Part shown: in pieces, positions 1 to 64,000 of the stretch
Layout of the letters: the number at the start of each line of letters is the position of its first letter
Numbering within the stretch: the stretch's first letter is position 1
From: a virus
Lineage: Duplodnaviria > Caudoviricetes
Length of the DNA: 64,000 nt
Strand: one strand, 5' to 3'
IMG/VR virus record: IMGVR_UViG_3300037067_017580
Coordinates: 12,860 to 76,859 of that record
Translations under genes and position numbers: made by a program
Notes under the pieces: model-generated
Databases searched by the model: none
What the model was told of the DNA's origin: nothing
The model's input: only the letters and a program-made list of their open reading frames with translations

Positions 1-1
1 A

Positions 2-271
2 ATTCTTTTAGATAAAGAAGATTTTGAAATAGCAGAAGAATATAAAGATTATATCCATATACTAAAAGAAAGAGATTACTATCTGGGAACCTGTAGCGAC
101 GACGGAGGGAGAATGATCGGTGTTGTTGCACAAGAAAGCGATGGCTGTGGGAACTTTGATTCTCTATGTATCTCTATAAAAAACTTAGTAGAAGAAGCAG
201 AAAAAATTAAAAAACTTCTTGACTTGCCCGTAGAAGATGTTAAAATAATAACTGGAACAAGGATGTGCTAA
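2..271 (+). CDS. 5'-truncated hypothetical protein
   Basis: Open frame from window edge to TAA at 269-271 (ILLDKEDFEIAEEY...GTRMC). Confidence 0.6.
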   Translation: MLLDKEDFEIAEEYKDYIHILKERDYYLGTCSDDGGRMIGVVAQESDGCGNFDSLCISIKNLVEEAEKIKKLLDLPVEDVKIITGTRMC

Positions 272-291
272 ATAGAAAAAAGGACTAAAAA

Positions 292-546
292 ATGAATTTA
301 AAGTTACTTGCAGTCTGTATTGTAGTTTTTATTTTGGTAATATTTAAAATATCAGCGACAGAAGAAACAGAAAGCGCAAAAAAGCCAGAAGTATATACTA
401 AAAACCCAAATATTGCTGTTGACTTCTTGGAAGAAATGCTTCTAAGAAAATGGGAATTAAAAAACGGCGACAGAAAAATAATTTGTACAATTAAAATAGA
501 GAAAAATCAATGGATTGTTTCAGAAGAGATTAAAATTGAGGAGTGA
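292..546 (+). CDS. Hypothetical protein with N-terminal signal/TM segment
   Basis: Hydrophobic N-terminus LLAVCIVVFILVIF; AAAGGA RBS upstream. Confidence 0.6.
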   Translation: MNLKLLAVCIVVFILVIFKISATEETESAKKPEVYTKNPNIAVDFLEEMLLRKWELKNGDRKIICTIKIEKNQWIVSEEIKIEE

Positions 547-1060
547 AATATTTGTAACCTCAGACACTCATTTTGGCCACGATAATATAAGAAAATATTG
601 TAATAGGCCATTTCCGTCTTGCCCGGAGATGGATGAAGCTATAATGCAAAATTGGAACGAAAAAGTTAAAAATAATGATATAATTTATCATTTAGGGGAT
701 TTCTCTTTTACAAAAAACACAGCAGAAACAAATAAATATTTAAATAGACTAAACGGAAAAATTGTATTAATTCGTGGGAACCATGATAAGAAATCTGTAG
801 TTTCTGCAAATTTTTTTGAAGTATATTCTAAATATCAAGGAAAAATGTTAACGGTAAGCGAAGACAATTATTACTTAAATCATTTTCCTCATTTAAGTTG
901 GGACAGATCACATTACGGAGTGTTTCATCTTTTTGGGCATTGTCATGGAGAATTGAAGAATCCACCCATAAATTCTCTTGATGTTGGTGTTGATGCTAAT
1001 AATTTTACTCCTTTAAATATTGAAGAGGTTAAAGAAAAATTTAAAAATAAAAATGGATGA
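515..1060 (+). CDS. Calcineurin-like metallophosphoesterase
   Basis: Motifs DTHFGH, GDFSF, GNHD, GHCHG; real start may be TTG at 536. Confidence 0.9.
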   Translation: MFQKRLKLRSEIFVTSDTHFGHDNIRKYCNRPFPSCPEMDEAIMQNWNEKVKNNDIIYHLGDFSFTKNTAETNKYLNRLNGKIVLIRGNHDKKSVVSANFFEVYSKYQGKMLTVSEDNYYLNHFPHLSWDRSHYGVFHLFGHCHGELKNPPINSLDVGVDANNFTPLNIEEVKEKFKNKNG

Positions 1061-1370
1061 ACAAAAATATTCTTTATATGTAGAAAATGTTTTACAAGAG
1101 ATTCTTTGCGATTTTAATAATAATTTATCTCCATATTTTAAAAATATAAAACAAAGAACAGAGACAGAATTTAAAAAACACGAACATCTTTTAGAGGTAA
1201 ACAGAAAATTCCTTAAACAGTGTCCTCTCCCATTAAATATCCTTAATAAAAAAGGATGGAAAAGTTTTAGATATAACAAATTAGACCAAGAAACACTAAA
1301 CGAAATATTAAAAAGAATAAAGAAAAGTAAAGAAAATAATAACATATTTGAAGATTTTTTAGGAGACTAA
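1053..1370 (+). CDS. Hypothetical protein
   Basis: Tiles between neighbours; ATG 1053 overlaps previous stop. Confidence 0.6.
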   Translation: MDEQKYSLYVENVLQEILCDFNNNLSPYFKNIKQRTETEFKKHEHLLEVNRKFLKQCPLPLNILNKKGWKSFRYNKLDQETLNEILKRIKKSKENNNIFEDFLGD

Positions 1371-2489
1371 ATGTATATTCACCCGGCGCGGCTCTACGAT
1401 TATCAAACAATTTACGATAATTTACAGCTTGAAATCGCAAATAAAAACGTCTCTGTCTCAAAAATGGGGGATTTAGAGCTATATCACTACACAAATAAAT
1501 GTACATACGACCATGCGTGGAATGTCTGGACTAAAATGGCGCGGGGCTTAATTTTAGATGTTGTAGAAAAAAGGGTTGTAGCAACTCCATTTGAGAAGTT
1601 TTTTAATTATGGAGAACTAGGGAATTTCGATTTACCGAATGAACCATTCTCAGCGTTTGAGAAACTTGATGGGTCGATGATTATATGTTTTTGGTATAAA
1701 GATCGTTGGATTTTAACCACTAAAGGTTCTTTTTATTCAGAACAAGGTAAATGGGCAACTGAAAAATTCAAAGAATATGATGAAGAAGCCCTTGTTAAAG
1801 GGACAACATATATTTTTGAAGCCATATATAAAGCAAACCAAATTGTTGTTTCATATAATTATGAGGGGCTGGTTATTCTTTCATGCTTTAGCGAAAATGG
1901 GACAGAAACTGGGTATAACCATCTTCCGGCGTTGTCTCATATTATAGAATGTAAAGATGCTATTTCTTATTCTTTTAATAATATAGAAGAGATAATAAAC
2001 GCCGCAAAAATCCTTGATAAAAACAACGAAGGATTTGTCGTCCGTTTTGAAAACGGTTATCGCATTAAAATAAAAGGTGAGGAATATAAGCGCATACATA
2101 AAATTGTGTCAAATATTACTCCAATAGCGATATGGGAAGCAATGTTGGCCAAAGATAACCTATTAGAAATTCGCAAACAAATTCCAGAAGAGTTTTATAA
2201 AGATTTTGATAAAATTCGTGATTTATTGTCAGAAAAAATGCAAGATTTGTTAATGGAAATCGGAATATGGGGGCTAAAAACAAAAGATTTGTCAAATAAA
2301 GAACTTGGGCTGGACGAATCTGTGCCGAAAGACATCAAGGGATTTATTTTCGCCGCTAGAAACAACAAAAGTATTATTACTGATAAAAAACAAAGAGAAT
2401 CATTTTTTCGCAAATTTAGACCAGATGGGAATATTCTAGAAGGTTATTCCGCAAGTACACATCTTTTAGGGTTGAAGGATGAAATATGA
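1371..2489 (+). CDS. RNA ligase, T4 Rnl1-like
   Basis: ARGLILD, FEKFFNYGE, motif I EKLDGS, EGFVV, RIKIKGEEY; AGGAG RBS. Confidence 0.9.
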   Translation: MYIHPARLYDYQTIYDNLQLEIANKNVSVSKMGDLELYHYTNKCTYDHAWNVWTKMARGLILDVVEKRVVATPFEKFFNYGELGNFDLPNEPFSAFEKLDGSMIICFWYKDRWILTTKGSFYSEQGKWATEKFKEYDEEALVKGTTYIFEAIYKANQIVVSYNYEGLVILSCFSENGTETGYNHLPALSHIIECKDAISYSFNNIEEIINAAKILDKNNEGFVVRFENGYRIKIKGEEYKRIHKIVSNITPIAIWEAMLAKDNLLEIRKQIPEEFYKDFDKIRDLLSEKMQDLLMEIGIWGLKTKDLSNKELGLDESVPKDIKGFIFAARNNKSIITDKKQRESFFRKFRPDGNILEGYSASTHLLGLKDEI

Positions 2490-3460
2490 AGCTTGAAAAC
2501 ATTGGATTTTATACACTATCAGACGACAGGGCGAATTCTTCCTCAATCTTTTCGCCCTTGCAAAGATGCGAACTAATCTTGGGCGGCAGATGTAATTTTA
2601 AATGTCCCTATTGCCGTGGGCTTAGACCTGACTTTTCTAAAGATATGACAGAAGAAGAGGCTCTTTCTGTCCTTGAAATATGGTGTCAAAATAGACTAAA
2701 AAATGTACGGTTTTCTGGTGGCGAGCCAACCATCTACAAATATTTAGGTAATCTAGTTTCGTTTTGTAAAGGAAATCAAGTAGAAAGAATCGCAATTTCA
2801 ACCAATGGAAGCGCAGATATCTCGTTATATGAAGATTTATTTAACAGAGGGGTAAACGACTTTTCTATCTCTTTAGATTCTGGCTGTTGCTCTATTGGCG
2901 ATAAAATGGCCGGAGGGGTTAGTGGGGCTTGGGAAAGAGTAATTGAAACAATTAAATATCTTAGCAAAAGAACATATGTTACAGTGGGCATGGTTTTTAC
3001 AGAAGAAAATATCAACCAGTGTTTGGAGTATGTTTTATTCGCTGATTCTCTTGGTGTTTCTGATATTAGAGTAATTCCTTCTGCTCAGTACAATAAAGCT
3101 CTTTCTATTTTAACCAAACTGCCAGAAGAAATTTTAAACAAGCATAAAATTCTAAAATATAGAATTAACAACATAAACAGCGGAAAACACGTTAGAGGGT
3201 TACAAAAGAACGACTGTAATCGGTGTTGGCTTGGCCTTGACGATATGGTTTGTGTCGGAGGATATCATTTTCCGTGCATTATTCACATGAGGGAAGGCGG
3301 CGATCCTATTGGGAAAATTGGTCAAGATATTAGAACACAGAGAGAAAGCTGGGTTAAGAACCATAATTGTCAAACTGATCCAATTTGTATTAAAAACTGT
3401 TTAGATGTTTGCCGGGATTATAATAATAAATATGAAGAATTACACGATAAAACATCTTGA
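2486..3460 (+). CDS. Radical SAM protein with Cys-rich C-terminal extension
   Basis: CNFKCPYC, FSGGEPT, ISTNG; C-terminal Cys cluster; ATGA overlap with ligase. Confidence 0.88.
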   Translation: MKLENIGFYTLSDDRANSSSIFSPLQRCELILGGRCNFKCPYCRGLRPDFSKDMTEEEALSVLEIWCQNRLKNVRFSGGEPTIYKYLGNLVSFCKGNQVERIAISTNGSADISLYEDLFNRGVNDFSISLDSGCCSIGDKMAGGVSGAWERVIETIKYLSKRTYVTVGMVFTEENINQCLEYVLFADSLGVSDIRVIPSAQYNKALSILTKLPEEILNKHKILKYRINNINSGKHVRGLQKNDCNRCWLGLDDMVCVGGYHFPCIIHMREGGDPIGKIGQDIRTQRESWVKNHNCQTDPICIKNCLDVCRDYNNKYEELHDKTS

Positions 3461-3725
3461 TCCGGGTTATTTTGATTGGCTTTCGTGGAAAAGTGGCTCT
3501 ATTTTAGAAATTTTTAATATCCAGCACCGTTATTTCTCAATTTCAAAAAATATAAACACCATTAGAAAATATGCCGTTGGATATTGTAAAGCAAAAGAGT
3601 TATTGTTCCGACCAAAACAAGGTTATATTGCAGTTATGTTCAACCATGGAGAAATATATAGCTGGTGGACACATTTAACTGAAAAAGAATTTAAAATTTG
3701 CTTTCCAGAGATAAATATTTGGTAA
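3432..3725 (+). CDS. Hypothetical protein
   Basis: Co-oriented ORF; ATG 3432 preferred over 3405. Confidence 0.55.
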   Translation: MKNYTIKHLDPGYFDWLSWKSGSILEIFNIQHRYFSISKNINTIRKYAVGYCKAKELLFRPKQGYIAVMFNHGEIYSWWTHLTEKEFKICFPEINIW

Positions 3726-3732
3726 AATTGTA

Positions 3733-3760
3733 TTGACATTACGAAATTTTATGATATAAT
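3733..3760 (+). promoter_or_regulatory. Sigma70 promoter TTGACA-N16-TATAAT with extended -10
   Basis: Perfect hexamers, TG at 3752-3753, intergenic position. Confidence 0.85.
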
Positions 3761-3764
3761 TAAA

Positions 3765-3876
3765 ACGATAAACTGAATGACGGTTGATGTTCTTCCTGTC
3801 TTAGCATACCGGAAGTCAGCGGTAAAAGTCCGCAAAAGATGGCAAATATAGACAGGTTTTTTGTCTTTTAAGGAGG
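3765..3876 (+). promoter_or_regulatory. Candidate structured 5' leader (riboswitch/attenuator-like)
   Basis: Competing helices: 3792-3796/3811-3815, 3795-3801/3850-3856, 3850-3854/3862-3866 plus U-run; hairpin 3819-3833; ends at AAGGAGG. Confidence 0.4.
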
Positions 3877-3882
3877 TTAAAA

Positions 3883-4092
3883 ATGGAATCAGGTTATTTT
3901 TGGGCTTTGGTTTGCAAAAAAGATAATTTAATCGGTACAAACTATTTACCTTTTGGAACAATGTTTATAAATACTGTTAATGTTTTCACAACTAGAAAAG
4001 ATGCAAGAAAAGCTAAATCAGCCTTAGTTAATCCAAAAGAAGCGAAAGTTACAAAAATTTTTATAGGGGAACTAAAAGGTTTTTCATGCTAA
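3883..4092 (+). CDS. Hypothetical protein, paralog of 45358..45546
   Basis: AAGGAGG RBS; shared Y-x-W-A-x-V and NVF-xx-RKDAR-x-AK motifs. Confidence 0.7.
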   Translation: MESGYFWALVCKKDNLIGTNYLPFGTMFINTVNVFTTRKDARKAKSALVNPKEAKVTKIFIGELKGFSC

Positions 4093-4526
4093 AATATATT
4101 AAAAAACTCTATTATAATATCAAAAACCGCTTGCGGCTATCAAACCATCTTCCATCGGGCTTCCCTGCTGGAGAATATTATGAGCCGTGCGACCTAATCC
4201 CGGCTGTTCTTTTACAGGCGGTTGAAGATTTTGTTGCCAGAGACAAACAAGACGGGCTAAAATGGTTTAGTGACAGCGAATATCGTGAAAATATAATTGA
4301 AATTTTGCATTTTAAAATTATAGAACTTCCATTATTGGAAAAAGAATTTGACGACAAAGTTACGATTCTTTATGGGGGAATGCGGCTTGAAGATTTAAAT
4401 ACAAAAAGAACTCTTGATTGGGAAATTGGAAATTTAACTCTTAACACCGTAGAATCAAAAATAAATAGGCGCAAAAAAGAAATTCTTCATATAATTATTG
4501 ATATTTATCCTTATTTATGGAGTTAG
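4086..4526 (+). CDS. Hypothetical phage protein
   Basis: Co-oriented tiling ORF. Confidence 0.6.
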   Translation: MLKYIKKLYYNIKNRLRLSNHLPSGFPAGEYYEPCDLIPAVLLQAVEDFVARDKQDGLKWFSDSEYRENIIEILHFKIIELPLLEKEFDDKVTILYGGMRLEDLNTKRTLDWEIGNLTLNTVESKINRRKKEILHIIIDIYPYLWS

Positions 4527-4532
4527 ACCATT

Positions 4533-4925
4533 ATGAAAATTGAACCAATTAGTGAATTTGAAACAAAAAACAATATTAGATTCCATTGCTACCAACAACG
4601 ACCAGAAGATTTTAAACCTGGGGCGATTTTAAAGATAAGAAACTATAATTATGAAAAAGACAGATATTTTAAAGCAGATACGGTTGATAAGGCTGGAAAA
4701 AGTTGTAGAGATTATCTAAAAAGTATATTGCCATATATTGATGCGGAGTTAAACAGACAAATAGACATAAAAATGCCAAAATATTTAATAAAACCAACTC
4801 AAAACATGATAAATAAAATACAAAAAATTATCAAAAATAATAGTAATAAATCTATTAATTTTGCATTTAAAAACACAGTAGATATTGGAACAAAAGAAAT
4901 CGTCCTTATATATCTGGAGGAATAA
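4533..4925 (+). CDS. Hypothetical protein
   Basis: Co-oriented tiling ORF. Confidence 0.55.
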   Translation: MKIEPISEFETKNNIRFHCYQQRPEDFKPGAILKIRNYNYEKDRYFKADTVDKAGKSCRDYLKSILPYIDAELNRQIDIKMPKYLIKPTQNMINKIQKIIKNNSNKSINFAFKNTVDIGTKEIVLIYLEE

Positions 4926-5016
4926 AAATGAGAACAGCAAAAAAAGAATGGTTGTTAAAAGTAATTGATCTTTTGTATAATACATGTATTGATCAAGGAG
5001 GTTTTAACTGCTTATG

Positions 5017-5052
5017 AAAATCCAACAAAATCAAAAGAAATCGGTTAAAATC
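5017..5052 (+). repeat. Four RAAATC hexamers at exact 10-bp period
   Basis: Starts at 5017, 5027, 5037, 5047. Confidence 0.75.
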
Positions 5053-5054
5053 AC

Positions 5055-5083
5055 TTGCTTTTTAACCCTAAATGTAGTATATT
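5055..5083 (+). promoter_or_regulatory. Sigma70-like promoter TTGCTT-N17-TATATT
   Basis: Directly upstream of AAGGAG RBS and ATG 5097. Confidence 0.55.
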
Positions 5084-5096
5084 TAAGGAGTGAAAG

Positions 5097-5267
5097 ATGA
5101 AAGTCATAAAGGTAACGAAAGAGTATTTCCAGACAGAGGACGAGAAGGTTTATTTCTTCGAGCCTTTGGAAAAAGAAATATCCGTTGAGGATATGCAGAA
5201 GATTGTGGACGCAAACGAAAAATTAGTTAAGGAGTTGGAAGATGGAACACGTACCATTTCCAAATAA
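5097..5267 (+). CDS. 56-aa acidic protein (MKVIKVTKEYFQTEDEKVYFFEPLEKEISVEDMQKIVDANEKLVKELEDGTRTISK), not in ORF track
   Basis: Translated by hand; AAGGAG RBS; overlaps MTase start. Confidence 0.75.
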   Translation: MKVIKVTKEYFQTEDEKVYFFEPLEKEISVEDMQKIVDANEKLVKELEDGTRTISK

Positions 5268-5787
5268 GAAGTATCAAATTATCTATGCTGATCCACCTTG
5301 GAGTTATAACGACAAAATGGCTGGACATAGTTTTAGCTTAGACCACGAATATGAAACACAGAGTAAACAGTGGATAAGTCAATTACCCGTAGGTGAATTA
5401 GCAGAAAAAGATGCCTGTTTATTTTTATGGGTAACAAGTCCACTACTTGATGAAGGTATAAAAGTTTTAGAAGATTGGGGGTTTAAGTATAAAACAATAG
5501 CGTTTGTTTGGAGTAAATACACTAAAAACGGAATATTGGTCAGTAATTTAGGAAGGTGGACAATGGGCAATGTGGAGCTTTGTCTGCTTGGTATAAAAGG
5601 TAAGCCGAATAGCTGGAGAGTTGATAAAAGCATAAAACAACTTGTTCAGGCAGAGAGAACAAAGCACAGCAAAAAACCACAAGAAGTTAGAGACAGAATA
5701 ATAAAACTTTTGGGGGATAGAAGCAGAATAGAATTATTTGCTCGGCAAAAGACAGACGGTTGGGATGTTTGGGGTAATGAAGTATGA
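5242..5787 (+). CDS. MT-A70 family N6-adenine methyltransferase
   Basis: IIYADPPW, LFLWVT, WGFKYKTIAFVW, HSKKP, RIELFAR. Confidence 0.92.
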   Translation: MEHVPFPNKKYQIIYADPPWSYNDKMAGHSFSLDHEYETQSKQWISQLPVGELAEKDACLFLWVTSPLLDEGIKVLEDWGFKYKTIAFVWSKYTKNGILVSNLGRWTMGNVELCLLGIKGKPNSWRVDKSIKQLVQAERTKHSKKPQEVRDRIIKLLGDRSRIELFARQKTDGWDVWGNEV

Positions 5788-6401
5788 AAATCTATAAAAT
5801 CACAGAAGCAAGCGAATATCTTGGGGTATCAATCAACACGCTCAAGACGCTTGCCAACAATGGAAAGATAAAGTCTTTCAAGACTACTGGTGGGCATAGG
5901 CGTTTCCGTCAGGAAGACTTAGACGCTTATATGGGAGTTGAGAAAGAAAAACAAGAAAAGTTGACTGTGATTTATGCGAGATGTTCAACCGCAAAGCAGA
6001 AAGAAAACCTTGAACGGCAAAAAGACAGGTTGAGAAAACACGCAGAAGCCAAAGGTTATAAGTATGTTTTGATTGATGAGATTGCCAGCGGAATAAACGA
6101 GAAGCGAAACGGCATACACAAGTTAATCAAAATGTGTTTTGAAGGTAAAGTTGAACGAGTTCTGATTGAATACAAAGATAGACTTGCCAGATTTGGTTAT
6201 GAATATCTTGATGCCATATTTACCAATCTTGAAATCACAGTTGAAATAATGGAAGTGAAAAACAAGAAATACGAAGAAGAATTGGCAGAGGATATTATGA
6301 AAATTCTCACTTGCTATTCGGCAAGATATTACGGTGCAAGAGGTGGTAGAAAGAAGAAAATTAAGGTTGAAAATGAACCAGTCGAATCTAATGGAATTTG
6401 A
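5784..6401 (+). CDS. tnpA: IS607-family transposase TnpA (MerR-like HTH plus serine recombinase)
   Basis: EASEYLGVSINTLK, GGHRRF, IYARCST, LERQ, EIASG, YKDRLARFG. Confidence 0.92.
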   Translation: MKIYKITEASEYLGVSINTLKTLANNGKIKSFKTTGGHRRFRQEDLDAYMGVEKEKQEKLTVIYARCSTAKQKENLERQKDRLRKHAEAKGYKYVLIDEIASGINEKRNGIHKLIKMCFEGKVERVLIEYKDRLARFGYEYLDAIFTNLEITVEIMEVKNKKYEEELAEDIMKILTCYSARYYGARGGRKKKIKVENEPVESNGI

Positions 6402-6425
6402 AAAGGAGGAGATGGAGGGTGTGTT

Positions 6426-6629
6426 TTGTGTTTAAAAAAATATACAATTAAAGAAATATTACCCTTAGTTGAAGAATATAATTCAAAATTAAAGTTTAAA
6501 TTTGAAATAAAAACAGAAAAAGGAACAATAGATTGGGGAGAAAACCAAGAATGGATAGTAATAGCAGATGAAAGCACTCCTCTTTCTGCCGCAACAATAG
6601 AATGGGCTGATATTTATATAAAAATTTAA
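6426..6629 (+). CDS. Hypothetical protein
   Basis: GGAGG-rich RBS; tiling ORF. Confidence 0.55.
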   Translation: MCLKKYTIKEILPLVEEYNSKLKFKFEIKTEKGTIDWGENQEWIVIADESTPLSAATIEWADIYIKI

Positions 6630-6642
6630 TAAGGAATTTTAT

Positions 6643-6837
6643 ATGCGTAGCAAAACACCAGAATTTGGAACCAAAAGAATTAAAAAGTGGTTTGCATTTT
6701 TTCCAGTTAAAATACTTTATGATGGGATAATGGAAAAGCGCTGGCTTGAAACAGTAATGGTCGAACAAGTATTTTTTAAATATTTTCCCTTCGGAAGTGG
6801 CTGGACAAACAACAGGTTTATAGATGAGGAGAAGTAA
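6643..6837 (+). CDS. Hypothetical phage protein
   Basis: AAGGA RBS; tiling ORF. Confidence 0.6.
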   Translation: MRSKTPEFGTKRIKKWFAFFPVKILYDGIMEKRWLETVMVEQVFFKYFPFGSGWTNNRFIDEEK

Positions 6838-7203
6838 ATGGACATAAAAACAATCACATCTATAAAGCTAAAAGAAAAGTCTGAAAATATAGAATATCTT
6901 TCTATCCTTAATTTTATCTTAGCTTTTATAAGTGCTTTTTGTGGAATTTTTTGCGCATATGTTGGGTTTGACTGGTTGGCAGCAATTCCATTACTTGTCT
7001 CTATATTTTTTCTAATAAGCTCAATGTTTCTGGTATATAAATCTTCTGTATTGTTTGGAGAAAAAATGGATAGAATTTCTAGTGTTCCATATAAAAAGTT
7101 GCTTTTAGCACTTAAAAACGACAAAGAAAATGGATACTGGGATGTTTTAGAGTGCGAAGAATGTCATTTCCCCGGAGATTGTCTTTTATGTGGAGCTAAA
7201 TAA
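6838..7203 (+). CDS. Hypothetical membrane protein with C-terminal Cys motif
   Basis: Two hydrophobic segments; CEECHFPGDCLLC. Confidence 0.6.
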   Translation: MDIKTITSIKLKEKSENIEYLSILNFILAFISAFCGIFCAYVGFDWLAAIPLLVSIFFLISSMFLVYKSSVLFGEKMDRISSVPYKKLLLALKNDKENGYWDVLECEECHFPGDCLLCGAK

Positions 7204-7204
7204 A

Positions 7205-7420
7205 ATGAAAATTAAAAAAATAATTAGTCAAGACAGAAGAGATTTTACTGCTATTTATGAGTGTGAACACTGTGGAGCCACTGAAGAAGGATATGGCTAC
7301 GACGATAAAAATTTCCATAATAATGTTATTCCCAAAATTGCCTGTAAAAAATGTGGTAAAATAGCACCAGAAGAATATCGATCACTTACTACAAAATACG
7401 AAGAATGGGAAAGTGTATGA
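7205..7420 (+). CDS. Small zinc-ribbon protein
   Basis: CEHCG and CKKCG pairs. Confidence 0.7.
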   Translation: MKIKKIISQDRRDFTAIYECEHCGATEEGYGYDDKNFHNNVIPKIACKKCGKIAPEEYRSLTTKYEEWESV

Positions 7421-8013
7421 AAAATATAGGTGTTGACCTAGACGGCTGTGTCTATGATTTTGGCTCTAAGTTCTTAGCAATGCTTAATCTGCGGCTTGGA
7501 ACCAATTATGGTTATTATGACCAAACCCATTGGTTTTATGAAGAATCTTTGGGCATTGATAAAAAAATCACCGAAGAAGTGTTTAAGTGTTTCGTTGACA
7601 ACAAAATGTATCAATCTCTTGATATTTATCCATACGCACAAGAGGGGCTTTGTCTATTAGAGTCGCAGGGCTATCATATCCATTACATAACATCTCGCCC
7701 ACATGAAGGAATTAGGCCAACCTTGAAGAAAATTTTAAGTGATGGTTTACCTATGACAGGCATATATTTCTGTAACACCGACGAAGAAAAGATAAAATAT
7801 TCAAAAAATAATGATATTTCTCTTGTAATTGAAGATAAACCGAGTATAATAGACCTATATATGAAGAACGGAATAAAGGTTATAAAAATAGAGCACCCAT
7901 ATAATAAAGAAATAAAAGCAACTAAAAGATTAGATGGTGGCCCACGATCAGCATCAGCACACTGGGAAAATATCCCTATTGTTATTGAAAAAATATTTAA
8001 AGAAAGCACCTAA
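7417..8013 (+). CDS. HAD-family 5'(3')-deoxyribonucleotidase-like protein
   Basis: IGVDLDG, YITSR, IEDKP motifs. Confidence 0.8.
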   Translation: MKNIGVDLDGCVYDFGSKFLAMLNLRLGTNYGYYDQTHWFYEESLGIDKKITEEVFKCFVDNKMYQSLDIYPYAQEGLCLLESQGYHIHYITSRPHEGIRPTLKKILSDGLPMTGIYFCNTDEEKIKYSKNNDISLVIEDKPSIIDLYMKNGIKVIKIEHPYNKEIKATKRLDGGPRSASAHWENIPIVIEKIFKEST

Positions 8014-8014
8014 A

Positions 8015-8470
8015 ATGTCAAAACAGCCAAAAAATATAACAATATTTGCCACAATTATTTCAAAAGATCATAAGATTTTGGAATTTTCGGCCATTTCTAC
8101 TAATACTCTTTTTGATTATTCTGGTGAATTTACTGTTCTTGTTGAGAATAAGTCTAAAGATGTCCCAGCTTTTTATGAGAAATTTAACAAAAAAACAGAC
8201 CGTATAGACTTATCTTCGGCAATTGATAAATTTCTTCTTTGGTTGCCCCACGATACAGATATTGTCGCCAATAGATATTATGATACGTTTTTAAGAATTC
8301 TCAAAGAAAACGAAATTAGATTGCCCAGTCTTAAAGTTTATTATATTGAAGATGAGGCGGCGGCAAAAGAAGATATCGGAAGCATATCTGGAAATCCGTC
8401 TCTTCAAATCGCTAGAAAGAACTATCATTATTTGAGGAAAAACTATAATGGAAACAAAAGAAGAAAATAA
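8015..8470 (+). CDS. Possible degenerate DnaQ/DEDD exonuclease-like protein
   Basis: ILEFSAI, EFTVLV, AIDKFLLWL, IVANRYYD resemble the DnaQ layout, but ExoI acidic residues are absent. Confidence 0.35.
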   Translation: MSKQPKNITIFATIISKDHKILEFSAISTNTLFDYSGEFTVLVENKSKDVPAFYEKFNKKTDRIDLSSAIDKFLLWLPHDTDIVANRYYDTFLRILKENEIRLPSLKVYYIEDEAAAKEDIGSISGNPSLQIARKNYHYLRKNYNGNKRRK

Positions 8471-9083
8471 CCAAAAAATAGAAAATTTTATCAAAGAAGC
8501 ATATGATTTTCCAAAAATGTCGTGTTCTCAGATAAAACATAAAATGTGCGAACTATTAAACAGTCTTACAGGGTTTGAAGAAAGGCAAAGTTTTGTCCGC
8601 AAATATTCGTGGTCTATTCCGTGCAAAGAAGCTATTGATGCGATTAAAAAGCATTCTTTAGATAATAAAATAACAGATATCATGGCCGGATCTGGATGGT
8701 GGGCAAAAAATTTAGAAGATGCAGGAATGGAAGTTTCCGCAATTGACAATAGAATTGGGAAAAACAATCAGTTTGGACATCAAATTAGCCACTTTTTCAT
8801 AGAAGAACAAGACTGCACAACATGGGCGAAAGCAAATAACCAGAATCCTGTTACAATCTTAATGTCGTGGCCTCCATATGAAGAAAATGCTGCATTTAAA
8901 TGTGTAAAAATGCTTGCCGCTGGAACTATAATTTGTTATATTGGAGAAGAAATTGGCGGTTGCTGTGGAAATAATAGTTTATTTAACTTTTTTGAAAACG
9001 AGTGTGAAAAAATTGAAAAAATAAAAATTCCCCAATTTTATGGGATGCACGATTATTTAATAATTTATAAAAAAGTAAAATAA
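8448..9083 (+). CDS. Class I SAM-dependent methyltransferase-like protein
   Basis: DIMAGSGWW, AIDN, LMSWPPY, YIGE. Confidence 0.7.
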   Translation: METKEENNQKIENFIKEAYDFPKMSCSQIKHKMCELLNSLTGFEERQSFVRKYSWSIPCKEAIDAIKKHSLDNKITDIMAGSGWWAKNLEDAGMEVSAIDNRIGKNNQFGHQISHFFIEEQDCTTWAKANNQNPVTILMSWPPYEENAAFKCVKMLAAGTIICYIGEEIGGCCGNNSLFNFFENECEKIEKIKIPQFYGMHDYLIIYKKVK

Positions 9084-9085
9084 AA

Positions 9086-9292
9086 ATGACAATCAAAACT
9101 AAACTCAAATTGTGTCCATTTTGCGGGTGCAGTATCATAGCAACAGGAGATAATTCATCACCATATAACCAAAACGGTGATGTTAGGTTCTTCGCAAAGT
9201 GTACACACTGCAATGTAACAATGTATGGTAAAACACAAGACAATGTTTTATTTTACTGGAACCGCCGCCTAAAAATAGAAAATAATAACTAA
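9086..9292 (+). CDS. Lar-like restriction alleviation zinc-finger protein
   Basis: LKLCPFCG...CTHC...WNRR pattern. Confidence 0.65.
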   Translation: MTIKTKLKLCPFCGCSIIATGDNSSPYNQNGDVRFFAKCTHCNVTMYGKTQDNVLFYWNRRLKIENNN

Positions 9293-9301
9293 GGATAAAA
9301 A

Positions 9302-9427
9302 ATGGATTTGTTCGATGACTATAAAAATGGCATATCTTACATATGGGGAGCTATTGTATTAGGGATATTACTTGGTATATCTCTAAAAATTGACAAAATC
9401 ACCACGCTTTTGGAGGAAATGAAATGA
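9302..9427 (+). CDS. Small membrane protein (41 aa), not in ORF track
   Basis: Hand translation; one hydrophobic helix; AAGGA RBS. Confidence 0.5.
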   Translation: MDLFDDYKNGISYIWGAIVLGILLGISLKIDKITTLLEEMK

Positions 9428-9759
9428 AGTTTTGGATAATGGTAGCGGGTGGCATATTTATTCAGTATGCTCTTGTATATATCGCAACAAATAATGCTTG
9501 CGTAGAATGGATTAAAGCAAGCCCATACTGTTTTTACCCGCTATTTTTTCATGCAGCAATTTTGAATTTTGCGATGTATATTTATCCTGCCTGCAAAATA
9601 CAGGATATATACTTTGTAGAGCTTGACGAATATACAAAACGCCCTAAAATACCAGATAGGGTTATCGCTTCTTTTATATGTGCGGGCATGGTAGCCGTAA
9701 ACTTTATTGCGTTTTTTGTAAAGATGTATCCTATTTTTTCTGCGGAGGCAACGAAATGA
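9424..9759 (+). CDS. Hypothetical membrane protein
   Basis: Three hydrophobic segments; ATGA overlap. Confidence 0.55.
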   Translation: MKFWIMVAGGIFIQYALVYIATNNACVEWIKASPYCFYPLFFHAAILNFAMYIYPACKIQDIYFVELDEYTKRPKIPDRVIASFICAGMVAVNFIAFFVKMYPIFSAEATK

Positions 9760-9914
9760 AAAATTGTCCAGAATATAAATTATTTGAAAAAATTGACCCA
9801 AGAGATTTCTCTAATATTCGACATAATTTAAATCATTTTTGGGAAAGGATGCTCGCACGAATAGAGGCAGATAATTTTGCTGAAAAAGCCAGAGAAAAAT
9901 TATGGATAAATTAG
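9756..9914 (+). CDS. Small hypothetical protein
   Basis: ATGA overlap at 9756; GGAGG upstream. Confidence 0.5.
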   Translation: MKNCPEYKLFEKIDPRDFSNIRHNLNHFWERMLARIEADNFAEKAREKLWIN

Positions 9915-10132
9915 ATCTTAACTATATTAATAGTCTTCCTCAGCCTTTTTTGGTTAGGTTTTTAGGAGACAAAACAGAGTGGCCATTATATGATATTGAT
10001 GTAGAAACAGGCTTATTAAGAATTGATGTAATAGGAAAACTTCAAATTAAACATATTGGAGAAGTTTCTTTCTTTATAGACGACGATGGCAATCAGCACG
10101 ACAGCGATAGTTTTTATCTTATGCAGTGTTAA
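9902..10132 (+). CDS. Hypothetical phage protein
   Basis: Tiling ORF. Confidence 0.6.
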   Translation: MDKLDLNYINSLPQPFLVRFLGDKTEWPLYDIDVETGLLRIDVIGKLQIKHIGEVSFFIDDDGNQHDSDSFYLMQC

Positions 10133-10149
10133 GTTTTCTAAGGAGCAAA

Positions 10150-11085
10150 ATGTTTTATAATTTTATCGGAAACGACATAGCTAAACAAAGATTAGAGATA
10201 TCGGTAAAAGCTTCACAAAAAAACAATGAAAAACTTCCTAATTTTTTATTCAGCGGCAGCGCAGGTGTTGGCAAAACAAAAATGTTCCATAGTTTATGCG
10301 AAGAGACATTTTCAATTCCGGTTTATATAAACGCCAGTACCCTTGATAGCATAAGCGAATTAATGAACGATATAGAAAAAGCCGTTGGTCAATTTGCACT
10401 ATATAAAACAAGACGGTATATTATAATTGGAATTGACGAAGCCCACGCTCTAAAAAGAAAAGTTTGCGACTCTCTTTTAACCTTAATTAGTGAAAATAAA
10501 ATAACTTATAAAAATGGCCGCTATCCGGTTACAACAAAAATTGTTAATAGAAATACTGGCAAAAACGATTTTCTTTCGTGGGTATTTATGACAAATCGCG
10601 CCGGAGAATTGCCGCTGGCTCTCAAATCACGACTAACTGAAGTTGACTTTATTAACTATCAAGAAGATGAAAAAACAATAATTGCGGCAAATATTCTTAA
10701 AAAAGCAGGGATTTTATCAAATAATGAATCAGTTAAAGAGATTGGCAAACGGTGTTGGTCGGCGCGAGAAGTAACTCAAACCACAGAAATGTTAATTTCC
10801 TATCTATCTTTGGACAACACAACAACCATAACACAAGAAATTATAGAAAAATTCTTTAAAATATATGGAATCGACCAAAATGGTCTTGGACAATCAGAAA
10901 AAATGTACTATAATATAGTAAGAGGAGCAAAAAGCCCAATTAGTCTACAGTCTATCGCGGCTATTATGGATATCGGGATTAAAGATGTATCAGACATTGA
11001 ACGTAAACTTATATCGTTAAATATGGTTACAGTAACTCCGCAGGGGAGAATTTGTACCGATCAGGAAAAGGAAATAGGAATTTAA
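10150..11085 (+). CDS. ruvB: RuvB-like AAA+ ATPase (Holliday junction helicase-like)
   Basis: Walker A GSAGVGKT, Walker B IDEAH, MTNR, LKSR, winged-helix tail ending TPQGR. Confidence 0.75.
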   Translation: MFYNFIGNDIAKQRLEISVKASQKNNEKLPNFLFSGSAGVGKTKMFHSLCEETFSIPVYINASTLDSISELMNDIEKAVGQFALYKTRRYIIIGIDEAHALKRKVCDSLLTLISENKITYKNGRYPVTTKIVNRNTGKNDFLSWVFMTNRAGELPLALKSRLTEVDFINYQEDEKTIIAANILKKAGILSNNESVKEIGKRCWSAREVTQTTEMLISYLSLDNTTTITQEIIEKFFKIYGIDQNGLGQSEKMYYNIVRGAKSPISLQSIAAIMDIGIKDVSDIERKLISLNMVTVTPQGRICTDQEKEIGI

Positions 11086-11087
11086 AA

Positions 11088-12125
11088 ATGAAAAATAAAA
11101 CAATTTTACTTACCGGGGCTTCTGGAATGCTCGGTTCATCCATAAAAGAAGAGCTTGCCAGCCGTGGCTATAAAAATGTTCTAACCCCGACTTCCAAAGA
11201 ACTTGATTTAATGTCACACTATCTCACATCTAAGTATGTTATACAAAATAATCCAGAAATTATTATACACTGTGCAGCAAAAGTGGGCGGGATCGTTAAT
11301 AATATTACCAACGCCGATGATTTTTATAATATAAATTTTACAATGCAAAACAATATAATTAAGGCTTCTTATGCGCAAAGAGTAAAAGAATTCTACTTTA
11401 TGTCTAGTTCGTGCTGTTACCCTGTGGATTGCTCCCAACCTATGAAAGAACAAGACATCTACGAAGGAGAACCAGAACCCACAAACGCTAAATACGCCAT
11501 AGCAAAGCGCAAAGGGATGATTCTACTTGAAGATTTGACAAAACTAAGCGAGATTATAAATTTTAAGGCTTTAAATATCTGTTTATGTAATCTTTTTGGC
11601 AAAGAAAAAGAATTTGACCCCGCGAAGTGCCACGTAATTCCAGCACTAATTAAAAAACTATATGACGCAAAAACAAATAATCTTCCAGGTTTAGATGTTT
11701 TAGGGACGGGAAACGCCGAAAGAGAGTTTTTATATGTTGAAGATGCCGCTAGAATTATTGTAGATATTATTGAAAAGAGGATTATAGATAAAGAAATATA
11801 CATAAATGTAGGGCGCGGGCAGGCAATTTCGATAAAACAATTAGTGTTTCTTCTCAAAGAAATTGTGGGATATCAGGGAGAAATAAATTTTACTGGTAAA
11901 ACCGAAGGAATTAAGCAAAAACTTCTTGACATTAGCCGACTATTATCGTATAATATAAAATTAGATAATGCAACGATGGATGAAAATATGTATATGAGCT
12001 ATTATCTTAAAAAAACATATGAAAACTTTTTAGTGAAGACAAAATTTTCCTTTCCTGGAATGAAAAAAGGAATAGTAAATATTATTGGAGCGCGTTCTGG
12101 TGTAGGGAAATCTTATTATCGGTAA
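11088..12125 (+). CDS. fcl: GDP-L-fucose synthase-like epimerase/reductase (Fcl/ColC family) with a foreign C-terminal tail
   Basis: GASGMLG, AAKVGGI, SSSCCYP, EPTN..YAIAK, HVIPALI, REFLYVED. Confidence 0.88.
   Translation: MKNKTILLTGASGMLGSSIKEELASRGYKNVLTPTSKELDLMSHYLTSKYVIQNNPEIIIHCAAKVGGIVNNITNADDFYNINFTMQNNIIKASYAQRVKEFYFMSSSCCYPVDCSQPMKEQDIYEGEPEPTNAKYAIAKRKGMILLEDLTKLSEIINFKALNICLCNLFGKEKEFDPAKCHVIPALIKKLYDAKTNNLPGLDVLGTGNAEREFLYVEDAARIIVDIIEKRIIDKEIYINVGRGQAISIKQLVFLLKEIVGYQGEINFTGKTEGIKQKLLDISRLLSYNIKLDNATMDENMYMSYYLKKTYENFLVKTKFSFPGMKKGIVNIIGARSGVGKSYYR
12069..12114 (+). repeat. 46-nt segment similar to the DnaB Walker A coding sequence (55309..55354, - strand)
   Basis: 39/46 identity by manual alignment. 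Confidence 0.85.
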
Positions 12126-12131
12126 AAAAAA

Positions 12132-12686
12132 ATGAAAACAAAAGCAAAATTAGAAATTTTAAGCGCGTTATTATCATTCCCAACTATAAGCCAAAAAGAT
12201 TGGGAAAGTGATATTTTTCATTCAGAAGTTAAAAAAGGGGATTTAGTTTCTATAAATTGTGCCAGCCCTTCAAAATGGTATTTATCATGGGTAATAGACA
12301 TCAATGATAATAATTGTTATCCTAAATATTTACTTGAAAGTATTGAAGACGGAGAATCTTGTTGGTGGGATAATATAGGGATAAATATATATGATAGAGA
12401 AAAAGTAAACAGAAATCCAAAATGGAAATGGGATGATAAACAATTTGGCTTTAACGAAAAGTGGAATAAGGTATGTTATAAAATAAACGATGCATATATT
12501 ATGCTGCCTGAGTTACCAATATTTAATCAAGATGGTTCAGTAATATTAAATGTTAGAATTAGATTTTATTTAAATAATTTTAATAATCCCCAAGTTTTTA
12601 AAAATTGGAAAAATCTATCTACAAAAGAAATAGACTTATATTATAAAGAAAGTTTAAAAAAATATGAATCTACAAAAGTTAGTTGA
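12132..12686 (+). CDS. Hypothetical protein
   Basis: Long Trp-rich tiling ORF. Confidence 0.6.
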   Translation: MKTKAKLEILSALLSFPTISQKDWESDIFHSEVKKGDLVSINCASPSKWYLSWVIDINDNNCYPKYLLESIEDGESCWWDNIGINIYDREKVNRNPKWKWDDKQFGFNEKWNKVCYKINDAYIMLPELPIFNQDGSVILNVRIRFYLNNFNNPQVFKNWKNLSTKEIDLYYKESLKKYESTKVS

Positions 12687-13548
12687 TAAAAAACTTATAT
12701 TTCCGCCTAATTGGCTCCCATCAAATGTCCATTATTTAGCCATAACTGGAAGCAAAGCATATGGTTGCCATCAAAATAATAAATCCGATGATGATATCGT
12801 AGGATGGTGTTTTCCTCGAAAAGAAACTGTTTTCCCTCATTTAAATGGATATATTCATGGATTTGGCAATCCTCCAGAAAGCTTTGAGGTTTGGCAACAG
12901 CACCATGTAAAAGACGACCAAAAACAATATGATTTCACCATATATAGTATTATTAAATTTGTTCAACTTTGTATGAAGAATAATGCAAATATTTTAGACG
13001 TTTTATTTGTGCCGCAACAATGTGTTATCCATTGCACCCAAACGGCACAAATACTTAGAGATAGAAGAAAAGAATTTTTACACAAAGGAGCATATTCTTC
13101 TTTTCGCGGATATTCGTTTTCACAAATGAATAAAATGGCAACAAAAAATCCAAAAGAAGGTTCTAATAGATATGAAGATATAAAAATAAACAAATGGGAC
13201 AGAAAGTATGGTTACCATCTAGTAAGACTTCTCTTAGAATGTGAACAAATATTAGCTACTGGCGACTTAGACCTTCAACGAGATAGTGAAACATATAAAG
13301 CTATTCGGCGGGGCGACTGGACTGAACAACAAGTAAGAGATTTCTTTGCTCAAAAAGAGAAATATCTTGAAGAACTTTATCAAAAAAGCACTCTTCCACA
13401 TCGGCCAAATGAAGACAAAATAAAAGAAATACTTCTACAGGTGTTAGAACAGCATTATGGAAGCTTAGAAAAAGCAATAACTTTGCCAGAAAAAGAAAGT
13501 ATTTATTTAAAACAAATTGGTGACGCAATAAGAAAACTTGGGTATTAA
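12664..13548 (+). CDS. Pol-beta superfamily nucleotidyltransferase (YcgL/RlaP-like)
   Basis: GSKAYG, SDDDIVG, NANILDVLF, YHLVRLL. Confidence 0.85.
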   Translation: MNLQKLVDKKLIFPPNWLPSNVHYLAITGSKAYGCHQNNKSDDDIVGWCFPRKETVFPHLNGYIHGFGNPPESFEVWQQHHVKDDQKQYDFTIYSIIKFVQLCMKNNANILDVLFVPQQCVIHCTQTAQILRDRRKEFLHKGAYSSFRGYSFSQMNKMATKNPKEGSNRYEDIKINKWDRKYGYHLVRLLLECEQILATGDLDLQRDSETYKAIRRGDWTEQQVRDFFAQKEKYLEELYQKSTLPHRPNEDKIKEILLQVLEQHYGSLEKAITLPEKESIYLKQIGDAIRKLGY

Positions 13549-13567
13549 CAATTATAGGAGAAAACAA

Positions 13568-13828
13568 ATGGATGATAGTCACGAATCAGATTATCAAAGC
13601 TACGCCGATTGGTACGATAATGGCCCCGGAAGTGAAAAAGCCATCAGGGAATCTAAAAAAAGTTCAGCCGAGTACCATAAAAATAATCCAACTTTTATTT
13701 TATCAAAAGATCAGCTTGATTATTACAAAAAAATAGAAAAAGAACACAAAAAACTTAAAAGAAAAATTAAAATTAACAGAAAACAGAGAAAAAATAAGAA
13801 AAACTATTTTAAATTAGGAACAAAATAA
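13568..13828 (+). CDS. Hypothetical protein with basic C-terminus
   Basis: AGGAG RBS at 13556. Confidence 0.55.
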   Translation: MDDSHESDYQSYADWYDNGPGSEKAIRESKKSSAEYHKNNPTFILSKDQLDYYKKIEKEHKKLKRKIKINRKQRKNKKNYFKLGTK

Positions 13829-13831
13829 CCT

Positions 13832-14092
13832 ATGATTTATAAAATATTATTATGGGCTAATAAAGAAAGATGTGATTTAGATGGATACCAACAACAAATA
13901 GAGGTACTTCTTGAGGAAAAACATATATATTCGTGGTATTCTGAAAAATTTGAAAATAATCCACCGGAAATAAATATTTTTTTTAATATTCCTGTAATGA
14001 AAAAAGAAGTTAGTGCTGCTTCTCCTCATCTAGCAGTAGTAAAATTTCTAAGATGGTATAGCAATGGATTATCAGAAAGTTATTTGGATTAA
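13832..14092 (+). CDS. Hypothetical protein
   Basis: Tiling ORF. Confidence 0.55.
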   Translation: MIYKILLWANKERCDLDGYQQQIEVLLEEKHIYSWYSEKFENNPPEINIFFNIPVMKKEVSAASPHLAVVKFLRWYSNGLSESYLD

Positions 14093-14113
14093 ATTACAAA
14101 AAGGGAATTAAAG

Positions 14114-14386
14114 ATGATTAATTGGATTAAAACAATAGAAAAATTACCAAGTGCGGGAATATCAGTATTAGTTTATGATATTGATAAGAATGATATATTT
14201 ATATGCAAAATAGTTAATTATGGAAGTAGCCCAACAAATAATTATATGTGGTTTTTATTTACAAAACAAGAACAAGCTTCTCTTGAACATTATCCTCTTT
14301 GGACAAAAATTCCAGATAATCCCCAAGAAATAATAGAACTTAAAAAATATCTTCAAGAAAAAGACATTTCTTTAAAAATAGAATAA
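14114..14386 (+). CDS. DUF551-like small phage protein
   Basis: WIKTIEKLP...VLVY...HYPLWTKIP pattern. Confidence 0.55.
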   Translation: MINWIKTIEKLPSAGISVLVYDIDKNDIFICKIVNYGSSPTNNYMWFLFTKQEQASLEHYPLWTKIPDNPQEIIELKKYLQEKDISLKIE

Positions 14387-14397
14387 GGAGAACACTT

Positions 14398-14562
14398 TTG
14401 AGCGGCGAAATACAAATAAAGTGCAATCAGTGCGGTAAAGAATTTGAAACAACAAAATATGGCGTAAAAGAACAAAAAATAGAATGTATTAATTGTGGGT
14501 CAGAAGATGTTGAGACTATAGAAAGTAAAAAGAAAAAGGTAAATAAAAATGAGTTTATTTGA
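14398..14562 (+). CDS. FmdB-like zinc-ribbon protein (54 aa), not in ORF track
   Basis: TTG start after AAGGAG; CNQCG and CINCGS. Confidence 0.65.
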   Translation: MSGEIQIKCNQCGKEFETTKYGVKEQKIECINCGSEDVETIESKKKKVNKNEFI

Positions 14563-14655
14563 TATATTGACCTGTATTAATTTTACATGTTTAATTATTA
14601 TACTTATTTGTAGTATTATTAATATAATAAACATCACTAACCGGAGTAAAAAATA

Positions 14656-15042
14656 ATGCCTACGACATGTCCAGTTTGTGGCCGCGAAATTAATGTAACT
14701 GAACACATATGTTCTTGTGGCGCTCATGTTCGCACAATTCGAGCCGAAGCTGTAGTTAGAATGTTAGAAGGGGCTAATGCTGGTTGGAAAAAATTAGCAG
14801 AAATACAAGACACAAAAATTGAAAAATTAGAACAATTAGTGACTAAATATCGAATGGCGTTGGAACTTATTATAAAACATCAGGCGCTATTCGCAGACGA
14901 AATCGGAGACGCATCTGGAGTCACTATGATTGCAAAAGAAGCACTTGAAAAATGTGGAAAAAATGAGATTCGCGCTTGTTCTTATGGAATGCTGTCTGAC
15001 GCCGATAGGTTAATTCTTGCTAAACAAGCCCTTAAAACTTAA
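14656..15042 (+). CDS. Hypothetical protein with N-terminal Zn finger and coiled coil
   Basis: CPVCG...CSCG; last gene of the + block. Confidence 0.6.
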   Translation: MPTTCPVCGREINVTEHICSCGAHVRTIRAEAVVRMLEGANAGWKKLAEIQDTKIEKLEQLVTKYRMALELIIKHQALFADEIGDASGVTMIAKEALEKCGKNEIRACSYGMLSDADRLILAKQALKT

Positions 15043-16301
15043 TTGACGCTTAAAGACCCATTCCATACCTCAAAAGAATGGGTTTTCCTCTCGCTTTCTT
15101 TGTATAAAACAACAAATGTCATAACATCCCATGTGACAAATTTGTTTTTATCTTCATCAAACTTAGTCTTGGTGTGGACTCTTCTCCATGTCCCGGTGTT
15201 AAAATACATTAAATTTTTATTATTTATTACATTTAATGGTTCAATAACCGGATAATGAGTATGTCCATAAACAACGTGGCTGATTCCCTCTCTCAGTAAT
15301 TCGCTTTCTGTTATGGCATTTTTATAATATTCATCAGAGCTTTTTATTATCTTTTCTAAAGATATTCTGTTTATTACCTGAAGTGGCAAAACAGTTGATA
15401 TTCCTAGCCCGATTTGAAGAGCATCTACTGCATCCCACCTTAAAAATCTATCATGGTCAGAAACAAATGGTATTCTCAAAAATTTTTTAGCTAAATCATT
15501 CCAAATATCTTTAACATTATTTAATATTTTTTTACCATAAGGATTACAAACTCCGAGTATCCAATCAGGAATATTTGACATCGGGCGGACATTATCTATC
15601 TCGCAGAGGTCGTTTATTAACTTTGAAGGGGCGTCAGATAATTCGTCCCATACTCGAAAAGGAAAACTATTTAAAAGGTCAATTACAATAGCGTCTCCAA
15701 GAGAGGATTTCTTCCTATCTCCTTCATAGTTAAACTGGTCATAAATATCTCCATGCCGGGCAATAACTCCATGCTCAAAATCAATCATATTGTCTTTAAA
15801 GACAATGCTTGAACAGTCTTTATCCAACAATAAAAAGTTTTCTGCCATTTTTCTGCACATTAATGTTTTATTTACCAACCAATCATGATTACCAATCAAA
15901 TAAGAAAATCTTATATTTATACCAACTAACAAAAATTTTTGTTTAAGTTGCTCAAGAATATTATGGATTTCATCATTTTTTTGATTTGAGCAAATTTTTC
16001 TCATTATCCGTGTAGAATATTCATCAAGTCCATTCCCCTCTATATCTTTTTCGCCATCTATATTCCAAGGGCGGACAATCCCTATATTTTTACCATCACT
16101 TGCAATATTTTTATTGTTAGTCCAATAACTAGACCGAATTATATCAAATATATCACCTAAAAAAACGACTTCCACATCTTTTGCGGAAGCCTTCTTAGCC
16201 ATTATAAAAAGTTGCTCCGAGAACTTCTCAAAAGCCCCCGGATTTATGGTGTTCCCGCATGTCCCATCAGTCAGGTGTATATCTGATAAAAAAACAAGCA
16301 T
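15039..16301 (-). CDS. Calcineurin-like metallophosphoesterase (large)
   Basis: SDIHL, GDIFD, GNHD, HGD, GHTH, NTGTW. Confidence 0.88.
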   Translation of the reverse strand: MLVFLSDIHLTDGTCGNTINPGAFEKFSEQLFIMAKKASAKDVEVVFLGDIFDIIRSSYWTNNKNIASDGKNIGIVRPWNIDGEKDIEGNGLDEYSTRIMRKICSNQKNDEIHNILEQLKQKFLLVGINIRFSYLIGNHDWLVNKTLMCRKMAENFLLLDKDCSSIVFKDNMIDFEHGVIARHGDIYDQFNYEGDRKKSSLGDAIVIDLLNSFPFRVWDELSDAPSKLINDLCEIDNVRPMSNIPDWILGVCNPYGKKILNNVKDIWNDLAKKFLRIPFVSDHDRFLRWDAVDALQIGLGISTVLPLQVINRISLEKIIKSSDEYYKNAITESELLREGISHVVYGHTHYPVIEPLNVINNKNLMYFNTGTWRRVHTKTKFDEDKNKFVTWDVMTFVVLYKESERKTHSFEVWNGSLSVN

Positions 16302-16302
16302 T

Positions 16303-16815
16303 TTATGCCTTTTCTAATAGCTTTTCGGCCCCTTTTTCTATTCTTTCTAAAATATTAAATACTGTTTGTATACTTATATTGTTTTCATGTGCTATTCTTT
16401 TAGTATTTACACCATCTGAATACATATTGAAAACTTTTCTATCTCTTTCTTGACAATTTTTAGAAATAATATCTTTAATTTTATTATATTTGGAATAAAA
16501 GTACTCACCCCGATCATCAGATCTTATCATTTGCTGTCTAAAAATATATCCATCATGGTCGAACCTTTTATATTCGGCTTTATTATAACATATTTTTGTT
16601 TTAAAACTTTTGCGTAAACACGAATTAAGATAGGTAGTAAATTTAACATTGCGTGATGGGTCAAATCTCTTAATAGAATCTAAAAGTATAAAATATGCCT
16701 CTTGCTTTAAATCATCTGCATTTTCTTTGTTTTTTGTGATATTATAAGCTAATTGGCATATCATTTTAATATTTGATAAATATAGTTGTTCGGCATTTTC
16801 TATAGATATTTGCAT
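16303..16815 (-). CDS. Sigma70-family sigma factor (regions 2 and 4)
   Basis: DDLKQEAY...RFDPSRNVKFTTY; C-terminal HTH TKRIAHENNISIQTV. Confidence 0.82.
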   Translation of the reverse strand: MQISIENAEQLYLSNIKMICQLAYNITKNKENADDLKQEAYFILLDSIKRFDPSRNVKFTTYLNSCLRKSFKTKICYNKAEYKRFDHDGYIFRQQMIRSDDRGEYFYSKYNKIKDIISKNCQERDRKVFNMYSDGVNTKRIAHENNISIQTVFNILERIEKGAEKLLEKA

Positions 16816-17030
16816 TATAATCCTTTTGTTAAAACATCAAGCCTTTGTTTTGAAAAACTTTGTTCAAAATCAGGAAAATATTTACTATCCTCAACTCCTT
16901 CGATATATGCTTGCTTAACAAGTTCTCTCATTGTTTTTGTATATTCGACAAAAGAATCTTGTAATCTGTCTAGCTCTCTCCCTGCTTTAAAATTATTTAT
17001 CAATTGCGTCCTTATCTTTTCAGCCAGCAT
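16815..17030 (-). CDS. Hypothetical protein
   Basis: Tiling ORF. Confidence 0.5.
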   Translation of the reverse strand: MLAEKIRTQLINNFKAGRELDRLQDSFVEYTKTMRELVKQAYIEGVEDSKYFPDFEQSFSKQRLDVLTKGL

Positions 17031-17253
17031 GTTCTATAACTCCTCCACAATATGGACAAAATTTCCACTTTCCCGGAATAATAAAAGTTTTTCTACCGCA
17101 TCCGGTTTGATGTCCACGATCTTGTTTAATATATTTACAAATTGTACTTGCCCTACTCATAATTATTTTATCACCTTTAAACCATCCATTTTCTTTGAAA
17201 TCTTCAATATTTATATTATCACCTTCTCCTGTTCTTGGATTTCCTATAACCAT
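17020..17253 (-). CDS. Hypothetical protein with CPYCG motif
   Basis: Tiling ORF; WKFCPYCGG. Confidence 0.5.
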   Translation of the reverse strand: MVIGNPRTGEGDNINIEDFKENGWFKGDKIIMSRASTICKYIKQDRGHQTGCGRKTFIIPGKWKFCPYCGGVIEHAG

Positions 17254-17507
17254 TTTAAATTAATCCTTCTTCCTTTTAAAACATTTACCTCACCACCATC
17301 GGTTATTAAATCATCCACACAACGATTGATTTTTATACCATTTTCCTTTAAATATTCGTCTCTGTCTCTTTTTGCCATGCTTTTGCTCCAGCAGTGTTCC
17401 CATGAACTATAATTGTATCTATCGTTACCACAAGAAAATCCCTCTGTAAAAGCATCTTTTACTTTTTGTTGCCAATATTCTATTATTTTAAATTCTTTTT
17501 TAGTCAT
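17244..17507 (-). CDS. Hypothetical protein
   Basis: ATG 17507 preferred; tiling. Confidence 0.5.
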   Translation of the reverse strand: MTKKEFKIIEYWQQKVKDAFTEGFSCGNDRYNYSSWEHCWSKSMAKRDRDEYLKENGIKINRCVDDLITDGGEVNVLKGRRINLKWL

Positions 17508-17673
17508 TTTCTTTATCACTAATATTATAATACATCCATCCAAGACTACCCCCTCCACGTATTAAACTTCTTCCACAGCGGAGACATGTTATTTTTTTTG
17601 TATTCTTAAATCCGTGGATATTATATTCTTTGTCTTTGTGTCCGAAGATATAACATAATAGTTTTTTAATCAT
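17500..17673 (-). CDS. Small Cys/His phage protein
   Basis: LLCYIFGHK...CLRCG pattern. Confidence 0.55.
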   Translation of the reverse strand: MIKKLLCYIFGHKDKEYNIHGFKNTKKITCLRCGRSLIRGGGSLGWMYYNISDKEND

Positions 17674-18109
17674 AATCTTCTTCATCTCCTTCTGGCTTAT
17701 TTTTTTCAAAATAATCTTCAATTTTTAGAATTATAGTATCAGGGATAGATGCTTTTCTAAGTTTTTCTTGCCAACCAATAATCGGAGAATCTCCACCTCT
17801 GTCTTCTTCTCCGATATAAAAATTAGGGGGATTAGAGTATACTCTTACTCCATCAATTATAATACTTGTCCAAACATATAGAGGGTCATCACTATAAAGT
17901 CTACTCCCATGTTCAATTTCTACATTATTAACTTTATTATTGATTTTTGTAGAACAAAATCTAATTGTGTCTCTATCTCTATATCTTTTAATGTCTGGAT
18001 AATCTCCTTGGATTAGATTCAAAAGAACCTCATATTCTTTTGCTTTTTCAAGTGCTTCTTTTTTTCTCATATCAATATAAAATTCTTCGTTATTCATAAT
18101 TTTCTCCAA
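17666..18109 (-). CDS. Hypothetical protein
   Basis: Tiling ORF. Confidence 0.6.
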   Translation of the reverse strand: MEKIMNNEEFYIDMRKKEALEKAKEYEVLLNLIQGDYPDIKRYRDRDTIRFCSTKINNKVNNVEIEHGSRLYSDDPLYVWTSIIIDGVRVYSNPPNFYIGEEDRGGDSPIIGWQEKLRKASIPDTIILKIEDYFEKNKPEGDEEDYD

Positions 18110-18396
18110 ATAGTTCCATCTTTTGTGTCGTGTATTTTTATTCCGGCACTTAATAAATCTTCTCTTATAGAATCTGCGATGATATATTGTTTTTGTTCTT
18201 TGGCTATTTTTCTTATATCAACTAATGTATCTATAATATTATTTATATTATCTTTTTTTAAACCAGTTGATTCACAACAGTGTTCGGCAACAGAATATCC
18301 ATAGCGTATAAAAATATATAACAAACACTCTTTGTCTACTGCTCTATATTCTAAAAATTTATAAATAATATTTACTATATTTTTATTATATGCCAT
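18094..18396 (-). CDS. Protein with CysRS C-terminal anticodon-binding-like domain
   Basis: IRKIAKEQKQYIIADSIREDLLSAGIKIHDTKDGTIWR matches the CysS tail pattern R..AR..K....AD.IR..L...GI...D...GT.W. Confidence 0.7.
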   Translation of the reverse strand: MAYNKNIVNIIYKFLEYRAVDKECLLYIFIRYGYSVAEHCCESTGLKKDNINNIIDTLVDIRKIAKEQKQYIIADSIREDLLSAGIKIHDTKDGTIWRKL

Positions 18397-18498
18397 TATT
18401 TCTCTTTAAATAATTTAAATTTTTATTAATAAAATTAATTTTAAAAATAAGCTCTAAACACTTAATAAATAATAAATTATAATATAATTTAAACATTT

Positions 18499-18702
18499 TT
18501 ATAACCACTTCTTACACGATAGACAATAATGTTGATATATTTGTTCGCTATAGTTCCAGCCCAAAGGAGCTTTTCCACCACAGATATAACAAATATCTGC
18601 TTTAACTAAAAGAAACTTTTTAAGTTTAAAAATTTCCATGTCTTTTAGCTCACATTGGCATTTTAAAAATTTTAATATTAGTTTTTTTATCAGCCGAACC
18701 AT
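18499..18702 (-). CDS. Small Cys-rich protein
   Basis: CYICGG, CLSC. Confidence 0.45.
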   Translation of the reverse strand: MVRLIKKLILKFLKCQCELKDMEIFKLKKFLLVKADICYICGGKAPLGWNYSEQIYQHYCLSCKKWL

Positions 18703-19004
18703 TTTTTAATTCCTTGATTTAAATAGCTATCTGAATCCACAATATAAAAATTAGGATCAGGAATCTTTTTAGCTCTTTTTTCTCTAATTATTTTGCGTGC
18801 CTGTATGCGCTTATTTTTTCTTTTATCTTGTTTTTTAGAAAAAGAACCATTAATAAGCATAGAATTATTTATAATAATATCGTATCCAGAAAAATAAGAA
18901 GACAAACTACAAGACTCGCCAATCAATCCTTCTGCTCTTGCTTGGGTAATTAATTTATTTATTGTTTGAGAATGCCCAACTATTTGTTTCATATTTTTAT
19001 CCAC
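18690..19004 (-). CDS. Hypothetical basic protein
   Basis: Tiling ORF. Confidence 0.5.
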   Translation of the reverse strand: MDKNMKQIVGHSQTINKLITQARAEGLIGESCSLSSYFSGYDIIINNSMLINGSFSKKQDKRKNKRIQARKIIREKRAKKIPDPNFYIVDSDSYLNQGIKKWFG

Positions 19005-19753
19005 CTTTCAGGGACAATATCTGTTTTAGCCCCATCGGCGTACCATTTTCCGGGACAAATAACCACGGCATTTTTATTCTTATTCAGCCATGCCCCCCAC
19101 CAAGAAAATGTAGAATTTGCTATAATATGAGCGTCACACATTGACATTTGTATAACTTCTACATAATCCGGCTTATTTTCTGCAAAGGTAAAGGTATAAT
19201 TACCAAAATTAAAGTTTTCTTTACACCATTTTACGTCATTAGAAAAAACAAGAAATGATTTGATGTTTGTTTTTGAATTTACTATTTCTATTGCCTTTTT
19301 ATAGTATTCCAGAGATAAGCAACCGTGCCGTTTGATATTTACCGGACTAAGATAGTCGCCACGGCGGACATGAAGACTGCAACAATGTTGACTTGGCATT
19401 ATTAATGATCTTTTTACATCTAAATCAAGTCTAAAATCTTCATATATTGAGTTTTTGATGTGTTTAAAATAGTTTTCATTTTGAAAATAACCGTAAATTC
19501 TTTCTCCGTCTTTGATATTAAAAAACTTATCGTTATACATCAGCCCGATGTCTTGAAGTCTATTTTTAGGAGTTTCAAACTCTCCTTTATAATCTCTAAG
19601 TTTAAAACTGGGCAAACTATATGGATGGAGATAATCTCTTGAGTTGCTTAAAATAAGAGCCAATTCTGTGTTGTGACTTTGTGCCAAGGCAAGTCCAGCG
19701 GCATATTGGAACATTTGGTTGCCAAGCCCGCCACAAATATCAACATAAATCAT
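18989..19753 (-). CDS. GT11 alpha-1,2-fucosyltransferase-like protein
   Basis: GGLGNQMFQYA, GYFQNE, HVRRGDY, FSND..WC, ANSTFSWWGAWL. Confidence 0.92.
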   Translation of the reverse strand: MIYVDICGGLGNQMFQYAAGLALAQSHNTELALILSNSRDYLHPYSLPSFKLRDYKGEFETPKNRLQDIGLMYNDKFFNIKDGERIYGYFQNENYFKHIKNSIYEDFRLDLDVKRSLIMPSQHCCSLHVRRGDYLSPVNIKRHGCLSLEYYKKAIEIVNSKTNIKSFLVFSNDVKWCKENFNFGNYTFTFAENKPDYVEVIQMSMCDAHIIANSTFSWWGAWLNKNKNAVVICPGKWYADGAKTDIVPERWIKI

Positions 19754-20223
19754 TTTAATTCTCCAATATTTTTAATAATTTCTACTATTTCTTCTCTAGT
19801 TTCTTTATTTATAAACATTTTATTTTTGTTTTTTTCATAAAACTTATCATAATCGGCCACTCCATATCTTGTTTTTTCAGCCGCGCACCAATCTGCCATC
19901 ATTTCTAGTAAATACTTTTTAGGAATTTTTAATGGAAAAAAATCTCCATTATCAAAATACATTATCCAATATTGCCAATGATGTTTATTGTTTCTTTGGT
20001 GCTCTAACCAGCCATAATTATCTACTTCTTTTGATTCTTCTTTCCTTTTATCTTTGGTATAAAAAGTTTTTATGTAATACAAATATTCTGTCAGACTAAA
20101 TATTTTACTTAAATCATGTAGAATAATATTTATTATTGGAACTTTAAAAATAATTCCATAATGAAAAACATAATATTTATGAATAATTAAATATTTTATA
20201 AAATTAATAACTTTTTTAAACAT
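19750..20223 (-). CDS. DUF5662-like HD-related phage protein
   Basis: HK..V...HDLSK, H...NKHHWQYW, EMMADW. Confidence 0.75.
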   Translation of the reverse strand: MFKKVINFIKYLIIHKYYVFHYGIIFKVPIINIILHDLSKIFSLTEYLYYIKTFYTKDKRKEESKEVDNYGWLEHQRNNKHHWQYWIMYFDNGDFFPLKIPKKYLLEMMADWCAAEKTRYGVADYDKFYEKNKNKMFINKETREEIVEIIKNIGELK

Positions 20224-20450
20224 TCTTTTCCCATTTTAATATTTCTTCATATTTAAGATTTTTATAATTTTTAAACCAACATGTCATTTTTGCTTGCTCT
20301 TATCGAAGGTTTTAACAAATAAAATTCCACTTGATGCCACTTCTTCTATCTTTTTAGCCGCATCTAGTCCATATCTGTTGTGATCTGAAAGCTCTTTAAT
20401 TGCAATAAATAGATTTAATAGTTCCTGTGTTTCTTTTGTCATTGTCTCTC

Positions 20451-21719
20451 CTAAGAAGATAGTTTGTCGGCTAAATCAATCAATATGTCTCGAAAATAAT
20501 TAAATATTTCAAAATTAACTCCATTTTTGTCACATCCCCACGAAAATGGAGAACATGAAAAATAAAATCCACCATCATTGATTAAATTTGTAGTTGGTAA
20601 ATTAAACTCTGTTTTGCAATATTTCTTAAAAAATGGCTGTTTTGTTATATTACCCGAAATAATTGGCCTAGTTTGTATCCCTTTTTCTTCTAATTCTTTT
20701 ACTGTTTCGTTTTTAACTCTTTCGCTTTTACAAACAATAGGAAAACAAAACGCAGAAATATCTAATTTTCTATTAATATATTGTTCATAAAATTTAGGAT
20801 ATATAAATTCGGTAAAGCGATATGGAATACTTTGGCTCATAAACTCATAAAAAACACCATTTCTATCGCTAATTGTCTCGTCTATTATTTTAAGTTGTTC
20901 CTGACACAAAAATGCCGTAATCTCTGTTGGGCGAAGGTTAAATCCGATATCGAAGAAAGTAAAATCTGTTTCATCTGGATCTATTTTAGCACAAGAACAT
21001 AATTTGTCAAGTGTTTTTTTATCTAAATCACGCCCCCAGCCATTAGAACGGACAATTTTTAACATATCATAGAGCTTTTTATCACCGGTCAGAACCGCCC
21101 CGCCCTCAATTGTGCTCATTTGGTGAGAAACATAAAAAGAAAGTGTACCTGCCAATCCAAAAGTACCTAAATATTTGTTATTATATTTCGCGCCAAGGCT
21201 TTCACAGTTATCTTCTAGCAAAATAATATCATTTTCAGAACAAAACTTGGCTATTTGTTCGATATCGTTACACACACCAAGCGCATTTGTAATAAAAAGA
21301 ACCTTGAATCCATATTTATTATAAGCGGCTCTTATGGCACCAACCCCTATATTAAAACTAAACGGCTCACAATCAATCGCAATAGGGTTCAAATCCATTT
21401 GGATAATAGGAGATACATTGGTAGACCAAGTTAGAGAAGAAAAGCCTACGTTGTCACCAGATTTGATTTTTCCAAGGTTTTTTAACGCCTGTAAGAGCGC
21501 AAAATTGGCTGAACCACCACTATTGAACAAAACAGCATGTTTTGAACCAAACTTTTTAGACAAAGCCGCCTCGCATTTTATACATTCTCCGTTCATGCTT
21601 AGACGGTCTGTATTTTTAATAAATTCAGCAAGTTTTTCACGTAAATCAACTTTGCTTTCAAATGTATCATAGACAAGAGGTATCTTATATTTATTTGACA
21701 TTTTTATTTTTTTTACCAT
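20451..21719 (-). CDS. DegT/DnrJ/EryC1/StrS-fold PLP enzyme, ColD/E1-type (His replaces the catalytic Lys)
   Basis: NSGGSAN, LTWST, EDNCES, SFYVSHQMSTIEGG, TRPIISGN. Confidence 0.85.
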   Translation of the reverse strand: MVKKIKMSNKYKIPLVYDTFESKVDLREKLAEFIKNTDRLSMNGECIKCEAALSKKFGSKHAVLFNSGGSANFALLQALKNLGKIKSGDNVGFSSLTWSTNVSPIIQMDLNPIAIDCEPFSFNIGVGAIRAAYNKYGFKVLFITNALGVCNDIEQIAKFCSENDIILLEDNCESLGAKYNNKYLGTFGLAGTLSFYVSHQMSTIEGGAVLTGDKKLYDMLKIVRSNGWGRDLDKKTLDKLCSCAKIDPDETDFTFFDIGFNLRPTEITAFLCQEQLKIIDETISDRNGVFYEFMSQSIPYRFTEFIYPKFYEQYINRKLDISAFCFPIVCKSERVKNETVKELEEKGIQTRPIISGNITKQPFFKKYCKTEFNLPTTNLINDGGFYFSCSPFSWGCDKNGVNFEIFNYFRDILIDLADKLSS

Positions 21720-21726
21720 ATTTGGT

Positions 21727-22698
21727 TTATTTATTTTTCATGCTAACAATAATTTTTTGCAGTGCTTCATCAAGTGAAGTTTCTGGATGATATCCTATTG
21801 TGTTTAATAGTCGCGAAACATCTGGATATCTTCTTTCAATGTCTTTAAAGTTCTCTCCATATGCTTCTTTATAGCCCTTGTAAACGATAGAAGAAGAGCT
21901 ATTTGTTAAAAGCTTTATTTTTTTAGCCAAGTCGTTTATAGATATTTCATTGGTAGATCCAATATTAAAAACTTGTCCATGCGCCTTATTAGAACATGCA
22001 AGAAGATATAGGCTATTTGCGACATCTTTGACATATGTAAAGCAGCGTTTTTGTTCTCCTGTCCCAAAAACAGTAATAGGCTCTCCAGCCAAAGCTTGTT
22101 TAATAAGAGTTGGAACAACCATTCCGTATGATCCTGCTTGACGCTCTCCAATAGTATTAAATAACCGCACAATCGTTACTGGCAATTTCTTTTCATAAAA
22201 ATAGGCTAATCCATGAAATTCGTCAAGTAGTTTACTAGCAGAATAACACCAGCGGCGATAACTAGTGGGGCCAATCATACATATATCGTCTTCTGAAAAA
22301 ACCAAATTAGGATTCGCTCCATATACTTCGCTGGAAGACGCAATAATAACTCTTGCTTTGTTTTTCAATGCCGACCGTAAAATGTTCCTAGTCGCTTCGT
22401 GATTAACTTCAATGGTATTAATAGGTTCATCCATCACCTTTTTAACTCCAACGAGGGCGGCAAGATGATAAATTACTTGAATATTTTCTGCTAATTTTTC
22501 TACTAAACTATAATCAGTAGCGTCACCCTCTATGAGAGTAAATTTGTTGTTAGAAACAAGATGAGAAACATTGTCTCGTTTTCCAGTGGAAAAATTATCT
22601 AATGCCGTAACAGAACAATTATTATTAAGAAGCAATTCACACAGATGACTACCAATAAATCCAGCACCACCAGTAACTAGAACATTAGTTTTTGCCAT
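21727..22698 (-). CDS. NAD-dependent nucleotide-sugar epimerase/dehydratase (SDR)
   Basis: TGGAGFIGSHL, ASSSEVYG, YSASK, RCFTYV. Confidence 0.92.
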   Translation of the reverse strand: MAKTNVLVTGGAGFIGSHLCELLLNNNCSVTALDNFSTGKRDNVSHLVSNNKFTLIEGDATDYSLVEKLAENIQVIYHLAALVGVKKVMDEPINTIEVNHEATRNILRSALKNKARVIIASSSEVYGANPNLVFSEDDICMIGPTSYRRWCYSASKLLDEFHGLAYFYEKKLPVTIVRLFNTIGERQAGSYGMVVPTLIKQALAGEPITVFGTGEQKRCFTYVKDVANSLYLLACSNKAHGQVFNIGSTNEISINDLAKKIKLLTNSSSSIVYKGYKEAYGENFKDIERRYPDVSRLLNTIGYHPETSLDEALQKIIVSMKNK

Positions 22699-22716
22699 TA
22701 TTCTATCCTTTTAAAA

Positions 22717-22956
22717 TTATATTTGTTTGATTTCTTCAATAAGAATATTAAGATCATTTTTCTTTTTTTCTACCAATAAGTCAAATATCCTGTAATACAT
22801 AGTATCTTTTTCATCTATATGATAGATATTATTTTCTATTTCTATATTTAAAAGAGCAAATACAGATCTTTTTTCTTTGATATTAAATATTTGTTTTTCT
22901 AATTCTAGTGCTTCAGCAAATAAAGAATGTATTTTTTCAGCTTTTTCCATATCCAT
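22717..22956 (-). CDS. Hypothetical protein
   Basis: Tiling ORF. Confidence 0.5.
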   Translation of the reverse strand: MDMEKAEKIHSLFAEALELEKQIFNIKEKRSVFALLNIEIENNIYHIDEKDTMYYRIFDLLVEKKKNDLNILIEEIKQI

Positions 22957-23098
22957 TAGAATTCAACCCCAAATTTAATGCCAACCAAATTATTATCTAA
23001 TATTAAGTCTGGCTTAACGCATCTATTTTTACCAATAATACTACAAGAACTACACAATACCAAAAAAATCATCATTATAATAACCAAACAAAATTTAA

Positions 23099-23569
23099 TC
23101 ATTTTTTATCCTTATATAATTTATACCAATTTTCAATTTTATATTTAATAACAGCATTATTATTTTCAAACATTTCTTCAAATTTTTCTGTATTTGGTGA
23201 TTTCCCATCAATTTCCATAAGTGCAAAAATAGATTTCCAAAGTATTTCTAATTTTTCTTCTTTATTTAGTTTATTTTCCCATATAGTATTTATTGATGTG
23301 GATCTTCCTGCAACTATCTCCATCATTTTATCTAGTGCTTCTTGATACCACGGCTGTATTTTTATATAAAAAATACCATTTTGTGAACAAGAACACATAT
23401 TGTACACATCAAAATAATATTTTTTATTGTAATTAAAATAAATAGTTCCATCTTTAAAAACAATAGAAAATTTATCATGTGGCTGAAGAATAAGTTGAGT
23501 ATCTTTGTCATAAACAATATCTTCTCGGTTACTATATTCTTCTATCTGTTGAGGAGTAAATTTTAACAT
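23099..23569 (-). CDS. Hypothetical protein
   Basis: Tiling ORF. Confidence 0.55.
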   Translation of the reverse strand: MLKFTPQQIEEYSNREDIVYDKDTQLILQPHDKFSIVFKDGTIYFNYNKKYYFDVYNMCSCSQNGIFYIKIQPWYQEALDKMMEIVAGRSTSINTIWENKLNKEEKLEILWKSIFALMEIDGKSPNTEKFEEMFENNNAVIKYKIENWYKLYKDKK

Positions 23570-24285
23570 AATTTCCTTATTTCCTCCGCATTTTTATGAA
23601 CATGTAATATTCTATTATCCGAATACAATCCATAACGGGCGAAATCTTTCTCCGGGCAACAATAATTTGACCCCAAAATTCTTGGTTTATGATATACAAA
23701 ATACCAATTTATTTGAGATTCGTCAAACCATTTTGTGTTAATTCCACGCGAATAATCAAATTCTGTTTGTTCTTTAAGAACTTTACACATCTCTAATACT
23801 TTTTCAGTTTCCCCACCCCAAAAACAACCCTGATAATAACAATCTAATTTTATTTCTTGTGGAATATATGCAGTAGAATTAGGATTTTCTTCAACATCTC
23901 CTCTTGGCCCCATAAATTTCTCCCAAGCAGGATGCTTAACCCCTACAAGTCCGGAACTAGTATCAGGCCAAATATTTGCAAGCGAAAAAGAATCGCATAA
24001 TAACATGTCGGCATCTATAAAATAAAGATAGTCATATTGAGAGAAATAGTCATTTTGTGACAGTATGTGCTCAAATTTACAAGCGGAAGATTGCGGCCAC
24101 GGACGATGGTCTACTTTAAAATATTTTACCCATTCAAATTCTTTTGTTTTGTCTTCATTGTTGGTAAAAACAATAACATCTGCGCCACTATAAAAATATT
24201 TCTTAATAGATTCGGCCAAGTTTTGTGCTAATATAAAATATTTGTTTGTGGCAACGGTTACAAAACATACATTATTTTTTGTCAT
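23563..24285 (-). CDS. GT6 glycosyltransferase (ABO/alpha-1,3-Gal(NAc) transferase family)
   Basis: VATNKY, IDADM (DxD), YYQGCFWGG, WFDESQIN. Confidence 0.88.
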   Translation of the reverse strand: MTKNNVCFVTVATNKYFILAQNLAESIKKYFYSGADVIVFTNNEDKTKEFEWVKYFKVDHRPWPQSSACKFEHILSQNDYFSQYDYLYFIDADMLLCDSFSLANIWPDTSSGLVGVKHPAWEKFMGPRGDVEENPNSTAYIPQEIKLDCYYQGCFWGGETEKVLEMCKVLKEQTEFDYSRGINTKWFDESQINWYFVYHKPRILGSNYCCPEKDFARYGLYSDNRILHVHKNAEEIRKLC

Positions 24286-24673
24286 ACTCTACTTCTTTAA
24301 TCTCCTCAAAATCCACTTCTTCTGAATAATACCCATTTGATGTCCCATACCAGCGGATAGTTAAAGAGCCTTTAATTGTGTTTATATTATAGAATGTCCA
24401 TGTATAGCTTTCAGATTCATAATCTCTAGGATGAGAATTATCTTTATTGCTATTTTTATATGCAGTCAATATAGGAGTTTCCAAAATATTTTCAACATCG
24501 CCGCAAATATCTTCTACCGAAACAGACTCGCAACAATCTTGGCAATGCCACATTAAATACTTTTTGCCACACTTAGTATAAAATGTTATTCTTTCGGAGT
24601 CTTTTTCTGCGCCCTCTATTTTTGTAATTATTTTTCCTTCTAGTACAGAAAATCCGTCTTCAAAACTATTCAT
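24272..24673 (-). CDS. Conserved phage protein
   Basis: HCQDCCESV...TWTFY...IRWYGTSNGYYSE pattern familiar from phage genomes. Confidence 0.7.
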   Translation of the reverse strand: MNSFEDGFSVLEGKIITKIEGAEKDSERITFYTKCGKKYLMWHCQDCCESVSVEDICGDVENILETPILTAYKNSNKDNSHPRDYESESYTWTFYNINTIKGSLTIRWYGTSNGYYSEEVDFEEIKEVEYDKK

Positions 24674-25287
24674 TTTATATCCTTATCAATTTTTCCAGTA
24701 GAACGATAACAAGAAGTAATATTTGACATATCCCGGTATAAAGATTGTGTCCCGATACTTGTGCCAGTAGCATAACCCTGTGTAAAACAACCACTCATTC
24801 CGATGTTGTTCGCCTCTGAAAATGCAGTTTCGTTTGCCCCAAGAAAGACAAATTCCCACCCTTGTTCTTTCTTTTCTTTAATTTTATCAACAATTTGTTG
24901 CTTTTTATACTCTTTTGAAGAATTTTCTTGGCCATCTGTGGCAATAACCATAAGAATTTTTTGTTTAACTTTTCCCTTTTTATCCAATTCAATACCCTTT
25001 GAAACTTCGTCAATTGATTTTCCAACAGCATCTAACAACGCAGTACATCCACCCGGACAATATGTTTTATTATCCAACTTATCTATAGTTTTAATATCTT
25101 TTGATTTATTAATAATTTCATAATTGGTATCAAAAAGAGTCAAAGTTAAATTAGCAATATCTTTTAGTTTCTTTTGCTCGTCAATAAAATTATTAAATCC
25201 ACCAATAACATCATCTTTTACACAGTCCATAGAACCAGACTTGTCAATAACACAAATAATTTCTGTAACTTTTTCTTTCTTAGCCAT
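24670..25287 (-). CDS. vWA domain protein
   Basis: MIDAS DKSGSM, TALLDA, IATDGQENSS, FLGAN. Confidence 0.88.
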   Translation of the reverse strand: MAKKEKVTEIICVIDKSGSMDCVKDDVIGGFNNFIDEQKKLKDIANLTLTLFDTNYEIINKSKDIKTIDKLDNKTYCPGGCTALLDAVGKSIDEVSKGIELDKKGKVKQKILMVIATDGQENSSKEYKKQQIVDKIKEKKEQGWEFVFLGANETAFSEANNIGMSGCFTQGYATGTSIGTQSLYRDMSNITSCYRSTGKIDKDIK

Positions 25288-25291
25288 TTTT

Positions 25292-25552
25292 TTATTCTCC
25301 TCTTAAAGAAAAACCAATAAGTTCATTACTATCATTTTCCACTATTTGAATTGTGTCTTTTAAATTAGAAAAACGAATAAGGCCATTTAAAACACCAATA
25401 ATGCCAACCTTGTCGTCTTCTGTCACAATAACAAAATCATCTTCTATAAATTTTTTACCACATGAAACTCTTGAATTAATTAAATTTTCAATAACTTTTT
25501 TGTCTTTTTGAAAAAGATAATTTAAAAAATCACAAATTATTTTTGCATCCAT
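25292..25552 (-). CDS. Hypothetical phage protein
   Basis: Tiling ORF; VGIIGVLNG. Confidence 0.55.
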   Translation of the reverse strand: MDAKIICDFLNYLFQKDKKVIENLINSRVSCGKKFIEDDFVIVTEDDKVGIIGVLNGLIRFSNLKDTIQIVENDSNELIGFSLRGE

Positions 25553-25554
25553 CT

Positions 25555-25938
25555 CTATTCTCCATTTTTAAAATTTTTATAATTTAATAAATTAAATACG
25601 TTATAATGACTATCTTTAAATTTTTTATCAAGTTCTTTCATATAATCATAAAAGAAAATAGACATCTCGTTTTCTTCAATTTTTTCATTTTTAAATAAAA
25701 AGAAATTATCGCAATTTATTTTTATTGTTTCAGAAGTATAAGAACAACATAAATACTTTTTTTTATCAAACATAACAAAATCAAAAATTTGATCATATTT
25801 ACTAATAATTTCTAAGTGTATATGTTGTATATTATTATCTTCTATAAAATATTCACCATCAAAACAATAATTATAATATTTAAAACTTTTTATAATTTTA
25901 TTTAAAAGTAAATAGTTAAAATCAATATCTTTATCCAT
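25555..25938 (-). CDS. Hypothetical protein
   Basis: Tiling ORF. Confidence 0.5.
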   Translation of the reverse strand: MDKDIDFNYLLLNKIIKSFKYYNYCFDGEYFIEDNNIQHIHLEIISKYDQIFDFVMFDKKKYLCCSYTSETIKINCDNFFLFKNEKIEENEMSIFFYDYMKELDKKFKDSHYNVFNLLNYKNFKNGE

Positions 25939-26707
25939 TTTTGTTTTCCATTAAATTTTTAACTGCCCCAATAATATTCTTAATATCTTCAACACTACCA
26001 TATAAACCAGCACACGAAAAAGAATTTATCTCAACCAGACCATATTTAACCTCTTTATCGTCATTTATTTGTGCAATGTCAATAGTCCAACACTTATCTG
26101 GTTCATATCCTTCTGCGATAATTTTCTCTCCTAGTTCCTTAACTTCTGGTGGCATTATAGTATAATCTAGGTTGGTTGTCAAGTCACAATATATTTGTCC
26201 TGAAATTATTTTTTTATCCACTACAACAAGTCGCCATTCCCGCCGAAGATCGACTATATCCATCCCCACGACTAGCTCATATGGATTTTCATAGCAGTCT
26301 ATAATCTCTTGATAGTCGTTTTCTGTTCTGCAAATATGACCCGTGAATACTTTATCTCCGTCATTTGGACGAATAAATATCTCTTTATTTGTATTGTTTT
26401 TTAAATTAATTGCAGAAGTTATCCCCCATTTGTCGGTTAAAAGATACTTAGCCAAATATGGATAATATTCAGAACACTTAAAACTTTTAAAACCACAAAA
26501 AACAGTGTGGAAAGTTTCTGCCTGAACAATTTTTGCCAGTTTTAAAGAACCAAGAAAAACGACATCAGAATCCCAAATATCGTATGGATCAAATGTATCA
26601 AAACTTTCTTTGGAAATTCCCTTGTATTCACAGCCGCACTCAATAATTGCCTGTTTTAGCTCTTCTTTATCACACAACATGTCTTCTTCAACAAGAAATT
26701 TAATCAC
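25931..26707 (-). CDS. ATP-grasp domain protein (DUF4343/R2K-like)
   Basis: IFIRP..GDKVFTG, EWRLVVV, WTIDIA, LVEINSFS.AGLY. Confidence 0.8.
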   Translation of the reverse strand: MIKFLVEEDMLCDKEELKQAIIECGCEYKGISKESFDTFDPYDIWDSDVVFLGSLKLAKIVQAETFHTVFCGFKSFKCSEYYPYLAKYLLTDKWGITSAINLKNNTNKEIFIRPNDGDKVFTGHICRTENDYQEIIDCYENPYELVVGMDIVDLRREWRLVVVDKKIISGQIYCDLTTNLDYTIMPPEVKELGEKIIAEGYEPDKCWTIDIAQINDDKEVKYGLVEINSFSCAGLYGSVEDIKNIIGAVKNLMENKNG

Positions 26708-26924
26708 AATTATGCTTATCCTCTGCTAAAATATAAAATTTTGTTAATACCTGTTCTTCTTCTTTAGTTAAACCAAACACACTTTCAAAAATTTTATATG
26801 CATCTTTTGAAACTAACAAAAACTCTTCTAATCTCGTGATTGCAGAAAAAATATCATCATTTTGCATATTTATATTCAATTTTTTTAAATTTTTAATTAT
26901 ATTTCTTGTTTTATAGTTAATCAT
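26700..26924 (-). CDS. Hypothetical protein
   Basis: Tiling ORF. Confidence 0.45.
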   Translation of the reverse strand: MINYKTRNIIKNLKKLNINMQNDDIFSAITRLEEFLLVSKDAYKIFESVFGLTKEEEQVLTKFYILAEDKHNCD

Positions 26925-27166
26925 TTTTTCTTCCCAAAATAATATTTATCGTAACTATTTTCTTTTTCTTCTTCATCCCCAGCCATAATGCATTCAGGAA
27001 GTCTTAATATCTGTCCATCGTCAGTTTCAAACAATATTTTACCCTCTCCGTCAGGTGAATCAAAAATAGAACAATGTGGATAGAAGCTACTTCCATTATA
27101 ATATTTTTTCTTGCATTTTCCACAAGTTTTTTTGCCACAATTGATTTTAATTTTTAATTCAGCCAT
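26921..27166 (-). CDS. Small Cys-rich protein
   Basis: CGKKTCGKC...RLPEC. Confidence 0.55.
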   Translation of the reverse strand: MAELKIKINCGKKTCGKCKKKYYNGSSFYPHCSIFDSPDGEGKILFETDDGQILRLPECIMAGDEEEKENSYDKYYFGKKK

Positions 27167-27457
27167 TTAAAATTTATCTCCTATGATTCCTTCCCACTCA
27201 GCTAACATTTCTTCTTCGCTAGGCCAATTTATTCCACAACTTTTGCATTGGTCGTGCAAACAAGCATCAAAACAACCGTCTTCTTCTCCGTTATAAAACT
27301 CGCTATCATCAAATAAGTGACAATCTCCGCAATTAAACTTGTTTTTAAACCAAAATGGACAAATATCTCCATTCTCTGGCGAATAACAATATATTCCAGA
27401 AGGGATTTGATTTATTTGTTCTTTTGTAAGATTTATCATTTTTAAATATACTTCCAT
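27167..27457 (-). CDS. Small Cys-rich protein
   Basis: IPSGIYCY...CPFW...DQCKSCGIN. Confidence 0.6.
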   Translation of the reverse strand: MEVYLKMINLTKEQINQIPSGIYCYSPENGDICPFWFKNKFNCGDCHLFDDSEFYNGEEDGCFDACLHDQCKSCGINWPSEEEMLAEWEGIIGDKF

Positions 27458-27729
27458 TCATTTTTAATTTCTTCATTAATTTTTTCATTATCAGAACGTT
27501 CTTGAATAGTCAACTTTTCATCGCCCTTTGACCAAACACTATTTCTTTTATTGCCGCACATCGGGCAAGAGCACGATTGCAAATGATCGTAATTATAGCT
27601 AGCCCATTCTTCTATATTTTCTTCTTTAATTCCAAACCCATAACGGCCAATTTTCTTTGCTTTGTTTCTTTTCTTGTGCTTTTGACCACGACGACGCGCT
27701 CTTTTTGCTTTTTCTTCTGGACTCGACAC
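27442..27729 (-). CDS. Basic Cys-containing hypothetical protein
   Basis: CSCPMCGNKR motif. Confidence 0.6.
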   Translation of the reverse strand: MSSPEEKAKRARRRGQKHKKRNKAKKIGRYGFGIKEENIEEWASYNYDHLQSCSCPMCGNKRNSVWSKGDEKLTIQERSDNEKINEEIKNEWKYI

Positions 27730-27743
27730 TTTAAAAACCTTTC

Positions 27744-28550
27744 TTAAAACGGAATAATTGCATCTTTTTCCACAATTGTATCATATAAATAATCTATATT
27801 TTTTTCTAAATGTTCAAAACCAACTTCATCGTTATTAACTATAATATCGGCGATTATACTATCCATTTCTGTTTCCGACTTATGTTGCCCGGTTTGATTA
27901 TTTTTTCCATTAACTCTTACCAAAATTCCCTTATTTTCTTTAATAAATTTGGCTTCGTTCAAAAATCTTACATCATCAATAACAATCAAATTATTTTGCT
28001 TTTTTATATCATTATATTTTTTAAGAGCGATATTAATCCAAATTGCTTCATTATATCCCCGTCCAACATCTGTCCCAATTAGCTGAAGAAGCTTTCTTCC
28101 CTTATCATCTTTTAGTCCGTTCCAGCCAAATTGTTCTACTGCAATTTTCTTAACTGGTTCAGCAAACGAGATAAGACAATCATCATTAGAAAAAAGTTCA
28201 TAAAAATGAAAATTAACGATATCTTCTATAAGTTCTCTTTCTTTTTTCTCTGTAAAGTCACTATTAAGAGTATTACCTACATATTCAAGTTCAATATCTT
28301 TAAAAACTTGTTCCCAGCCATAATATTTCATCAAAAACAATTTTGCCAATGTGGATTTACCAGAACCTGCCTTTCCTATAAATCCAATAAAAATTGGCTT
28401 TGATTTTTTTATAATCTCTTTTGATTTATTAATTAATTTATCAAGTTCTTTGTTATATTCTTTTGGAAACTTATAAAAATCAATTTCTGATTTACAATTT
28501 TTTAAATTATTTATTAATTTATCAAAAATATCTAATTCTTCTTTATTCAT
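27744..28550 (-). CDS. Deoxynucleoside monophosphate kinase
   Basis: GKAGSGKST, SFAEPVK, RKLLQLIGTDVGR, DDVRFLNE, H.SE. Confidence 0.85.
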   Translation of the reverse strand: MNKEELDIFDKLINNLKNCKSEIDFYKFPKEYNKELDKLINKSKEIIKKSKPIFIGFIGKAGSGKSTLAKLFLMKYYGWEQVFKDIELEYVGNTLNSDFTEKKERELIEDIVNFHFYELFSNDDCLISFAEPVKKIAVEQFGWNGLKDDKGRKLLQLIGTDVGRGYNEAIWINIALKKYNDIKKQNNLIVIDDVRFLNEAKFIKENKGILVRVNGKNNQTGQHKSETEMDSIIADIIVNNDEVGFEHLEKNIDYLYDTIVEKDAIIPF

Positions 28551-28569
28551 TTTTTATCCTTAAAAAATT

Positions 28570-28640
28570 TTAACCCGGTTTGAGTCGAACAAACATATTC
28601 TGCGTCAAAGGCAGAAACCTTACCGTTGGGTTACGGGTTA
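28570..28640 (-). tRNA. tRNA-Gln(UUG), CCA not encoded
   Basis: Acceptor TAACCCG/CGGGTTA, anticodon arm TCTGC-CTTTGAC-GCAGA, T arm GTTTG-TTCGACT-CAAAC. Confidence 0.9.
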
Positions 28641-28647
28641 GTTTTGC

Positions 28648-28722
28648 TGGAGCAGATGAAGAGATTCAAACTCTCGTAATTTTGGTTGGAAACCAAACAC
28701 CTAGTCGCTAGGTTACATCTGC
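28648..28722 (-). tRNA. tRNA-Gly(UCC) with encoded CCA and non-canonical A19/U56
   Basis: Acceptor GCAGATG/CATCTGC, U73, anticodon arm TTTGG-TTTCCAA-CCAAA, T-loop TTTGAAT. Confidence 0.88.
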
Positions 28723-28728
28723 AAATTT

Positions 28729-29094
28729 TTACCATACCGAAGAACAAATAAGTCTTTCTGTGTGATCGTCTTTCCTAAGTTGATCAAATAATGAATATGT
28801 TTTTCTATCGTTTTCGTCATCATATGTTATATGCATCATTTCTGGTATAGAAAGCTCTTTTATAATAAAAATTTCATCTTGTTCGCAGTCACAATTACAT
28901 CCTTGTTGTCTTGCAATTTTTTCTGCTGATTTTTCATCTTTTGCAATAACCCAATCAGTTTCCCCACCATCAACAGAATATACCCATGTTTTACGTGGCT
29001 CAAATTTTTCACAATTAATATGGTGAATTGCCCAATCTATTCTACTATTGCCCGTAGGTATTCTAGCCCAGTTCAAACATTCGCAATTAATCAT
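28729..29094 (-). CDS. Hypothetical protein
   Basis: Tiling ORF directly upstream of the tRNAs. Confidence 0.55.
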   Translation of the reverse strand: MINCECLNWARIPTGNSRIDWAIHHINCEKFEPRKTWVYSVDGGETDWVIAKDEKSAEKIARQQGCNCDCEQDEIFIIKELSIPEMMHITYDDENDRKTYSLFDQLRKDDHTERLICSSVW

Positions 29095-29350
29095 TTGTAT
29101 CCACCTTAATTTTATAATCCAGTTCTGCCTGTTCTAATATTTCATTTTCTTCTTCTATGGCTAAGCCAACGTATTTTTTACTAAGTAAGTCTTTTATCCA
29201 ATTAATTTCAATATAATCTGGCTCAGGAGGTTCCCCTCCATCATATCCAAAAAATCCCCTATGACCATCTATTTTGTCATAGTCTACCAAATAAGATCTT
29301 TCAATATCTGTCTCATTATCTGTTATAGTAGCTGTAAATTGATGTCCCAT
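29087..29350 (-). CDS. Hypothetical protein
   Basis: Tiling ORF; AAGGA RBS. Confidence 0.55.
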   Translation of the reverse strand: MGHQFTATITDNETDIERSYLVDYDKIDGHRGFFGYDGGEPPEPDYIEINWIKDLLSKKYVGLAIEEENEILEQAELDYKIKVDTND

Positions 29351-29353
29351 TTC

Positions 29354-29653
29354 TTATTCCTTTCTTGGTCGTCCTCTTTTCTTCTTTATTATAGCAGGAA
29401 TTTCTTGAGTGTCAATAGAAAAATAATTATTTTTATTTTTTATTGCATCTTTTGACCAATCAGGGGCATCTTTTCCATTAAAAATAACACATTTTCCCTC
29501 TTTGCATCCACAATCTTCATAAAAAATAATGTTTTTATCTTCATTTTTTAATGAACAATATCCATTTATATATAAAAAAGACTCTCTAAAAATCTTTCCT
29601 ATAATTTTTTCACAAAATAAAATATCTTTTAAATACTTACAAAAAATAGCCAT
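29354..29653 (-). CDS. Hypothetical protein with AT-hook-like tail
   Basis: Ends KKKRGRPRKE. Confidence 0.55.
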   Translation of the reverse strand: MAIFCKYLKDILFCEKIIGKIFRESFLYINGYCSLKNEDKNIIFYEDCGCKEGKCVIFNGKDAPDWSKDAIKNKNNYFSIDTQEIPAIIKKKRGRPRKE

Positions 29654-29668
29654 TTTGTTCTTTCTATT

Positions 29669-30094
29669 TTATTTTCTGTTTCCATCTGGCCCAAAATAAG
29701 TATCAGGAATTGTCATGCTTTGTGTTATAGAATCTTTTTTAATCGGTTTACCTTTGATTGTGGGGTCAAATTTTACCACAACACAAGTAGAACTGCCAAC
29801 TTTTTGTGGATTTTTATTCTTTTTCGGCTCTTCTTTAATCTCTTTGTACTCTTGAGCTACGATCATATCAACAATATCATCGGCAGAGCGGGTAGACGCT
29901 CTTGTGGGAATTTCTGCTTCGGTCAAATATTTTACAATTCCATCTCTAAAAATATCAGATTTGAAAAATTTAATAACAGCAGTCGCCCCTTTTCCAGCTA
30001 CCTTTGCCCGATTATCATTGCCAAGAACTTCGCCAGAATATTCATTAACATGCTTGCGAACAATATCATTTACTATTTTTCTAAACTCTCCCAC
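29669..30094 (-). CDS. Hypothetical protein
   Basis: AAAGGAGA RBS; GTG start. Confidence 0.55.
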   Translation of the reverse strand: MGEFRKIVNDIVRKHVNEYSGEVLGNDNRAKVAGKGATAVIKFFKSDIFRDGIVKYLTEAEIPTRASTRSADDIVDMIVAQEYKEIKEEPKKNKNPQKVGSSTCVVVKFDPTIKGKPIKKDSITQSMTIPDTYFGPDGNRK

Positions 30095-30351
30095 TATTTA
30101 TCTCCTTTAAAAAAATTGACAATAGATTGCCAAATTCCGGTTTTGCTATTGCTTTTAGAAATATCCCTGTCTACTTTTCCATCCAGCATAAGTTCTTCAA
30201 GATATTTTGATGCTTCTTTTTTAGAAATTTTATACATGTCTTCTAAATACTTAGCGGCAAGTTCATGGCTATCAAACTTAGTTCCGTTAATATACCACAC
30301 AATTTCTTCCCCAATTTCACAATAATCATTTTTGTTTTTATAGTTTTTCAT
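30094..30351 (-). CDS. Hypothetical protein
   Basis: Tiling ORF. Confidence 0.5.
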   Translation of the reverse strand: MKNYKNKNDYCEIGEEIVWYINGTKFDSHELAAKYLEDMYKISKKEASKYLEELMLDGKVDRDISKSNSKTGIWQSIVNFFKGDK

Positions 30352-30644
30352 TAGTTTTTCCTTGCCTTTTTGTTTAAAATAACCGCATTATCGTAGTGTT
30401 TTTTGTCTCTTGTGTTAAGATATAAAGAATATTCCATAAAACAATCTTTAGATACTGTTTCTAATTTTGAATTTATTTTTCCTGTTCTGAATGCAGCTTC
30501 TCTTGGATTATAAAGTTTTAAAGACTCAAAAAGACAAAAATAAAATTCTTTATCATTATTCTTAACATAAGCAGAACAAGCAAAATCTTTTCTGTCTGTT
30601 ATCTTCCCTTGAGAATCATAATAAATTTCTACTTTTTTATCCAT
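30351..30644 (-). CDS. Hypothetical phage protein
   Basis: AAGGAG RBS; tiling ORF. Confidence 0.6.
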   Translation of the reverse strand: MDKKVEIYYDSQGKITDRKDFACSAYVKNNDKEFYFCLFESLKLYNPREAAFRTGKINSKLETVSKDCFMEYSLYLNTRDKKHYDNAVILNKKARKN

Positions 30645-30654
30645 TTTTTACTCC

Positions 30655-30972
30655 TTATTTATATAGACAAATTTCATAAACTTCTTTTTGAACATCGTCT
30701 TCTAATTCTAAAATAATTTGATCTAAATTACCTACTATACCATCTGCTACTCCTAAAAATGGCTTATCATAAATTATAACTGACAAAGACTTGTCTCCAC
30801 AAAAGGGACATTTAATTATTATGTCTCTTTTAAACGGCTCCTCTTGTTTTTTAACATAGAGAATTGCAAGTTCTTTTCCACATCCGGCACATTTGATTAT
30901 TGTTTTTTCCATTTCACCAGTTTGCCTTTTTATCATTTGAAAACATTCCGCAATTACTAATTTTGCACACAA
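30655..30972 (-). CDS. Zinc-finger protein
   Basis: CAGCGK and CPFCGD. Confidence 0.6.
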   Translation of the reverse strand: MCAKLVIAECFQMIKRQTGEMEKTIIKCAGCGKELAILYVKKQEEPFKRDIIIKCPFCGDKSLSVIIYDKPFLGVADGIVGNLDQIILELEDDVQKEVYEICLYK

Positions 30973-31153
30973 TAATACCTGTTACAGCAAGAAAAACTAC
31001 TAATGTTGAAAAATATGGGATAAAAGAAACTACAATTAAACAATTTCTGTCTCCTATTGTCCATTCGGTCTGACCACAAACACATTTATTACTAATTTTT
31101 GTTAATATATAGCAACTCGGAATTGACAATAGATAAATAATTAAAAATATCAT
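30914..31153 (-). CDS. Hypothetical membrane protein
   Basis: Hydrophobic segments; AGGAG RBS. Confidence 0.5.
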   Translation of the reverse strand: MIFLIIYLLSIPSCYILTKISNKCVCGQTEWTIGDRNCLIVVSFIPYFSTLVVFLAVTGIIVCKISNCGMFSNDKKANW

Positions 31154-31161
31154 ATTTTCTC

Positions 31162-32067
31162 CTAAATTTTCTCATTAATAACAATTGCCCCACCAAGAGA
31201 AACAACCCTATCTGTAAAAACTTGTTCTTTATCGGTATTAAACATTGAGCCTTTCCAAATTCCATATTTAGCATCAATATTATCCGCAAAATGGAGCAAC
31301 TGCGCAGTAAAGATAGCTGGAACTACAGGAGAACCCCAATCTTTTTGCCCGTGATGTGATAAAATGCAATGTTTAAGCATAAGAACATCTTTTGGTGTTA
31401 AGTCATATTTATTTCTACAAATATAATTTTCAACAGTTTCAGCCCCAATATAAAGATGTTCCAAGGATATCCCAAGTAGTGTATTAGATATTGTCCCATC
31501 TTTTTCAAATGAATATACTTTAATTTTACCAATATCATGTAAAACAGCCGCCGCAAAGAGTAATTCTACATCAATATTATCAGAATAAAGTTCAGAAAAC
31601 TTTTCACATGTCTTTAAAACATAGTAGGTGTGACAAAGCAAGCCACCCCTAAAATCATGGTGAACTGCTTTCGCTCCCGGAGATTCTAAAAATCCAACCT
31701 CATTGTCTTTTATAATATCAAAAACTAGCTTAGAAAAACGCCCCATTTTGCCAATCATGTGTTTAATATATGAATAACATTCTTGTTTATCAAACTTAAT
31801 TGCTGTGGCGGTTTGCAAATGAGAAAATTCTTTTGATTGCTTTTCTGATAAAACTTCATAGTCTTTAACAATTAATTGTGTTTTACCATTGTATGATTCT
31901 TCATTAAATTGTATGGCGCTAATAATATCATTCTCTTTTAGTTCAGCAACGATGTCCCAAATCTTTCCATCTTTTTTAGAACCATCCTCAACGTTGGCAA
32001 TAAAAGAATAATATTGCTTTCCAGATTTTGTTTTTGCTTTTTTAAGAGATTTAACGCAAATAATCAT
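31162..32067 (-). CDS. YhaM/Cbf1-like OB-fold plus HD-domain 3'-5' exoribonuclease
   Basis: N-terminal OB (KTKSGKQY...GKIWD), HH...GGLL.HT, LHDIGK, SHHG...WGSP, DNIDAK. Confidence 0.88.
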   Translation of the reverse strand: MIICVKSLKKAKTKSGKQYYSFIANVEDGSKKDGKIWDIVAELKENDIISAIQFNEESYNGKTQLIVKDYEVLSEKQSKEFSHLQTATAIKFDKQECYSYIKHMIGKMGRFSKLVFDIIKDNEVGFLESPGAKAVHHDFRGGLLCHTYYVLKTCEKFSELYSDNIDVELLFAAAVLHDIGKIKVYSFEKDGTISNTLLGISLEHLYIGAETVENYICRNKYDLTPKDVLMLKHCILSHHGQKDWGSPVVPAIFTAQLLHFADNIDAKYGIWKGSMFNTDKEQVFTDRVVSLGGAIVINEKI

Positions 32068-32242
32068 TATTTTGCACTTTCCTGAACAAGTTTTACAATT
32101 TTATAATATTTATAACTTATGTATCCGTTTTTCATCATACTTCTTGCCTCTTTTCTGGTGACAAAAATATGGGCAAAGTTACAGTGTATCCCTGAAATCT
32201 CTCCATTTTTTTTATAAATTATTGCCCACCAGTGTTTATTTT

Positions 32243-32974
32243 TCATTTTACCTCTTTTCCCTTAAGGTATTCTTTAATCTCTGTCTGCGACTTAATAATT
32301 TCTCTAGCTGATTCAAAATTTAACAAAGAAATATCGTCTACTGGCTCTTTTTTAATCGCAACTAGAACATCTTTTAGTGTTGTTTTGTTATCAGAGATAA
32401 ATTTTTCAATAATTCTTTTCTGTAGATCTGTGGTTGGTTGACTATTTGTAACAACCTCTTCCTCTTCTGAGTCCATGACTTCTTCTGCGGCAACGATATT
32501 AAGATTAAGAGCCTTACGATAAATTCTTGCTTCTGCGCGTGTTACAGCACTAGAAACACTATATTTACCGAAGTCCCATCCAGAATTATAATATGGGCGG
32601 CAATCTGCGGCGTCTGAAAATGTTCTACGTAAATCACCCTGTAAAAATGTAATAGTCATGGTAGCAATAGCTCCAGACATTTTCCCTTCTTCAAATATCG
32701 GGCTAGTTTCTATGTGTTGATCTATAATTGTGCCAATTTTGTCTTGAGCAACACGACGCAATCCATTAATTTTTACATATTCGACACCGTTTTTCGTTGC
32801 TTTTTCATTATCATAGAACAAACACAGATCAGAAGGAGCATCTTTTTGCTCTTCCATTGTTATCTCTTCAAATTTTACCCTTACTTCGTCATCAGACATT
32901 TTTGCAACGTCTTCTTGATTAGCCCCGTGGATTTCTGATAACTCTTTTCTCATCGTTGACGCCCTTTTAGCCAT
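32243..32974 (-). CDS. Possible Rad52/Sak-like single-strand annealing protein
   Basis: YVKINGLRRVA...FSDAADC...AVTRAEARIYRKAL pattern; has its own promoter. Confidence 0.4.
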   Translation of the reverse strand: MAKRASTMRKELSEIHGANQEDVAKMSDDEVRVKFEEITMEEQKDAPSDLCLFYDNEKATKNGVEYVKINGLRRVAQDKIGTIIDQHIETSPIFEEGKMSGAIATMTITFLQGDLRRTFSDAADCRPYYNSGWDFGKYSVSSAVTRAEARIYRKALNLNIVAAEEVMDSEEEEVVTNSQPTTDLQKRIIEKFISDNKTTLKDVLVAIKKEPVDDISLLNFESAREIIKSQTEIKEYLKGKEVK

Positions 32975-33031
32975 TTTTTATTGCCCTTTTTACAAACCCT
33001 AAACAATGTCTTGCCGCAACTTGATATACTT

Positions 33032-33059
33032 ATTATATATTAAAAATCCAATTTGTCAA
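33032..33059 (-). promoter_or_regulatory. Sigma70 promoter TTGACA-N16-TATAAT
   Basis: Perfect hexamers in the intergenic gap upstream of 32974. Confidence 0.85.
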
Positions 33060-33067
33060 GATAAAAA

Positions 33068-33466
33068 TCAACATTTTTCAAAAATTTTTGCTACTTCTTC
33101 TATTTTTGTTGTGGGAGCGAGAGTTATAACCTCTTGAAAACTATCCCTATTCGGTTCTATTGTATCAACGATAAGAATTTTTTTATGGGCTAACCCTTCT
33201 CTGGCGGCATCACAAGAAGAAGAGCAAGAAGAAAAAGAAACCGCTACAGCATTTCTATTTTTCATAGCTGTAGAAATAGAACAATTAACAAACATCGTTC
33301 TAAAAATATCACAAATTGGTTCGTCGCAGGCAATAACAACTGGATTTTTAAGTATTTTTATCAATTCATAGAGCCAAGTTGACCGCTGTGCTTTGTCTTT
33401 TTTAAAATTATCAATATAAAAAATTAGTGTTTTATATTGGTTTTCTGGTATTTTTTCTATACTCAT
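33068..33466 (-). CDS. Hypothetical protein
   Basis: Translationally coupled to gmd. Confidence 0.55.
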   Translation of the reverse strand: MSIEKIPENQYKTLIFYIDNFKKDKAQRSTWLYELIKILKNPVVIACDEPICDIFRTMFVNCSISTAMKNRNAVAVSFSSCSSSCDAAREGLAHKKILIVDTIEPNRDSFQEVITLAPTTKIEEVAKIFEKC

Positions 33467-34452
33467 TTATTTTCCAAATCATAATTTACCATTGTTCTTG
33501 CCAACTTTTCAACATCAAAAAAGCTTGTCCAGCCTAACTTAGTCCTAATTTTAGAAGAATCTCCACAAAGATACGTTAAATCATTTGGCCGCATAAACGT
33601 TTCCGTATTATGACGAATATGCCTATTAAAACAAAAATAATTTTGTCTAAGTTTTTCATTTCCATATTTAAAACAAAGATCTATAAATTCTTTTCCGGTT
33701 GTAGATTTTTCTGTTGAAACAACATAATCTTCAAGAATATCTGATTCTCCAACTAAAATTAAAGCGTTTGCATAATCTCCAGCATAGCCCCAGTCTCTTA
33801 CAAAATTAAGATTTCCAAGCTCTATAAACTCTTTATTACCTTGAATGATATCCCTCATTCCAAGAGTAATTTTACGAGTAAAAAAGTTTTCTCCACGCTT
33901 TTCCGATTCATAATTAAACATAATAACAGAAGCCGCATTCATTCCATAGGAATCTCTATATACACGAACAGCATTATGCCCAACGGTTTTTGCTAACCCA
34001 TATGGACTACGAGGAAGAAGTTGGGAATTCTCATTGATTTTGCCACCATCAATATATCCAAACATCTCCGAACTAGAACATTGAACAAATTTACAGTCTT
34101 TTTTGTGCTTTCTTATTGCTTCAAGACAGTTTACTACTCCAACTCCAGTGACGTTAATTGTCGAAACAGGAGTGACCCATGATTCTTGAACATATGACAT
34201 AGCTGCACAATTAAAAAACACATCTGGGCTATATTTTTTTACAACTTCTTCAATAGATGTTACGTCGCAAAGATCAAATGTCTCAAAAATAAAATTCTTA
34301 TTCTCAAAAAAATGTTTTCTATCTTTAAGTTTTTCACTAATATTTGTGGTGTGACGGCACAGACCAATAACTTTATAATCTTTATCAAGAAGTTTATTTA
34401 CCAAAAAGTATGCCATTTGTCCAGTAAGACCAGTAACTATCGCTGTTTTCAA
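33463..34452 (-). CDS. gmd: GDP-mannose 4,6-dehydratase
   Basis: TGLTGQ, AAMSYVQESW, QCSSSEMFG, PRSPYGLAK, FNYES.KRGENFFTRKIT, LGNL..VRDWG. Confidence 0.92.
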   Translation of the reverse strand: MKTAIVTGLTGQMAYFLVNKLLDKDYKVIGLCRHTTNISEKLKDRKHFFENKNFIFETFDLCDVTSIEEVVKKYSPDVFFNCAAMSYVQESWVTPVSTINVTGVGVVNCLEAIRKHKKDCKFVQCSSSEMFGYIDGGKINENSQLLPRSPYGLAKTVGHNAVRVYRDSYGMNAASVIMFNYESEKRGENFFTRKITLGMRDIIQGNKEFIELGNLNFVRDWGYAGDYANALILVGESDILEDYVVSTEKSTTGKEFIDLCFKYGNEKLRQNYFCFNRHIRHNTETFMRPNDLTYLCGDSSKIRTKLGWTSFFDVEKLARTMVNYDLENK

Positions 34453-35193
34453 TTATTTTCTCCTTAAACTTTCTAACATCTTATAATTATTTTGAACATC
34501 TTTATGTTTAGGCCCAGAAGTAGAGGTCTCTGGATGATTAAAATGCCAGAGTGGGCCAGAAATTCTTTCAATCTGATATCCATTTTGTTTCGCCCTTAAA
34601 ACTCTTTCATTATCTTCAAATCCCCAGCCTCTAAATTCTTCGTTCTCTAATCCTATCTTTTCATATCTTGTGCGGTCAAAAACAAAGCAACCACCAACAG
34701 AATCACTTATTGCGCAAGTATAGAATAAACTATTAAAATCTCCATTTTTTATCGCTGCTTCGTCAAAAATATCTACATTTTGAAATCTTCCATCATATGG
34801 AAAACAAAACATACAATCTTCGTTATCTCCTATTTTTTTAACAGCCTGATTATAGCCGAAAGGAAAAGTTAAAACATCTACGTCTTGGTTGACAATAATA
34901 TCTGTTTCTGCCATTTTTGTCATCAGATTAAGAATTTTAGTTCTATGAAAACAATCTTCCATTGGTTCAAATATATATCTAGCGCCGATTTGTTCTACTG
35001 TATCTTTATTTTGTGATTCTTTGTCGTGTTCACACACAATTATGTTAGAGCAAATATTTTTAAATATAAAATCTGTAACATGTACTAAATTTCTTAATCT
35101 TTCTTCGCAGTCTTTTCTAAATGGAATAATAAAAGTAGCATTATTGATCATCGTTAAACACCATATACCGGAACATTTTGATTTTTCCCACAA
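34453..35193 (-). CDS. GT7/GT2-like beta-galactosyltransferase-family protein
   Basis: FIIPFR, FHRTKILN, NQDVD, GGCF, ENEEFRGWGFEDNE. Confidence 0.8.
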   Translation of the reverse strand: MWEKSKCSGIWCLTMINNATFIIPFRKDCEERLRNLVHVTDFIFKNICSNIIVCEHDKESQNKDTVEQIGARYIFEPMEDCFHRTKILNLMTKMAETDIIVNQDVDVLTFPFGYNQAVKKIGDNEDCMFCFPYDGRFQNVDIFDEAAIKNGDFNSLFYTCAISDSVGGCFVFDRTRYEKIGLENEEFRGWGFEDNERVLRAKQNGYQIERISGPLWHFNHPETSTSGPKHKDVQNNYKMLESLRRK

Positions 35194-35420
35194 CGATCTT
35201 TAATTCTTCTAGTGCCAAGAAACTTAGCTCCAATTTTCTCTAAGTTTAACCTAACCCATTCACGAGACATTCCAGTTTCGTCAGATAATTCTTTTATAGA
35301 AAGACCATTTTTAATATTGCTTTTTTCTGCTAATTCTCTAAAAATTCCTTTGATATCTATGCTTAAACCTTCTCTACTTTTGCTTTTTGTACCCCGATAC
35401 GTTCTATTTGTGGAATCCAA
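35154..35420 (-). CDS. Small HTH DNA-binding protein
   Basis: LSIKELSDETGMSREWVR. Confidence 0.55.
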   Translation of the reverse strand: MDSTNRTYRGTKSKSREGLSIDIKGIFRELAEKSNIKNGLSIKELSDETGMSREWVRLNLEKIGAKFLGTRRIKDRCGKNQNVPVYGV

Positions 35421-36124
35421 GTATAGTCTCCTTTATTAACCTCAAACGACACCAAACCAAAATCAACCAATCCTGAACACTGTCTAGCCCCGAACTTAGA
35501 ACCATACCCCTGAAGAGCAGGAAGAGTCATAGCAAGCCAATCTGCATCTCCACAATGATAATAATAATGAACATGCCCACGAAGAATAACATCAGCCTTT
35601 GGGGCTTCTTTTCTTTCTGCCCATAACGAATTCCAAAGCCATTCTTTTGCGATAGCCGTACCCTTTGTATGAGGAACGCCAGATGAAGCAATCTTGTGCT
35701 TTACATCAAAAATAACACCATCTACTTCAACCCATAAGTGTCCAGTAATTTTTGCTCCAAGTTTATCAGCAATAATTTTTTCATAGTCTTCTTCTTTTCC
35801 TGTATGATACGGAGTACCATAAACCATCATAACTTTTTTAGGGTTAATCATTTTTATCAGTTCTGTAGCCATTTCTGCTTGCTCTAGTCGATCTGTAGTA
35901 ATTTGTTCTGTTCCCCCACTTTTCTCACCTTTACCATCAATAGCATCTCCAGCAACAACAAGTAAGTCTGGATTCATATTATTTTTAATTAATTTTAAAT
36001 ATTTATCATATATAAATCTTTGTGTTTTCCCAATAATTGTTTTTTCAGAAATATGCCAATTTGGATGAGTAAGTCCAAGAATATTTCCACAGTGTGGATC
36101 AGAAATAAATAAAACTTTTTTCAT
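35363..36124 (-). CDS. Metallophosphoesterase-like protein
   Basis: SDPHCG, GDAIDG, GTPYH, RGHVHY. Confidence 0.8.
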   Translation of the reverse strand: MKKVLFISDPHCGNILGLTHPNWHISEKTIIGKTQRFIYDKYLKLIKNNMNPDLLVVAGDAIDGKGEKSGGTEQITTDRLEQAEMATELIKMINPKKVMMVYGTPYHTGKEEDYEKIIADKLGAKITGHLWVEVDGVIFDVKHKIASSGVPHTKGTAIAKEWLWNSLWAERKEAPKADVILRGHVHYYYHCGDADWLAMTLPALQGYGSKFGARQCSGLVDFGLVSFEVNKGDYTWIPQIERIGVQKAKVEKV

Positions 36125-36127
36125 CTA

Positions 36128-36862
36128 TCAATCCTTTTTCGTAAAATTAATTGAATTTTTTGCTTTTTTAAACACTATATCTGTACTGTTTTTATTTTCT
36201 TTTCTTCTAATTTTATTTATTTTTCTATATGTATCAATAATATCATCTTCTTTATTTAAACAATAAAAATAAAGACCAGCTTTATGAAAAAATAACACAT
36301 CATCATCTTTTATACTTTTTATCTTAGAATAAACCTTTTTGCTCTGTGTGTTCTTATCAAAATAATACAACAAAGCCCTCTTCTTTTCAAGAGAATTTTT
36401 TATATTTTCTATAGTTTTTTTAGATTTTAAATAGTGTGACGTATTAATGTATAAAAAATAATTAATACCTATTTTACCGTTACTTTTACCTTCTGGCAAG
36501 CTTATCGAAATAGGAATTTTTTTGCTGAAAAAATCACGACAAATTAAATAAAGCTTATCTTTTTGTTTAAACTCTTCTTTATCTTCTTTAAATATATCTA
36601 TAACTGAAAATAATTGGACGCCTTTTTCTTTCAATTGTATGATTTTTTCTGAAATCCACTTGATAGGTGGGACATTTTTTGGAGACTGGACTAAAACACA
36701 AATTCTTTGTGGGGAACATGACTGTTCCAGAATATTATTTATTGATTTTTCTATGTCTGATATCGTATTATTATTTTTTGTATCTATTATCACTCCATAT
36801 TCAAAAATCATTTCTTCTCCTTCAAGATTAAAACACCTTCCTAAATTCTGTCTTTCGACCAA
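36128..36862 (-). CDS. Hypothetical protein, possibly a degenerate GT-A fold
   Basis: SINNILEQSCSPQRICVL resembles GT2 N-termini; no clear DxD. Confidence 0.4.
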   Translation of the reverse strand: MVERQNLGRCFNLEGEEMIFEYGVIIDTKNNNTISDIEKSINNILEQSCSPQRICVLVQSPKNVPPIKWISEKIIQLKEKGVQLFSVIDIFKEDKEEFKQKDKLYLICRDFFSKKIPISISLPEGKSNGKIGINYFLYINTSHYLKSKKTIENIKNSLEKKRALLYYFDKNTQSKKVYSKIKSIKDDDVLFFHKAGLYFYCLNKEDDIIDTYRKINKIRRKENKNSTDIVFKKAKNSINFTKKD

Positions 36863-37000
36863 GCTTTAGAAATTTTTGTGTTGGCTATCGTAGCTTCTAG
36901 CGCTCCATCATTATAACCAGACGAATATCCAAGATTAAATATCACAATAAGATAAGTAATTATTAAAAATAATAAAAATATTTTTTCTATTTTATCTAGT

Positions 37001-37231
37001 TTATCTAGTTTCATTCCAAGCCAACTTCCCAGATACAGTTTCTGTAGTGTTCTTTTTATTATATTTTTCTATTTCTTTTTTTAAATATGCATTTTCTTTT
37101 TCTAATGAATCAATATAAGATATAAGTTCTGCCATTCTTTTATCATATTTTATAGTTTCGCCATTTTTATTAAAAATCCATCCATCTTTTGGATCAAACA
37201 TATTAATTCCTCGAATAAAAAGAGTTTGCAA
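37001..37231 (-). CDS. Hypothetical coiled-coil protein
   Basis: Tiling ORF. Confidence 0.45.
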   Translation of the reverse strand: MQTLFIRGINMFDPKDGWIFNKNGETIKYDKRMAELISYIDSLEKENAYLKKEIEKYNKKNTTETVSGKLAWNETR

Positions 37232-37394
37232 TCATATTTCCACAGATTTTTTCATCACAAAATGTAAGCTCATTTAATCTTGCCGCTATCTCAAACAAAG
37301 CCGCACTGACAACCCCGTCTTCTGTAACTATTTCTCTAGATAATACATATGCCGCACTAACAAGAGTTGCTGTGCTACTTCTATGTTCTATCAT
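37203..37394 (-). CDS. Hypothetical protein
   Basis: Tiling ORF; ATGA overlap. Confidence 0.5.
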   Translation of the reverse strand: MIEHRSSTATLVSAAYVLSREIVTEDGVVSAALFEIAARLNELTFCDEKICGNMIANSFYSRN

Positions 37395-37822
37395 TTTTGC
37401 CCTTTAATGATAAAGCCTTTTTTATTTTCTCTCAACACTGGCTTATTAAAAGCGGCTTTCATCATATCTACACATTCTTTAATCTCTTCTAGTGTTTCTC
37501 CATATGGTGACATTGCTTCAACAGTTTGCATTTTTGGTTTCCCACTTTTATCGTAATAAACCTCTTTAATACAATAAAACTTTCCTGCGGTTGGATGATT
37601 GACCTCGACAACTCTATAATTCCATCCGTCTAGTCTATCCTCTGCCAAATCTTCGCACTTATGCTTTTTAAAACATTTTTCACAAAAATCCCAGCCACAC
37701 TTCTCGCAAAAAAGAGAATCATTATATTTTATTTTTTTATTACATTTTTTACAAATAATAATAGGCTCTTCTGAAAAGAAAATATCTTCTAATTTTTTCC
37801 CTGAAAATTTAAACTTATTCAT
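37391..37822 (-). CDS. Zn finger fused to a conserved phage domain
   Basis: CKKC/CEKC/CEKC then WNYRVV...EVYYD...GETLEE...KPVL. Confidence 0.65.
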   Translation of the reverse strand: MNKFKFSGKKLEDIFFSEEPIIICKKCNKKIKYNDSLFCEKCGWDFCEKCFKKHKCEDLAEDRLDGWNYRVVEVNHPTAGKFYCIKEVYYDKSGKPKMQTVEAMSPYGETLEEIKECVDMMKAAFNKPVLRENKKGFIIKGQK

Positions 37823-37879
37823 ATTTTTTCTCCAAGTTTTATAAAAGAAATATTTACAACTCCATTTGTCTTTACATAT

Positions 37880-38896
37880 TCAGAATATTCTTTTCTCATG
37901 CTTAATCAAAACCTTGTTAAACAACTCGTTCCATGCGGCATTAGACTTCTCTATATTATACTGATTTATGATGGTTTGTCTAGCATTTTCTGATATTTTT
38001 TTATAATTTTCTTCATCGCTGTGTAAAATATTTAAAATTTCTTCAGCTTCTTCAGCCGTGCTAAACAAATAGCCGTTTTCTCCATGTTTTATAAGTTTTT
38101 CCAATGTAGGATTAGAGGTAGATAACACAGGAACGCCGCAAGACATAGCTTCTAAAACCGTTGTTGGGATAACAGACCTATGACAAGTATTAATAAAAAC
38201 TTTACTTTTTGTATAGGAATCTACTAGTTCATTAACATCTTTTGCTGGTTTATATTCACCATTTGAAGAACTTCCCAAGTGCAAATATGAATATTGAGGA
38301 CACTTTTGTTTTATTTCTTCATAAAGAGTGTAATTTAATTCAGAATTTCTTTCTTTATAAAAATTAGCAACAGTTAAAATATGTGTTTTAACACCATTAT
38401 CTTCTCTTGGTTTAAAAAACTCATTATCAATAGCATGATTTATAACAAAACAATTGTCTCTACCTTCGCATCTCCACTCTTTTCTTTGGTCTTCAGTAAG
38501 AAAAACCATATAATCGCTTTTTTCATATACTTTTATATTTTCCATTGTATAATTAGACCAATTTTCAGGATGATAACAATATAAAAATGTAATATGCGGC
38601 AAATTAAAAGCTTTTGCAAGTTGTCCCATAAATTGCTGTTGTGATATCGTATTAGATATAAGAATATCGACACCAGAAGAACTTTTAAACTGGTCGAATG
38701 ATATTTCTATAATATTCCGTGGCCGCTTTCTGTATTCATCATTCCATTGTTTATTTTCAGGAGACTCTTTAATATGAATAAACTGGTGTCCGGTTTTAGC
38801 AATCTCTGCTTGAATAGCTTCGTGAGTAGAAAAAGAACCAATTCTTAACTTATCTTTGCGATTTATTGCCCGAAATAATGAAGTAAAATTATGCAT
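37880..38896 (-). CDS. GT4-like glycosyltransferase
   Basis: FINT...PTTVLEAMSCGVPVLST, HGENGYL. Confidence 0.88.
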   Translation of the reverse strand: MHNFTSLFRAINRKDKLRIGSFSTHEAIQAEIAKTGHQFIHIKESPENKQWNDEYRKRPRNIIEISFDQFKSSSGVDILISNTISQQQFMGQLAKAFNLPHITFLYCYHPENWSNYTMENIKVYEKSDYMVFLTEDQRKEWRCEGRDNCFVINHAIDNEFFKPREDNGVKTHILTVANFYKERNSELNYTLYEEIKQKCPQYSYLHLGSSSNGEYKPAKDVNELVDSYTKSKVFINTCHRSVIPTTVLEAMSCGVPVLSTSNPTLEKLIKHGENGYLFSTAEEAEEILNILHSDEENYKKISENARQTIINQYNIEKSNAAWNELFNKVLIKHEKRIF

Positions 38897-39131
38897 TAAC
38901 TTCCCCTTTTATTTTAAAATAATCTTCTGCATATTGATAAATTTCTGCTCCATATATTAAAACATAAAAAGCATTTTTTATTCTTTTTTTAATCTCAAAA
39001 AAACCACCATATGAAACTGGTTTAGCAACAAACCACGTATGGTTAATCAGTGTTTTTGTATCAATTAAGTTTTTGTCTTTTAATAATGTATCTATTAACA
39101 TTTTATTGCTTCTCCTATTACACTTTGCCAA
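38889..39131 (-). CDS. Hypothetical phage protein
   Basis: WFVAKP...RIKNAFYVL pattern; lies within the GT cluster. Confidence 0.55.
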   Translation of the reverse strand: MAKCNRRSNKMLIDTLLKDKNLIDTKTLINHTWFVAKPVSYGGFFEIKKRIKNAFYVLIYGAEIYQYAEDYFKIKGEVNA

Positions 39132-40006
39132 TTTTGAACAAATTTTTCTATATTAAACATCTTTTTAATAGTTTCTTTGCCATTTTGACCAATTTCTTTA
39201 GCTTTCTTTGGATTACTTAACAAAAAATCAATCATTGAAATTATTTCTAATACATCATTACTTTTAAAACCATTTTTTCCATTGTCTATAAAAAATGTTG
39301 CCACACTATCTATAGAAACCGTGGGAATTCCAACCGCCATAGCTTCTAATAACGAGGTAGGAAGAGTAGACCACTTAGCGGTATTCAAAAAAATAGCACA
39401 TTCAGAATATAGCTCTAATAGTTCCTTCTGGCTTGCAATTATTTTGTCTCCAATATGTAAACAATCAAAGCAATTGGCAATGGATTTCCATTCGTTATAG
39501 CCAAGAATATCATCTCTATCTTTAAAATTATAGGCCACAGATAATACTTTATCATTTTTTCTTTCCCATTCTTTATTTAAGAAATCATTCTGTGGTGCGT
39601 GTCCGACAATTCTATAATTATCGCCGTCTCCATATTTCCATATTTTTGCTTGTTCGATTGTGGTAAACACTTTTATTTTTGCCTTACACATTCTTTTTAT
39701 TTCTATAAGATATGGCAAATGGTGTTCTAACGGGAGACAATGTTCTGTTTCTATTATTGGAATTTTATTATCAGGAAAATTATTGATCAGTTCTCTTTGC
39801 TCAAAGGCAGAATTAGAGATTATAACATCTATTTTAGACAAATCAACATCTTTTATGTCAGAAGGAATAAAATTATCTGGAAGAGGACACTCCTCTATCT
39901 TCCACCCTTTCGGTCTTTCTGGACAATTAAGCAGATAAAAGGTGTGTCCTGTTCTGGCTAAATTGGACTGATACCCTTCATGGGTGGCAAATGTCAAAAT
40001 ATTCAA
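39095..40006 (-). CDS. GT4-like glycosyltransferase
   Basis: FLNT...PTSLLEAMAVGIPTVS, DNGKNGF; paralog of 37880..38896 (shared T/S-F-x-THE N-terminus). Confidence 0.88.
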   Translation of the reverse strand: MNILTFATHEGYQSNLARTGHTFYLLNCPERPKGWKIEECPLPDNFIPSDIKDVDLSKIDVIISNSAFEQRELINNFPDNKIPIIETEHCLPLEHHLPYLIEIKRMCKAKIKVFTTIEQAKIWKYGDGDNYRIVGHAPQNDFLNKEWERKNDKVLSVAYNFKDRDDILGYNEWKSIANCFDCLHIGDKIIASQKELLELYSECAIFLNTAKWSTLPTSLLEAMAVGIPTVSIDSVATFFIDNGKNGFKSNDVLEIISMIDFLLSNPKKAKEIGQNGKETIKKMFNIEKFVQNWQSVIGEAIKC

Positions 40007-41094
40007 AGAATTTCGCCAAATAATTTAGAGAACTCTTTACTGATGGTTGCCAATGAATATTCTTCCAATAAAATATTATTAATCTTAACAGGACTTTTTG
40101 TTAAATACACTCTTCTCATTGCTTCGACTGCCTCTAAAATATTAGGATTTTGCCAAACCTGTGAAGAATTATATAAGTATGGGCGGGGAGAATCTGCCAA
40201 GCAAGGAGCAAAGTTTTCTTTCAAAACATTATATTTTTTAGGCCAATTACATGCAAAATACAAATAATCATTTCCATAACAATTAGAAGTAATAATATCT
40301 TTGCCCATCACAGCAGCATCAAACATTGGCAAATTCCATGACTCACCGTGGCTTAGAGAAACATAAGTATCACATGTTTTAATAACATTTTCTACATGTT
40401 CTTCTGATAATTCTCCATGTGTGAACAGAACCTTAGGATAATTTTTAAGCTTCATTTTAGTTTTTAGCGTTTTTACTTTTTCAGCAAACTCATTCGCCCC
40501 AGCACTATCAGTTGCCAAGTGTAAAGACAAAATAACATTTTCATTATCCTGAAATGCAATAAAATATGCCATTACAATAGAAAATATGTTTTTTCTCTCA
40601 TTTAGCGTGGAAACGCTTGCAAAAACGTGTGTATCTTTATCGGTAAGTTGCGACTTAAAATCGTACTGTTTTTCTTCTATCTCTTGAGAAAATCCACAAA
40701 AAGGAATAGGAATTTTATAAGATTTTGTTATTTCAGACAATCTTTCATGCTCAAACTTATTTGCAACTATTCCAAAATCATAATAACTTTTTATATTATT
40801 AACCCAAGGCTCTGGCAGTGGATCCGCTTCCCAATAAAACAAGCATCCAGTTTTGGAATTAATTTTAGCATCGCAATAATCTGGAAGAGTATTTACAATT
40901 GTTAAATCTACATTTTGTACATCTTTTTTCTCTTCTTCTAAAAAATCAATACAGCCATTGTCACCGCCAAAAGAAACATTTCTAACAACTAAATCAATAT
41001 CTGCACAAGTTTTAATGGCTTTAATGTATCTACGAGATGCTGTTCCATATCCGGTATTTTCTTTATAGTTTGAAATAAATAATACTTTTTTCAT
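40003..41094 (-). CDS. GT4-like glycosyltransferase
   Basis: TGYGTASRRY, RKNIFSIV, SHGESWNLPMFDAAVMG. Confidence 0.82.
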   Translation of the reverse strand: MKKVLFISNYKENTGYGTASRRYIKAIKTCADIDLVVRNVSFGGDNGCIDFLEEEKKDVQNVDLTIVNTLPDYCDAKINSKTGCLFYWEADPLPEPWVNNIKSYYDFGIVANKFEHERLSEITKSYKIPIPFCGFSQEIEEKQYDFKSQLTDKDTHVFASVSTLNERKNIFSIVMAYFIAFQDNENVILSLHLATDSAGANEFAEKVKTLKTKMKLKNYPKVLFTHGELSEEHVENVIKTCDTYVSLSHGESWNLPMFDAAVMGKDIITSNCYGNDYLYFACNWPKKYNVLKENFAPCLADSPRPYLYNSSQVWQNPNILEAVEAMRRVYLTKSPVKINNILLEEYSLATISKEFSKLFGEIL

Positions 41095-42758
41095 CAGATT
41101 ACCCCAAAAGTGTCATTTTTGACAGATTTTACATATCCTACTCGTTTTTTCTCAAAGAAATTATATTTTTCAATAAAAGATTTAAATAACGCAGTTAAAT
41201 GATTTGGCCCAAAAGCTGATCTACTATATCCGTCTATTAAACAAACTCCAGAATTTATTGATTCTATTATTTCTCTAGTCTTGAATTCTGTAAAATATGG
41301 ATGTTTTGTTATATTATTTATAATCCATTCAGCCGCCTCGGCATAATTATTTCCAATTTCTGCTGGAACCTTAATATCTTCCTTCATAAAACATGGAGAA
41401 TCATTCCATCCAGGCAAACCAGAAATATCTATTTCGTCAAAAGCCCTTTCCCATATTTTAGCAGTATTTTCCCAAGTGAAAACTTCATCTGCACACTTTT
41501 TTGCCTCATCGCATTTTGATTGATACATCCCTGTTGGCATTGTAAGAACTTCATAAATCTTTTTAGCAAGACCGGAACGACTAAAATAGGCCCTCTTTTG
41601 CATCGTGTCGGCTTCTGTTGCCATTCTTTCTATCGGAACAATAAATCCTCCCCTATGTCTACCGTCTGGCGCTATTTCTTCACCTTGCTCTTGTGTAGCC
41701 GAATATGGAACCGCAATAACCGGGACGCCAACCTTTTTAAATTCAGAAAGCGGCATTCCCCATCCCTCTCCAATGCTCATAAGAACGCCAAGATCGGCAA
41801 GTTTCATTATTGCGCCAAGTTCTTTTCGTTTGATCCCATTATTAACACTGGTCATTGTCATAGATTTGTTTTTACACTTGCTACATTCGCATACTATCTT
41901 GTTTAAACGGCTAATAGCAACCGATTTACACTTATTACAAACATAGGTCGTTAAAATTCTATCAGCATAACCAGAATTTAAAATAGCCTGTGGCAAATCC
42001 CACCCGCGATCAGGATTTGAGGTATGAACATAAAAATAAACGTTATCGGCAAGCTTTTTGTTCTTTTCTTTGTATTTATTGATAAAAACTGATAAAGTTT
42101 CAAGAAAATCAGGGAACAATTTACGCATCTGATTACGAGCGACCATCATAACAATTTTCATATCTTGCGGAATGCCAAACATTTTACGAAGCTCTTCTTT
42201 AGACTCTGTTGGGCAAAACTCATCTTCAACGCCCGGAGACGCAACTAAAACATTGTTAATTTTGCCGTTAGACTCTTTTTCTAATGTTTCTTTACCAAAA
42301 TAACTATATGCGAGAACCTTGTCGCAAGAAGAATATGTATCAATCCAATTTGGCCGCTGTGGACAACTATCTACGGTTGGCATCCAAATAAATTTAAAAA
42401 ATCTACGATAAGGGCTTTTAGAAATATATGAGCTATACCAGTGGTCGAAAATACTCATAACAATATTTGGTTTAAAGTCTAGGCAAGCATCTTCAAACTT
42501 AAATGTTCCAAACTGAGCTTCTCCATTTTTAGAATAGAGATCTTGATATTGTTTATCTTCTCGACTTGGCATTACCGGATAAACTTTCCAATCTTTCTCA
42601 TAAATTCTTGGGTCATCCGGACTTGCATAGTTAGCAAATTCAGATATTTCATATTTACCAGTCTTGTTTAATCTTTCTAATACATTCTTATAATAAATAG
42701 CGAATCCAGAACTTAAAGAAGTAAATTCACTATGAACTAATATTCGTTTTTTTGCCAA
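41094..42758 (-). CDS. Large GT4-like glycosyltransferase with Zn-ribbon insert
   Basis: VARNQMRK, YFYVHT, CNKC...CSKC, GEGWGMPLSE, FTWENTA. Confidence 0.85.
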   Translation of the reverse strand: MAKKRILVHSEFTSLSSGFAIYYKNVLERLNKTGKYEISEFANYASPDDPRIYEKDWKVYPVMPSREDKQYQDLYSKNGEAQFGTFKFEDACLDFKPNIVMSIFDHWYSSYISKSPYRRFFKFIWMPTVDSCPQRPNWIDTYSSCDKVLAYSYFGKETLEKESNGKINNVLVASPGVEDEFCPTESKEELRKMFGIPQDMKIVMMVARNQMRKLFPDFLETLSVFINKYKEKNKKLADNVYFYVHTSNPDRGWDLPQAILNSGYADRILTTYVCNKCKSVAISRLNKIVCECSKCKNKSMTMTSVNNGIKRKELGAIMKLADLGVLMSIGEGWGMPLSEFKKVGVPVIAVPYSATQEQGEEIAPDGRHRGGFIVPIERMATEADTMQKRAYFSRSGLAKKIYEVLTMPTGMYQSKCDEAKKCADEVFTWENTAKIWERAFDEIDISGLPGWNDSPCFMKEDIKVPAEIGNNYAEAAEWIINNITKHPYFTEFKTREIIESINSGVCLIDGYSRSAFGPNHLTALFKSFIEKYNFFEKKRVGYVKSVKNDTFGVI

Positions 42759-42801
42759 AATTTATTCCTTTTATTGATATATTATTTATATATTTTGCTT
42801 A

Positions 42802-43506
42802 TTAATCTTCAATGGTTTTTTGTATATCAATACCAAAACTATATTTAAATTTATTATAGAAATTAATTCTTATAATATCATTTTTATTACTCTTTTTAAG
42901 TTCTTCTAAATATTTATAAAAATAATTTTTTAATACTTCAAAAATCTTCAAAGGATTTAAACAAAGATTAGGGCAATCTGAATTATCGTGTGAATATTTA
43001 ACATATCCTAGATTTTCTTCCATAATAAATTCACTCCCCGGATTAATTGACCCATAAAGAGGAATATTTGCCTGATATAAACCTTCGCAACATAATATAT
43101 TATAAAGAATCGCTGCACTATTTGTTAAATTATCTTCAATAATATCAATCAGTAAATTTATTTTATCACTATTTTCATCTTTTAAATATTTTCTAATAAA
43201 ATCTATAGAAGTATTTTTATCAAGAAACAATTTTCCTTCTCTATACTGACTAAAGGTATTAATCAATAATCCATCTAATGCTAAAATAACAAAAGAAAAA
43301 TGTCCATTTTTGGCAAGAACCTCGGTAGGTTCAATATACCATTTTTCTATTCTTTCTTTAAATGCATCTAAAATACAATTAAAAGACTTCCAATTAATAT
43401 CACTATAAAGCTTGTCTTTAGTAAAATGTCTTTTTTCTTTTACTGGAGTATAAGGCATTTCATTTGTTAATACACTATAAAAAACTCTATCATTTGCCAT
43501 AAACAT
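42802..43506 (-). CDS. Possible HEPN-like protein with degenerate active-site motif
   Basis: FKERIEKWY...FVILALDGLLINTFSQYREG...YNILCCEGLYQA in place of an R-x4-H motif. Confidence 0.4.
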   Translation of the reverse strand: MFMANDRVFYSVLTNEMPYTPVKEKRHFTKDKLYSDINWKSFNCILDAFKERIEKWYIEPTEVLAKNGHFSFVILALDGLLINTFSQYREGKLFLDKNTSIDFIRKYLKDENSDKINLLIDIIEDNLTNSAAILYNILCCEGLYQANIPLYGSINPGSEFIMEENLGYVKYSHDNSDCPNLCLNPLKIFEVLKNYFYKYLEELKKSNKNDIIRINFYNKFKYSFGIDIQKTIED

Positions 43507-43514
43507 ATCCTTTC

Positions 43515-43760
43515 CTATAAATTAAACAATTCATCCTTTTTTATTTCGTTTAAAAGATTTTCTAAATAATCTTCAAGTTCTCGCCCAGTAAATCCAAATT
43601 CTCGTGGCTCAAATTCAACTACATCATAGTAAAAATAACTATTATTTAATATCTTTTGGACAACAGTAATAAGTTCTTTTGCGTTTTTAGACAACGTTTT
43701 AGCAAAACCCTTCCCACCCAAACCAAGTATCTTTACAGCTAAAATGCATTCCGTATCCAC
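43515..43760 (-). CDS. Hypothetical protein
   Basis: Tiling ORF. Confidence 0.45.
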   Translation of the reverse strand: MDTECILAVKILGLGGKGFAKTLSKNAKELITVVQKILNNSYFYYDVVEFEPREFGFTGRELEDYLENLLNEIKKDELFNL

Positions 43761-44070
43761 TTCGAGTTGTTGTTAGTGTTTTACCTACTTCTCCAATAAT
43801 GGTCACGTCTTTTGCATCTTGTAAAAACGGTTCTTCGTTTGTTATATTACTATTTATACCAATAGATGGCTTAATTATAGCATAATATTTTTTTTCAAAT
43901 TGTATTAGCCCATAGTACACACAAGGGCCTTTTGTTCCATTTATATAACAAATTTTTGGAATTTTTACCATACTGCAATGTATATTTTCTTGTTTTTTGT
44001 AGCCATCTTTTTCTTGTCTTAAATATAGTTCTTTTACTAATTCATCAGAAGATGCTTCTAAAATATCCAT
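43699..44070 (-). CDS. Hypothetical protein
   Basis: Tiling ORF; GGAG RBS. Confidence 0.5.
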   Translation of the reverse strand: MDILEASSDELVKELYLRQEKDGYKKQENIHCSMVKIPKICYINGTKGPCVYYGLIQFEKKYYAIIKPSIGINSNITNEEPFLQDAKDVTIIGEVGKTLTTTRSGYGMHFSCKDTWFGWEGFC

Positions 44071-44073
44071 TAT

Positions 44074-44322
44074 TTATCTCCACTTTTCCCATTCAAGTTT
44101 ATCGTTGGATATTAGATTAAGAGTAGGAATAACAACAGGAACGATTTCTCTTCCCTTCTTACCATTTTCGTTTAATTTAAATGGTTTCGTATAAACAAAA
44201 TAACAATCATCTATACAGGCGGAAATGGCAGAGTCAAAATCTGAATAGATAGAGTTTATTCCATAGCTTTCATATTTTCCATCTTCGTCGTAAAAATATT
44301 CCCCAACAACATAAATATCCAT
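44074..44322 (-). CDS. Hypothetical protein
   Basis: AAGGGAG RBS. Confidence 0.55.
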   Translation of the reverse strand: MDIYVVGEYFYDEDGKYESYGINSIYSDFDSAISACIDDCYFVYTKPFKLNENGKKGREIVPVVIPTLNLISNDKLEWEKWR

Positions 44323-44323
44323 T

Positions 44324-44860
44324 TCACACTCCCTTAATTTTTATATTAAATATGTTTTCTTCTTTCTTCTCTTCTGCAACTGGAATTTCAATAGTAAAAA
44401 TACCATCCTTGGAAGAAATTTCTGCCAAATTAACATTCAGTTTATTCTCATTACCAACACCAAACTTTTGTACAAAGTTTCCATCTTTAAAACCAATAGA
44501 AATATCATAATTATAACAATTTAAAGCTTTTGCATAAAAAATTGTATCTTGAAGATATTTATTTGTTAGTTCATTTATATTGGCATATTTAATATCAGAA
44601 ACGCTGTATCCGGGAATTTTAATGGTAATAATACACTTATTATCCTTTTTTTCTACATTAAACCCATAAGAGTTTTCGTTTCTGCCAAAAATAGAATTAA
44701 AAAGATCTTGAAATTCTTTATTGCTTCTTTCCATATTCTCTCCTTTATCAATTTTCTTATCGACTAACTTATTATAACCACCATATAAAGTGTTATAAAA
44801 ATCGTTTATCTCGTCCATCAAAAGCTTTTCGTCAATTAGCTTACATTTTGTTTCCATCAA
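44324..44860 (-). CDS. Hsp20/alpha-crystallin-like small heat shock protein
   Basis: IITIKIPGYSVSDI...ISSKDGIFTIEIP. Confidence 0.65.
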   Translation of the reverse strand: MMETKCKLIDEKLLMDEINDFYNTLYGGYNKLVDKKIDKGENMERSNKEFQDLFNSIFGRNENSYGFNVEKKDNKCIITIKIPGYSVSDIKYANINELTNKYLQDTIFYAKALNCYNYDISIGFKDGNFVQKFGVGNENKLNVNLAEISSKDGIFTIEIPVAEEKKEENIFNIKIKGV

Positions 44861-45333
44861 AATGGTACCTCTGAATCAGAAAATTCTTGTCCTTCGTCAC
44901 GCTGTTGCTCTTGCTGACCTTGTGGCTCTTGTTGTTCGTCTCTGTTTGTTTGTGGTTTCTGATATGACGGTTTGTTATATGGCTTCTTTTGATATCCACC
45001 ACCATTTCCACCCTTGTTATCTCCGTCCGAATTTCCCCAAACTATGTTTGTTTTTAATACAGTAAACGAAACTCCATGAATTTTAACACTATCTTTATTG
45101 AGATAAGTGTTGTCTCGAAGAAAACCAACAACATCTACCTGTTTCCCCTTTTTAAGATATTGCGAAATGCTTGCTGGCTCACTTGAAGTACAATTAAAAA
45201 ATAAAGACTTTTCTTTGTCTCCAAGAACATCATTAGTTGCTACTGTGAAAACAAGATAATCTCTACCGTCTTTTGTTTTCTTAACTTCTGCGTCCTTAAC
45301 TAATCTGCCACCACTAATTGTAAATGTGTTCAT
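44857..45333 (-). CDS. ssb: Single-stranded DNA-binding protein
   Basis: GRLVKDAE, FTVAT, YLKKGKQV.V.G.L; Gly/Gln-rich linker; acidic tail SDSEVPF. Confidence 0.92.
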   Translation of the reverse strand: MNTFTISGGRLVKDAEVKKTKDGRDYLVFTVATNDVLGDKEKSLFFNCTSSEPASISQYLKKGKQVDVVGFLRDNTYLNKDSVKIHGVSFTVLKTNIVWGNSDGDNKGGNGGGYQKKPYNKPSYQKPQTNRDEQQEPQGQQEQQRDEGQEFSDSEVPF

Positions 45334-45357
45334 TCATTTCTCCTTATTTTAAAAAAA

Positions 45358-45546
45358 TTAACTAACCTTAACAATTTTTGCAATAATTTGATCTTCTGGA
45401 ACCAACTCTTTTTTAGCAATTCTTGCGTCTTTTCTTGACACAAAAACATTATACATTGATAATTCTTTTTTGCCATATAAAACATTTGACGTTGTAGGAT
45501 TTCCTTTTTCGTCAACAATCGCCCAAAGATAATCTTTTACTTGCAT
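45358..45546 (-). CDS. Hypothetical protein, paralog of 3883..4092
   Basis: YLWAIV...NVFVSRKDARIAKKELV. Confidence 0.65.
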   Translation of the reverse strand: MQVKDYLWAIVDEKGNPTTSNVLYGKKELSMYNVFVSRKDARIAKKELVPEDQIIAKIVKVS

Positions 45547-45559
45547 TTTCTTTTCTCCA

Positions 45560-45793
45560 TTAATTTAAAACCTTAAAATCTTCTTCTAACATCGTCTCCA
45601 ACCAATTATCAGCACACAAACGTTTAAAAAAATGTTTCTCGTCATCAAAATAAAACGTTTCTCTTAGTTGCCCATGAGTTAAACTAATTTTATTATCTGA
45701 TACAACCAGAGAAAATTTCCTAGATCTTAATGCTTTCCCTTTTCTGGCCTCTATACATGCTTCTAAAAATTTCATACAATTTGATACTCGCAA
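45560..45793 (-). CDS. Hypothetical protein
   Basis: Tiling ORF. Confidence 0.5.
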   Translation of the reverse strand: MRVSNCMKFLEACIEARKGKALRSRKFSLVVSDNKISLTHGQLRETFYFDDEKHFFKRLCADNWLETMLEEDFKVLN

Positions 45794-46122
45794 ACTAAAT
45801 CAAAATTTTGTATTTGATAGGCAGCACCCATTGTCGTTGCAAAAATAGCCTTTTCTCTAAAATCGAGATAAACATATTCGTCTCCAAATTTAAGTTTTTT
45901 ACCACTTAAAAGTAAAGATATCGCTTCTACTCCTGAAACTGTTCTTGGCCCATCTAATTCTTCCCATTTTGCATCTAGGTTTGAAGGAGTCGGTGTTACA
46001 TAGATAGAAGTTCCTTCAAATTCAAAATTGCCAAGAGAAGAAACTATGGCAATTTCACTAGTTCCAGTCTTTTTTACTCTTTTCCCGCCTTTTGCGGATA
46101 AATATGCTTCATAATAATTCAT
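45772..46122 (-). CDS. Hypothetical protein
   Basis: ATGA coupling to the upstream GT. Confidence 0.55.
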   Translation of the reverse strand: MNYYEAYLSAKGGKRVKKTGTSEIAIVSSLGNFEFEGTSIYVTPTPSNLDAKWEELDGPRTVSGVEAISLLLSGKKLKFGDEYVYLDFREKAIFATTMGAAYQIQNFDLVCEYQIV

Positions 46123-47204
46123 ATCATTTTCTCCAACATTTTTTTAGCTGTCTTTTCCCAACTAAAATTAGTAGTAGTGGCTATTGCGTTTCTTGTTATA
46201 GTATTATACTGCCCTTGCTGCAAAATTTCAACAGAATTCTTTATTTTTTTACAAAAATCTTCAAAATTAAAGCTAGACCACGTAAGTTTATCATCTTTTT
46301 TATTAAACCACTTCCCATCATGGGCCAATTCGGTTCCAATAGGGTCTATTTTTAAGCAATTACTATCTAAAATATATTCTTTATGGGCGGTGCAATCAGT
46401 TGCGATACATAAAACACCCTGTCTCATAGCTTCAAAAAGCGGCAAGTCAAATCCTTCTGCCTTGGAAAATGATAAATAAACATCTGCTTCTGAAATTGCT
46501 CTAACCATTTCACTATGTTTTTCAACGAATGGCATTATTTTAATCATATGGCGTAACGGGCTTTGTTCAATCTTTTTTAACCATTCTTGATAATTTCTAG
46601 GGTCGTCAGGAGTATTCCCGCAGTACATTTTTAATTCTACATTATCAAAAATATCAAAACACTTTTCAAAAGCCTTAATCATTTCTAAATGAGATTTACG
46701 TTGTTCCCATTTGCCAACGGTTGAAAAAACAATCGTGTCATTATGATAATTTTTGTCATATTTTTTAAAATTTATGAGATTTTCATCAAGACAAGGCGGG
46801 GCGACATAGACAGGAACTTTAATATCATTTTTCTCGCAAACCTCTTTAGCCCAATGACTTCCAACAAAAAAACCGTCTAGTGAATTGATATGATGCCGCT
46901 CTATTTCGTTTAAATGTTCTAATTCAAAAAAACTATATGCAAATCTTGTTCCACTTCCAATAGAATCAGCTAAATTATTTTGATGATAAATCTTTAGTGT
47001 CGGTACTTTTGGATTAAATTTCCAAGAATTATCGACAAACTTCCGTAAAAAACTAACATCTTGGTCTGAATAAGCAGCAATGTCACAGTTTCTTGGACAA
47101 AATAAAGAAACATTTATACCCAGCTTATCAAAAGCTTTAAGTAAATAAAATGAAACTACTCCATAGCTGAGTGAATTTATATTGGCGATTACATTTAAAT
47201 CCAT
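46119..47204 (-). CDS. GT4-like glycosyltransferase
   Basis: SLSYGVV, GKWEQRK, SKAEGFDLPLFEAM, FSWEKTA. Confidence 0.85.
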   Translation of the reverse strand: MDLNVIANINSLSYGVVSFYLLKAFDKLGINVSLFCPRNCDIAAYSDQDVSFLRKFVDNSWKFNPKVPTLKIYHQNNLADSIGSGTRFAYSFFELEHLNEIERHHINSLDGFFVGSHWAKEVCEKNDIKVPVYVAPPCLDENLINFKKYDKNYHNDTIVFSTVGKWEQRKSHLEMIKAFEKCFDIFDNVELKMYCGNTPDDPRNYQEWLKKIEQSPLRHMIKIMPFVEKHSEMVRAISEADVYLSFSKAEGFDLPLFEAMRQGVLCIATDCTAHKEYILDSNCLKIDPIGTELAHDGKWFNKKDDKLTWSSFNFEDFCKKIKNSVEILQQGQYNTITRNAIATTTNFSWEKTAKKMLEKMI

Positions 47205-47213
47205 TATATTTCC

Positions 47214-48719
47214 TTAAAAAATACTCTTTATATCATTTACAAAGAAGCAGTCCTTCTCCAGTTTTTTATATCCTCTAATAATTACCACTTCTGAACATTC
47301 TTTTTGAAGCAAAAACCTATCATTCCGAGCCTTGTCTAGTGCTTTTTGAAAAACAAGACCATTTTCGATACATCCGCTTGAGTCGCTAAATGAAATGTTC
47401 GCCATGTCTTCGCCACGTTTTGTCTTTTTGATTTTTATCTTCTCAATAATCGCGCAAACTTCAAAATTTCCTTCATCGGCCTCTACGATATCAGCACATT
47501 TATTTTTTGCCACCTTACCAAAATCATTAACCCTATTACTGGTAAGATTTATGCCAAAATACGCTCTCTCGTTAATGTCTTTAAACAAGTTGCTATCATT
47601 GTATTCATTTTTTACAAGCTTATCACACAATAAAAGAACTTCTTCTGATGGTTTTAGACGTTTCTGATCTTGAAAAATAGACAAAACAAGTGCCGACAAC
47701 GACTTATACTGGACTCCCGGATTTATGTCAATAAACTCAAACATTTTCTTTTGTTGTGCCGTAGACAATTCTTTTAATAATTTGTATTCTTCCATCATTT
47801 TTGTACGAGGAGTATTATATTCATCTAAAACACCAGCCAAAATAGCCGCCTCAACCTTAGCACTATTTGTCCCTTGTCTAGCGGCTTCGATTAAAAAATC
47901 TCTCCATGTTTTACACTCAGTAAGTTTTGATAAGGCTTTATATCCGGTTTCGCCCATTCGTTTTACGTGATTTATGCCAAAAGATATTTCATTTTCTCCC
48001 ATTATTTCAAAATCTTTATGCAAATCAAGAATCTTTGGAGGCAAAAGTTTTATATCAAAATATTTCATATCATAATAAAGTTGGCAAATCTCTTCCATCG
48101 GATCTTGTTTCATTCTGGCACACTGAAGCAAACCAAGGAAAAATGCCACTGGATAATGTGTTTTTAAATATGCTGATTTATACATATTGATTGCATAAGA
48201 ATAAGAGTGTGCCTTGTTAAACGAATAATTTCCTGATTCAATAATAATATCCATTAAATGTTCGGCATCTTCTTTTTTAACACCATTTTTAACACAGCCG
48301 TCAACAAATTTTGGCCGCAATGACTTCATCTTATCCATGTCTTTTTTGCCAATAGCTTTTCTTAATCCATCTGCTTCAATTTCTGTAAACCCTCCAAGAA
48401 CTTCTGCAATTTTAATTGTCTGTTCTTGATAAAGAATAATTCCATTTGTCGGACTTAGAACTGTTTCAAGCCGCTTATCAATATAAGAAACTTCTTTCTC
48501 TTTATTTCTAACCGCAATATATTCATCTGCCTGTTGAAGAGCACCGGGGCGAATAATCGCAATAACGTCTGAAAGATCAGATATATTTCTAGGCTTAATC
48601 ATTTTAATATAATGCTGGCACAAAGACGATTCAGCCTGAAAAATACCCTTGGTCTTTCCTTCACTAATTAATTCATATGTTTCTTTATCGTCTAATGGAA
48701 TATTGTCAAGATTAAACAA
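47214..48719 (-). CDS. dnaE: DNA polymerase III alpha, C-terminal half (fingers, beta-binding, OB fold)
   Basis: IPLDD, GIFQAES, AIIRPG, ILYQEQ, LRKAIGKK, YSFNKAH, YLKTHYP. Confidence 0.93.
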   Translation of the reverse strand: MFNLDNIPLDDKETYELISEGKTKGIFQAESSLCQHYIKMIKPRNISDLSDVIAIIRPGALQQADEYIAVRNKEKEVSYIDKRLETVLSPTNGIILYQEQTIKIAEVLGGFTEIEADGLRKAIGKKDMDKMKSLRPKFVDGCVKNGVKKEDAEHLMDIIIESGNYSFNKAHSYSYAINMYKSAYLKTHYPVAFFLGLLQCARMKQDPMEEICQLYYDMKYFDIKLLPPKILDLHKDFEIMGENEISFGINHVKRMGETGYKALSKLTECKTWRDFLIEAARQGTNSAKVEAAILAGVLDEYNTPRTKMMEEYKLLKELSTAQQKKMFEFIDINPGVQYKSLSALVLSIFQDQKRLKPSEEVLLLCDKLVKNEYNDSNLFKDINERAYFGINLTSNRVNDFGKVAKNKCADIVEADEGNFEVCAIIEKIKIKKTKRGEDMANISFSDSSGCIENGLVFQKALDKARNDRFLLQKECSEVVIIRGYKKLEKDCFFVNDIKSIF

Positions 48720-48720
48720 A

Positions 48721-51069
48721 TTATTTACTTCCTAGAGTGATTTTTCCATTTTCAAATTTACCATACTTAACAGCGTGATTCATAATATCTGTCTTTGGCT
48801 TTCCAATCTCCTTGGGATTAATTTTATAAATATCTCCAGTTTCTTTTATTAGGGCAATAATATTATAATCAGCACCATCATCCATATAATACTTAATATA
48901 AGAAACCACTGTTAGATATTTAATTACTTCTGGAGTTCTTGTATGTTCTCCATAATCAAATAATTTGTAAATATCATCAAGAATAAGAGAACATGTAGTT
49001 CCTTTCGCATTAGCAAACTTTACATACTCGCAATCTTTTTTCTTAATAATATCAAGTTTTTCATGTTTGAATTTGCTAAGAAAATCTACAAAACATTCTG
49101 AACTAAATTCCATTTTTTTCTCCTGTATAAAATTAACTGGCACATCCTGTATTTCATCAATAAGTGTTTCTTCTACTATTTCTCCCGTTATCGACTCTTT
49201 TGGATAATATAAAACATCTTTCTTTGGGATATATTTTAATGGCTTTATCTTCCGTCGATTTATCTCTCTCTGTACTATATCAAAAACCGAGAGCAATTTC
49301 AAGCCCAAAATATCTATTTTTACGCAAAAACATTCAGAATCTTTCATATCGAAGGCACAAACAAGACTTTTACTTTTGGCATCCCATTCCAGCGGCAAGT
49401 ATTCATCCACATCTGTTGAAGAAATAAGAACGCCAGCGGCATGAATACCTTTGTTTCTTACCGTTCCCTCAATAGCCTTGGCAAGCTCTATCTCTTTCTT
49501 GTATGGTTCAAAAGCCGTTCTAAACTCTTCTGAAATATCTAGTGCGCCCTGAATGGTGTTTTCTGTGTCGTCATCATGCTTTATTTCTTGATCGGGGAAC
49601 ATTTTAGTCAATACGTTTGACTGCTCAAAAGGGACTCCACAAACCCTAAAAGTGTCTTTAATAGCCGATTTTGGCTTGAGTTCTCCAAATGTACTAATGG
49701 GAAGAACTTTATTATCACCCCATTTTTCTTTAAGATGCTTAATAACATCATCTTTTATGTCGGCACTAACGTCTAAATCTACGTCGGGGAGAGAAATATG
49801 TCCCTCTGATAAACGACCAGTATTAAAGAATCTTTGAAAAGACAACTGTGTTTCTATAGGGTCAATACGTGTTATCCCTAGTAAATACGAAACCAAGCTG
49901 CCTGCTGCGCTACCACGACCAACTCCGGGAATACTTCCTGCCTTCTTTACAAAGTCAACAATGTCTAAAAGAAGAGCGAAATATGCATTAAGAGTTGTTC
50001 CGCTTACTTTTGCATTCTTAAATGTTTCATACTCAAAGTTTAATCTATCAATATACTCTTTATCTTTATGTTTTTTAAGTTCTTTAAGTTTTATCAAACA
50101 TAGATCATACACGTACTCGTCAACATTTGTATATTTTTCTGGAACAACGATTTGTGGAATCTTAGGAGAACCAAGCTCTATCTCATAATTTTCTACTTTT
50201 TCTGACATTAAAAACGTATTATTTATTTCTTCTTGCGCAAATTTCTCAAACATTTCCTCATAGCTATGCATATAATATTGAGAATTATCAGAAAAAAGAA
50301 TATCTTCGCCGGAAGCTTTTCTATTCGCCCGTTCTGCCAAGGTGGTTTTTGTCTGTGTACAAATCATTACTTCATGTGCAATTGCGTCTTCTGGTCGGCT
50401 AAAATGTGAGTCACAACTCGCACAGAGAGGAATTCCAGTCTGTTTCGATATCTCTCTAAAACATGACAAAACTACTACTTGCGCCGGATGACCTTCAATC
50501 ATTGCTTCAAGATAAAAATCATCTCCAAATATGCTCTTCCACCTATTTGCTTCTAGACACCCAGCTTCTAACCAGTTATCTTTTAAAAACTTACGACAAT
50601 TTTCTTCATCTATTTGTGAAAATGCTTCCTTATAATTAGTAAATAATTCAGTAGACACCCTCCCTATGATGCAGGCTCCGCAAGCAATAATGTTCTTATT
50701 TTTTGCTACTTCGGCAATTTTATCAAAGGTAAGACGGGGTTTAAAATAGAAGTTTTTTGCTGCAAAATTATTTAATTTTATTAAATCTTTATATCCGTTA
50801 TAGTTTTTTGCAATAATAATAATGTGGTTATTGCTTCTTTCTCCTTCGACCTCGTTGCCAAGATAAAACTCGCAACCAATCATCGGCTTAATATTTTTTT
50901 CTTTACAGGCACGATAAAACTTGATAATTCCAGATAAAGAACCATGATCGGAAATTCCAACTGTCTTCATGCCAAGTTCAACAGCGCGAGAAACAATATC
51001 TTTTGGGGATTGTAGTCCGTCTAAGATACTATAATATGAGTGGTTATGAAATAAAGTAAAATTATTCAT
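48721..51069 (-). CDS. dnaE: DNA polymerase III alpha, N-terminal half (PHP plus palm) with about 155-aa unrelated tail
   Basis: HNHSYYSILDG, DHG, GRGSAAGS, FQRF, LPDVDLD, HAAGV, KIDILGL. Confidence 0.93.
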   Translation of the reverse strand: MNNFTLFHNHSYYSILDGLQSPKDIVSRAVELGMKTVGISDHGSLSGIIKFYRACKEKNIKPMIGCEFYLGNEVEGERSNNHIIIIAKNYNGYKDLIKLNNFAAKNFYFKPRLTFDKIAEVAKNKNIIACGACIIGRVSTELFTNYKEAFSQIDEENCRKFLKDNWLEAGCLEANRWKSIFGDDFYLEAMIEGHPAQVVVLSCFREISKQTGIPLCASCDSHFSRPEDAIAHEVMICTQTKTTLAERANRKASGEDILFSDNSQYYMHSYEEMFEKFAQEEINNTFLMSEKVENYEIELGSPKIPQIVVPEKYTNVDEYVYDLCLIKLKELKKHKDKEYIDRLNFEYETFKNAKVSGTTLNAYFALLLDIVDFVKKAGSIPGVGRGSAAGSLVSYLLGITRIDPIETQLSFQRFFNTGRLSEGHISLPDVDLDVSADIKDDVIKHLKEKWGDNKVLPISTFGELKPKSAIKDTFRVCGVPFEQSNVLTKMFPDQEIKHDDDTENTIQGALDISEEFRTAFEPYKKEIELAKAIEGTVRNKGIHAAGVLISSTDVDEYLPLEWDAKSKSLVCAFDMKDSECFCVKIDILGLKLLSVFDIVQREINRRKIKPLKYIPKKDVLYYPKESITGEIVEETLIDEIQDVPVNFIQEKKMEFSSECFVDFLSKFKHEKLDIIKKKDCEYVKFANAKGTTCSLILDDIYKLFDYGEHTRTPEVIKYLTVVSYIKYYMDDGADYNIIALIKETGDIYKINPKEIGKPKTDIMNHAVKYGKFENGKITLGSK

Positions 51070-51089
51070 TTAAATCCTTTTGAAAGTAA

Positions 51090-51602
51090 TCATAATTTTT
51101 CTTTTTTAAGTCTACATTCAAGCATATTGGCAGTCTGATTTAAAATATAACAAAGCTGATCATTAATTCCAAATCTTTCTTTATTTTTTTCTATACTATC
51201 ATAAATAGAGCCATTTTTGTGTCTTTTACATGCTGCAAGCCAATCGCAAATCATTTCTGCTATGTCAGCCAAATCCATTGCTCTAATAGGATCATATAAC
51301 GTTTCAAAAGCCCATCCATTTATCTCCCAATATTCAGGATGATGCTTATTTAAAGAATAATGGTGTTTTAAGGTCTCCTTCATCTCTTCCATGCATTTTT
51401 TATACTCTTCTGAACCATACTCCATATCTTTGAGTTTTTCAGTATACTCAACAAATTGTTTTCTTTCGGGATTTTCCAATTTGCTTTTATCGTGGCAATT
51501 GGCTCTTTTTAATAACTCTTGCGCAAAAATATTAATATATCTTGACACAAGTTGTTGATGTTTTCTAGTCTCATTTTCAAAATTAAGCTCTTTATTTTCC
51601 AT
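51090..51602 (-). CDS. DUF5662-like phage protein (second copy)
   Basis: HDKSKL, HHYSLNKHHPEYW, EMICDW. Confidence 0.75.
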   Translation of the reverse strand: MENKELNFENETRKHQQLVSRYINIFAQELLKRANCHDKSKLENPERKQFVEYTEKLKDMEYGSEEYKKCMEEMKETLKHHYSLNKHHPEYWEINGWAFETLYDPIRAMDLADIAEMICDWLAACKRHKNGSIYDSIEKNKERFGINDQLCYILNQTANMLECRLKKEKL

Positions 51603-51936
51603 TTTTATTTTCTTCTATAATCTTTTTAAAAATTTGAACATACATAAATTCTTTATCTTTAATACAATAATGATGATATCCGCAAAGAGTTATAACATTA
51701 TCAACATCAAATGACCCTGAAATATTATCTGCTTTTCTTATGATATGATGCATTTGTAAATTTTTCTTATTTTTGCATTTTTTACCATCATCTTTTATAA
51801 ACTGGCACTGATGATTATCTCTTGAAAAGCACTGTTTTTGTGCATCTTTCCATTTATCAGGAAACATTTCTTTAATTGTAAACTTATTTCCTCTTTTTAA
51901 CTCTCTAAATCTTTTTGCCAGTTTTGACCTGTTCAA
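51592..51936 (-). CDS. HNH endonuclease
   Basis: RDNHQCQ...C...HHI...N.ITLC..HH. Confidence 0.85.
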   Translation of the reverse strand: MNRSKLAKRFRELKRGNKFTIKEMFPDKWKDAQKQCFSRDNHQCQFIKDDGKKCKNKKNLQMHHIIRKADNISGSFDVDNVITLCGYHHYCIKDKEFMYVQIFKKIIEENKNGK

Positions 51937-52867
51937 AAACTTTCTCCATATTTATATTTTTATTACCTTTGGACATCATCCAGCAAAGCTTATCACACTG
52001 TTTTTTGCCGCCCTTGTATTTACCATCTTCATTTTTCTCACCACGAAAAGCACAAAAATCACATTTCCAGTAACGATTAGCATTAGATATGGTCTGTTTT
52101 GGTTCCTCGCAAGAAGATATCTCAATCCATTTGTCTTTCATCACACGTAATGTTTTTTTCCACTGGTCTTCTTTATACGTAAATCTAATAGTTTTATCAT
52201 TAAAATAATAAATAACAATTTCTCTATTCTTATATTGCGGATATAAATATTTACAGGCCAAATCATATATTAAAAACTGTATGTCTTTTTGTGACTCTTC
52301 TTGTGTTTTCCCCTGCTTGGCCGTTTTATAGTCTATGATTGAAATAGTATCTTTGTCTTTTTCTATAATCAAGTCCATAAAACCAAAAATACGAAAGATA
52401 TCCCCGCCAATGGCATCAACAAATTCATATGTGCTTACGTCTAATTCTTTTGCTCTGTTTCCTAAATCGTCAAAAATAAGATTGTAATTAAAATCAAACG
52501 TTAAATCAAATTCTTTTTCTATCCCTAATACATTATAATCGAAAGGTGTGCCTTTGTCAAGACAAATCTTAAAAAGATTTTTTATACACCAGTCTTTATC
52601 AAGCCCTTTTAAATTGCACCACTCTTTTTCTTTCTCTGTATTTGTCTTCCAATGTTCTTCTAGTGAACCAAGAATGGCCTCTTTAGTTATGGTTTTGTTT
52701 TTTAAAACTAAATGAGCCATATCTTCCATAACTGAATGAAAAATAGTTCCTTTTAACGCCCCTTCGTTTTGGAACCCTTTGAGCTTACAAATATAACTAA
52801 GATAATATGCAAAATTGCACATATCAAAGTTTTTAATAGAACTTGCTGATAAGTGAGAAATAAGCAT
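51905..52867 (-). CDS. PD-(D/E)XK RecB/AddB/Cas4-like exonuclease
   Basis: LSASS, GTIFH, GFMDL, IIDYKT, Q..IY, CDFC. Confidence 0.85.
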   Translation of the reverse strand: MLISHLSASSIKNFDMCNFAYYLSYICKLKGFQNEGALKGTIFHSVMEDMAHLVLKNKTITKEAILGSLEEHWKTNTEKEKEWCNLKGLDKDWCIKNLFKICLDKGTPFDYNVLGIEKEFDLTFDFNYNLIFDDLGNRAKELDVSTYEFVDAIGGDIFRIFGFMDLIIEKDKDTISIIDYKTAKQGKTQEESQKDIQFLIYDLACKYLYPQYKNREIVIYYFNDKTIRFTYKEDQWKKTLRVMKDKWIEISSCEEPKQTISNANRYWKCDFCAFRGEKNEDGKYKGGKKQCDKLCWMMSKGNKNINMEKVFEQVKTGKKI

Positions 52868-53041
52868 TATTTATTTTCCGGAATTGGATAAATAAATACG
52901 TTTCCACTATCTTTTGTCGCACAAACATAACGCTGCTTTTTAGTTTTCTTACTTTCACAAACTAAACAAATTTCTCCACAAACATCTTCTAGCCACCAAA
53001 AATTCTCTTTAGTCTCTAGTTTTTCCATTTTATTTCTCCTA

Positions 53042-53395
53042 TTAATTGTTTTTCTTTATCAAGCCATCTTCGTTTTCAGATATCAAACTATTCTTAACAT
53101 CTTTGTATGTCGTTCTAACCCACCACATTCGAGGATAATTCCAGCTTTTTGAAACAAGGATTACTTCTTCTCCTGTTAGTTTTAAAATAGCTCTATCGTC
53201 TACTTTAAAATCATCTTTAATAACCACTATTTCTATTTTTTGATCAATCTCTACTTTAGATTCTTTCTTTAAAAAACTAGAAAGTAAAAATCCAATCAAA
53301 AAAACAAGTATAAAAATTAAAATTCTTAATCTATTGTTTCTTTTTTTGCTACTGGAAATAGTTATATTGTCTTGCGACTTCATTTGCTTCATCAT
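53042..53395 (-). CDS. Hypothetical membrane-anchored protein
   Basis: Hydrophobic ILIFILVFLIGFLL; start uncertain. Confidence 0.5.
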   Translation of the reverse strand: MMKQMKSQDNITISSSKKRNNRLRILIFILVFLIGFLLSSFLKKESKVEIDQKIEIVVIKDDFKVDDRAILKLTGEEVILVSKSWNYPRMWWVRTTYKDVKNSLISENEDGLIKKNN

Positions 53396-54440
53396 CGGTC
53401 ATTTCTCCTATGTCTTTTTTTCCATCAATTAAAACTGGTTTAACATTAAAATATCTTGACAACGACATAAATTCTGTTCTTTTTTCATTATTTATTTCAT
53501 TTTTTGTTAAATTATCATCTATAAATTTCTTTCCCGCCTTATCATTGTCTCCAAATAAGTATATCTGTCTTAGTCCGTCCAAACTCATTAGTGTCGAAAA
53601 ATAGTCTTTTGTGGCCGAACCTCCAAGCAGCGCAACTGCGTTAAAGACTCCTATTTGGTGCAACCTCATTAAATCTGGAATTCCCTCAACTAAAACAATG
53701 CTACCAATCTTCTCTACATTATACCTTATATTGTTCAAGTTGTAAAGAGCTTTTTGTGAAAATCCTTTATTTTTTTTCCATTTTATCCAAGTTGACCATC
53801 CTTCGTAGCACTTTTGCCCGTTTTCATGAAACATCTCACAGTTTGGGCATTTATCATAAATAACTCTTCCGGTAAATCCAATTATATCTCCGAGAATATC
53901 TCTTATTGGAAAGACAATCCTATTTGCCATTTCCTTTTTTTCAGCAAATCCACCCTGAAAATAATCTATCGTTTCTTCTGTAAAACCTCTTTTTAAAAAA
54001 TAATCGTGTTTTTTTAGTCTTAATAAATATTTTTCATTGTATACTATTTTCTTTGGAACTTCGTGTTTCTTGTTTTTATTTATAAAACTTAAAATAGACG
54101 CAGCTTCTTCATTCTTTTTTGGCAAATTATTTGGGTCTAGTTTAAATAAATCACATATCCAAGTAACAGAATCTTTAAAATTCTTATTTAAAACTCCACC
54201 AACTAAACCAAGAGGAGAAGATCCATGCTCCTTATCACAAGAACAACTCCAACATTTCCATCTTCCTATATTAGAATAATAAGAAAAACTAGAACGATTA
54301 TATCCATTATGAATGGGGCAACTTCCCCTATATTCATTTCCATTCTTACGAAAAACAAGCCCAAGCTCATTAAAAACAATTTCTATGTTAGTATTGCAAA
54401 CATCATTTAAAAACTGATAGTCTATTCTTACTTTTGGCAT
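53349..54440 (-). CDS. dnaG: DNA primase (CHC2 Zn finger plus TOPRIM)
   Basis: CPIH...WKCWSC, RIVFPIRD, GFTGR, LVEG..D, DNDKAG. Confidence 0.92.
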   Translation of the reverse strand: MPKVRIDYQFLNDVCNTNIEIVFNELGLVFRKNGNEYRGSCPIHNGYNRSSFSYYSNIGRWKCWSCSCDKEHGSSPLGLVGGVLNKNFKDSVTWICDLFKLDPNNLPKKNEEAASILSFINKNKKHEVPKKIVYNEKYLLRLKKHDYFLKRGFTEETIDYFQGGFAEKKEMANRIVFPIRDILGDIIGFTGRVIYDKCPNCEMFHENGQKCYEGWSTWIKWKKNKGFSQKALYNLNNIRYNVEKIGSIVLVEGIPDLMRLHQIGVFNAVALLGGSATKDYFSTLMSLDGLRQIYLFGDNDKAGKKFIDDNLTKNEINNEKRTEFMSLSRYFNVKPVLIDGKKDIGEMTDDEANEVARQYNYFQ

Positions 54441-54448
54441 TTTAAACT

Positions 54449-55984
54449 CTAAAATGGGCTAGTGTGTTCGCCAGTAGAAGCAGGAATATTATTAAGAGCA
54501 ATCTCTAGTCTATTTGTCATTTCTTTTTTTTCGGCAAATCCTACTTGAGAACAACTCATTGTTTTTTGTTCCGTAGCAGAAGTTTTTTCGTATCCATCTG
54601 AATACCTTGATAATCCCATATCTTCAAGCCTAGCAATCCTTTTATCGGCAAGAATTTTAATATACGTATCATCTGGAGTTACTGGGCCAAAACGAGATTT
54701 TGTTATAACTATTTTCATATTGGAATCGCTTTTTTGTTCTTCTCGATCAAGATTTTTAAGAATAGCAAAAGTAGAGGTCAACCATTCAATTCTATCTGAC
54801 TGTGAGGCCACTCCACCAATTTTTTCGATTCCATCACGATTTAGCTGCAAAGTTAAAAGCATCGGAACATTATAACGAACACAAAAATCATGCAAAGAAG
54901 ACATATAAAACCCAATAAGCTGGTACTCTTTAAGATTTTCAAGACCTTTTGTGTTCATCATTTTTAAATAATCATAAACAATAACACAATCTTTTACATT
55001 GCCGTTCTCGTCTTCTCCAACAACTTGACGAACCCATTTTTTCATTGCAATTAAAATTTCTTCAAATGTTTGACCGCCAACATATTTATGATATAGCTGA
55101 ATCTTTTTAAAATATGGCAAATCACCTAAAATCCTATCTTTTTTATTTTGGTCTTTTGAAAACTTACCAGTTTCAATATCATCAATCGTTACTCCTGTTC
55201 TCATTGCGGATAGTCTTCCCATCTGCTGGTCTTTAGAAAGCTCTGTGTCAATATACAAAACAGGAACCCCGTTACTGGCAACGTGATTGGCAATATTGAG
55301 AGCGATTAAAGATTTTCCTACGCCGGGACGCGCTCCAATAATGTTTACAGTTCCCCTGCGAAGACCTCTTCCGATATGAAAATCATAAGTTCTAAAACCT
55401 GTAGGAATCCCAAGATTTTCACAAGGATTACTTGATAAGAAATCTAAATATTCTTCATACGAAGATGCAAATGTGTCAAATTTTTCATTTGGATTAGATG
55501 CTTTTTCAATAACTCCATTACATTGTTTTGAAACTTCAACAAGAAAATCTTCTAAAGAAATATCGTTTCCAGAAAAATCTTCTATGTTTACTTTGGCATT
55601 TTCAATAGCCGCAATTACGTTTCTATAAATAGCTTTTTTCTTTACAGCAAGAACAAATTTATCAAGATTATCAAAATTGACATGCTTTTGTGATAAAACT
55701 TCAAGATAATTATTGTCATCGACAAGGGTAAATGTGCTTTTTTTATTCTTTTCTTTAAGTTGTAGCTTAATTAAGTCAGCGTCAATCTTTTTGTTAGGTT
55801 CTTTATCTAGCAACTCTTTAATAACAAAAAATATATCATTGTCTGTTTTATGAAAAAAATCACTTGGAATTAATCCTTTGTCATCACAAACAATAAGTGC
55901 TTCTTGTCCATATTCAAAAAGAGAACTTAAAACCATCCTCTCTGAAACAACATCAATATTGTCTGGAGAATCACCTTTTTCCAT
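54449..55984 (-). CDS. dnaB: Replicative DNA helicase with C-terminal tail
   Basis: GIPTGF, GARPGVGKS, IDTE, YDYLK, QLNR, KSRFG. Confidence 0.92.
   Translation of the reverse strand: MEKGDSPDNIDVVSERMVLSSLFEYGQEALIVCDDKGLIPSDFFHKTDNDIFFVIKELLDKEPNKKIDADLIKLQLKEKNKKSTFTLVDDNNYLEVLSQKHVNFDNLDKFVLAVKKKAIYRNVIAAIENAKVNIEDFSGNDISLEDFLVEVSKQCNGVIEKASNPNEKFDTFASSYEEYLDFLSSNPCENLGIPTGFRTYDFHIGRGLRRGTVNIIGARPGVGKSLIALNIANHVASNGVPVLYIDTELSKDQQMGRLSAMRTGVTIDDIETGKFSKDQNKKDRILGDLPYFKKIQLYHKYVGGQTFEEILIAMKKWVRQVVGEDENGNVKDCVIVYDYLKMMNTKGLENLKEYQLIGFYMSSLHDFCVRYNVPMLLTLQLNRDGIEKIGGVASQSDRIEWLTSTFAILKNLDREEQKSDSNMKIVITKSRFGPVTPDDTYIKILADKRIARLEDMGLSRYSDGYEKTSATEQKTMSCSQVGFAEKKEMTNRLEIALNNIPASTGEHTSPF
54510..54541 (-). 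repeat. 32-nt segment similar to primase coding sequence (53920..53951)
   Basis: 29/32 identity by manual alignment. Confidence 0.85.
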
Positions 55985-56439
55985 TAATTCTGTCTCTCTT
56001 TCTTTTTTATTATCTCTTCAATTGTGTTTGTAAACCATAAAATTTCCCGATCAATACCCTCAAGAGAAGTTGCTTTCGTTTGGGCTTCAACTACAGCATC
56101 CTGAATTTTTGTTAAAGGTTCTGATTCTGTAATAGCAGATTGATATCTTTCATCCTTATCATAAGAAGAGTAATTCATTGCAAGCGGCTTTGCCCGTTTC
56201 ATAAGTTCAATATTTAAATATCCATAACGGGCTTTCTCTTCGTTATATAACATTTTAAGGTAGATAGCATATTTGCGTAATTTAAACACTGTTTCTTGTA
56301 AATCTTCAATCCCTAATTCAAAAATACTTTTGAAATCTAAACTAAGAATACCTTTTATTTCTTCAATATCAGTATTAATACTAACTAAATGTTTGTCAAC
56401 CCAATCACGATATTCTTGCTTATTCACCTTTATCTCCAT
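55984..56439 (-). CDS. Helical protein, possibly a UvsY-like recombination mediator
   Basis: Coiled-coil composition; lies between recA and dnaB; ATG 56439 preferred. Confidence 0.4.
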   Translation of the reverse strand: MEIKVNKQEYRDWVDKHLVSINTDIEEIKGILSLDFKSIFELGIEDLQETVFKLRKYAIYLKMLYNEEKARYGYLNIELMKRAKPLAMNYSSYDKDERYQSAITESEPLTKIQDAVVEAQTKATSLEGIDREILWFTNTIEEIIKKKERQN

Positions 56440-56632
56440 CAAATTTAGGTATTTCTGTATAATAGTCAAAAGCTTCCACAGAAATGTCCCATCCAAAACA
56501 AGAAAAACAATCGCTGCCATATCCATTTCTAGTTAAACGACCAACAACAACTTGCAAATTGTCTTTATATCTTACAAGAACACTTTCTCCTTGTCTTGGG
56601 CTACTGTTCTCTATATCAATTTTTTTCCACAT
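56420..56632 (-). CDS. DUF551-like small phage protein
   Basis: MWKKI...P..GESVLV pattern. Confidence 0.5.
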   Translation of the reverse strand: MWKKIDIENSSPRQGESVLVRYKDNLQVVVGRLTRNGYGSDCFSCFGWDISVEAFDYYTEIPKFDGDKGE

Positions 56633-56633
56633 A

Positions 56634-57029
56634 TTAAATATCTTTGGCCTCCTCTATAGAATCAACAATAATAAGCTCAATCCCATTCAGATCACACCAG
56701 TTCTTCTTAATTATATCACGGTTTTTTTGTCTGTCAAATCCTTTCTGATCTTTATGAAAAAACTTTGAAAATTCATAGTGCTGCCGACCATTAACCTCTA
56801 TCGCCAAAGATCGTTGTGGAATAAAAAAATCAATCTTTAGACCACCAGAACCGGGAACCGTCCACTCTTCAAGAATAGTGCAAAACTTATATTTATTTCG
56901 TAAAATTTGTCCAACATCGTATTGAATTCCGCTTTTGCAAAATTCTTTTGGCCTAACTGGAAAATCGGAAATAGATAACGAAACTGTTACGCTATTTCCC
57001 TCTATGTCAAGCATTTTTGGCATAAACAA
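56634..57029 (-). CDS. Vsr/DUF559-like endonuclease
   Basis: IDFFIP..SLAIEVNGRQH...QK.RD..K..WC..NGIEL. Confidence 0.8.
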   Translation of the reverse strand: MFMPKMLDIEGNSVTVSLSISDFPVRPKEFCKSGIQYDVGQILRNKYKFCTILEEWTVPGSGGLKIDFFIPQRSLAIEVNGRQHYEFSKFFHKDQKGFDRQKNRDIIKKNWCDLNGIELIIVDSIEEAKDI

Positions 57030-58083
57030 TTTCCTCTGCTTTTGTCTTAATGCTATTAAAGAATTCAGGATTTTCTCTCATCATGGCAATAACTGCTTTT
57101 TGTCCCTGAACCTTTTCTTCTCCAATAGTATACCATCCTGCGCCACCCTTAGTAATAAGTCCAAATTGATCTGCAAGATTAAATAAATCTGTCATGTAAT
57201 CAAATCCATGACCATAAAGCAAGGGAACAGTAACTTTAATCTTAGGCTTGCCCATAATCGTTGTTTCTACACAAAATGTAACATTGTGTCCAATTTGCTC
57301 TCCGTTATCGTCAGTTATTTCTCGTTTATCTCCATCTTCTTTCGCCCATGGAAACCTAAGCCGGATAATTGTATCTGCGGCATATTGAATATATGTTCCA
57401 CCTGGATTTACAATCTTTGGAGCGCCATGTCCACCAATATTAAGAGCCTGTTTCTCGTGATTAATAAAAAGAACAGTAGCATTATGAACGACAAGAAGCG
57501 GCGTTATCTTTTTAAGACAAGTTTGTAAATATCTTGCAGTTTCTGCGACTTGTGCATCTCCAATATCTCCGTCGTTTTCTTTGACTCCAAGCAATGCTCC
57601 AATAGAATCAAAAATATGAAAAGACTCAGGAAAATCTTGAATATTAGATTCTAAAATTTGCAAATAATCAACAGATGTAAGAATTTTTTCTTCGGAAGAT
57701 TTAATTAGATAAATATTATCTCTGGTAAGACCATCAATGCTATTTAAAAGACTATCGCTTAGTCTATTTTCTACCATATAATAAAAAACTTTTGTGTTCG
57801 GAAACTGATTTTTTGCAAATTGAGCAATCTGTAATGCACATGTAGTTTTGCCAAGTTTTGGAATAGCACTCAAATGACAAGTCTGCCCTCTCAGTAGTCC
57901 TCCACCAAGAGCATAATCCCAAGACGGAAGAGTGCGAATAATTCCTCTATCTTTGTCCTTGTAAGAAGAAAGAGGGATGCAAAAAGACCCTCCAAACTTT
58001 TTATGTCCGCTCTTGACAACCTTATTAAGAGTTTTATCTCCTTCTTCGACAACTTCTTCATCTTCTTTTTGTTTTTTAGCCAT
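57007..58083 (-). CDS. recA: RecA/UvsX-like recombinase
   Basis: DYALGGGL, KLGKTT, FDSIGAL, FINH, PGG, G.WY, QG. Confidence 0.9.
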   Translation of the reverse strand: MAKKQKEDEEVVEEGDKTLNKVVKSGHKKFGGSFCIPLSSYKDKDRGIIRTLPSWDYALGGGLLRGQTCHLSAIPKLGKTTCALQIAQFAKNQFPNTKVFYYMVENRLSDSLLNSIDGLTRDNIYLIKSSEEKILTSVDYLQILESNIQDFPESFHIFDSIGALLGVKENDGDIGDAQVAETARYLQTCLKKITPLLVVHNATVLFINHEKQALNIGGHGAPKIVNPGGTYIQYAADTIIRLRFPWAKEDGDKREITDDNGEQIGHNVTFCVETTIMGKPKIKVTVPLLYGHGFDYMTDLFNLADQFGLITKGGAGWYTIGEEKVQGQKAVIAMMRENPEFFNSIKTKAEEIVYAKNA

Positions 58084-58666
58084 TAATATCTTCCTTTAAA
58101 TTAACCATTTTTAAACGTTTTTTTATAAATTCTTTATCAAGTTCATATAAAGCAGCAAGAGCAATCGTGTTATTTGAAATTATCCAATTTTGCATAAATT
58201 CTTTTGTCGGCATAAGAATAGTAAGAGCAAACCATTCTGCTTCTTCATCAGTTTTTCCATTATCGCTAATAGAAACTCTACTTTTTAATAGCGGAGAATG
58301 TAAAAAATAGTGTCCAAGACATTTTGCCAAAATTAAAAATGATTCACTATTGTCTTTTATTCTAAAATCTTCTGGAAGAATAATGTCAAAATCAGACTCA
58401 TTAACATCAAAATTATCATGGATAAACATTAAATAATCATAAACATTGTTTTTGCTTAATAAAATCTCTTGTGTTGAGACATAATGAACTCTTCCATTTA
58501 TTTCTTTGTTCTGCTCAATTATTCTTTTAATATCAAGTTCTTTGTCTTGCATATAGCATTCATTAAATTCATCGGCAAATTCCATAATTTCCATCATACT
58601 CCGGCCACAAGGCTCAATATCTATATAATCGTCTATGTTTAAACGCTTCAATTCTTCTAATCTCAT
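58076..58666 (-). CDS. ImmA/IrrE-like protein lacking HExxH
   Basis: ILAKCLGHYFLH in place of AHELGH; EAEWFA..ILMP. Confidence 0.7.
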   Translation of the reverse strand: MRLEELKRLNIDDYIDIEPCGRSMMEIMEFADEFNECYMQDKELDIKRIIEQNKEINGRVHYVSTQEILLSKNNVYDYLMFIHDNFDVNESDFDIILPEDFRIKDNSESFLILAKCLGHYFLHSPLLKSRVSISDNGKTDEEAEWFALTILMPTKEFMQNWIISNNTIALAALYELDKEFIKKRLKMVNLKEDING

Positions 58667-59157
58667 AACAAAACCCTCTTTTTTGACAAAACCTTTCTGA
58701 TCTCTCCTTCATCGGCCTCTTTTGTAAAGAAATTTGCTTCTGCAATAGCAGTTTTTTGCATTTCCTTCGACTTAATCATCATTGTTATTCTTTCTGCAAC
58801 CCGTGTATTCCAAACTTCCCATTTATATTTTAAATAATTGGTTATTCTGGCATAGTCAACATCAAGCTTCTTCGCATATACACAACAGTTAATAATAAAA
58901 TGTTCAGGATAAACTTTCATCATTTTTCCAAAACACTGACACCCTTCTACAAATTCCTGCTTATATCTTTCTTCACATGCTACTTTTGTTCTCCAAAAAA
59001 ACGGAGGCAAAAGATAGTCATTCGCAATAGCATGTCTATATGTTACTATCTCTGCTGCGAAAGCATTTGCGGCATGACCAGAAAATGTTTCATCAGCCGC
59101 TGTTGTCAAAGAATTATACTTTACCTTTGTATCTTTGTCAACCTCTTTTTTACTCAT
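58663..59157 (-). CDS. Hypothetical phage protein
   Basis: Tiling ORF; LPPFFWR. Confidence 0.6.
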   Translation of the reverse strand: MSKKEVDKDTKVKYNSLTTAADETFSGHAANAFAAEIVTYRHAIANDYLLPPFFWRTKVACEERYKQEFVEGCQCFGKMMKVYPEHFIINCCVYAKKLDVDYARITNYLKYKWEVWNTRVAERITMMIKSKEMQKTAIAEANFFTKEADEGEIRKVLSKKRVLL

Positions 59158-59786
59158 TTTTCTGATTCTTTTTCCAGAATATCAACATTTTCGTCCAAAA
59201 GATTAAAACACTCGATAAAAAGAGCATAAATATAATTATACGAATCTTTTCTCTCGTTTATAAACTGCGCATAAATTTTTTCACTCTTTTGGATTTCTTT
59301 TTGTTTTTCATCTTCATTCATCTCATTCTTGCGAGAATCAATCAAATTATTACATGTTTTTGCAATATATTTTAAATACTGACTAGAAGTATCTTCGTAG
59401 CAAAAAATCATTCTCTGGAAAAGAGAAAACCTAAACATCATATTTGCGCGATATGTTTTAATGTCACATGTTTCATTTTGGGCCTCTATACAAAGATTTA
59501 CTTCTTCGTCGAAATAGTCTAAAATAGCCTGAAATTCGTTTCGCGTCTTTTCAAAGCTTAACGAATCATTTAGTTTGTTTTTTACTGAATAATTAATAAA
59601 AGACAAATACGATATTTGCTCATTTTGAATAAAGTCTAATAAACCAACTAAAATTTTATTATTACTTTTAATTAGTTGATCTACTCTACAAATTGCAGAT
59701 TGTTCATTCTCTGATATTTCACTAGACCATAAAAATGAAAAACATGAAAATAAGCAAATAGCAAAAATAATAAATAACTTAAACAT
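59154..59786 (-). CDS. Hypothetical secreted/membrane-anchored helical protein
   Basis: Signal-like MFKLFIIFAICLFSCFSFLWS; AGGAG RBS. Confidence 0.6.
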   Translation of the reverse strand: MFKLFIIFAICLFSCFSFLWSSEISENEQSAICRVDQLIKSNNKILVGLLDFIQNEQISYLSFINYSVKNKLNDSLSFEKTRNEFQAILDYFDEEVNLCIEAQNETCDIKTYRANMMFRFSLFQRMIFCYEDTSSQYLKYIAKTCNNLIDSRKNEMNEDEKQKEIQKSEKIYAQFINERKDSYNYIYALFIECFNLLDENVDILEKESEK

Positions 59787-60048
59787 AAAATTCTCCTATT
59801 AAAAAAACGCAACTTTTCAAAAAAAATACGAACTTTCCAGTGAAATTATCCATACAATATACATTAAATTAATTGGTTTTTGCAAAGCAGAAAGCAGTTA
59901 ATTTAATATCCTTATTTTATCATAAGTTCATTGATACAAAGAACTTATAGTTTACTTCAATTAGCTTTACTCTGGCTCTTTTTGTTCAGAGGAAAGATAA
60001 TTGAACACATCTTCTGTTCTTAACCTCTCTTAAAAGATTATACTATAT

Positions 60049-60098
60049 TTGCCCGGGAAATCAAGAACATTTTTTAAAAAAGATAAAATACCGGGCAA
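60049..60098. repeat. Inverted repeat TTGCCCGG / CCGGGCAA, 34-nt AT-rich spacer
   Basis: Direct reading. Confidence 0.65.
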
Positions 60099-60134
60099 GC
60101 TCTATTTTTTTCTGTATTTTTTATAGTAATATAA

Positions 60135-60170
60135 AATATATCTGTAAGTATAATTACTTACAGATATATT
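60135..60170. repeat. Perfect 16-bp inverted repeat with 4-nt loop
   Basis: AATATATCTGTAAGTA-TAAT-TACTTACAGATATATT. Confidence 0.9.
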
Positions 60171-60179
60171 AACATTAAT

Positions 60180-60231
60180 TTTCTCTTTGTTGTTTCTCTT
60201 TATCTTACTTTCTCTTTATTATTTCTCTTTA
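60180..60231 (+). repeat. Four TTTCTCTTT(A/G) direct repeats (iteron-like)
   Basis: Starts at 60180, 60193, 60209, 60222. Confidence 0.8.
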
Positions 60232-60577
60232 TTCGTAAAAAAGTTATTTAAAACACTTGTTTTAAACTGTTGTTTAAATAGTATATATTTTAATCTTGTT
60301 ATCGTTTTAGATAAAGATATGGTTGCAGACATTAGTTAGGCATGGCCTAAAAAACGGATTTGGCTGGCGTGGTTAAATTCTTTTTGCTTTATGGTACATA
60401 TTCTTGGTATGTAAGTTTTGAATTGAAATTCAAACGATTAAATAGAAAAACATAAAAAATATAAAATTGGCTTTAAAAACAAAAAAACCACGTGCAAACG
60501 GGGTTAATAATAACAAAAATGTAGTTTTGATAATGAATAGATACGACTCCGCTTTTCCCCCTGCATAATACAAGTAA

Positions 60578-60612
60578 TATATATATTAGTATCTAGGTAT
60601 ATATATTAGTAT
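60578..60612 (+). repeat. Two TATATATATTAGTAT direct repeats, 20-nt period
   Basis: Starts at 60578 and 60598. Confidence 0.7.
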
Positions 60613-61097
60613 TAAAAACAGAAGCATAGAAAGCTTGTTTGTTAAATAGGGTAAGACAACTTTTTCTTGTCTAACAAGCTTCACCAGCCCGAAGTGTATA
60701 TTTCCCCTTACGTTTTCTTAATCGTTATAGAATCAAAAAAAACAAGAACAAAATAAGTTCAAACGAGATATCGGTAGGCTTGTTGTGTTTTTTATTGTCT
60801 GTCTACGAAACAGACGCCTATTCTCTCCTCATTTTGCCAATCTCATCTTTTTTGATACGAACAAGATACTAGCAACGATCTAATTTTTATCCCGCCAATC
60901 CGAAAGCGGTATTCACAAGAAGTTTTTGTATTTCGATTATTTCATATGCAGGTCTGGGTCGTTAGCGGTGAACGGTAGCCCAAGTTTTCTCTTCTTGCTT
61001 CTCTTCGAGTATGGTTTTTTTGAAATAATGTAAATAGTTTCTTTTTGGTCAAGCCGTTTTCCTATTTTCCAGTAGAAACTAATCAACTGGTTAGTCT

Positions 61098-61125
61098 ATT
61101 ATACACAAGTTTTTTGCTAAATCAA
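61098..61125 (-). promoter_or_regulatory. Sigma70-like promoter TTGATT-N16-TATAAT firing into the non-coding region
   Basis: Reverse-strand reading; back-to-back with the 61156 promoter. Confidence 0.6.
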
Positions 61126-61155
61126 ACTATTTTTAATATTTTTTGAAAAAAGTTA

Positions 61156-61183
61156 TTGACTTTTCTCTTATTTCATGTATAAT
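61156..61183 (+). promoter_or_regulatory. Sigma70 promoter TTGACT-N16-TATAAT
   Basis: 18 nt upstream of ATG 61202. Confidence 0.75.
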
Positions 61184-61201
61184 ACATAAATAAACCCTAA
61201 T

Positions 61202-61741
61202 ATGGAGATATATATGTTAAAGAAAATATGCTGGAAAGACACTTCTCAGGAGTTGGTTGTTAGAGGAGAGACTTTTCAAGAGATGGCTACTAGAAAAAAA
61301 ATTGAAAAACTTGAAAGAAAAGCAGAAATTCTTGAAAAAAGAAGACTTAAAGAACAAAGAAGAGCTAAATTTTATAAAGAAAAAGCAGAAAGACTAACTA
61401 AAAAGAATAGAAAAATAAGATATAAACAAAAAGAAAAACCATCATGGTATCCACCAGAATGGGTATTTAAGAAAGTAAAACAGTTTCAGTATTGGTTTTG
61501 TGAAGGAAATAACTTAGATTATTGTATAATCTTTCCAGACAATAGATTTTTATACGCTAATTCAAACTCTGCAATACCTGAAAATGAAATTCAGTTTGGA
61601 GAAATATTTACACAAAAATTAAATTTTCATAAAAATGAAGACAAAAAATTATGTTCAGAACTAGGTATCAGGGTGTCTTTTTGGCAACTTCCTTCTTTTT
61701 TAAAAGAAATTATTTTTGAAGAAATAGGATATAAAAAATAG
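61202..61741 (+). CDS. Hypothetical basic protein (solitary + strand gene)
   Basis: Own promoter and terminator; Lys/Arg-rich N-terminal half. Confidence 0.65.
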   Translation: MEIYMLKKICWKDTSQELVVRGETFQEMATRKKIEKLERKAEILEKRRLKEQRRAKFYKEKAERLTKKNRKIRYKQKEKPSWYPPEWVFKKVKQFQYWFCEGNNLDYCIIFPDNRFLYANSNSAIPENEIQFGEIFTQKLNFHKNEDKKLCSELGIRVSFWQLPSFLKEIIFEEIGYKK

Positions 61742-61798
61742 TGTATATATTTATGCTTCAATATGCCAGTTTAAAAACTTTAGAGTATATTGATGTTG

Positions 61799-61822
61799 AC
61801 CTCGCCTTTGAGCGAGGTTTTT
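61799..61822 (+). terminator. Intrinsic terminator
   Basis: ACCTCGC-CTTTGA-GCGAGGT followed by T-run. Confidence 0.85.
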
Positions 61823-62252
61823 AATTTTGAATAATAAGACCAATATTCTTTTCTTCTATCTGAAATATCTTTTCTCTTAAGTGTATTCCTGAAAAATCTG
61901 CTCCGGTTAGATAACTCAAATCATTACCTGTTGCGATTGAGAATGATTGCATTTCTAAACAATTATTTATATTTCTTGTATTAAAATACAAAAGACAAGA
62001 ATTATCACCATTGTGAACAACAGAATCTATAACATTTGCATTTCCTTTATTTATCTTATTCATAAAATATAAATATTTGCCACAATTATAAAATTTGTTA
62101 AATCCATCAAGAGATATTTTTATTTTTTCTGCTTTTTTACTATTATTTAATATTTCTAATTTTAGCCTTTTCCACCAACTAGGAGAATTGTTGTCTTTGC
62201 TAAAGGTTGATCCATCAGAAAAAACAATATCAATTTTTGGATAATCTGACAT
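61821..62252 (-). CDS. Hypothetical protein
   Basis: AAGGAG RBS. Confidence 0.6.
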   Translation of the reverse strand: MSDYPKIDIVFSDGSTFSKDNNSPSWWKRLKLEILNNSKKAEKIKISLDGFNKFYNCGKYLYFMNKINKGNANVIDSVVHNGDNSCLLYFNTRNINNCLEMQSFSIATGNDLSYLTGADFSGIHLREKIFQIEEKNIGLIIQN

Positions 62253-62269
62253 TTTTATTCTCCTTTATG

Positions 62270-62297
62270 AAAAACCCTGCCCGAAATGTCGGCAGGG
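62270..62297 (-). terminator. Intrinsic terminator
   Basis: CCCTGCC/GGCAGGG stem with T-run on the - strand, after 62341..62967. Confidence 0.85.
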
Positions 62298-62340
62298 CTA
62301 TATTTATTATATGTTTTTTAAACATAATTTCTAATTAAAT

Positions 62341-62967
62341 CTAAAGATATTCCATAGAGAACATAATTTTACCAGTTTTAGAACCAACTGTTTCCGGGCT
62401 TGAAGATAGTGCCACATACCAATCATGTTGTGCTGATTCACCAGTATCTCCACTCCCACTATAAAGTCCGCCGCTACCGGGAGAATCACTCAATTCGAGA
62501 TAGCTTGATGTTCCACTAAGACCAACCCAAGTATCATCTCCGTATCCGGTTTCTCCTCCAAATGCTGTTCCGGTATTACATACTTCAAAAGCATAAATAT
62601 CAACACCAGAAGGTCTATTCGCGGTAGAAACACCATCATAGGCAACAATTTGAGCATTTTGGACAGAAACAGCCTCGTCATAAACGAACCGAACGTGTAT
62701 AGTTGCCTTATCATTTGGAATATCTTGTAACTCTCTGATTACGGTATCTCTATTTACTTCAACGCCAGTATCTAAAATATACTTACAATTATCAATTGCG
62801 GCACCTTGGACTGTCCCATTTGTGTCTGTTATATATGTGGTATCTTGGTGTTCTCCAACCCTAACAGAGTATCCAAATCCTCCATTTCCAAAGAAACCAA
62901 GCCCAGAGTTTGCGGTGTGATAAATTGGATATTCTTCTCCACCAAAAAAGCTTACAACTGCTACCAT
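62341..62967 (-). CDS. Probable virion structural protein
   Basis: Gly/Ser/Thr-rich, acidic, beta-strand pattern; AGGAG RBS; own terminator. Confidence 0.5.
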   Translation of the reverse strand: MVAVVSFFGGEEYPIYHTANSGLGFFGNGGFGYSVRVGEHQDTTYITDTNGTVQGAAIDNCKYILDTGVEVNRDTVIRELQDIPNDKATIHVRFVYDEAVSVQNAQIVAYDGVSTANRPSGVDIYAFEVCNTGTAFGGETGYGDDTWVGLSGTSSYLELSDSPGSGGLYSGSGDTGESAQHDWYVALSSSPETVGSKTGKIMFSMEYL

Positions 62968-63022
62968 ATTTATCTCCTATTTTATTAAATAAAGGTTCTT
63001 TTTAAGTAAATATACACCATTT

Positions 63023-63982
63023 TTATGTTGTTCCGGTCATAATAAATGTTATTATTCCACTTTGTTCTGGAGAATATAGATTATATTCGATAGGTACTAC
63101 TCCATAATATCCAGCTTGGTATATGTCTAAATTATTTTCTTCTAAGCCAATGACATTTGACAAAGTGGATCCACGAGAGTAAAAATCTAATAATTCTTCT
63201 GAATTTTTTAATTCTTTGCTATTGACCCAAAAAGATATTTCTCCAAACGAATAGCCTAATTCTGTGGCGATATATAAAGAGATATTTCCGCTTGTACCAA
63301 TTTCTCCCATACAATCAGAATAAATAGAAAAACTTTCATTTAATTGATTTTCGCCACTGTCAAGAACATAGATATTGAATGGCATATTACCAGAAACGCC
63401 AACATATTCTCCGCTATCTTCCCTTGCTTTTATATAAAAAGATATGTCGACAAAGCCATTTTGATAATATGAAAATTCTCCAGATTCACTAAGTATTGAT
63501 AATTCATAGAATGGAAGGATTCCACTTGTATCATTAAGCCCTCTTTGATATAATGATAAATATTCATCTTTTGAATCTGTAGAATATTGGTAAATGCTAA
63601 AAATACCGCTTGGGCTTTCATATCCGCTTTGATAAAATGGCAAAATACCTGATTCTGTACTTGCTCGGGTATAAAAAGAAAAATCTTCTAAAAACGATCC
63701 TCTTGTCATTTCGTATATTGTTATATATCCGCTTTCTGTTATCCCTCCTCTTTCATATATACTTATATTGTTTATTTCAGAACCAAGTCCATATATATAT
63801 GTGTTTAGATTGTTTTCGGTCAAAATTGGCCCAGAAATATAAAATGGAAAATTACCAGAAGTATAAATACCAGTAGCTTCTATTGCATTCATATAAAATG
63901 TGATATCTACAAATCCATTTTGATAAATACTAATTTCTTGTCCGGAACCAATAGGATATTCTCCAAAAGAACAAAAAGACAT
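63023..63982 (-). CDS. Repetitive acidic protein, probably virion-associated
   Basis: Recurring SG-x-hydrophobic-x-(F/I)Y units; duplicated YQNGFVDI(T/S)FY; almost no Lys. Confidence 0.55.
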   Translation of the reverse strand: MSFCSFGEYPIGSGQEISIYQNGFVDITFYMNAIEATGIYTSGNFPFYISGPILTENNLNTYIYGLGSEINNISIYERGGITESGYITIYEMTRGSFLEDFSFYTRASTESGILPFYQSGYESPSGIFSIYQYSTDSKDEYLSLYQRGLNDTSGILPFYELSILSESGEFSYYQNGFVDISFYIKAREDSGEYVGVSGNMPFNIYVLDSGENQLNESFSIYSDCMGEIGTSGNISLYIATELGYSFGEISFWVNSKELKNSEELLDFYSRGSTLSNVIGLEENNLDIYQAGYYGVVPIEYNLYSPEQSGIITFIMTGTT

Positions 63983-64000
63983 AAATTGTTCTTCAAAATT

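Follow-up and report, generated by a model that had tools for sequence, protein, structure and literature searches.

In the IS607 family of insertion sequences, tnpB usually lies downstream of tnpA and is dispensable for transposition. IS607 transposition requires tnpA only, and inverted repeats and target duplications are absent (PMC6188088). The crossover reported for IS607 is GG, and its target sites display a preference for (G)GG without further pattern (PMC6188088). In IS1535, the left-end motifs a–d (bp 21–54) are bound in units of ∼10 bp (PMC6188088). Elements of the family that carry tnpA and tnpB are also present in cultured phages, such as Helicobacter phage KHP30T and phages of Nodularia and Campylobacter.

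The window analysed here is a 64 kb (64,000 nt) stretch of DNA from an uncultured large phage. Its positions 5000–6407, ∼1.4 kb bounded by GA dinucleotides, are best explained, with a probability of about 0.85, as a structurally complete and probably active member of a large IS607-derived family of cargo transposons of phage genomes. The order within the element is terminal motif, four RAAATC repeats, promoter, orf56, MT-A70 methyltransferase and IS607-type serine transposase (Table 1). As in the classical family (IS607, IS1535, ISC1926, ISC1904; PMC6188088), the serine transposase has a MerR-like winged helix and a C-terminal catalytic domain, terminal inverted repeats and target duplications are absent, short direct subterminal repeats are found at ∼10 bp spacing 20–55 bp from the left end, and tnpA adjoins the right-hand part of the element. 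The window family differs in several respects. It lacks tnpB; a promoter, a conserved 56-amino-acid gene and a cargo slot are found between the left end and tnpA; and the right end overlaps the tnpA stop. In addition, the probable crossover is GA rather than GG, and the target preference is a strong one for AAGGAGG rather than the otherwise patternless (G)GG.

The elements of cultured phages are alike in being serine-transposase elements in phage genomes, but they have TnpB or no recognised passenger gene, and their TnpA proteins belong to distant clades (<37% identity). The window TnpA shares only ∼32–37% identity with the IS607-family TnpAs of deposited phage records. A nucleotide search against deposited phages gave no similar sequence, and no published description of the family was found in the literature. 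The family has so far been found in viral contigs and in MAG contigs.

Anatomy and borders of the element

The initial annotation described positions 5017–6401 as an IS607-like cassette with phased repeats, a promoter, a 56-amino-acid open reading frame, a methyltransferase and TnpA, but without tnpB. All of these items were found. The genes also overlap as claimed: orf56 and the methyltransferase gene share 26 nt, and the methyltransferase gene and tnpA share 4 nt (ATGA). The span was too short, and the element is extended here to 5000–6407; the shorter span omits the conserved terminal motif GGTTTTAACTGCTT (5000–5013) and the right-end tail AAAAGGA (6401–6407). A repeat search detected no inverted pair joining 5000–5060 to 6375–6407, and thus terminal inverted repeats are absent.

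Table 1. Features of the element and its immediate flanks, in window coordinates.
Feature	Position	Strand	Basis or remark
29-aa ORF, left flank into element	4928..5017	+	possibly N-terminal stump of split target gene
Left crossover dinucleotide GA (candidate), shared with target	4998..4999	+	L053 empty/filled alleles; 55 independent left junctions
Left-end terminal motif GGTTTTAACTGCTT	5000..5013	+	conserved in 52 distinct left ends
Four direct RAAATC repeats, 10-bp period, 18–53 bp from element end	5017..5052	+	presumed TnpA winged-helix sites
Promoter: -35 TTGCTT (5055–5060), -10 TATATT (5078–5083)	5055..5083	+	conservation in 52 left ends
orf56, conserved 56-aa protein	5097..5267	+	last codons contain the cargo's ribosome-binding site and ATG
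AAGGAG, spacer and ATG, end of conserved left module	5229..5244	+	translation start signals for slot gene
Cargo: MT-A70-family N6-adenine DNA methyltransferase, 181 aa	5242..5787	+	PF05063, phrog_359
Copy of left-end repeat pair in tnpA start: ATGAAAATC, 3 bases, AAAATCA	5784..5802	+	pattern search
tnpA: IS607-family serine transposase, 205 aa	5784..6401	+	N-terminal MerR-like HTH, C-terminal catalytic domain, Ser68
Right end: GAACC, GAATC, GAATT motifs 9–10 bp apart, then AAAAGGA	6375..6407	+	overlaps last tnpA codons
Right crossover GA (candidate)	6406..6407	+	junction logo
67-aa ORF, right flank	6426..6629	+	possibly C-terminal part of same split gene

The same frame is present in at least 120 viral contigs, with TnpA sequences 77–99% identical. 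Relatives resemble the window at the DNA level in two blocks, 4995/4998–5242/5247 and 5784–6407/6409, with sharp breaks at 4995–4998, ∼5245, 5784 and 6407–6409. The start of similarity at 4995–4998 holds for 80 relatives, and the left block ends at 5242–5247 in most of them; on the right, similarity stops at 6407–6409. The genes that flank the element in the window are common to none of the relatives, and the flanks are unrelated. Searches with TnpA and with orf56 showed that the two genes travel together through unrelated genomic contexts.

Phage genomes are mosaic, and elements probably do exchange cargo by homologous recombination within their conserved orf56 and tnpA blocks. On these grounds, the whole block might be no transposon but a conserved module that related phages pass on by ordinary homologous recombination. 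This is highly improbable, as the flanks have no similarity able to support homologous exchange and the borders are base-precise and always at a site resembling AAG-GA-GG. Moreover, the element is the sole and exact difference between empty and filled alleles, and the transposase encoded in the block is of a family in which tnpA alone suffices (PMC6188088).

The absence of an adjoining tnpB, as first annotated, holds for the window and for its relatives, whose flanks diverge directly after 6407. In 53 independent right junctions, similarity stops right after tnpA, and tnpB does not adjoin tnpA in relatives. Loss of tnpB by simple deletion was rejected because relatives carry no trace of it. 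The contig that contains the window has a lone TnpB ∼13 kb from the element, which gave no matches as a query against 174 loci. Of five carrier phage contigs that are long or near-complete, four lack a TnpB domain altogether.

Ends, promoter and the two fixed genes

The RAAATC hexamers start at 5017, 5027, 5037 and 5047, which are the exact 10-bp steps initially reported. The paired pattern is unique in the window, with three overlapping matches against 0.36 expected from shuffles. The four repeats are presumed to be binding sites of the TnpA winged-helix domain because motifs a–d of IS1535 are alike (PMC6188088). They could otherwise represent curved A-tract DNA, or the operator of another regulator, acting on the adjacent promoter. 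Helix-phased A-tracts bend DNA and are common upstream of -35 elements; here 2 nt separate the end of the fourth repeat from the -35 hexamer, and diverged left ends keep the A-runs while the TC part varies (AAAACC, AATATC, AAAAAC). Such a role in place of transposase binding is nevertheless quite unlikely. The position of the repeats (bp 18–53 from the end), their number and their 10-bp spacing agree with the TnpA-bound motifs of IS1535 (PMC6188088), the right end has related GAATC/GAATT motifs 10 bp apart that are under synonymous-site constraint, and the start of tnpA keeps the same repeat pair. The curved-DNA and TnpA-binding roles can also coexist. Across the family, conservation of the subterminal direct repeats extends to both ends but is weaker at the right one.

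The promoter, also part of the initial annotation, directly adjoins the fourth repeat and has a 17-nt spacer between its TTGCTT and TATATT hexamers. Both hexamers are kept in 52 distinct left ends, where the spacer is divergent. A simple consensus scan did not flag this promoter because the -35 hexamer matches at only 3 of 6 positions, and it was accepted on conservation. A conserved leader open reading frame at 5014–5100 was also considered and was rejected, as its ATG is missing in several clades.

The median dN/dS of orf56 is 0.09 (699 pairs), which signifies strong purifying selection and identifies orf56 as a real gene. The AlphaFold model of the protein predicts three strands and one long helix (pLDDT 89.7). 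Searches found no Pfam or PHROG family for the protein and no fold match in PDB or BFVD.

TnpA displays the Pfam domains HTH_17/MerR (residues 4–50) and Resolvase (residues 62–181). The best match among solved structures is the catalytic domain of the ISC1926 TnpA (6dgc, E 2e-30), and further PDB matches are MJ0014, ISC1904 and IS1535 (6dgb). The YAR-x-S motif of the IS607 family is present, with YARCST of the window aligned to YARVSS of ISC1926, and Ser68 is invariant in 31 family members. Constraint at the nucleotide level is found in the promoter hexamers and in the right end. Within tnpA, synonymous-site entropy is lowest at codons 197–204, where it is 0.30 compared with 0.5–0.8 elsewhere.

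Target sites and mobility

Relatives do not carry one fixed gene set, and empty sites were found. In one lineage (L053), the empty site, which contains GAAGGACCTAAG, is present in seven contigs (99% identity) and the filled site in two. Only AAGGA is common to both junctions when the alleles are compared, target duplication is absent, and the crossover is placed within AAGGA. The leading GG of the terminal motif is absent from the empty site and is thus the element's own; the empty site likewise excludes GG at 5000–5001, which was rejected as the crossover. As to the GG at 4997–4998, position 4997 is not G in 10 of 55 lineages. Insertion without target duplication is also seen elsewhere, in that the right junction does not reproduce the bases that precede the left one; the junctions of L018, for example, are TTCGA at the left and AAGGA at the right. 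A 5-bp target duplication was rejected, as the tail of the right end stays the same with different left flanks. Flank searches for two other lineages (L006 and L041) found filled sites only.

A Shine-Dalgarno-like target consensus, AAG-GA-GG, emerges from 55 independent left junctions and 53 independent right ones. At the left junctions G is found in 52 of 55 and A in all 55, and outside the element only these two positions are near-invariant. The GA positions of the right junctions are near-invariant as well (52–53 of 53). Four lineages deviate at one of the two crossover positions. The junctions and alleles are consistent with GA as the crossover dinucleotide. The start codon of an open reading frame of at least 40 amino acids lies 3–12 nt downstream in 26 of the 53 right junctions.

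It is hypothesized that TnpA, a serine recombinase with an N-terminal winged helix, coats the four left RAAATC repeats and the right GAATC/GAATT repeats and brings both ends together, with strand exchange at the GA dinucleotide. The joined ends would read AAAAG-GA-GGTT and the preferred target AAG-GA-GG, such that the element would land on Shine-Dalgarno-like sites, co-oriented with the downstream gene. Insertion would proceed without target duplication and would restore the ribosome-binding site of the downstream gene. By landing on and rebuilding sequences that resemble ribosome-binding sites, the element may insert into compact genomes without gene silencing. The promoter just inside the left end would drive an operon of orf56, cargo and tnpA.

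In the window itself, deletion of 5000–6407 fuses the open reading frame that starts at 4928 in frame with 6426–6629 and results in an uninterrupted 97-amino-acid open reading frame. The two flank frames are possibly halves of one gene split by the element. The 67-amino-acid frame had no homologue except itself, and viral contigs contained no relative of the left-flank protein. No joint across the element, as in an empty allele, was detected in contigs of four runs; in metagenome contigs there was no exact match to the predicted empty-site sequence and no match to a circle or tandem junction pattern. In run X1, cargo depth equals flank depth, and thus the copy looks fixed in that population.

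Both this equal depth and the lack of a detected empty allele are compatible with an immobile relic, that is, a cassette of a once mobile family that is kept as a methyltransferase expression unit while tnpA heads for decay. Many decayed relatives are found: 13 loci have the left end, orf56 and cargo but neither tnpA nor the right end, several loci retain just TnpA residues 1 to ∼51–64, and the tnpA of L023 has a premature stop. A relic is an unlikely explanation of the window's copy, however, because all of its parts are intact (terminal motif, four repeats, promoter, orf56, a 205-amino-acid TnpA with all invariant residues, and right end), and its tnpA is 95% identical at the DNA level to that of the sister element L003, which resides in another phage.

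The cargo slot and its contents

The initial annotation proposed a passenger slot between a fixed small open reading frame and tnpA, and this is seen throughout the family. The interval from orf56 to tnpA varies from ∼430 to 1850 bp and in content, but usually consists of one plus-strand open reading frame. The cargo types are N6/N4, MT-A70, C5, D12 or Dam methylases, Mom, and PAPS-reductase-like enzymes, and the open reading frames belong to PF01555, PF05063, PF00145, PF01507, PF25680, PF02086, PF05869 and phrog_757. The left module would supply the cargo's start (ribosome-binding site and ATG) and the first tnpA codons its stop. The cargo stop lies 4 nt inside tnpA in 28 loci and 14 nt inside in 23 loci. 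The pattern of ATGAAAATC, 3 bases and AAAATCA is found in the window only at 5014 and 5784 (0 expected), and the copy at 5784–5802 also gives the cargo TGA and TAA stops in two other frames.

The cargo of the window covers the full MT-A70 model (PF05063 positions 1–172 of 172, E 5e-29), and its translation contains the catalytic motif DPPW (YADPPWSY). Its nearest relatives are free-standing phage genes, to which it is 56–85% identical, compared with at most 55% identity to the MT-A70 cargo of sister elements. This points to an independent capture of the window's MT-A70.

The sister element L003 has an N6/N4 methylase as cargo. On a 59-row tnpA tree the cargo class changes at least 28 times, compared with a possible minimum of 9 and a mean of 39 after shuffling, although repeats may be misjoined in metagenome assemblies and some apparent cargo swaps may be chimeras. 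One possible chimera is seen in L033 and L034, whose sequences coincide from the start codon (ATG) of tnpA to the right. Cargo genes are probably often swapped between elements and also newly captured from ordinary phage genes.

Phages modify their own DNA with enzymes of the MT-A70, Dam, D12, N6/N4, C5 and Mom families, and DNA-modification genes are their main passive defence against restriction. The cargo described here belongs to these families, as do the orphan methyltransferases and Mom of phages, but differs from orphan genes in that it rides a dedicated transposon, its native ends are trimmed and its start and stop signals are borrowed from the element. The single DNA-modification gene in the slot, here MT-A70, would most likely shield the DNA of the carrier phage from host restriction, as initially suggested. 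In favour of this role, ∼87% of the cargos that could be classified are DNA-modification enzymes, and the benefit may serve to retain the element in the phage. Carrier contigs stem from groundwater, landfill, soil, sediment and digester samples, and some were binned with MAGs of many phyla. The family would provide phages that infect very different hosts with a concrete means to gain, express and exchange DNA-modification genes, and it hints at a route for the trade in anti-restriction genes among phages.

Integron gene cassettes, including those of phages (PMC9892861), offer a functional analogy only. In both there is a fixed platform with its own promoter and one exchangeable promoter-less gene from a diverse pool. 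Unlike integrons, the element has no tyrosine integrase and no attC/attI, its sole recombinase being a serine recombinase; the whole platform is mobile, and there is usually a single slot and not an array. A repeat search found no attC-like inverted repeats bordering the slot. A more speculative and rather doubtful proposal is that the family is itself an integron-like gene-capture platform for phages, with slot borders that are recombination sites. TnpA, perhaps with the 56-amino-acid protein, could then direct the exchange or capture of DNA-modification genes to specific sites, in place of chance recombination. This is conceivable because orf56 closes with AAGGAG, which is similar to both the target and the right end, and the start of tnpA repeats the first two left-end motifs. 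If true, it would represent a dedicated phage system that acquires anti-restriction genes and places them at ribosome-binding sites.

The frame without cargo is ∼0.85 kb and would need one protein; as a scarless unit that brings its own promoter, start signal and stop codons, it is a possible tool. Mobility of the family is also supported by three metagenome studies, in which the summed depth of both modules is 10–100 times that of the flanks and contigs break off at the edges of the modules.

Borders and distribution of the element

The element at positions 5000-6407 is an IS607-family transposon that is new in its architecture, target choice and cargo role. No published description of such elements was found in the literature searched. 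All parts recognized by the initial annotation (phased repeats, a promoter, the 56-amino-acid open reading frame orf56, an MT-A70 methyltransferase and TnpA) are present on the plus strand. A pair of RAAATC hexamers at 10-bp spacing is found at no other site within the 64-kb window.

Features of the window copy
Feature	Position	Strand	Basis
29-aa ORF	stops at 5017	+	ORF reading of window
Four RAAATC hexamers	starts 5017, 5027, 5037, 5047	+	sequence
TTGCTT, 17 nt, TATATT (promoter hexamers)	between repeats and orf56	+	sequence
GGAG, then orf56 (56 aa)	orf56 5097-5267	+	sequence
MT-A70 methyltransferase	5242-5787	+	PF05063 whole model, DPPW motif
TnpA, 205 aa, HTH_17/MerR domain and Resolvase domain	5784-6401	+	domain matches

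A TnpA scan of viral contigs yielded at least 120 relatives, 80 of which (77-99% identity) were kept; none of the window's eight flanking ORFs was found in these relatives. Their DNA similarity to the window forms two sharp-edged blocks, from 4995/4998 to 5242/5247 and from 5784 to 6407/6409. Aligned left junctions consist of unrelated bases until (G)GA, after which GGTTnTAACTGCTT and the repeats follow; right junctions end in ...GGAATTTRAAAAGGA and are followed by unrelated DNA, most often with GG first. The similarity edges and junctions thus delimit the element as 5000-6407. The initial annotation had located it correctly, but its borders, 5017-6401, left out the terminal motif and the right-end tail.

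In a genome collection, MAG contigs with assignments to many phyla carry 19 copies, which probably reflect binning of phage or prophage DNA. The two conserved modules that flank the cargo slot reach 10-100 times the summed depth of the window's flanks in three metagenome studies, and it is at the module borders that contigs break. One 58.6-kb contig, whose two ends are loci L070 and L071, carries the left flank plus element (4165 bp) twice at 99.95% identity, with divergence beginning exactly past the right end.

The window element is present in a single copy on its carrier, a 76.9-kb IMG/VR viral contig of about 45% completeness with T4-like replication genes (split family-B DNA polymerase, DnaB-like helicase, UvsX and RNA ligase). 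The polymerase consists of two adjacent minus-strand ORFs of 782 and 501 aa (window 47214-48719 and 48721-51069) that match successive stretches of phrog_405. Outside the window and about 13 kb from the element, the carrier encodes a lone 398-aa TnpB (OrfB_IS605 and Cas12f1-like TNB domain; contig positions about 4423-5619, minus strand; locus L145:1393-2589), and no recognisable TnpA was seen beside it.

The cargo slot and its contents

The proposal of a passenger slot between a fixed orf56 and tnpA is borne out by the 63 loci that have both genes, as interval length (430 to about 1850 bp) and gene class vary. The slot usually holds one plus-strand ORF, which starts at or near an ATG within the final orf56 codons and extends into tnpA by 4 nt at 28 loci or by 14 nt at 23. 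The opening codons of tnpA, ATGAAAATCTATAA, contain TGA in one alternative frame and TAA in the other, and the fixed part of the element therefore provides the cargo with a stop as well as a ribosome-binding site and ATG.

Clustering over the 63 loci gave as cargo classes N6/N4 methylases (14 loci), MT-A70 (14, window counted), C5 methylases (9), PAPS-reductase-like proteins (9), Mom (3), phrog_757 methylases (3), D12 methylases (2) and Dam (1); two cargos have no assigned family, and six slots, mainly in the clade with 77-79% TnpA identity, contain several small ORFs. The 59-row tnpA tree took in one or two fewer loci per class, and about 87% of its 59 classified cargos are recognised DNA-modification enzymes. 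PAPS-reductase-like cargos are counted among these because DndC is a member of that family.

At least 28 changes of cargo class are needed on the tnpA tree (minimum possible 9, shuffled mean 39), and well-supported branches alone require 8 MT-A70 changes. The window's nearest relative, with tnpA DNA 95% identical, carries an N6/N4 methylase. About 30 free-standing phage genes, none of them near an orf56 or tnpA, share 56-85% identity with the window MT-A70, whereas its identity to MT-A70 cargo in sister elements is at most 55%; relative to the free-standing genes, its native C-terminal tail is gone and its first few codons are altered. This closer kinship to free-standing genes, the lost tail and the turnover of cargo classes indicate that phage genes have repeatedly and independently been captured as cargo and trimmed in the process. 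Assemblers may mis-join at repeats, and little weight can be put on isolated examples such as L033 versus L034; the turnover pattern as a whole is independent of them. In the pairs L033/L034 and L047/L048, contigs are identical rightwards from the tnpA ATG (or cargo start) and have different cargos, left modules and left flanks, which represents either recombination exactly at module borders or assembly chimeras.

A free-standing MT-A70 gene at L148:1483-2070, 83% identical to the window cargo, is followed by ATGAATATCTATAAGATAATC, which looks like a relic of a tnpA start; this gene may thus have been delivered by a since-decayed element.

Target sites and mobility

Mobility is directly shown in the L053 lineage, where the search for empty-site alleles was successful. 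Probing with the terminase-like gene on the right side of this element found the same phage at 99% identity on nine contigs from different metagenomes, the element being present in two and absent from seven. The empty site reads ...CATAGAAGGACCTAAGTAATG, and the filled site ...CATAGAAGGA|GGTTGTAAC... at the left and ...TTTAAAAAGGA|CCTAAGTAATG at the right. Comparison of these alleles reveals no target duplication; AAGGA alone is common to both junctions. A GG crossover at the element start is excluded, as that GG is missing from the empty site.

Among independent junctions (55 left, 53 right), near-invariance is limited to G (52/55) and A (55/55) in the left flank and G (53/53) and A (52/53) in the right; positions beside them show preferences, the target logo being A A G [G A] G G. 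A 2-bp crossover, GA, is the simplest interpretation, and four lineages depart from it at one of the two positions. If an element were excised, its joined ends would give AAAAG-GA-GGTT, a pattern equal to the target logo; likeness of the two recombining sites would explain the target preference.

In 26 of 53 independent insertions, the start codon of an ORF of at least 40 aa is 3-12 nt past GGAGG; in these cases the element occupies a functional ribosome-binding site, which it restores. Remaining insertions include gene interiors, e.g., at L057 and L058 the element splits an N6/N4 methylase gene. The C-terminal part of that gene is encoded in the right flank (elements at L057:1511-2862 and L058:4272-5623), and the cargo there is a 158-aa protein of no assigned family. 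When 5000-6407 is taken out in silico, the 29-aa and 67-aa flank ORFs join as one open 97-aa frame, which suggests that the window insertion split a gene of 97 aa; no homologue of the right-flank 67-aa ORF was found to confirm this.

Relation to the IS607 family and decay

Solved structures that match TnpA are the catalytic domains of ISC1926, MJ0014, ISC1904 and IS1535, and its Ser68 is invariant. IS607-family elements have neither inverted repeats nor target duplications and insert at GG (PMC6188088). In IS1535, the subterminal motifs a-d of the left end (bp 21-54) are covered by TnpA dimers in steps of about 10 bp (PMC6188088); the window repeats, putative binding sites, occupy bp 18-53 and recur every 10 bp. 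The right end displays GAACC, GAATC and GAATT 9-10 bp apart, where synonymous variation is the lowest of the entire tnpA. In left ends of relatives, the promoter hexamers are kept and the spacer is variable. Because the promoter abuts the fourth repeat, end-bound TnpA could regulate its own operon. In deposited phage genomes, the IS607-type TnpAs are all distant (<37% identity), and tnpB often accompanies them.

Both from 5014 at the left end and from 5784 at the start of tnpA, the sequence reads ATGAAAATC, 3-4 bases and AAAATCA, a pattern with no further copies in the window. The duplication suggests an ancestral element in which tnpA began at the left end, with promoter, orf56 and slot inserted later.

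Strong purifying selection acts on the orf56 protein (dN/dS 0.09), which is confidently predicted to fold into three short strands and one long helix. Searches of families and structures gave no match, and a regulator, a transposition cofactor and a coupling leader are all candidate roles. Retrieval with orf56 found full tnpA at 37 loci, the HTH part of TnpA alone at several, and 13 loci that keep left end, orf56 and cargo and are devoid of tnpA and right end; thus, decay tends to delete the transposase and spare the expression unit. At L265, L286, L310, L313 and L336, tnpA is cut after residues 51-64 (about 700-1500 nt past orf56), and the remaining HTH domain could represent decay or a retained regulator. 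At L023:5001-5156, tnpA has a premature stop after 52 codons, and the left flank there contains a TnpB-like frame (416 aa, about 2735-2935) at a distance of about 0.9 kb from the left end.

Follow-up and report, generated by a model that had tools for sequence, protein, structure and literature searches.

An in-frame dnaB fragment at the end of a phage fcl gene, a strain-variable locus and probable recombination scar

Introduction

Illegitimate recombination, plain or homology-facilitated, has been put forward as the source of small variable segments and dimorphic microdiversity loci in bacteria (Touzain et al., 2010; PMC2884548). Phage mosaicism has been traced to exchange with diverged relatives by homeologous or relaxed recombination (Martinsohn et al., 2008, PMC2327257; De Paepe et al., 2014, PMC3945230), while for T4 the abstract of one study describes UvsX-dependent minihomology end joining at homologies of 3-4 nt (Wu et al., 2021; PMC8262927). 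Here we describe a locus that touches on each of these systems, found in a 76,859-bp IMG/VR virus record with a G+C content of 31% and a CheckV completeness of ~45%, within a stretch of 64,000 nucleotides that is called the window below. An initial annotation of this stretch had reported that the product of its fcl gene ends in an in-frame copy of the Walker A motif of the resident DnaB helicase, and this is confirmed, with the protein running 27 residues past its normal end.

Results

The fcl gene and its surroundings

The closest cellular homologues of the phage Fcl are annotated GDP-L-fucose synthases sharing 37-44% identity and mostly 306-331 aa long, which align to only 82-92% of the 345 residues of the phage protein (Table 1). 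These homologues end a few residues past the last helix, with the phage protein continuing for the 27 further residues in the alignment. In an alignment of 72 sequences the invariant columns include G10/G13/G16, S107, C109, Y136, K140 and H182. The equivalent features of E. coli Fcl we take to be a Rossmann G-x-x-G-x-x-G motif, the Ser/Tyr/Lys set S107, Y136 and K140, and a Cys/His acid/base pair, C109 and H179. The core of the phage protein carries the residues expected of a GDP-L-fucose synthase (Fcl/GMER, extended SDR) and its best matches bear that name; its length and C-terminal end depart from those usual in the family, the 27 extra residues all being modelled at pLDDT <50. Judged by its sequence, the core is a member of the GDP-L-fucose synthase family to which the tail is foreign, and no Pfam or other family match was found for the tail. 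An AlphaFold model of Fcl (pTM 0.87) has pLDDT above 80 through residue 320 and values of 25-34, with no secondary structure, over residues 321-345. The core is thus predicted to be intact and the tail to be disordered, and in all likelihood the latter is a floppy, inert extension that has no separate activity.

The gene that follows fcl encodes a protein of 184 aa with no family match. A perfect sigma-70 consensus promoter lies within the 3′ part of fcl and would place the tail in the 5′ leader of the transcript of this downstream gene. Exact TTGACA-N16-18-TATAAT promoters occur 8 times in the window against 0.09 expected, all of them co-oriented with the local genes. Their starts are at 3733, 11926, 26182, 29415, 33059, 52560, 56737 and 59141, several of these being inside coding sequence. 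Elsewhere in the record there is a dispersed family of ~60-85 aa proteins with a conserved central motif (BLASTP E 1e-8 to 2e-4; Table 1).

Table 1. Coordinates of the features discussed, given as positions in the window.
Feature	Position	Strand	Details
Small-protein family member (~60-85 aa)	upstream of window, ~-10972..-10775		BLASTP
Small-protein family member (~60-85 aa)	3826..4089	+	BLASTP
fcl (GDP-L-fucose synthase-like SDR)	11088..12125	+	345 aa including 27-residue tail; Pfam Epimerase E 4e-45
Perfect sigma-70 consensus promoter (TTGACA-17-TATAAT)	11926..11954	+	within 3′ part of fcl
Dimorphic segment	11970..12131	+	91 other letters in L003, with sister-lineage fcl end and no tail
Inserted stretch	12045..12131	+	87 nt, net +85 nt relative to L003; 29 codons, read in frame as Fcl tail
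dnaB-like 46-mer (Walker A codons)	12069..12114	+	sense orientation, in frame with fcl
Downstream gene (184 aa)	12132..12686	+	no family match; no SD-like motif; start 6 nt past fcl stop
Small-protein family member (~60-85 aa)	32070..32261	-	BLASTP
Small-protein family member (~60-85 aa)	45361..45564	-	BLASTP
DnaG-type primase (Zn ribbon, DNAG_N, Toprim)	53349..54440	-	no SD-like motif; start 8 nt past dnaB stop
Primase counterpart of second graft	53920..53977	-	N-terminal region of DnaG catalytic core, residues ~157-175
dnaB	54449..55984	-	511 aa; Pfam DnaB_C and DnaB; C-terminal tail ~25-35 residues longer than those of relatives
Second graft, in-frame primase-like fragment in dnaB tail	54510..54567	-	self-comparison
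Resident dnaB Walker A codons, counterpart of 46-mer	55309..55354	-	ungapped match to 12069-12114
Homing-endonuclease-like ORF, free-standing	56634..57029	-	131 aa; PHROG HNH/homing endonuclease families E 1.7e-17 to 6e-5; no Pfam match
UvsX/RecA-like recombinase	57007..58083	-	phage-encoded recombination machinery

The tail matches dnaB as DNA

The inserted stretch is flanked by the A-run with which the shared fcl sequence closes and by the start codon (ATG) of the downstream gene, and is made up of ~24 nt that could not be assigned, the 46-mer and ~17 nt ending in a new stop codon (12123-12125) and an A-run. The 46-mer is identical to the reverse complement of its dnaB counterpart at 39 of 46 positions with no gaps, and in a self-BLASTN of the 76.9-kb record at word size 7, the check that had been proposed with the initial annotation, this pair was the top non-self match (E 1.5e-6). 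The pair was recovered by a second genome search as well (E 1.7e-9), while an ORF-against-ORF BLASTP placed the Fcl tail and DnaB together at E 6e-5. The seven differences reported at the outset were confirmed in number, with third codon positions accounting for five of them and not for four as then stated.

As any two P-loops share residues, the similarity was set against a null in which the tail and DnaB peptides were back-translated with the codon usage of the phage itself. Bases matched at 38 of 45 positions against 32.2 +/- 2.3 expected from codon choice (P 0.0085), and 10 of the 13 shared residues were encoded by the identical codon against 5.0 expected (P 0.004), rare codons included. 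A control was provided by the DnaB gene of L007, which encodes the same 15-residue peptide as the resident DnaB and matches the resident dnaB at 34/45 positions and the tail at only 29/45. The similarity between tail and dnaB is one of true DNA homology rather than of a shared P-loop motif alone, given both the codon tests and this control. L007 is a contig of an Enterobacterales MAG with a DnaB of 431 aa (1210-2505, minus strand) in which the Walker A peptide is that of the phage and the codons differ; it was the single match in genome contigs to a degenerate DNA pattern for the Walker A peptide, which gave 0 matches in viral and metagenome contigs.

Beyond the 46-mer, homology in either the 5′ or the 3′ direction was not significant even when a possible 1-nt indel after 12114 was allowed for (P 0.1-0.8). 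What the tail holds is ~15-19 residues around Walker A, and the complete DnaB domain set, a RecA-type C-terminal domain with Walker A, Walker B and arginine finger and an N-terminal domain, both domains being present in the resident DnaB, is absent from it. Among 120 DnaB homologues, the closest to the tail peptide was the resident DnaB, with none above 48% identity, and a tblastn of the tail against phages gave only matches at E ~10, all in DnaB-like helicases and not significant. Self-BLASTN of the record found no further copy of the insert besides dnaB, nor did scans of viral, metagenome and genome contigs and of DnaB homologues find a donor dnaB with the exact sequence of the tail.

The junction is real and strain-variable

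The 90%-identity cluster of Fcl contains four members, of which the window protein and P0001, 99% identical and encoded on another contig of 7,264 bp, carry the tail, while P0122 and P0123 (326 aa) are without it. L003, the Logan contig that encodes P0123, stems from a landfill run and is 99.6% identical to the window over 10996-11969, after which it passes into a diverged, sister-type fcl end with no tail. In L003 the fcl stop overlaps the ATG of the 184-aa gene (ATGA), and the net surplus of the window over L003 at this junction is 85 bases. In run X1, from groundwater and possibly the source sample, a contig spans 11940-12371 with zero differences, while in run X2, from landfill and a different study, the contig over 11710-12238 is ungapped and has 17 substitutions. 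A contig from a further groundwater run, X4, covers 11903-12086. The tail is also unchanged in L005, from another JGI metagenome, and in L006, an ENA assembly, such that it is identical in all retrievable carriers (L005, L006 and the P0001 protein). The alternative state recurs in a landfill run, X3, where 11969 is joined to 12128 with 91 letters between and the tail is skipped.

That the tail is an assembly chimera has a negligible probability, since the case for it is nothing but the prior that attaches to metagenome contigs and the junction is bridged or carried by contigs of three further runs, by L005 and L006 and by the contig of P0001, a refutation at the level of contigs. The caution entered with the initial annotation, that the junction could be chimeric or the tail unique to this genome, is likewise dispelled by other assemblies and samples that carry the junction. 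On the contigs compared, the locus is dimorphic, with the tail as one of its alleles in a phage population that recombines, and the L003 alignment and the X3 joint also agree with the early suggestion that the tail is a recombination scar. Since L003 departs from the window only shortly after the consensus promoter, the variable segment is at once the 3′ end of fcl and the likely leader of the transcript of the next gene. Polarity, insertion here as opposed to deletion in the sister, is read from the lengths of outgroup Fcl proteins and the ectopic homology and not from a phage outgroup. BLASTN of 10000-14000 against GenBank phages gave no match, scans of viral and metagenome contigs for relatives of fcl or of the 184-aa gene returned nothing close (L004 being an unrelated 21% match), and a search for shorter Fcl fragments gave no candidates.

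Mosaic breakpoints between window-type and sister-type sequence are sharp, with identity falling from near 100% to ~85% at 11955-11969 in L003, directly downstream of the consensus promoter in fcl, and at ~13700 in L005. In the X1 groundwater sample a second fcl contig, at ~40% of the depth of the main strain, has 58 differences in 502 nt (11381-11882), depths from contig-only runs being given no weight in the argument. The presence of this second contig, 88% identical to the first, indicates that two lineages co-occur in the sample.

Divergence from dnaB and the origin of the fragment

The substitutions separating the tail from the resident dnaB are mostly synonymous, with five synonymous and two nonsynonymous changes giving a pS of 0.39 and a pN of 0.06 (Fisher P 0.015), a test that rests on only 7 differences. 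Between the window-type and sister-type lineages, 150 flanking coding bases are 84% identical with a pS of 0.49 and a pN of 0.09, and the divergence of tail from dnaB is essentially equal to that of the sister lineages in flanking genes. Orthologous dnaB DNA, diverged as far as the sister lineages are, is the simplest account of the fragment. This agrees with the earlier proposal of a captured helicase fragment that had diverged under coding constraint or had come from a related phage.

The reading that we favour, with a probability of roughly 60% for the whole explanation, is that ~85 nt were inserted at the junction of fcl and the next gene by illegitimate (microhomology-level) recombination, a joining mechanism that we infer. 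The insertion would have carried a short piece of dnaB ~15% diverged from the resident gene, the donor most likely being a co-infecting phage of the sister lineage, although it is equally possible that a self-copy came first and that the resident dnaB was then replaced by the sister allele. The piece would have landed in sense orientation and in frame, so that fcl is read through it and terminates anew 6 nt short of the following ATG.

Another origin would be a copy of the resident dnaB made within the genome, by template switching or as filler DNA in break repair, that then decayed neutrally. The resident DnaB is indeed the closest known match to the tail, an A-run provides microhomology at both junctions, and at five of the seven differing sites the tail has T where dnaB has C, the direction of AT-biased decay. 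Neutral decay should however touch all codon positions, which is at odds with the contrast between pS and pN, and the imbalance persists when G/C sites alone are counted, a comparison that allows for AT-biased decay, with 3/4 such sites changed at third positions as against 2/18 elsewhere. Neutral decay of a self-copy is disfavoured by this concentration of G/C-site changes at third positions. It would further require 15% change along one branch, more than the ~8% per branch by which the lineages have diverged, and in the X3 relative no change is seen in the dnaB segment. An intragenomic copy followed by decay is thus unlikely. Most likely, as far as the substitutions tell, the fragment is not a decayed self-copy of the resident dnaB and stems either from the dnaB of a sister phage or from a resident gene that was swapped later.

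A second graft in the tail of dnaB

Self-comparison of the record independently revealed a second in-frame graft, a primase-like fragment within the long C-terminal tail of dnaB, on which Pfam gave no match. It matches the primase gene at 45/58 nt and at 10/11 residues, lying on the same strand 590 nt away. Here too the divergence is mostly synonymous, with a pS of 0.53-0.75 and a pN of 0.04-0.09 (P 0.0004-0.014), the tests resting on only ~9-14 differences. The all-against-all search of the ORFs gave no third graft. This primase fragment may be a second product of the same capture process. DnaB itself ends (54449-54460, minus strand) in an aromatic residue after a proline, and in several distant relatives an acidic tail is closed by P-F-E or P-W. 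Such ends are reminiscent of the C-terminal aromatic contacts made by replisome proteins of T7.

With two grafts at hand, each could be the last remnant of a complete gene, the Fcl tail of a second (xenologous) dnaB that once separated fcl from the 184-aa gene before nearly all of it was deleted, and the dnaB tail likewise of an older, displaced primase. Such a history would account for the sense orientation, for divergence of the coding type and for only the most conserved motif being recognisable, and in both tails weak in-frame similarity runs on upstream of the motif. That extension is not significant, there is no other dnaB-like remnant nearby, and no relative was found with a gene at the fcl/184-aa site, where the tail-less relatives show a clean ATGA overlap. 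As each of the two loci would also have needed an acquisition and no fewer than two deletions, the remnant of a lost gene is a rather doubtful origin for either tail.

If orientation and frame were random, two grafts both in sense and in frame would be expected by chance only ~1/36 of the time, a figure that counts against accident unless the coupling argument given here, or some other bias, holds. An SD-like motif precedes 33 of 54 genes and is lacking in the genes downstream of both tail-bearing genes, and the stops of fcl and dnaB lie only 6-8 nt before the start of the next gene. By translational coupling, an insertion at such a junction would survive only where it leaves the upstream frame open until shortly before the SD-less gene begins. 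Both grafts may thus be in frame with no function as peptides, as a scrap of coding sequence read in sense and in frame keeps the frame open.

Genes that might have taken part in such events are found close to dnaB. One encodes a UvsX/RecA-like recombinase. Between it and dnaB, ~650 nt upstream of the latter, sits a free-standing ORF that matches the C-terminal nuclease region of PHROG homing/HNH endonuclease families. Any part of either gene in the capture of the tail is conjectural.

Possible functions of the tail

The initial annotation had offered two functional readings of the tail, as a peptide mimic or decoy and as a source of antisense-like RNA. In the first, the grafts would be selected, translated features, conserved replisome peptides that act as decoys or mimics, whether the target is a protease, a sensor of the host or a partner in the replisome. 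Such a role would suit a genome in which two conserved replisome motifs have been grafted in sense and in frame, pN being far lower than pS in each, and a tail allele that turns up across several samples and habitats. The low pN is however fully explained by an orthologous donor, and relatives both near-identical and of the sister type do without the tail. It is predicted to be disordered, it matches no family and its ~15 P-loop residues cannot form a fold that needs ~250, such that a decoy is very improbable and the analysis yielded no evidence for one.

At the RNA level, the insert might act as a hairpin in the leader of the 184-aa gene or by pairing with dnaB transcripts. Lying downstream of a consensus promoter, it can be folded into a long imperfect hairpin (-22.4 kcal/mol, z -1.9) with arms at 12027-12051 and 12104-12128. 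The z-scores are marginal, with 6 to 11 of 200 shuffles folding equally well, the tail-less leader scores alike, and the insert has no Rfam match and no terminator. The antisense proposal fails on orientation, as the tail, on the plus strand, reads in the sense of the dnaB mRNA; the two transcripts are alike here rather than complementary and cannot pair. The chance that the insert serves as RNA is accordingly slim in the extreme.

A bolder reading would have the lineage repeatedly fixing in-frame scraps of the replisome genes of sister phages at translationally coupled junctions, whether as the captured ends of homing-endonuclease cuts in conserved motifs of co-infecting relatives or as decoy peptides against host sensors, and this we consider improbable. 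The tail does not reveal a new function or system. It is probably a neutral or harmless recombination scar, of traceable origin.

Comparison with known systems

In pairing a short, diverged repeat at a gene's 3′ end with another copy elsewhere, the locus recalls the VR/TR pairs of diversity-generating retroelements (DGRs). DGRs are recognised by adenine-specific differences between TR and VR and by a nearby reverse transcriptase. Here the differences do not fall at adenines (5/7 are C/T), the other copy is the P-loop of an essential gene, and no match to a reverse transcriptase (RVT_1) was found in the 76.9-kb record, ~45% complete as it is. Both the substitution pattern and the missing reverse transcriptase match led to a DGR being rejected. 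A MITE or IS-type element, which would bring terminal inverted repeats, a target duplication and more copies in the genome, is no better a fit, with arms only 72% complementary, no terminal repeats of note and no other copy except that in dnaB. Nor does the locus resemble the footprint of an intein or of homing, for which splicing blocks or an endonuclease ORF inside the insert would be expected, the insert being 29 codons long with no family match and the endonuclease-like ORF lying elsewhere (Table 1).

The setting is that of phage mosaicism (PMC2327257, PMC3945230), with co-occurring lineages ~15% diverged and sharp breakpoints in L003 at 11969 and in L005 at ~13700. Mosaicism of that kind swaps allelic segments, whereas here a piece of 46-85 nt has come to lie at a non-allelic site. 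T4 end joining (PMC8262927) offers a likeness in mechanism, as this phage also encodes a UvsX-like recombinase and its junctions show only A-run microhomology. The T4 events are deletions at a cut site, the abstract of that study mentions no ectopic or foreign capture, and no break has been documented at fcl.

The locus preserves a clean and datable trace of DNA capture at a non-allelic site between phage lineages that co-occur, in which the scrap carries the synonymous-site divergence of its donor lineage such that its origin can be read from ~45 bases. The finding of two open-frame scraps, both before genes with no ribosome-binding site of their own, suggests a testable filter on the illegitimate insertions that survive in compact phage genomes.

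Of the dimorphic segments described in bacteria (PMC2884548) the fcl locus has the main traits, namely alternative short segments between conserved flanks, no mobility genes, short repeats or microhomology at the borders and a position at the end of a gene, as expected of a dimorphic scar of illegitimate recombination. It differs from them in that the extra segment can be traced to an orthologue of dnaB and is read in frame, and in that it is carried by a large phage of lytic type rather than by a bacterial chromosome.

What the first reader, a model, noticed from the sequence alone, without database searches (positions are those of the whole stretch)
18989..35193. Phage encodes the enzyme families that build ABO/H-type glycans: GT7-like, GT11, GT6 plus Gmd and Fcl
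Seen: GT7-like (GWGFED), GT11 (HVRRGDY), GT6 (DAD, YYQGCFWGG, WFDESQIN), gmd and fcl-like genes, dispersed rather than in one operon. Established: beta-Gal transfer, then alpha-1,2-fucosylation (GT11), then alpha-1,3-Gal/GalNAc transfer (GT6) gives H then A/B antigens; Gmd plus Fcl supply GDP-fucose; E. coli O86 uses GT11 plus GT6 for a B-like O-antigen. The GT6 has Q/C at the ABO specificity positions (L/G in A, M/A in B) and a DxD rather than the NxN of many bacterial GT6. Inference: a self-sufficient pathway making a blood-group-like glycan on the virion, host surface or DNA.
Basis: partly seen in the sequence, partly recalled or inferred. Interest (0 to 1): 0.85.

Follow-up and report, generated by a model that had tools for sequence, protein, structure and literature searches.

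The report
Phage blood-group-like glycan gene set
An uncultured large phage carries genes for sugar-adding enzymes related to the human H and ABO blood-group enzymes, plus enzymes that make the fucose-type sugar donor. The same gene set is already annotated in cyanophage genomes published since 2005, so this is a new member of a known kind, and it probably uses colitose (3-deoxy-fucose) as well as or instead of fucose.

Summary
The motifs and four of the five families are real: GT11 (18989-19753), GT6 (23563-24285), Gmd (33463-34452) and a GT-A enzyme with a Glyco_transf_7C domain (34453-35193). The only candidate for the "fcl-like" gene inside the interval (21727-22698) is not Fcl. It is closest to UDP-glucuronate decarboxylase (UXS). 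A true Fcl/ColC-like gene lies outside the interval at 11052-12125.

Gmd, ColD and the Fcl-like enzyme together form the GDP-colitose pathway.

The enzymes co-occur strongly. Among 80 viral contigs carrying GT6, 68 have GT11 within 10 kb, usually in the order Gmd>Fcl>[ColD]>GT11>GT6>UXS-like. P-SSM2 and ACG-2014f carry the set as one gene run. Distant relatives of this phage keep GT11-GT6-Gmd beside the same replication genes.

The pathway is not self-sufficient on this contig: there is no GDP-mannose or UDP-glucuronate supply, no flippase and no polymerase. The target of the glycan is unknown.

This scan has noted the same module on at least seven other genomes. Verdict: observation partly confirmed, interpretation partly supported, new member of a known kind.

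The parts
11052..12125 (+). Fcl/ColC-like GDP-4-keto-6-deoxyhexose epimerase/reductase (357 aa).
   Evidence: NCBIfam GDP-L-fucose synthase 238 bits; this is below the 500 cut-off, but the next family scores 60. All 18 solved-structure matches listed at E <= 1e-10 are GDP-fucose synthases, E. coli GMER at 165 bits. 34.5% identical to ACG-2014f gp224, which sits between Gmd and ColD.
18989..19753 (-). GT11 alpha-1,2-fucosyl/colitosyl-transferase type (254 aa)
   Evidence: Pfam PF01531 109 bits. HVRRGDY and STFSWWGAWL motifs present. 35-37% identical to GT11 of cyanophages S-SCSM1, Bellamy and ACG-2014f.
19750..20223 (-). DUF5662 protein; its stop overlaps the GT11 start by 4 nt. Role unknown.
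   Evidence: Pfam PF18907 98 bits; phrog_20637, function unknown.
20451..21719 (-). ColD-type PMP-dependent nucleotide-sugar 3-dehydratase (422 aa)
   Evidence: Best solved relative is E. coli O55 ColD (2gms) at 187 bits, against E1 at 125 and aminotransferases at 81 or less. The His in SFYVSHQ aligns with ColD His188, which is the residue mutated in 3b8x and 2r0t. The same His is present in ACG-2014f gp225 and in two LR756502 copies.
21727..22698 (-).
   Evidence: Human UDP-glucuronate decarboxylase 182 bits, next family 133. The S-S-E, YxxxK and Arg equivalents are kept. The Fcl model scores only 50 bits. A homologue lies downstream of GT6 in 62 of 80 viral loci.
22717..22956 (-). 79-aa ORF between the 156-aa ORF and the UXS-like gene, function unknown
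   Evidence: ORF list; not searched.
23099..23569 (-). 156-aa ORF that overlaps the GT6 stop, function unknown
   Evidence: No Pfam or PHROG match.
23563..24285 (-). GT6, minimal DXD-type catalytic domain (240 aa), Q/C + WFDES subtype
   Evidence: Pfam PF03414 79 bits. Aligns to BoGT6a and human GTA/GTB with DAD=DVD, Q/C at positions 266/268, and the catalytic Glu of WFDES matching WHDES. 28-38% identical to phage GT6.
33463..34452 (-). GDP-mannose 4,6-dehydratase (329 aa)
   Evidence: Pfam PF16363 285 bits. NCBIfam gmd 255 bits, the best family but below the 415 cut-off. All 11 solved-structure matches at E <= 1e-30 are GMDs, best 217 bits.
34453..35193 (-). GT-A glycosyltransferase with a Glyco_transf_7C module. 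The likely start is the ATG at 35151. It directly abuts Gmd.
   Evidence: Pfam PF02709 40 bits. DVD and GWGFED are conserved in 8 aligned sequences. AF2 model pLDDT 81.6. Nearest folds are K4CP chondroitin polymerase, ppGalNAc-T and SpsA.
37880..42758 (-). Four consecutive GT4-type (GT-B) glycosyltransferase genes. They may belong to the same glycan programme.
   Evidence: Pfam Glycos_transf_1 at 27-65 bits; phrog_2170 for three of the four (the 303-aa gene was not put to PHROGs).
46119..47204 (-). Fifth GT4-type glycosyltransferase, next to the DnaE genes
   Evidence: Pfam Glyco_trans_1_4 46 bits. A homologue lies near GT11-GT6 in L050 and L059.

Best explanation
The phage carries a glycan-building module of a kind common in large aquatic phages.

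Proposed mechanism:
1. Gmd converts host GDP-mannose to GDP-4-keto-6-deoxymannose.
2. The ColD-type enzyme removes the 3-OH.
3. The Fcl/ColC-like enzyme epimerises and reduces the product. The output is GDP-L-colitose, and GDP-L-fucose when ColD is bypassed.
4. The GT11 enzyme puts this sugar alpha-1,2 on a galactose-type residue. That residue is possibly laid down by the GT7C-type GT-A enzyme.
5. The DXD-type GT6 then adds an alpha-1,3 sugar, giving a branched H/A/B-like cap. With Q/C at the specificity positions, the sugar is more likely a plain hexose than GalNAc.
6. The UXS-like SDR supplies a further UDP-sugar.

The enzymes are soluble and act in the infected cell's cytoplasm. The most likely target is a host envelope glycan precursor, which would change the cell surface during infection.

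What is shown: the family assignments, the catalytic residues and the gene linkage. What is inferred: donors, acceptors, order of action and target.
For: - Families and catalytic residues.
- ColD signature: His at the ColD His188 position, and ColD is the best structural relative by 60 bits.
- One gene run in ACG-2014f holds Gmd, Fcl-like, ColD, GT11, GT6 and UXS-like counterparts of the window's genes at 28-35% identity.
- Fcl-like and ColD are adjacent in megaphage LR756502, with GT6 and GT11 within 13 kb.
- In 80 IMG/VR GT6 loci, GT11 is present in 68, UXS-like in 62, Fcl-like in 37, Gmd in 34 and ColD in 11, on the same strand in nearly all and in a fixed order.
- Distant relatives with the same RecA-DnaB-primase-nuclease-DnaE order keep GT11, GT6 (Q/C, WFDES) and Gmd.
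- GT7C-type genes lie next to GT11 in S-SCSM1, S-T4, two marine virus records (AG-345-E08, AG-341-P01), L091 and L092.
- The GT6 has His and Ala at the two acceptor positions that are Gln and Trp in the enzyme that rejects fucosylated acceptors.
- PaGT6, of the same DXD clade, needs a fucosylated acceptor.
- The E. coli O55 alpha-1,2-colitosyltransferase WbgN naturally uses GDP-colitose and also tolerates GDP-fucose (PMC12723683).
Against: - No activity has been tested for any phage member.
- Here the genes lie in three places (11 kb, 19-24 kb, 33-35 kb) and on two strands, so co-expression is not shown.
- The Fcl-like partners of ColD do not form one clade, so calling this one ColC is not secured.
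- The GT7C-type enzyme's nearest folds include both inverting and retaining enzymes.
- The GT6 has Phe where all characterised GT6 have His (WHDES), so its donor could be unusual.
- The contig has no lipid-carrier glycosyltransferase, flippase, polymerase or ligase, so the envelope target rests on analogy with the 'LPS gene' reading of P-SSM2 (PMC1079782).
- The contig is only about 45% of the genome, and the host is unknown.
Confidence: 0.6

Rival explanations
1. The same enzymes act on the phage's own structural proteins, so the glycan decorates the capsid, tail or fibres rather than the host surface.
For: All the glycosyltransferases lack transmembrane segments, and the contig has no flippase, polymerase or lipid-carrier enzyme. 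The phage-type GT6 lacks the C-terminal membrane-binding domain that the O-antigen GT6 enzymes carry (PMC3516806). In ACG-2014f and P-SSM2 the cluster lies within a few kb (P-SSM2: about 12 kb) of tail-fibre genes.
Against: No structural genes lie near the module in this contig; its neighbours are replication and nucleotide-metabolism genes. No protein-directed transferase was identified. No glycosylated cyanophage virion is reported in the papers read here.
Confidence: 0.22
2. The module makes GDP-fucose and a true H then A/B antigen, and the ColD-type enzyme serves another sugar pathway, for example with the adjacent UXS-like SDR.
For: Most viral cassettes (about 26 of 37 with Fcl-like) lack ColD. 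The Fcl-like protein's best matches are all GDP-fucose synthases. ColD lies next to the UXS-like SDR here.
Against: Within the set compared, ColD sits between the Fcl-like gene and GT11 in 10 of the 11 IMG/VR loci that have it, and in ACG-2014f. It is also directly next to the Fcl-like gene in LR756502. It matches the GDP-sugar enzyme ColD 60 bits better than the CDP-sugar enzyme E1.
Confidence: 0.12
3. The sugars go onto phage DNA as a hypermodification that protects against restriction.
For: The glycosyltransferases are interspersed with replication and nucleotide-metabolism genes: a dNMP kinase-like gene at 27744-28550, an HD-domain gene at 31162-32067, SSB and DnaE. One GT4 gives a weak match to 'GT4 in conflict systems'.
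Against: The contig has no thymidylate-synthase-type hydroxymethylase. To my knowledge no GT6 or GT11 enzyme is known to act on DNA. In cyanophages the same cassette sits among photosynthesis and 'LPS' genes.
Confidence: 0.04

Closest known systems
Prochlorococcus phage P-SSM2 'LPS' gene cluster (PSSM2_257 to _271; PMC1079782)
   Same: It has GDP-mannose dehydratase, Fcl-like and other sugar SDRs, GT11 and GT6, with a nucleotide-sugar epimerase two genes after GT6 in the place that the UXS-like SDR holds in the IMG/VR cassettes. All are annotated and co-directional. The GT6 is of the same minimal DXD clade at 28% identity.
   Different: It is one compact gene run in a T4-like cyanomyovirus, and no ColD-type gene is annotated in that run. 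The window's phage has a split DnaE replication module, scatters the genes over 24 kb, has a ColD-type gene, and has a GT7C-type GT-A in place of GT25.
Synechococcus phage ACG-2014f gene run gp223-gp233 (NC_026927)
   Same: It has Gmd, Fcl-like, ColD-type (with His), GT11, GT6 with the Q/C specificity pair, and a UXS-like SDR. Six of the window's enzymes have counterparts at 28-35% identity.
   Different: The genes are contiguous and ordered. The GT6 keeps WHDES. The ColD-type gene is annotated only as 'aminotransferase' or 'hypothetical protein'. The host is a cyanobacterium.
E. coli O55 GDP-colitose pathway (Gmd, ColD/WbdK, ColC) with the alpha-1,2-colitosyltransferase WbgN
   Same: The same three-enzyme logic applies. 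The window's ColD-type protein matches the O55 ColD structure best and shares its catalytic His. WbgN naturally uses GDP-colitose and also tolerates GDP-fucose (PMC12723683).
   Different: The bacterial system sits in an O-antigen cluster with ManB/ManC, a flippase and a polymerase, and none of these is on this contig. O55 has no GT6 step. That WbgN belongs to CAZy family GT11 rests on my memory and was not checked here.
E. coli O86 and Bacteroides ovatus blood-group B/A-like O-antigen enzymes (WbnK GT11, WbnI / BoGT6a GT6)
   Same: A GT11 step followed by a GT6 step on a galactoside. The GT6 acceptor residues His122, Trp189 and Glu192 are conserved in the window's enzyme.
   Different: Bacterial GT6 enzymes have NXN and are metal-independent, and they carry a membrane-binding tail (PMC3516806). 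The phage enzyme has DAD, has no tail, and has Q/C and Phe at donor-side positions.

Membership tests
CAZy GT6 (ABO-type retaining alpha-1,3-Gal/GalNAc transferases) | Sequence match to the family model over its curated cut-off | tested here: met
   PF03414 79.4 bits against a cut-off of 25. The NCBIfam Gltr_6 subfamily model scores 137 bits, below its 250 cut-off.
CAZy GT6 (ABO-type retaining alpha-1,3-Gal/GalNAc transferases) | DXD metal site and the catalytic Glu of the W-H-D-E-S segment | tested here: met
   DAD aligns with DVD of human GTA/GTB, and the Glu of WFDES aligns with the Glu of WHDES. The His of that segment is Phe here.
CAZy GT6 (ABO-type retaining alpha-1,3-Gal/GalNAc transferases) | A-type (L/G) or B-type (M/A) residues at positions 266/268 | tested here: not met
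   Q and C. The same pair occurs in ACG-2014f, Bellamy and 6 of 80 IMG/VR loci; the majority have A/G. The donor therefore cannot be read from known rules.
CAZy GT6 (ABO-type retaining alpha-1,3-Gal/GalNAc transferases) | Residues that admit a 2'-fucosylated acceptor (His at A1, small residue at A2) | tested here: met
   HPAW aligns with HPGF of BoGT6a; alpha3GT has Gln and Trp at those positions. Position A7 aligns with His, which is ambiguous.
CAZy GT11 (alpha-1,2-fucosyltransferases) | Family model over cut-off, plus the HxRRGD and SxFSWW motifs | tested here: met
   PF01531 109 bits against 23.9. HVRRGDY and STFSWWGAWL are in the translation. The motif definitions are from my memory of the family literature.
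CAZy GT11 (alpha-1,2-fucosyltransferases) | Use of GDP-fucose rather than GDP-colitose | not testable with these tools
   WbgN accepts both donors (PMC12723683). Sequence does not separate them.
CAZy GT7 (beta-1,4-Gal/GalNAc transferases) | Both halves of the beta4GalT catalytic domain (Glyco_transf_7N and 7C) | tested here: not met
   Only Glyco_transf_7C matches (40 bits, residues 157-220). The best sequence match to a solved GT7, beta4GalT7, is 25.6 bits.
CAZy GT7 (beta-1,4-Gal/GalNAc transferases) | Nearest solved fold is a GT7 enzyme | tested here: inconclusive
   Foldseek's top hits are K4CP (GT2), ppGalNAc-T (GT27), chondroitin synthase and SpsA, with TM 0.6-0.7 and 12-17% identity. It is a GT-A fold of the GT2/7/27 group.
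GDP-mannose 4,6-dehydratase (Gmd) | Equivalog-level match and GMD as nearest solved relatives | tested here: met
   PF16363 285 bits over the full length. TIGR01472 scores 255 bits, the best family but below its 415 cut-off. All 11 solved-structure matches at E <= 1e-30 are GMDs.
GDP-L-fucose synthase (Fcl), as claimed inside 18989-35193 | Best match to the Fcl model | tested here: not met
   21727-22698 scores 50 bits against NF047922 (cut-off 500) and ranks 15th among its family matches; UXS1 is its best solved relative.
GDP-L-fucose synthase / GDP-L-colitose synthase (Fcl/ColC), 11052-12125 | Best match to Fcl, and a partner of Gmd (and ColD) in relatives | tested here: inconclusive
   238 bits, the best family but below 500. 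All 18 solved matches listed at E <= 1e-10 are Fcl. Homologues lie between Gmd and ColD in ACG-2014f and in IMG/VR loci. A tree does not separate ColD partners from the rest.
ColD (GDP-4-keto-6-deoxymannose 3-dehydratase) | His in place of the Schiff-base Lys, and ColD as the nearest relative | tested here: met
   His aligns with ColD His188. ColD scores 187 bits, E1 125 and aminotransferases 81 or less.
Self-contained O-antigen-type assembly system (as in E. coli O86/O55) | Own GDP-mannose supply, initiating lipid-carrier transferase, flippase and polymerase or ligase | tested here: not met
   The 76.9-kb contig has no PF00483 match, no PF03721 match, and no ORF with more than 3 predicted membrane helices. 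The contig is about 45% of the genome, so absence is provisional.

The most novel reading that the evidence does not exclude
The phage makes GDP-colitose, which would be a virus-encoded 3,6-dideoxyhexose pathway. I found no paper describing one. Its GT6 subtype (Q/C plus WFDES), which is conserved in a DnaE-type phage lineage, would have a donor specificity not seen in any characterised GT6. The resulting colitose-capped, blood-group-like glycan would be placed on virion proteins rather than on the host envelope.
Probability: 0.12. Interest if true: 0.6.

Novelty: new member of a known kind. Interest (0 to 1): 0.3.

Why it matters
Cassettes holding GT6, GT11 and GDP-fucose synthesis genes are widespread in aquatic phages: at least 585 viral contig stretches encode a GT6. 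They have been annotated since 2005, yet no product or target has been shown.

This window adds three things:
- The module exists outside T4-like cyanophages, in a lineage with a DnaE-type replication module, and has been kept there over deep divergence.
- A subset of these cassettes carries a ColD-type enzyme that public records label 'aminotransferase' or 'hypothetical'. Some phages therefore probably cap with colitose rather than fucose.
- Viral GT6 enzymes fall into at least three classes at the donor-specificity positions (A/G, A/A, Q/C).

These points give concrete enzymes to assay, but they do not change the picture of what such modules are.

Tried and rejected
- Megablast of the whole interval against phage records found no match.
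- A single-protein scan of IMG/VR with the GT6 found no confirmed relative. A five-sequence alignment was needed.
- The word-based protein search found only two GT6 relatives.
- I tested whether the Q/C type of GT6 goes with the UXS-like SDR, which would hint at a xylose donor. It does not: UXS-like follows A/G-type GT6 in 56 of 65 loci and none of the six Q/C loci.
- I tested whether the Fcl-like partners of ColD form a distinct ColC clade. They do not, and the window's protein sits on a very long branch.
- The promoter and terminator scan was uninformative: 97 sites against 93 expected.
- Searches of the contig for a hydroxymethylase (PF00303), ManC (PF00483) and Ugd (PF03721) all found nothing.
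- Brew et al. 2010 (PMC2988317) is not held.
- No held paper that mentions colitose describes a phage-encoded pathway for it.
- The helicase and DnaE searches gave no close cultured relative, so the host remains unknown.

Full report
**Setting.** The window is the last 64 kb of a 76.9-kb IMG/VR viral contig that CheckV estimates at about 45% complete. GC content is about 31% and nearly all genes from 15 kb onward lie on the minus strand. The replication genes are a split DnaE-type polymerase, a DnaB helicase, a primase, RecA and SSB. The nearest cultured relatives are only 27-35% identical. The phage is therefore not a T4-like cyanomyovirus, and its host is unknown.

**Observation.** Every quoted motif is in the translations. 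Pfam places four genes well above the curated cut-offs:
- 18989-19753 in GT11 (109 bits).
- 23563-24285 in GT6 (79 bits).
- 33463-34452 in GDP_Man_Dehyd (285 bits).
- 34453-35193 has a Glyco_transf_7C domain (40 bits).

All 11 solved structures that match the Gmd at E <= 1e-30 are GDP-mannose dehydratases. The GT6 aligns with BoGT6a and human GTA/GTB so that DAD matches DVD/NAN, Q and C fall at positions 266 and 268, and WFDES matches WHDES. These parts of the observation hold.

**Corrections.**
- The only other SDR inside the interval (21727-22698) is not Fcl-like. It scores 50 bits on the NCBIfam Fcl model, whose cut-off is 500. Its best solved relative is human UDP-glucuronate decarboxylase at 182 bits, with the Ser-Ser-Glu, YxxxK and Arg equivalents conserved.
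- A search of the whole contig with the Fcl model found the real candidate at 11052-12125 on the + strand. It scores 238 bits, and all 18 solved-structure matches listed at E <= 1e-10 are GDP-fucose synthases.
Its best solved relative is E. coli O55 ColD (187 bits), against 125 bits for the CDP-sugar dehydrase E1 and 81 or less for aminotransferases. Its His in SFYVSHQ aligns with ColD His188, the position mutated in entries 3b8x and 2r0t. From established knowledge of the pathway (my own recollection of the ColD/ColC work), Gmd, ColD and the Fcl homologue ColC make GDP-L-colitose.
- The genes are less dispersed than stated. GT6, two small ORFs, the UXS-like gene, ColD, DUF5662 and GT11 form a tight co-directional block from 24285 to 18989. 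The GT7C-type gene abuts Gmd.

**Do the enzymes belong together?**
- In Synechococcus phage ACG-2014f, one gene run holds counterparts of six of the window's enzymes in the order Gmd, Fcl-like, ColD-type, GT11, (methyltransferase), GT6..., UXS-like. Identities are 28-35%. Its ColD-type protein has the same His.
- P-SSM2, published in 2005, has GDP-mannose dehydratase, sugar SDRs, GT11, GT6 and GT25 annotated in one run. Its authors read these as LPS genes that might alter the host surface (PMC1079782).
- Phage Bellamy has an SDR, GT11 and GT6 adjacent.
- The 642-kb phage LR756502 has Fcl-like next to ColD, with GT6, a second ColD-like gene and GT11 within 13 kb.
- An alignment-based scan of IMG/VR found at least 585 viral stretches encoding GT6. 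In the best 80 loci, GT11 lies within 10 kb in 68, a UXS-like SDR in 62, Fcl-like in 37, Gmd in 34 and ColD in 11. These are lower bounds because many contigs end nearby. Almost all are on one strand, and the modal order is Gmd>Fcl>[ColD]>GT11>GT6>UXS-like.
- Four loci (L050, L052, L055, L059) are distant relatives of the window's phage. They keep GT11, GT6 and Gmd directly beside RecA, DnaB, primase, nuclease and DnaE in the window's order, at 23-36% identity.
- GT7C-type genes are absent from the GT6 neighbourhoods. They do lie next to GT11 in S-SCSM1, S-T4, two marine virus records (AG-345-E08, AG-341-P01), L091 and L092.

**What the sequences say about chemistry.**
- The GT6 belongs to the minimal DXD clade described for cyanophage PSSM-2 and Parachlamydia. 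The Parachlamydia member transfers GalNAc only to 2'-fucosylated acceptors and needs metal (PMC3516806).
- The window's enzyme has His and Ala where the fucosyl-acceptor enzymes have His and Gly/Ser, and where alpha3GT has Gln and Trp. This favours a 2'-substituted galactose acceptor.
- Viral GT6 enzymes fall into three classes at positions 266/268: A/G (65 of 80), A/A (9) and Q/C (6). Four of the Q/C loci share the window's unusual WFDES, and ACG-2014f and Bellamy are also Q/C. A Cys at 268 is bulkier than Gly or Ala. I infer a hexose donor rather than GalNAc, but this is untested.
- The GT11 donor cannot be read from sequence. The E. coli O55 enzyme WbgN naturally uses GDP-colitose and also tolerates GDP-fucose (PMC12723683).
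- A tree of Fcl-like proteins does not separate those paired with ColD, so whether the window's enzyme is Fcl, ColC or both remains open.
- The GT7C-type enzyme was modelled at pLDDT 81.6. It is a GT-A fold nearest to K4CP chondroitin polymerase, ppGalNAc-transferases and SpsA. It is thus related to the GT2/GT7/GT27 group but is not a demonstrable beta-galactosyltransferase.

**Self-sufficiency and target.**
- The contig has no NTP-transferase (ManC), no UDP-glucose dehydrogenase and no thymidylate-synthase-type hydroxymethylase. No ORF has more than three predicted membrane helices, and none of the glycosyltransferases has a clear membrane segment.
- The module therefore depends on host GDP-mannose and UDP-sugars, at least as far as this half-genome shows.
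- It has no export or polymerisation machinery of its own.
- I rank a host envelope glycan precursor as the most likely acceptor, following the standing reading for cyanophages (PMC1079782, PMC9602691). Virion proteins come second, because the enzymes are soluble and the phage GT6 lacks the membrane-binding tail. DNA is a distant third.

**Comparison and novelty.**
- The closest known systems are the P-SSM2 and ACG-2014f clusters, the E. coli O55 colitose pathway, and the O86 / B. ovatus GT11-GT6 pairs.
- S-SCSM1's Gmd, Fcl and alpha-1,2-fucosyltransferase are described in print as cell-wall modification genes (PMC9602691).
- I found no paper linking colitose to phage-encoded synthesis. In public records the ColD-type genes are labelled 'aminotransferase' or 'hypothetical protein'.
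- Earlier notes of this scan report the same GT11-GT6 module on at least seven other genomes, and they note the ColD His in this genome. I confirmed the ColD His, the Fcl position and the P-SSM2 gene set independently.
- The finding is real, partly mis-assigned, and a new member of a known kind.

Noticed in passing
window 37880-42758 and 46119-47204: Five GT4-type (GT-B) glycosyltransferase genes are interleaved with SSB and the DnaE genes, so the window holds at least eight glycosyltransferases. One gives a weak match to 'GT4 in conflict systems'. A homologue lies near GT11-GT6 in L050 and L059.
   Followed up: partly
window 47214-51069: The DnaE-type polymerase is split into two ORFs (782 and 501 aa). 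Bacillus phage vB_BceM_WH1 is annotated with a similar two-gene DnaE.
   Followed up: no
window 28570-28722: tRNA-Gln(ttg) and tRNA-Gly(tcc) lie side by side just downstream of the dNMP-kinase-like gene.
   Followed up: no
window 24272-26707: Directly upstream of the GT6 block lie a DUF7448 protein, a VWA-like protein (phrog_7371, 179 bits) and an R2K-clade ATP-grasp enzyme (phrog_7313). All are phage families of unknown function.
   Followed up: no
window 16303-16815 and 10126-11085: An ECF-type sigma factor and a RuvB-like AAA ATPase. The latter's end overlaps the start of the Fcl-like gene.
   Followed up: no
L007 (LR756502) 20001-21101 and 27721-28836: The 642-kb phage has two ColD-like genes, both with His at the catalytic position. 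The second has an E1-like SFYPAHH motif. This suggests two different 3-deoxy-sugar routes in one phage.
   Followed up: partly
L012 2856-4258 and 13010-13801: A cyanophage cassette (psbA lies next to it) has a PfkB-like kinase fragment and an NTP-transferase upstream of Gmd, and a GT25 after the UXS-like gene. Some cassettes may therefore bring their own sugar-1-phosphate activation.
   Followed up: no
L060: One GT6 + GT11 + UXS-like locus comes from a contig labelled as a giant-virus MAG (GVMAG). This may be a mis-binned phage or a eukaryotic-virus copy of the module.
   Followed up: no

Follow-up and report, generated by a model that had tools for sequence, protein, structure and literature searches.

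A primase-derived segment in the C-terminal tail of a phage DnaB helicase, most likely a harmless copying scar

The DNA considered here belongs to a single virus contig (Duplodnaviria; Caudoviricetes; IMG/VR record IMGVR_UViG_3300037067_017580) of 76,859 nt with a G+C content of 31.5%, which is classed as linear in IMG/VR and has a CheckV completeness of about 45%. The window, that is, the whole stretch that was analysed, is the last 64 kb of this contig (64,000 nt), and all coordinates refer to it. A replication module lies on the minus strand of the window, and its components are as follows, from upstream to downstream.

57007-58083, minus strand: RecA-like gene.
Between the RecA-like gene and dnaB, minus strand: two small open reading frames.
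54449-55984, minus strand: dnaB-type replicative helicase gene, 511 aa (Pfam DnaB, PF00772, E 7e-7; DnaB_C, PF03796, E 3e-23).
54449-54601, minus strand: C-terminal tail of DnaB, residues 462-511 and the stop codon, predicted to be disordered from AlphaFold2 pLDDT.
53349-54440, minus strand: DnaG-type primase gene, 363 aa (Pfam Zn_ribbon_DnaG, DNAG_N and Toprim_2/4; PDB 2au3, 5guj and 4e2k).
Downstream of the primase gene, minus strand: genes for a PD-(D/E)XK nuclease, an HNH protein and a split DnaE.

The assignment of the helicase is based on matches to PF00772 and PF03796 above the cut-offs and on a Walker A motif, GARPGVGKS, that is conserved in the alignment; homologues are numerous (n=939), the most similar being 48% identical. 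The primase gene starts 8 nt downstream of dnaB, and its product matches PF01807, PF08275 and PF13155/PF13662 above the cut-offs as well as the solved DnaG cores. The C-terminal helicase-binding domain of bacterial DnaG is absent from this primase, in that no Pfam or PDB match was found past residue ~326, and the protein ends about 35 residues after its Toprim domain.

The two genes share a short direct repeat. The original prediction described a match of 29 out of 32 nucleotides between positions 54510-54541 and 53920-53951, on the same strand and 590 nt apart, and this match was reproduced from the sequence, as was its reading in frame in both dnaB and the primase gene on the minus strand. 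In the proteins, DnaB residues 480-493 (QVGFAEKKEMTNRL) correspond to primase residues 162-175 (QGGFAEKKEMANRI). The copy had been placed at the very end of dnaB; it does lie within the C-terminal tail, but it is not terminal, since 19 codons follow it before the stop. The tract also proved to be longer than first described, and extends on its 5' side to 58 nt.

54510-54567, minus strand: derived copy, 58 nt, DnaB codons 473-492 (45/58 identical to 53920-53977).
54510-54541, minus strand: high-identity core of the copy (29/32), encoding GFAEKKEMTNR, from sequence comparison.
53920-53977, minus strand: source tract, primase codons 155-174, covering the end of a helix, QGGFA, a short loop and the start of the RIVFPI strand, as placed by the alignment of relatives.

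The local alignment over the 58 nt scores 32-34, whereas 500 codon shuffles averaged 13.8 and did not exceed 23, and a blastn comparison of the tract gives an E value of 2.8e-9. The 8 additional 5' codons taken alone are identical at 15 of 24 nucleotides, a level with a probability of 0.0016 when compared with random in-frame coding windows of the same genome. Transitions make up 11 of the 13 differences, against about 30% expected for unrelated A+T-rich sequence (p 7e-5), which points to common descent of the two tracts. A gapped extension on the 3' side of the core was rejected, as it added 2 score units, and a second similarity between the two proteins (MGLSRY in DnaB, MSLSRY in the primase; 13/18 nt, protein E 3.5) was taken as chance. 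A search for a template of the remaining DnaB tail found none. When the full 76,859-nt contig was compared with itself by BLAST (word size 7), the pair scored 44.9 bits (E 1.8e-4) and ranked second among the non-palindromic dispersed repeats, after a pair formed by the tail of fcl and the Walker A segment of dnaB (48.8 bits). Among 80 Markov-shuffled genomes (orders 3 and 5), a top score of 44.9 was reached in one and 48.8 in none, and no shuffled genome held two matches of at least 44.9 bits.

Divergence is unevenly spread along the tract. The 26 nt on the 5' side hold 10 differences and the 32 nt on the 3' side hold 3 (Fisher 0.012, for a boundary that was set post hoc). The density of synonymous differences is similar in the two halves, so that the contrast between them sits in the non-synonymous sites. 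The differences in the 5' half are mostly non-synonymous, and the equivalent of the invariant primase residue F161 has been lost, a decay as expected of a copy that has been released from its former role. Two of the three differences in the core are synonymous, and the third is an A-to-T residue change that is also present in the primase of a relative; the 11-codon core thus keeps 10 of 11 residues, against 2 of 8 in the neighbouring copied codons. If the neutral rate on the tail branch is assumed to be half the synonymous divergence, about 4.7 non-synonymous changes would be expected in the core and 1-2 are seen, with an estimated P of about 0.05 that has to be read in view of the small counts. 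Selection on GFAEKKEM.NR, a cluster of copying errors or a later short gene conversion could each account for this pattern.

The direction of copying can be read from the two protein families. Primase relatives (n=7, 33-40% identity) keep the pattern FQ[CG]G[FILY][AV]...R[IV]VFP at the position of the segment, and F161, G164, R174, V176, F177 and P178 of the primase are invariant across the seven. Comparison with solved primases places the source tract in the N-terminal subdomain of the catalytic core of DnaG, where those structures have "FQIGYA" and "RNRVMFPI" around a longer loop. Since the segment occupies a position conserved in the family, the primase copy is the ancestral one. Among the primases compared, only that of this phage lineage has the short EKKEMA loop, and the donor must therefore have been this primase or a very close one. 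On the DnaB side, tail lengths were taken from a common anchor over 120 aligned homologues: past the last conserved anchor the present tail measures 57 aa, against 15-37 aa (median 33) in the other 119. The additional length corresponds to the 19-20 codons that were copied, and no loss accompanies the gain. The primase-like motif is found in none of these 119 homologues; conservation across relatives had been put forward as a check. The closest DnaB relatives (39-48% identity) are without it, and so are the DnaB of a locus with identical gene order and that of three contigs, although these three also carry a relative of the primase. The match between tail excess and copied codons, together with the absence from homologues, identifies the DnaB copy, as far as sequence comparison goes, as a derived sequence, inserted with a net gain of about 20 codons from a primase template and confined to this lineage.

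The recipient site has its own character. AlphaFold2 gives a pLDDT below 50 across DnaB residues 462-511, with a weak helix at 489-498 only, and the tail sequences are highly variable even between the closest DnaB relatives. An acidic C-terminal tip of the [IV]PF[VE] type is present in 103 of the 120 homologues, and the present DnaB ends in ...TSPF. By analogy, the tails of this family look like flexible docking tails. The copied segment, placed 19 codons upstream of the stop, is located in the linker that joins the folded helicase to this tip, and it is in such a linker that an in-frame insertion would be tolerated most easily.

The contig holds a second segment of a comparable kind, which is also its best dispersed repeat.

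12075-12114, plus strand: copy of the dnaB Walker A segment in the tail of fcl (35/40 identical, 48.8 bits).
55309-55348, minus strand: source of this copy, the dnaB Walker A segment, from self-BLAST.

All five differences of this pair are transitions and four of them are synonymous in the dnaB frame, which fits, at the level of sequence, a functional sister dnaB as the donor. As in DnaB, a short motif of a replication gene stands in frame in the tail of another gene. The two cases differ in that the segment in fcl is 43 kb from its source and inverted, whereas that in DnaB adjoins its source and has the same orientation. A genome-wide search for diverged self-repeats, proposed as a test of whether such repeats gather at gene ends, returned these two gene-tail segments; nucleotide and six-frame protein self-scans of the contig, which represents about 45% of the genome, gave no third. 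The next-best repeats were rejected as further examples, as they had shuffle-level scores and consisted of paralogue motifs or internal protein repeats. With respect to the earlier suggestion of a recurrent micro-duplication mechanism acting on replication genes, a templated duplication fits the evidence well, but the recurrence amounts to two events only. Both sources are located within the adjacent dnaB and primase genes, and the chance that the second would fall in the same 2.6-kb module is about 0.03. The open frames number 3 of 6 for the primase-derived segment and 4 of 6 for the Walker A segment, and the donor frame was kept in both (joint chance ~1/12). The shared donor module and the donor frame are mild coincidences that a purely random process would not predict. 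The bias towards gene tails can be explained because insertions survive mainly in tolerant tails and with the frame open, and that towards conserved motifs because a copied segment can be recognized only while its source evolves slowly.

Taken together, these observations are best explained by a one-off templated micro-insertion, produced by template switching or by short-patch illegitimate recombination, at a site in a disordered and rapidly evolving linker where it was tolerated. A probability of roughly two in three is given to this explanation, and the segment in DnaB most probably represents a harmless scar of copying without a regulatory role. In a single event, about 58-60 nt (20 codons) of the primase gene would have been copied into the 3' part of dnaB, 590 nt upstream, the donor being either the phage's own primase gene or the same gene in a co-infecting sister phage. 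A stalled fork, or a break in the dnaB tail, could have released a 3' end that paired with the primase gene through microhomology, primed synthesis over a few dozen bases and switched back. [quoted passage not shown] The insertion would have persisted because it landed in a disordered linker of variable length with the frame open through to the tip, and it would then have drifted, mainly by transitions. The short distance and the shared orientation favour a local template: by contig-length arithmetic, the chance of a same-orientation placement within 600 nt on either side (a span of 1,200 nt) is about 0.8%. Putative junction microhomologies are ACRGAA on the left and GATTG on the right. Peptide-pattern scans of viral and metagenome contig collections returned no sister DnaB or primase and no allele with an empty site, and a degenerate DNA pattern for GFAEKKEM.N had no match in the same collections. 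The top protein relatives are 48% identical for DnaB and 41% for the primase, and tblastn against cultured phages gave less than 30% identity.

The same arrangement could have arisen in two steps, by a tandem duplication of 590 nt, from the end of the dnaB tail to primase codon 175, followed by a deletion of 530 nt. Unequal crossing-over, possibly with a sister phage, would have produced the duplication, and the deletion would have taken out the greater part of the first unit, leaving 20 primase codons in frame with dnaB. Phage genomes commonly undergo tandem duplications that collapse imprecisely; the intermediate would be viable, with both dnaB and the primase gene intact, and genes for a RecA-like recombinase and a PD-(D/E)XK nuclease are present in the phage. 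The distance between copy and source equals the length of the putative unit, although it does so by construction. On the other hand, two illegitimate events are required, and because the tail gains its ~20 codons cleanly, with no loss, the left ends of the deletion and of the duplicated unit must coincide; moreover, no further remnant of the first unit is detectable in the DnaB tail. With two events and a coincidence of end points needed, this route is considered unlikely, and a single templated insertion explains the arrangement with the fewest assumptions.

A selected, lineage-specific function of the tail peptide, which would tether or regulate the primase or another partner in the replisome, appears slightly less likely again. 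The peptide might, for example, act as a decoy of the surface on which the primase docks its own zinc-binding domain. Such a role would be in keeping with the conservation of the core relative to the adjacent copied codons, with a short primase that is devoid of a C-terminal helicase-binding domain, and with the acidic tip, similar to the C-terminal peptide of SSB, that most of the DnaB homologues carry. However, 119 homologues work without the peptide, the tail is modelled as disordered apart from its weak helix, and the primase segment forms a strand-loop-strand element of the N-terminal subdomain of the core, which in established DnaG structures is not known as an interaction surface. A prediction of the complex between the primase (8-row alignment) and DnaB residues 450-511 scored 0.25 against a mark of 0.32, and is counted neither for nor against binding. 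The counts of substitutions are too small for a dN/dS test, and a functional peptide is kept at a low probability because the estimate of core conservation is too slight to decide. The earlier proposal of a selected regulatory system, in which the helicase tail would mimic a primase surface, accordingly finds no positive support, given the homologues without the insert and the low-confidence tail. As to a repeated regulatory element, there are two copies only, no promoter-like site was found on the coding strand at either of them, and flanking repeats are absent at the tract, as the original prediction had stated; a CRISPR-like array was rejected on the same low copy number and lack of flanking repeats. 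The predicted RNA fold across the dnaB stop and the primase start is no more stable than that of shuffled sequences (z-score -0.18). A broader version, in which GFAEKKEM.NR was selected as a handle between helicase and primase and single-stranded fragments of dnaB and primase are preferentially captured into gene tails, has a slim chance of being correct.

It is very improbable that the repeat serves at the level of DNA or RNA, either by driving a deletion that fuses helicase and primase or as a -1 frameshift site similar to that of dnaX. A crossover within the core would indeed give an open reading frame of 681 aa for a DnaB-primase protein, but 32 nt with three mismatches are a poor substrate for recombination and the fused protein would be without the zinc-binding domain; the 681-aa fusion is possibly a by-product and not a purpose. 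A search for DnaB homologues of at least 896 residues found no fused form, and a fused helicase-primase ancestor was rejected for lack of such long homologues, although this is weak evidence. In the frameshift variant, an A_AAA_AAR heptamer would yield a tail-less DnaB and a truncated primase, and both copies do carry an in-frame A_AAA_AAA or A_AAA_AAG with a TAG 4-5 codons further on in the -1 frame. Against this stand the 30 such in-frame heptamers across the open reading frames of the contig and the lack of a stimulatory RNA structure or stable fold downstream. The relatives have neither feature.

Chance similarity or an assembly artefact is the least credible explanation: the core is T/A-rich and of low complexity, 1 of 80 shuffled genomes equals its BLAST score and the contig is a metagenome assembly, but the 58-nt tract lies far above the 500 codon shuffles, the preponderance of transitions indicates descent, the exact runs shared by the copies (8 nt at most) are too short for a k-mer mis-join, the reading frame stays open to the ...PF end typical of the family, and the excess in tail length matches the tract.

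Read as a scar, the segment in DnaB offers a natural templated micro-insertion in a phage, in which a single contig reveals the donor, the recipient, the direction and the size, with a second copied segment from the same gene module 43 kb away. It also illustrates how disordered gene tails gather sequence debris, and how slow-evolving sources make such debris look like 'conserved motifs'. Should the peptide be functional, a new contact between helicase and primase would have been born of a copying error; should preferential capture be true, the process would supply raw material for new contacts in the replisome.

With respect to known systems, the arrangement resembles a diversity-generating retroelement in that two diverged repeats lie in direct orientation and one of them is close to the 3' end of a gene. 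It differs in the shortness of the tract and in the nature of the other copy, a segment of the catalytic core of an essential enzyme, and also in the absence of a reverse transcriptase: no PF00078 match was found in the contig, which covers about 45% of the genome, in line with what the original prediction had observed. The differing sites argue against such an element as well, since adenine is found at 3 of 13 of them if the primase is the template and at 7 of 13 if the tail is.

The acidic tails of T7 gp4 and gp2.5 end in Phe. In E. coli, the C-terminal peptide of SSB, DDDIPF, binds DnaG and other partners (PMC3632105, PMC5872125). The likeness to both concerns the recipient, a flexible tail with an aromatic tip; the copied segment itself is not acidic and is without a counterpart in those tails.

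The closest comparison is with templated insertions. Microindels of 3 to ~100 bp that are templated by intragenomic single strands at extended microhomologies have been described in a preprint (bioRxiv 10.1101/2023.11.22.568220, citing Harms et al. 2016); in the account given there of SPDIR, the donor strands may be intragenomic or foreign and enter a site unrelated to them, the microhomologies may contain mismatches, and either clustered polymorphisms or small insertions result. The present case is similar in being an ectopic patch of 58 nt with an identifiable donor 590 nt away and a net insertion of about 20 codons, although the experimental demonstration of SPDIR concerns Acinetobacter baylyi and not phages. 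A nearby donor in the same orientation is no less compatible with a local template switch than with SPDIR. Templated insertions by template switching at microhomology are known (PMC8421209), and those of the MMBIR/FoSTeS type likewise consist of tens of bases taken from a nearby template, after which the strand returns. The signature sought in that work requires the copy to be inverted and its template to lie no more than 100 bp away, whereas here the copy is direct and its template is at 590 nt. Copying during a template switch is error-prone, which could explain a cluster of mutations at one end of the tract. The segment in the DnaB tail thus adds a further case to a known class of mutational event.

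Each of the two copies of the primase-derived tract, in the tail of the dnaB-type helicase and in its source within the primase gene, contains one in-frame heptamer of the dnaX-like -1 frameshift type:

54521-54529, minus strand, slippery heptamer (A_AAA_AAA or A_AAA_AAG) in the DnaB-tail copy
53931-53939, minus strand, slippery heptamer (A_AAA_AAA or A_AAA_AAG) in the primase copy

In both copies the -1 frame reaches a TAG codon 4-5 codons past the heptamer, and a -1 slip would yield DnaB lacking its tail, or a primase truncated behind its zinc-binding part. No RNA structure was seen downstream of either heptamer, and the ORFs of the contig hold 30 in-frame heptamers of these two kinds.

The DnaB tail that carries the primase scrap also contains a second primase-like word:

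54602-54619, minus strand, MGLSRY, DnaB residues 456-461
53451-53468, minus strand, MSLSRY, primase residues 325-330, a family-invariant motif

The two words agree at 13 of 18 nt, with a protein E of 3.5, and the likeness is therefore probably due to chance.

Other repeats are present towards the end of the contig:

60135-60170, imperfect palindrome of 36 nt, 89% self-complementary (46.8 bits)
60180-60232, tandem pair of 24 nt, after the palindrome
63415-63467 and 63874-63926, direct repeat of 53 nt, 79% identity, spacing 459 nt

The palindrome, which ranks second by strength among the self-matches of the contig, could together with the tandem pair form an origin or an operator. The direct repeat lies inside a minus-strand ORF (63026-64000) that runs off the contig, and each copy encodes YQNGFVDI[ST]FY; it is an internal domain repeat of a protein truncated by the contig end. 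CheckV puts the completeness of the contig at about 45%; the tally of two scraps, like the lack of a reverse transcriptase, therefore holds for under half of the genome of this phage.

The gene order of window 51905-57029 is conserved in a relative at 36-46% identity (L001:2214-7700), and comprises a protein of 126/131 aa, one of 152/180 aa, DnaB, primase, and a PD-(D/E)XK nuclease. L001 differs in having an additional acidic 223-aa ORF ahead of dnaB and an additional dNMP-kinase-like gene behind the primase.

Among 120 homologues of the phage DnaB, 103 have an acidic C-terminal tail whose tip is of the [IV]PF[VE] type (P0008-P0120 are the homologues listed for it), e.g. ...DEEIPFV and ...NDQIPFE; in the six closest relatives this tip is mostly absent. 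The phage protein has its own tip:

54449-54490, minus strand, C-terminal tip of DnaB, ending in ...NNIPASTGEHTSPF

The tips of the homologues closely resemble DDDIPF, the C-terminal docking peptide of SSB, and this likeness suggests the presence, on these DnaB helicases, of an SSB-like handle that serves a partner in the replisome.
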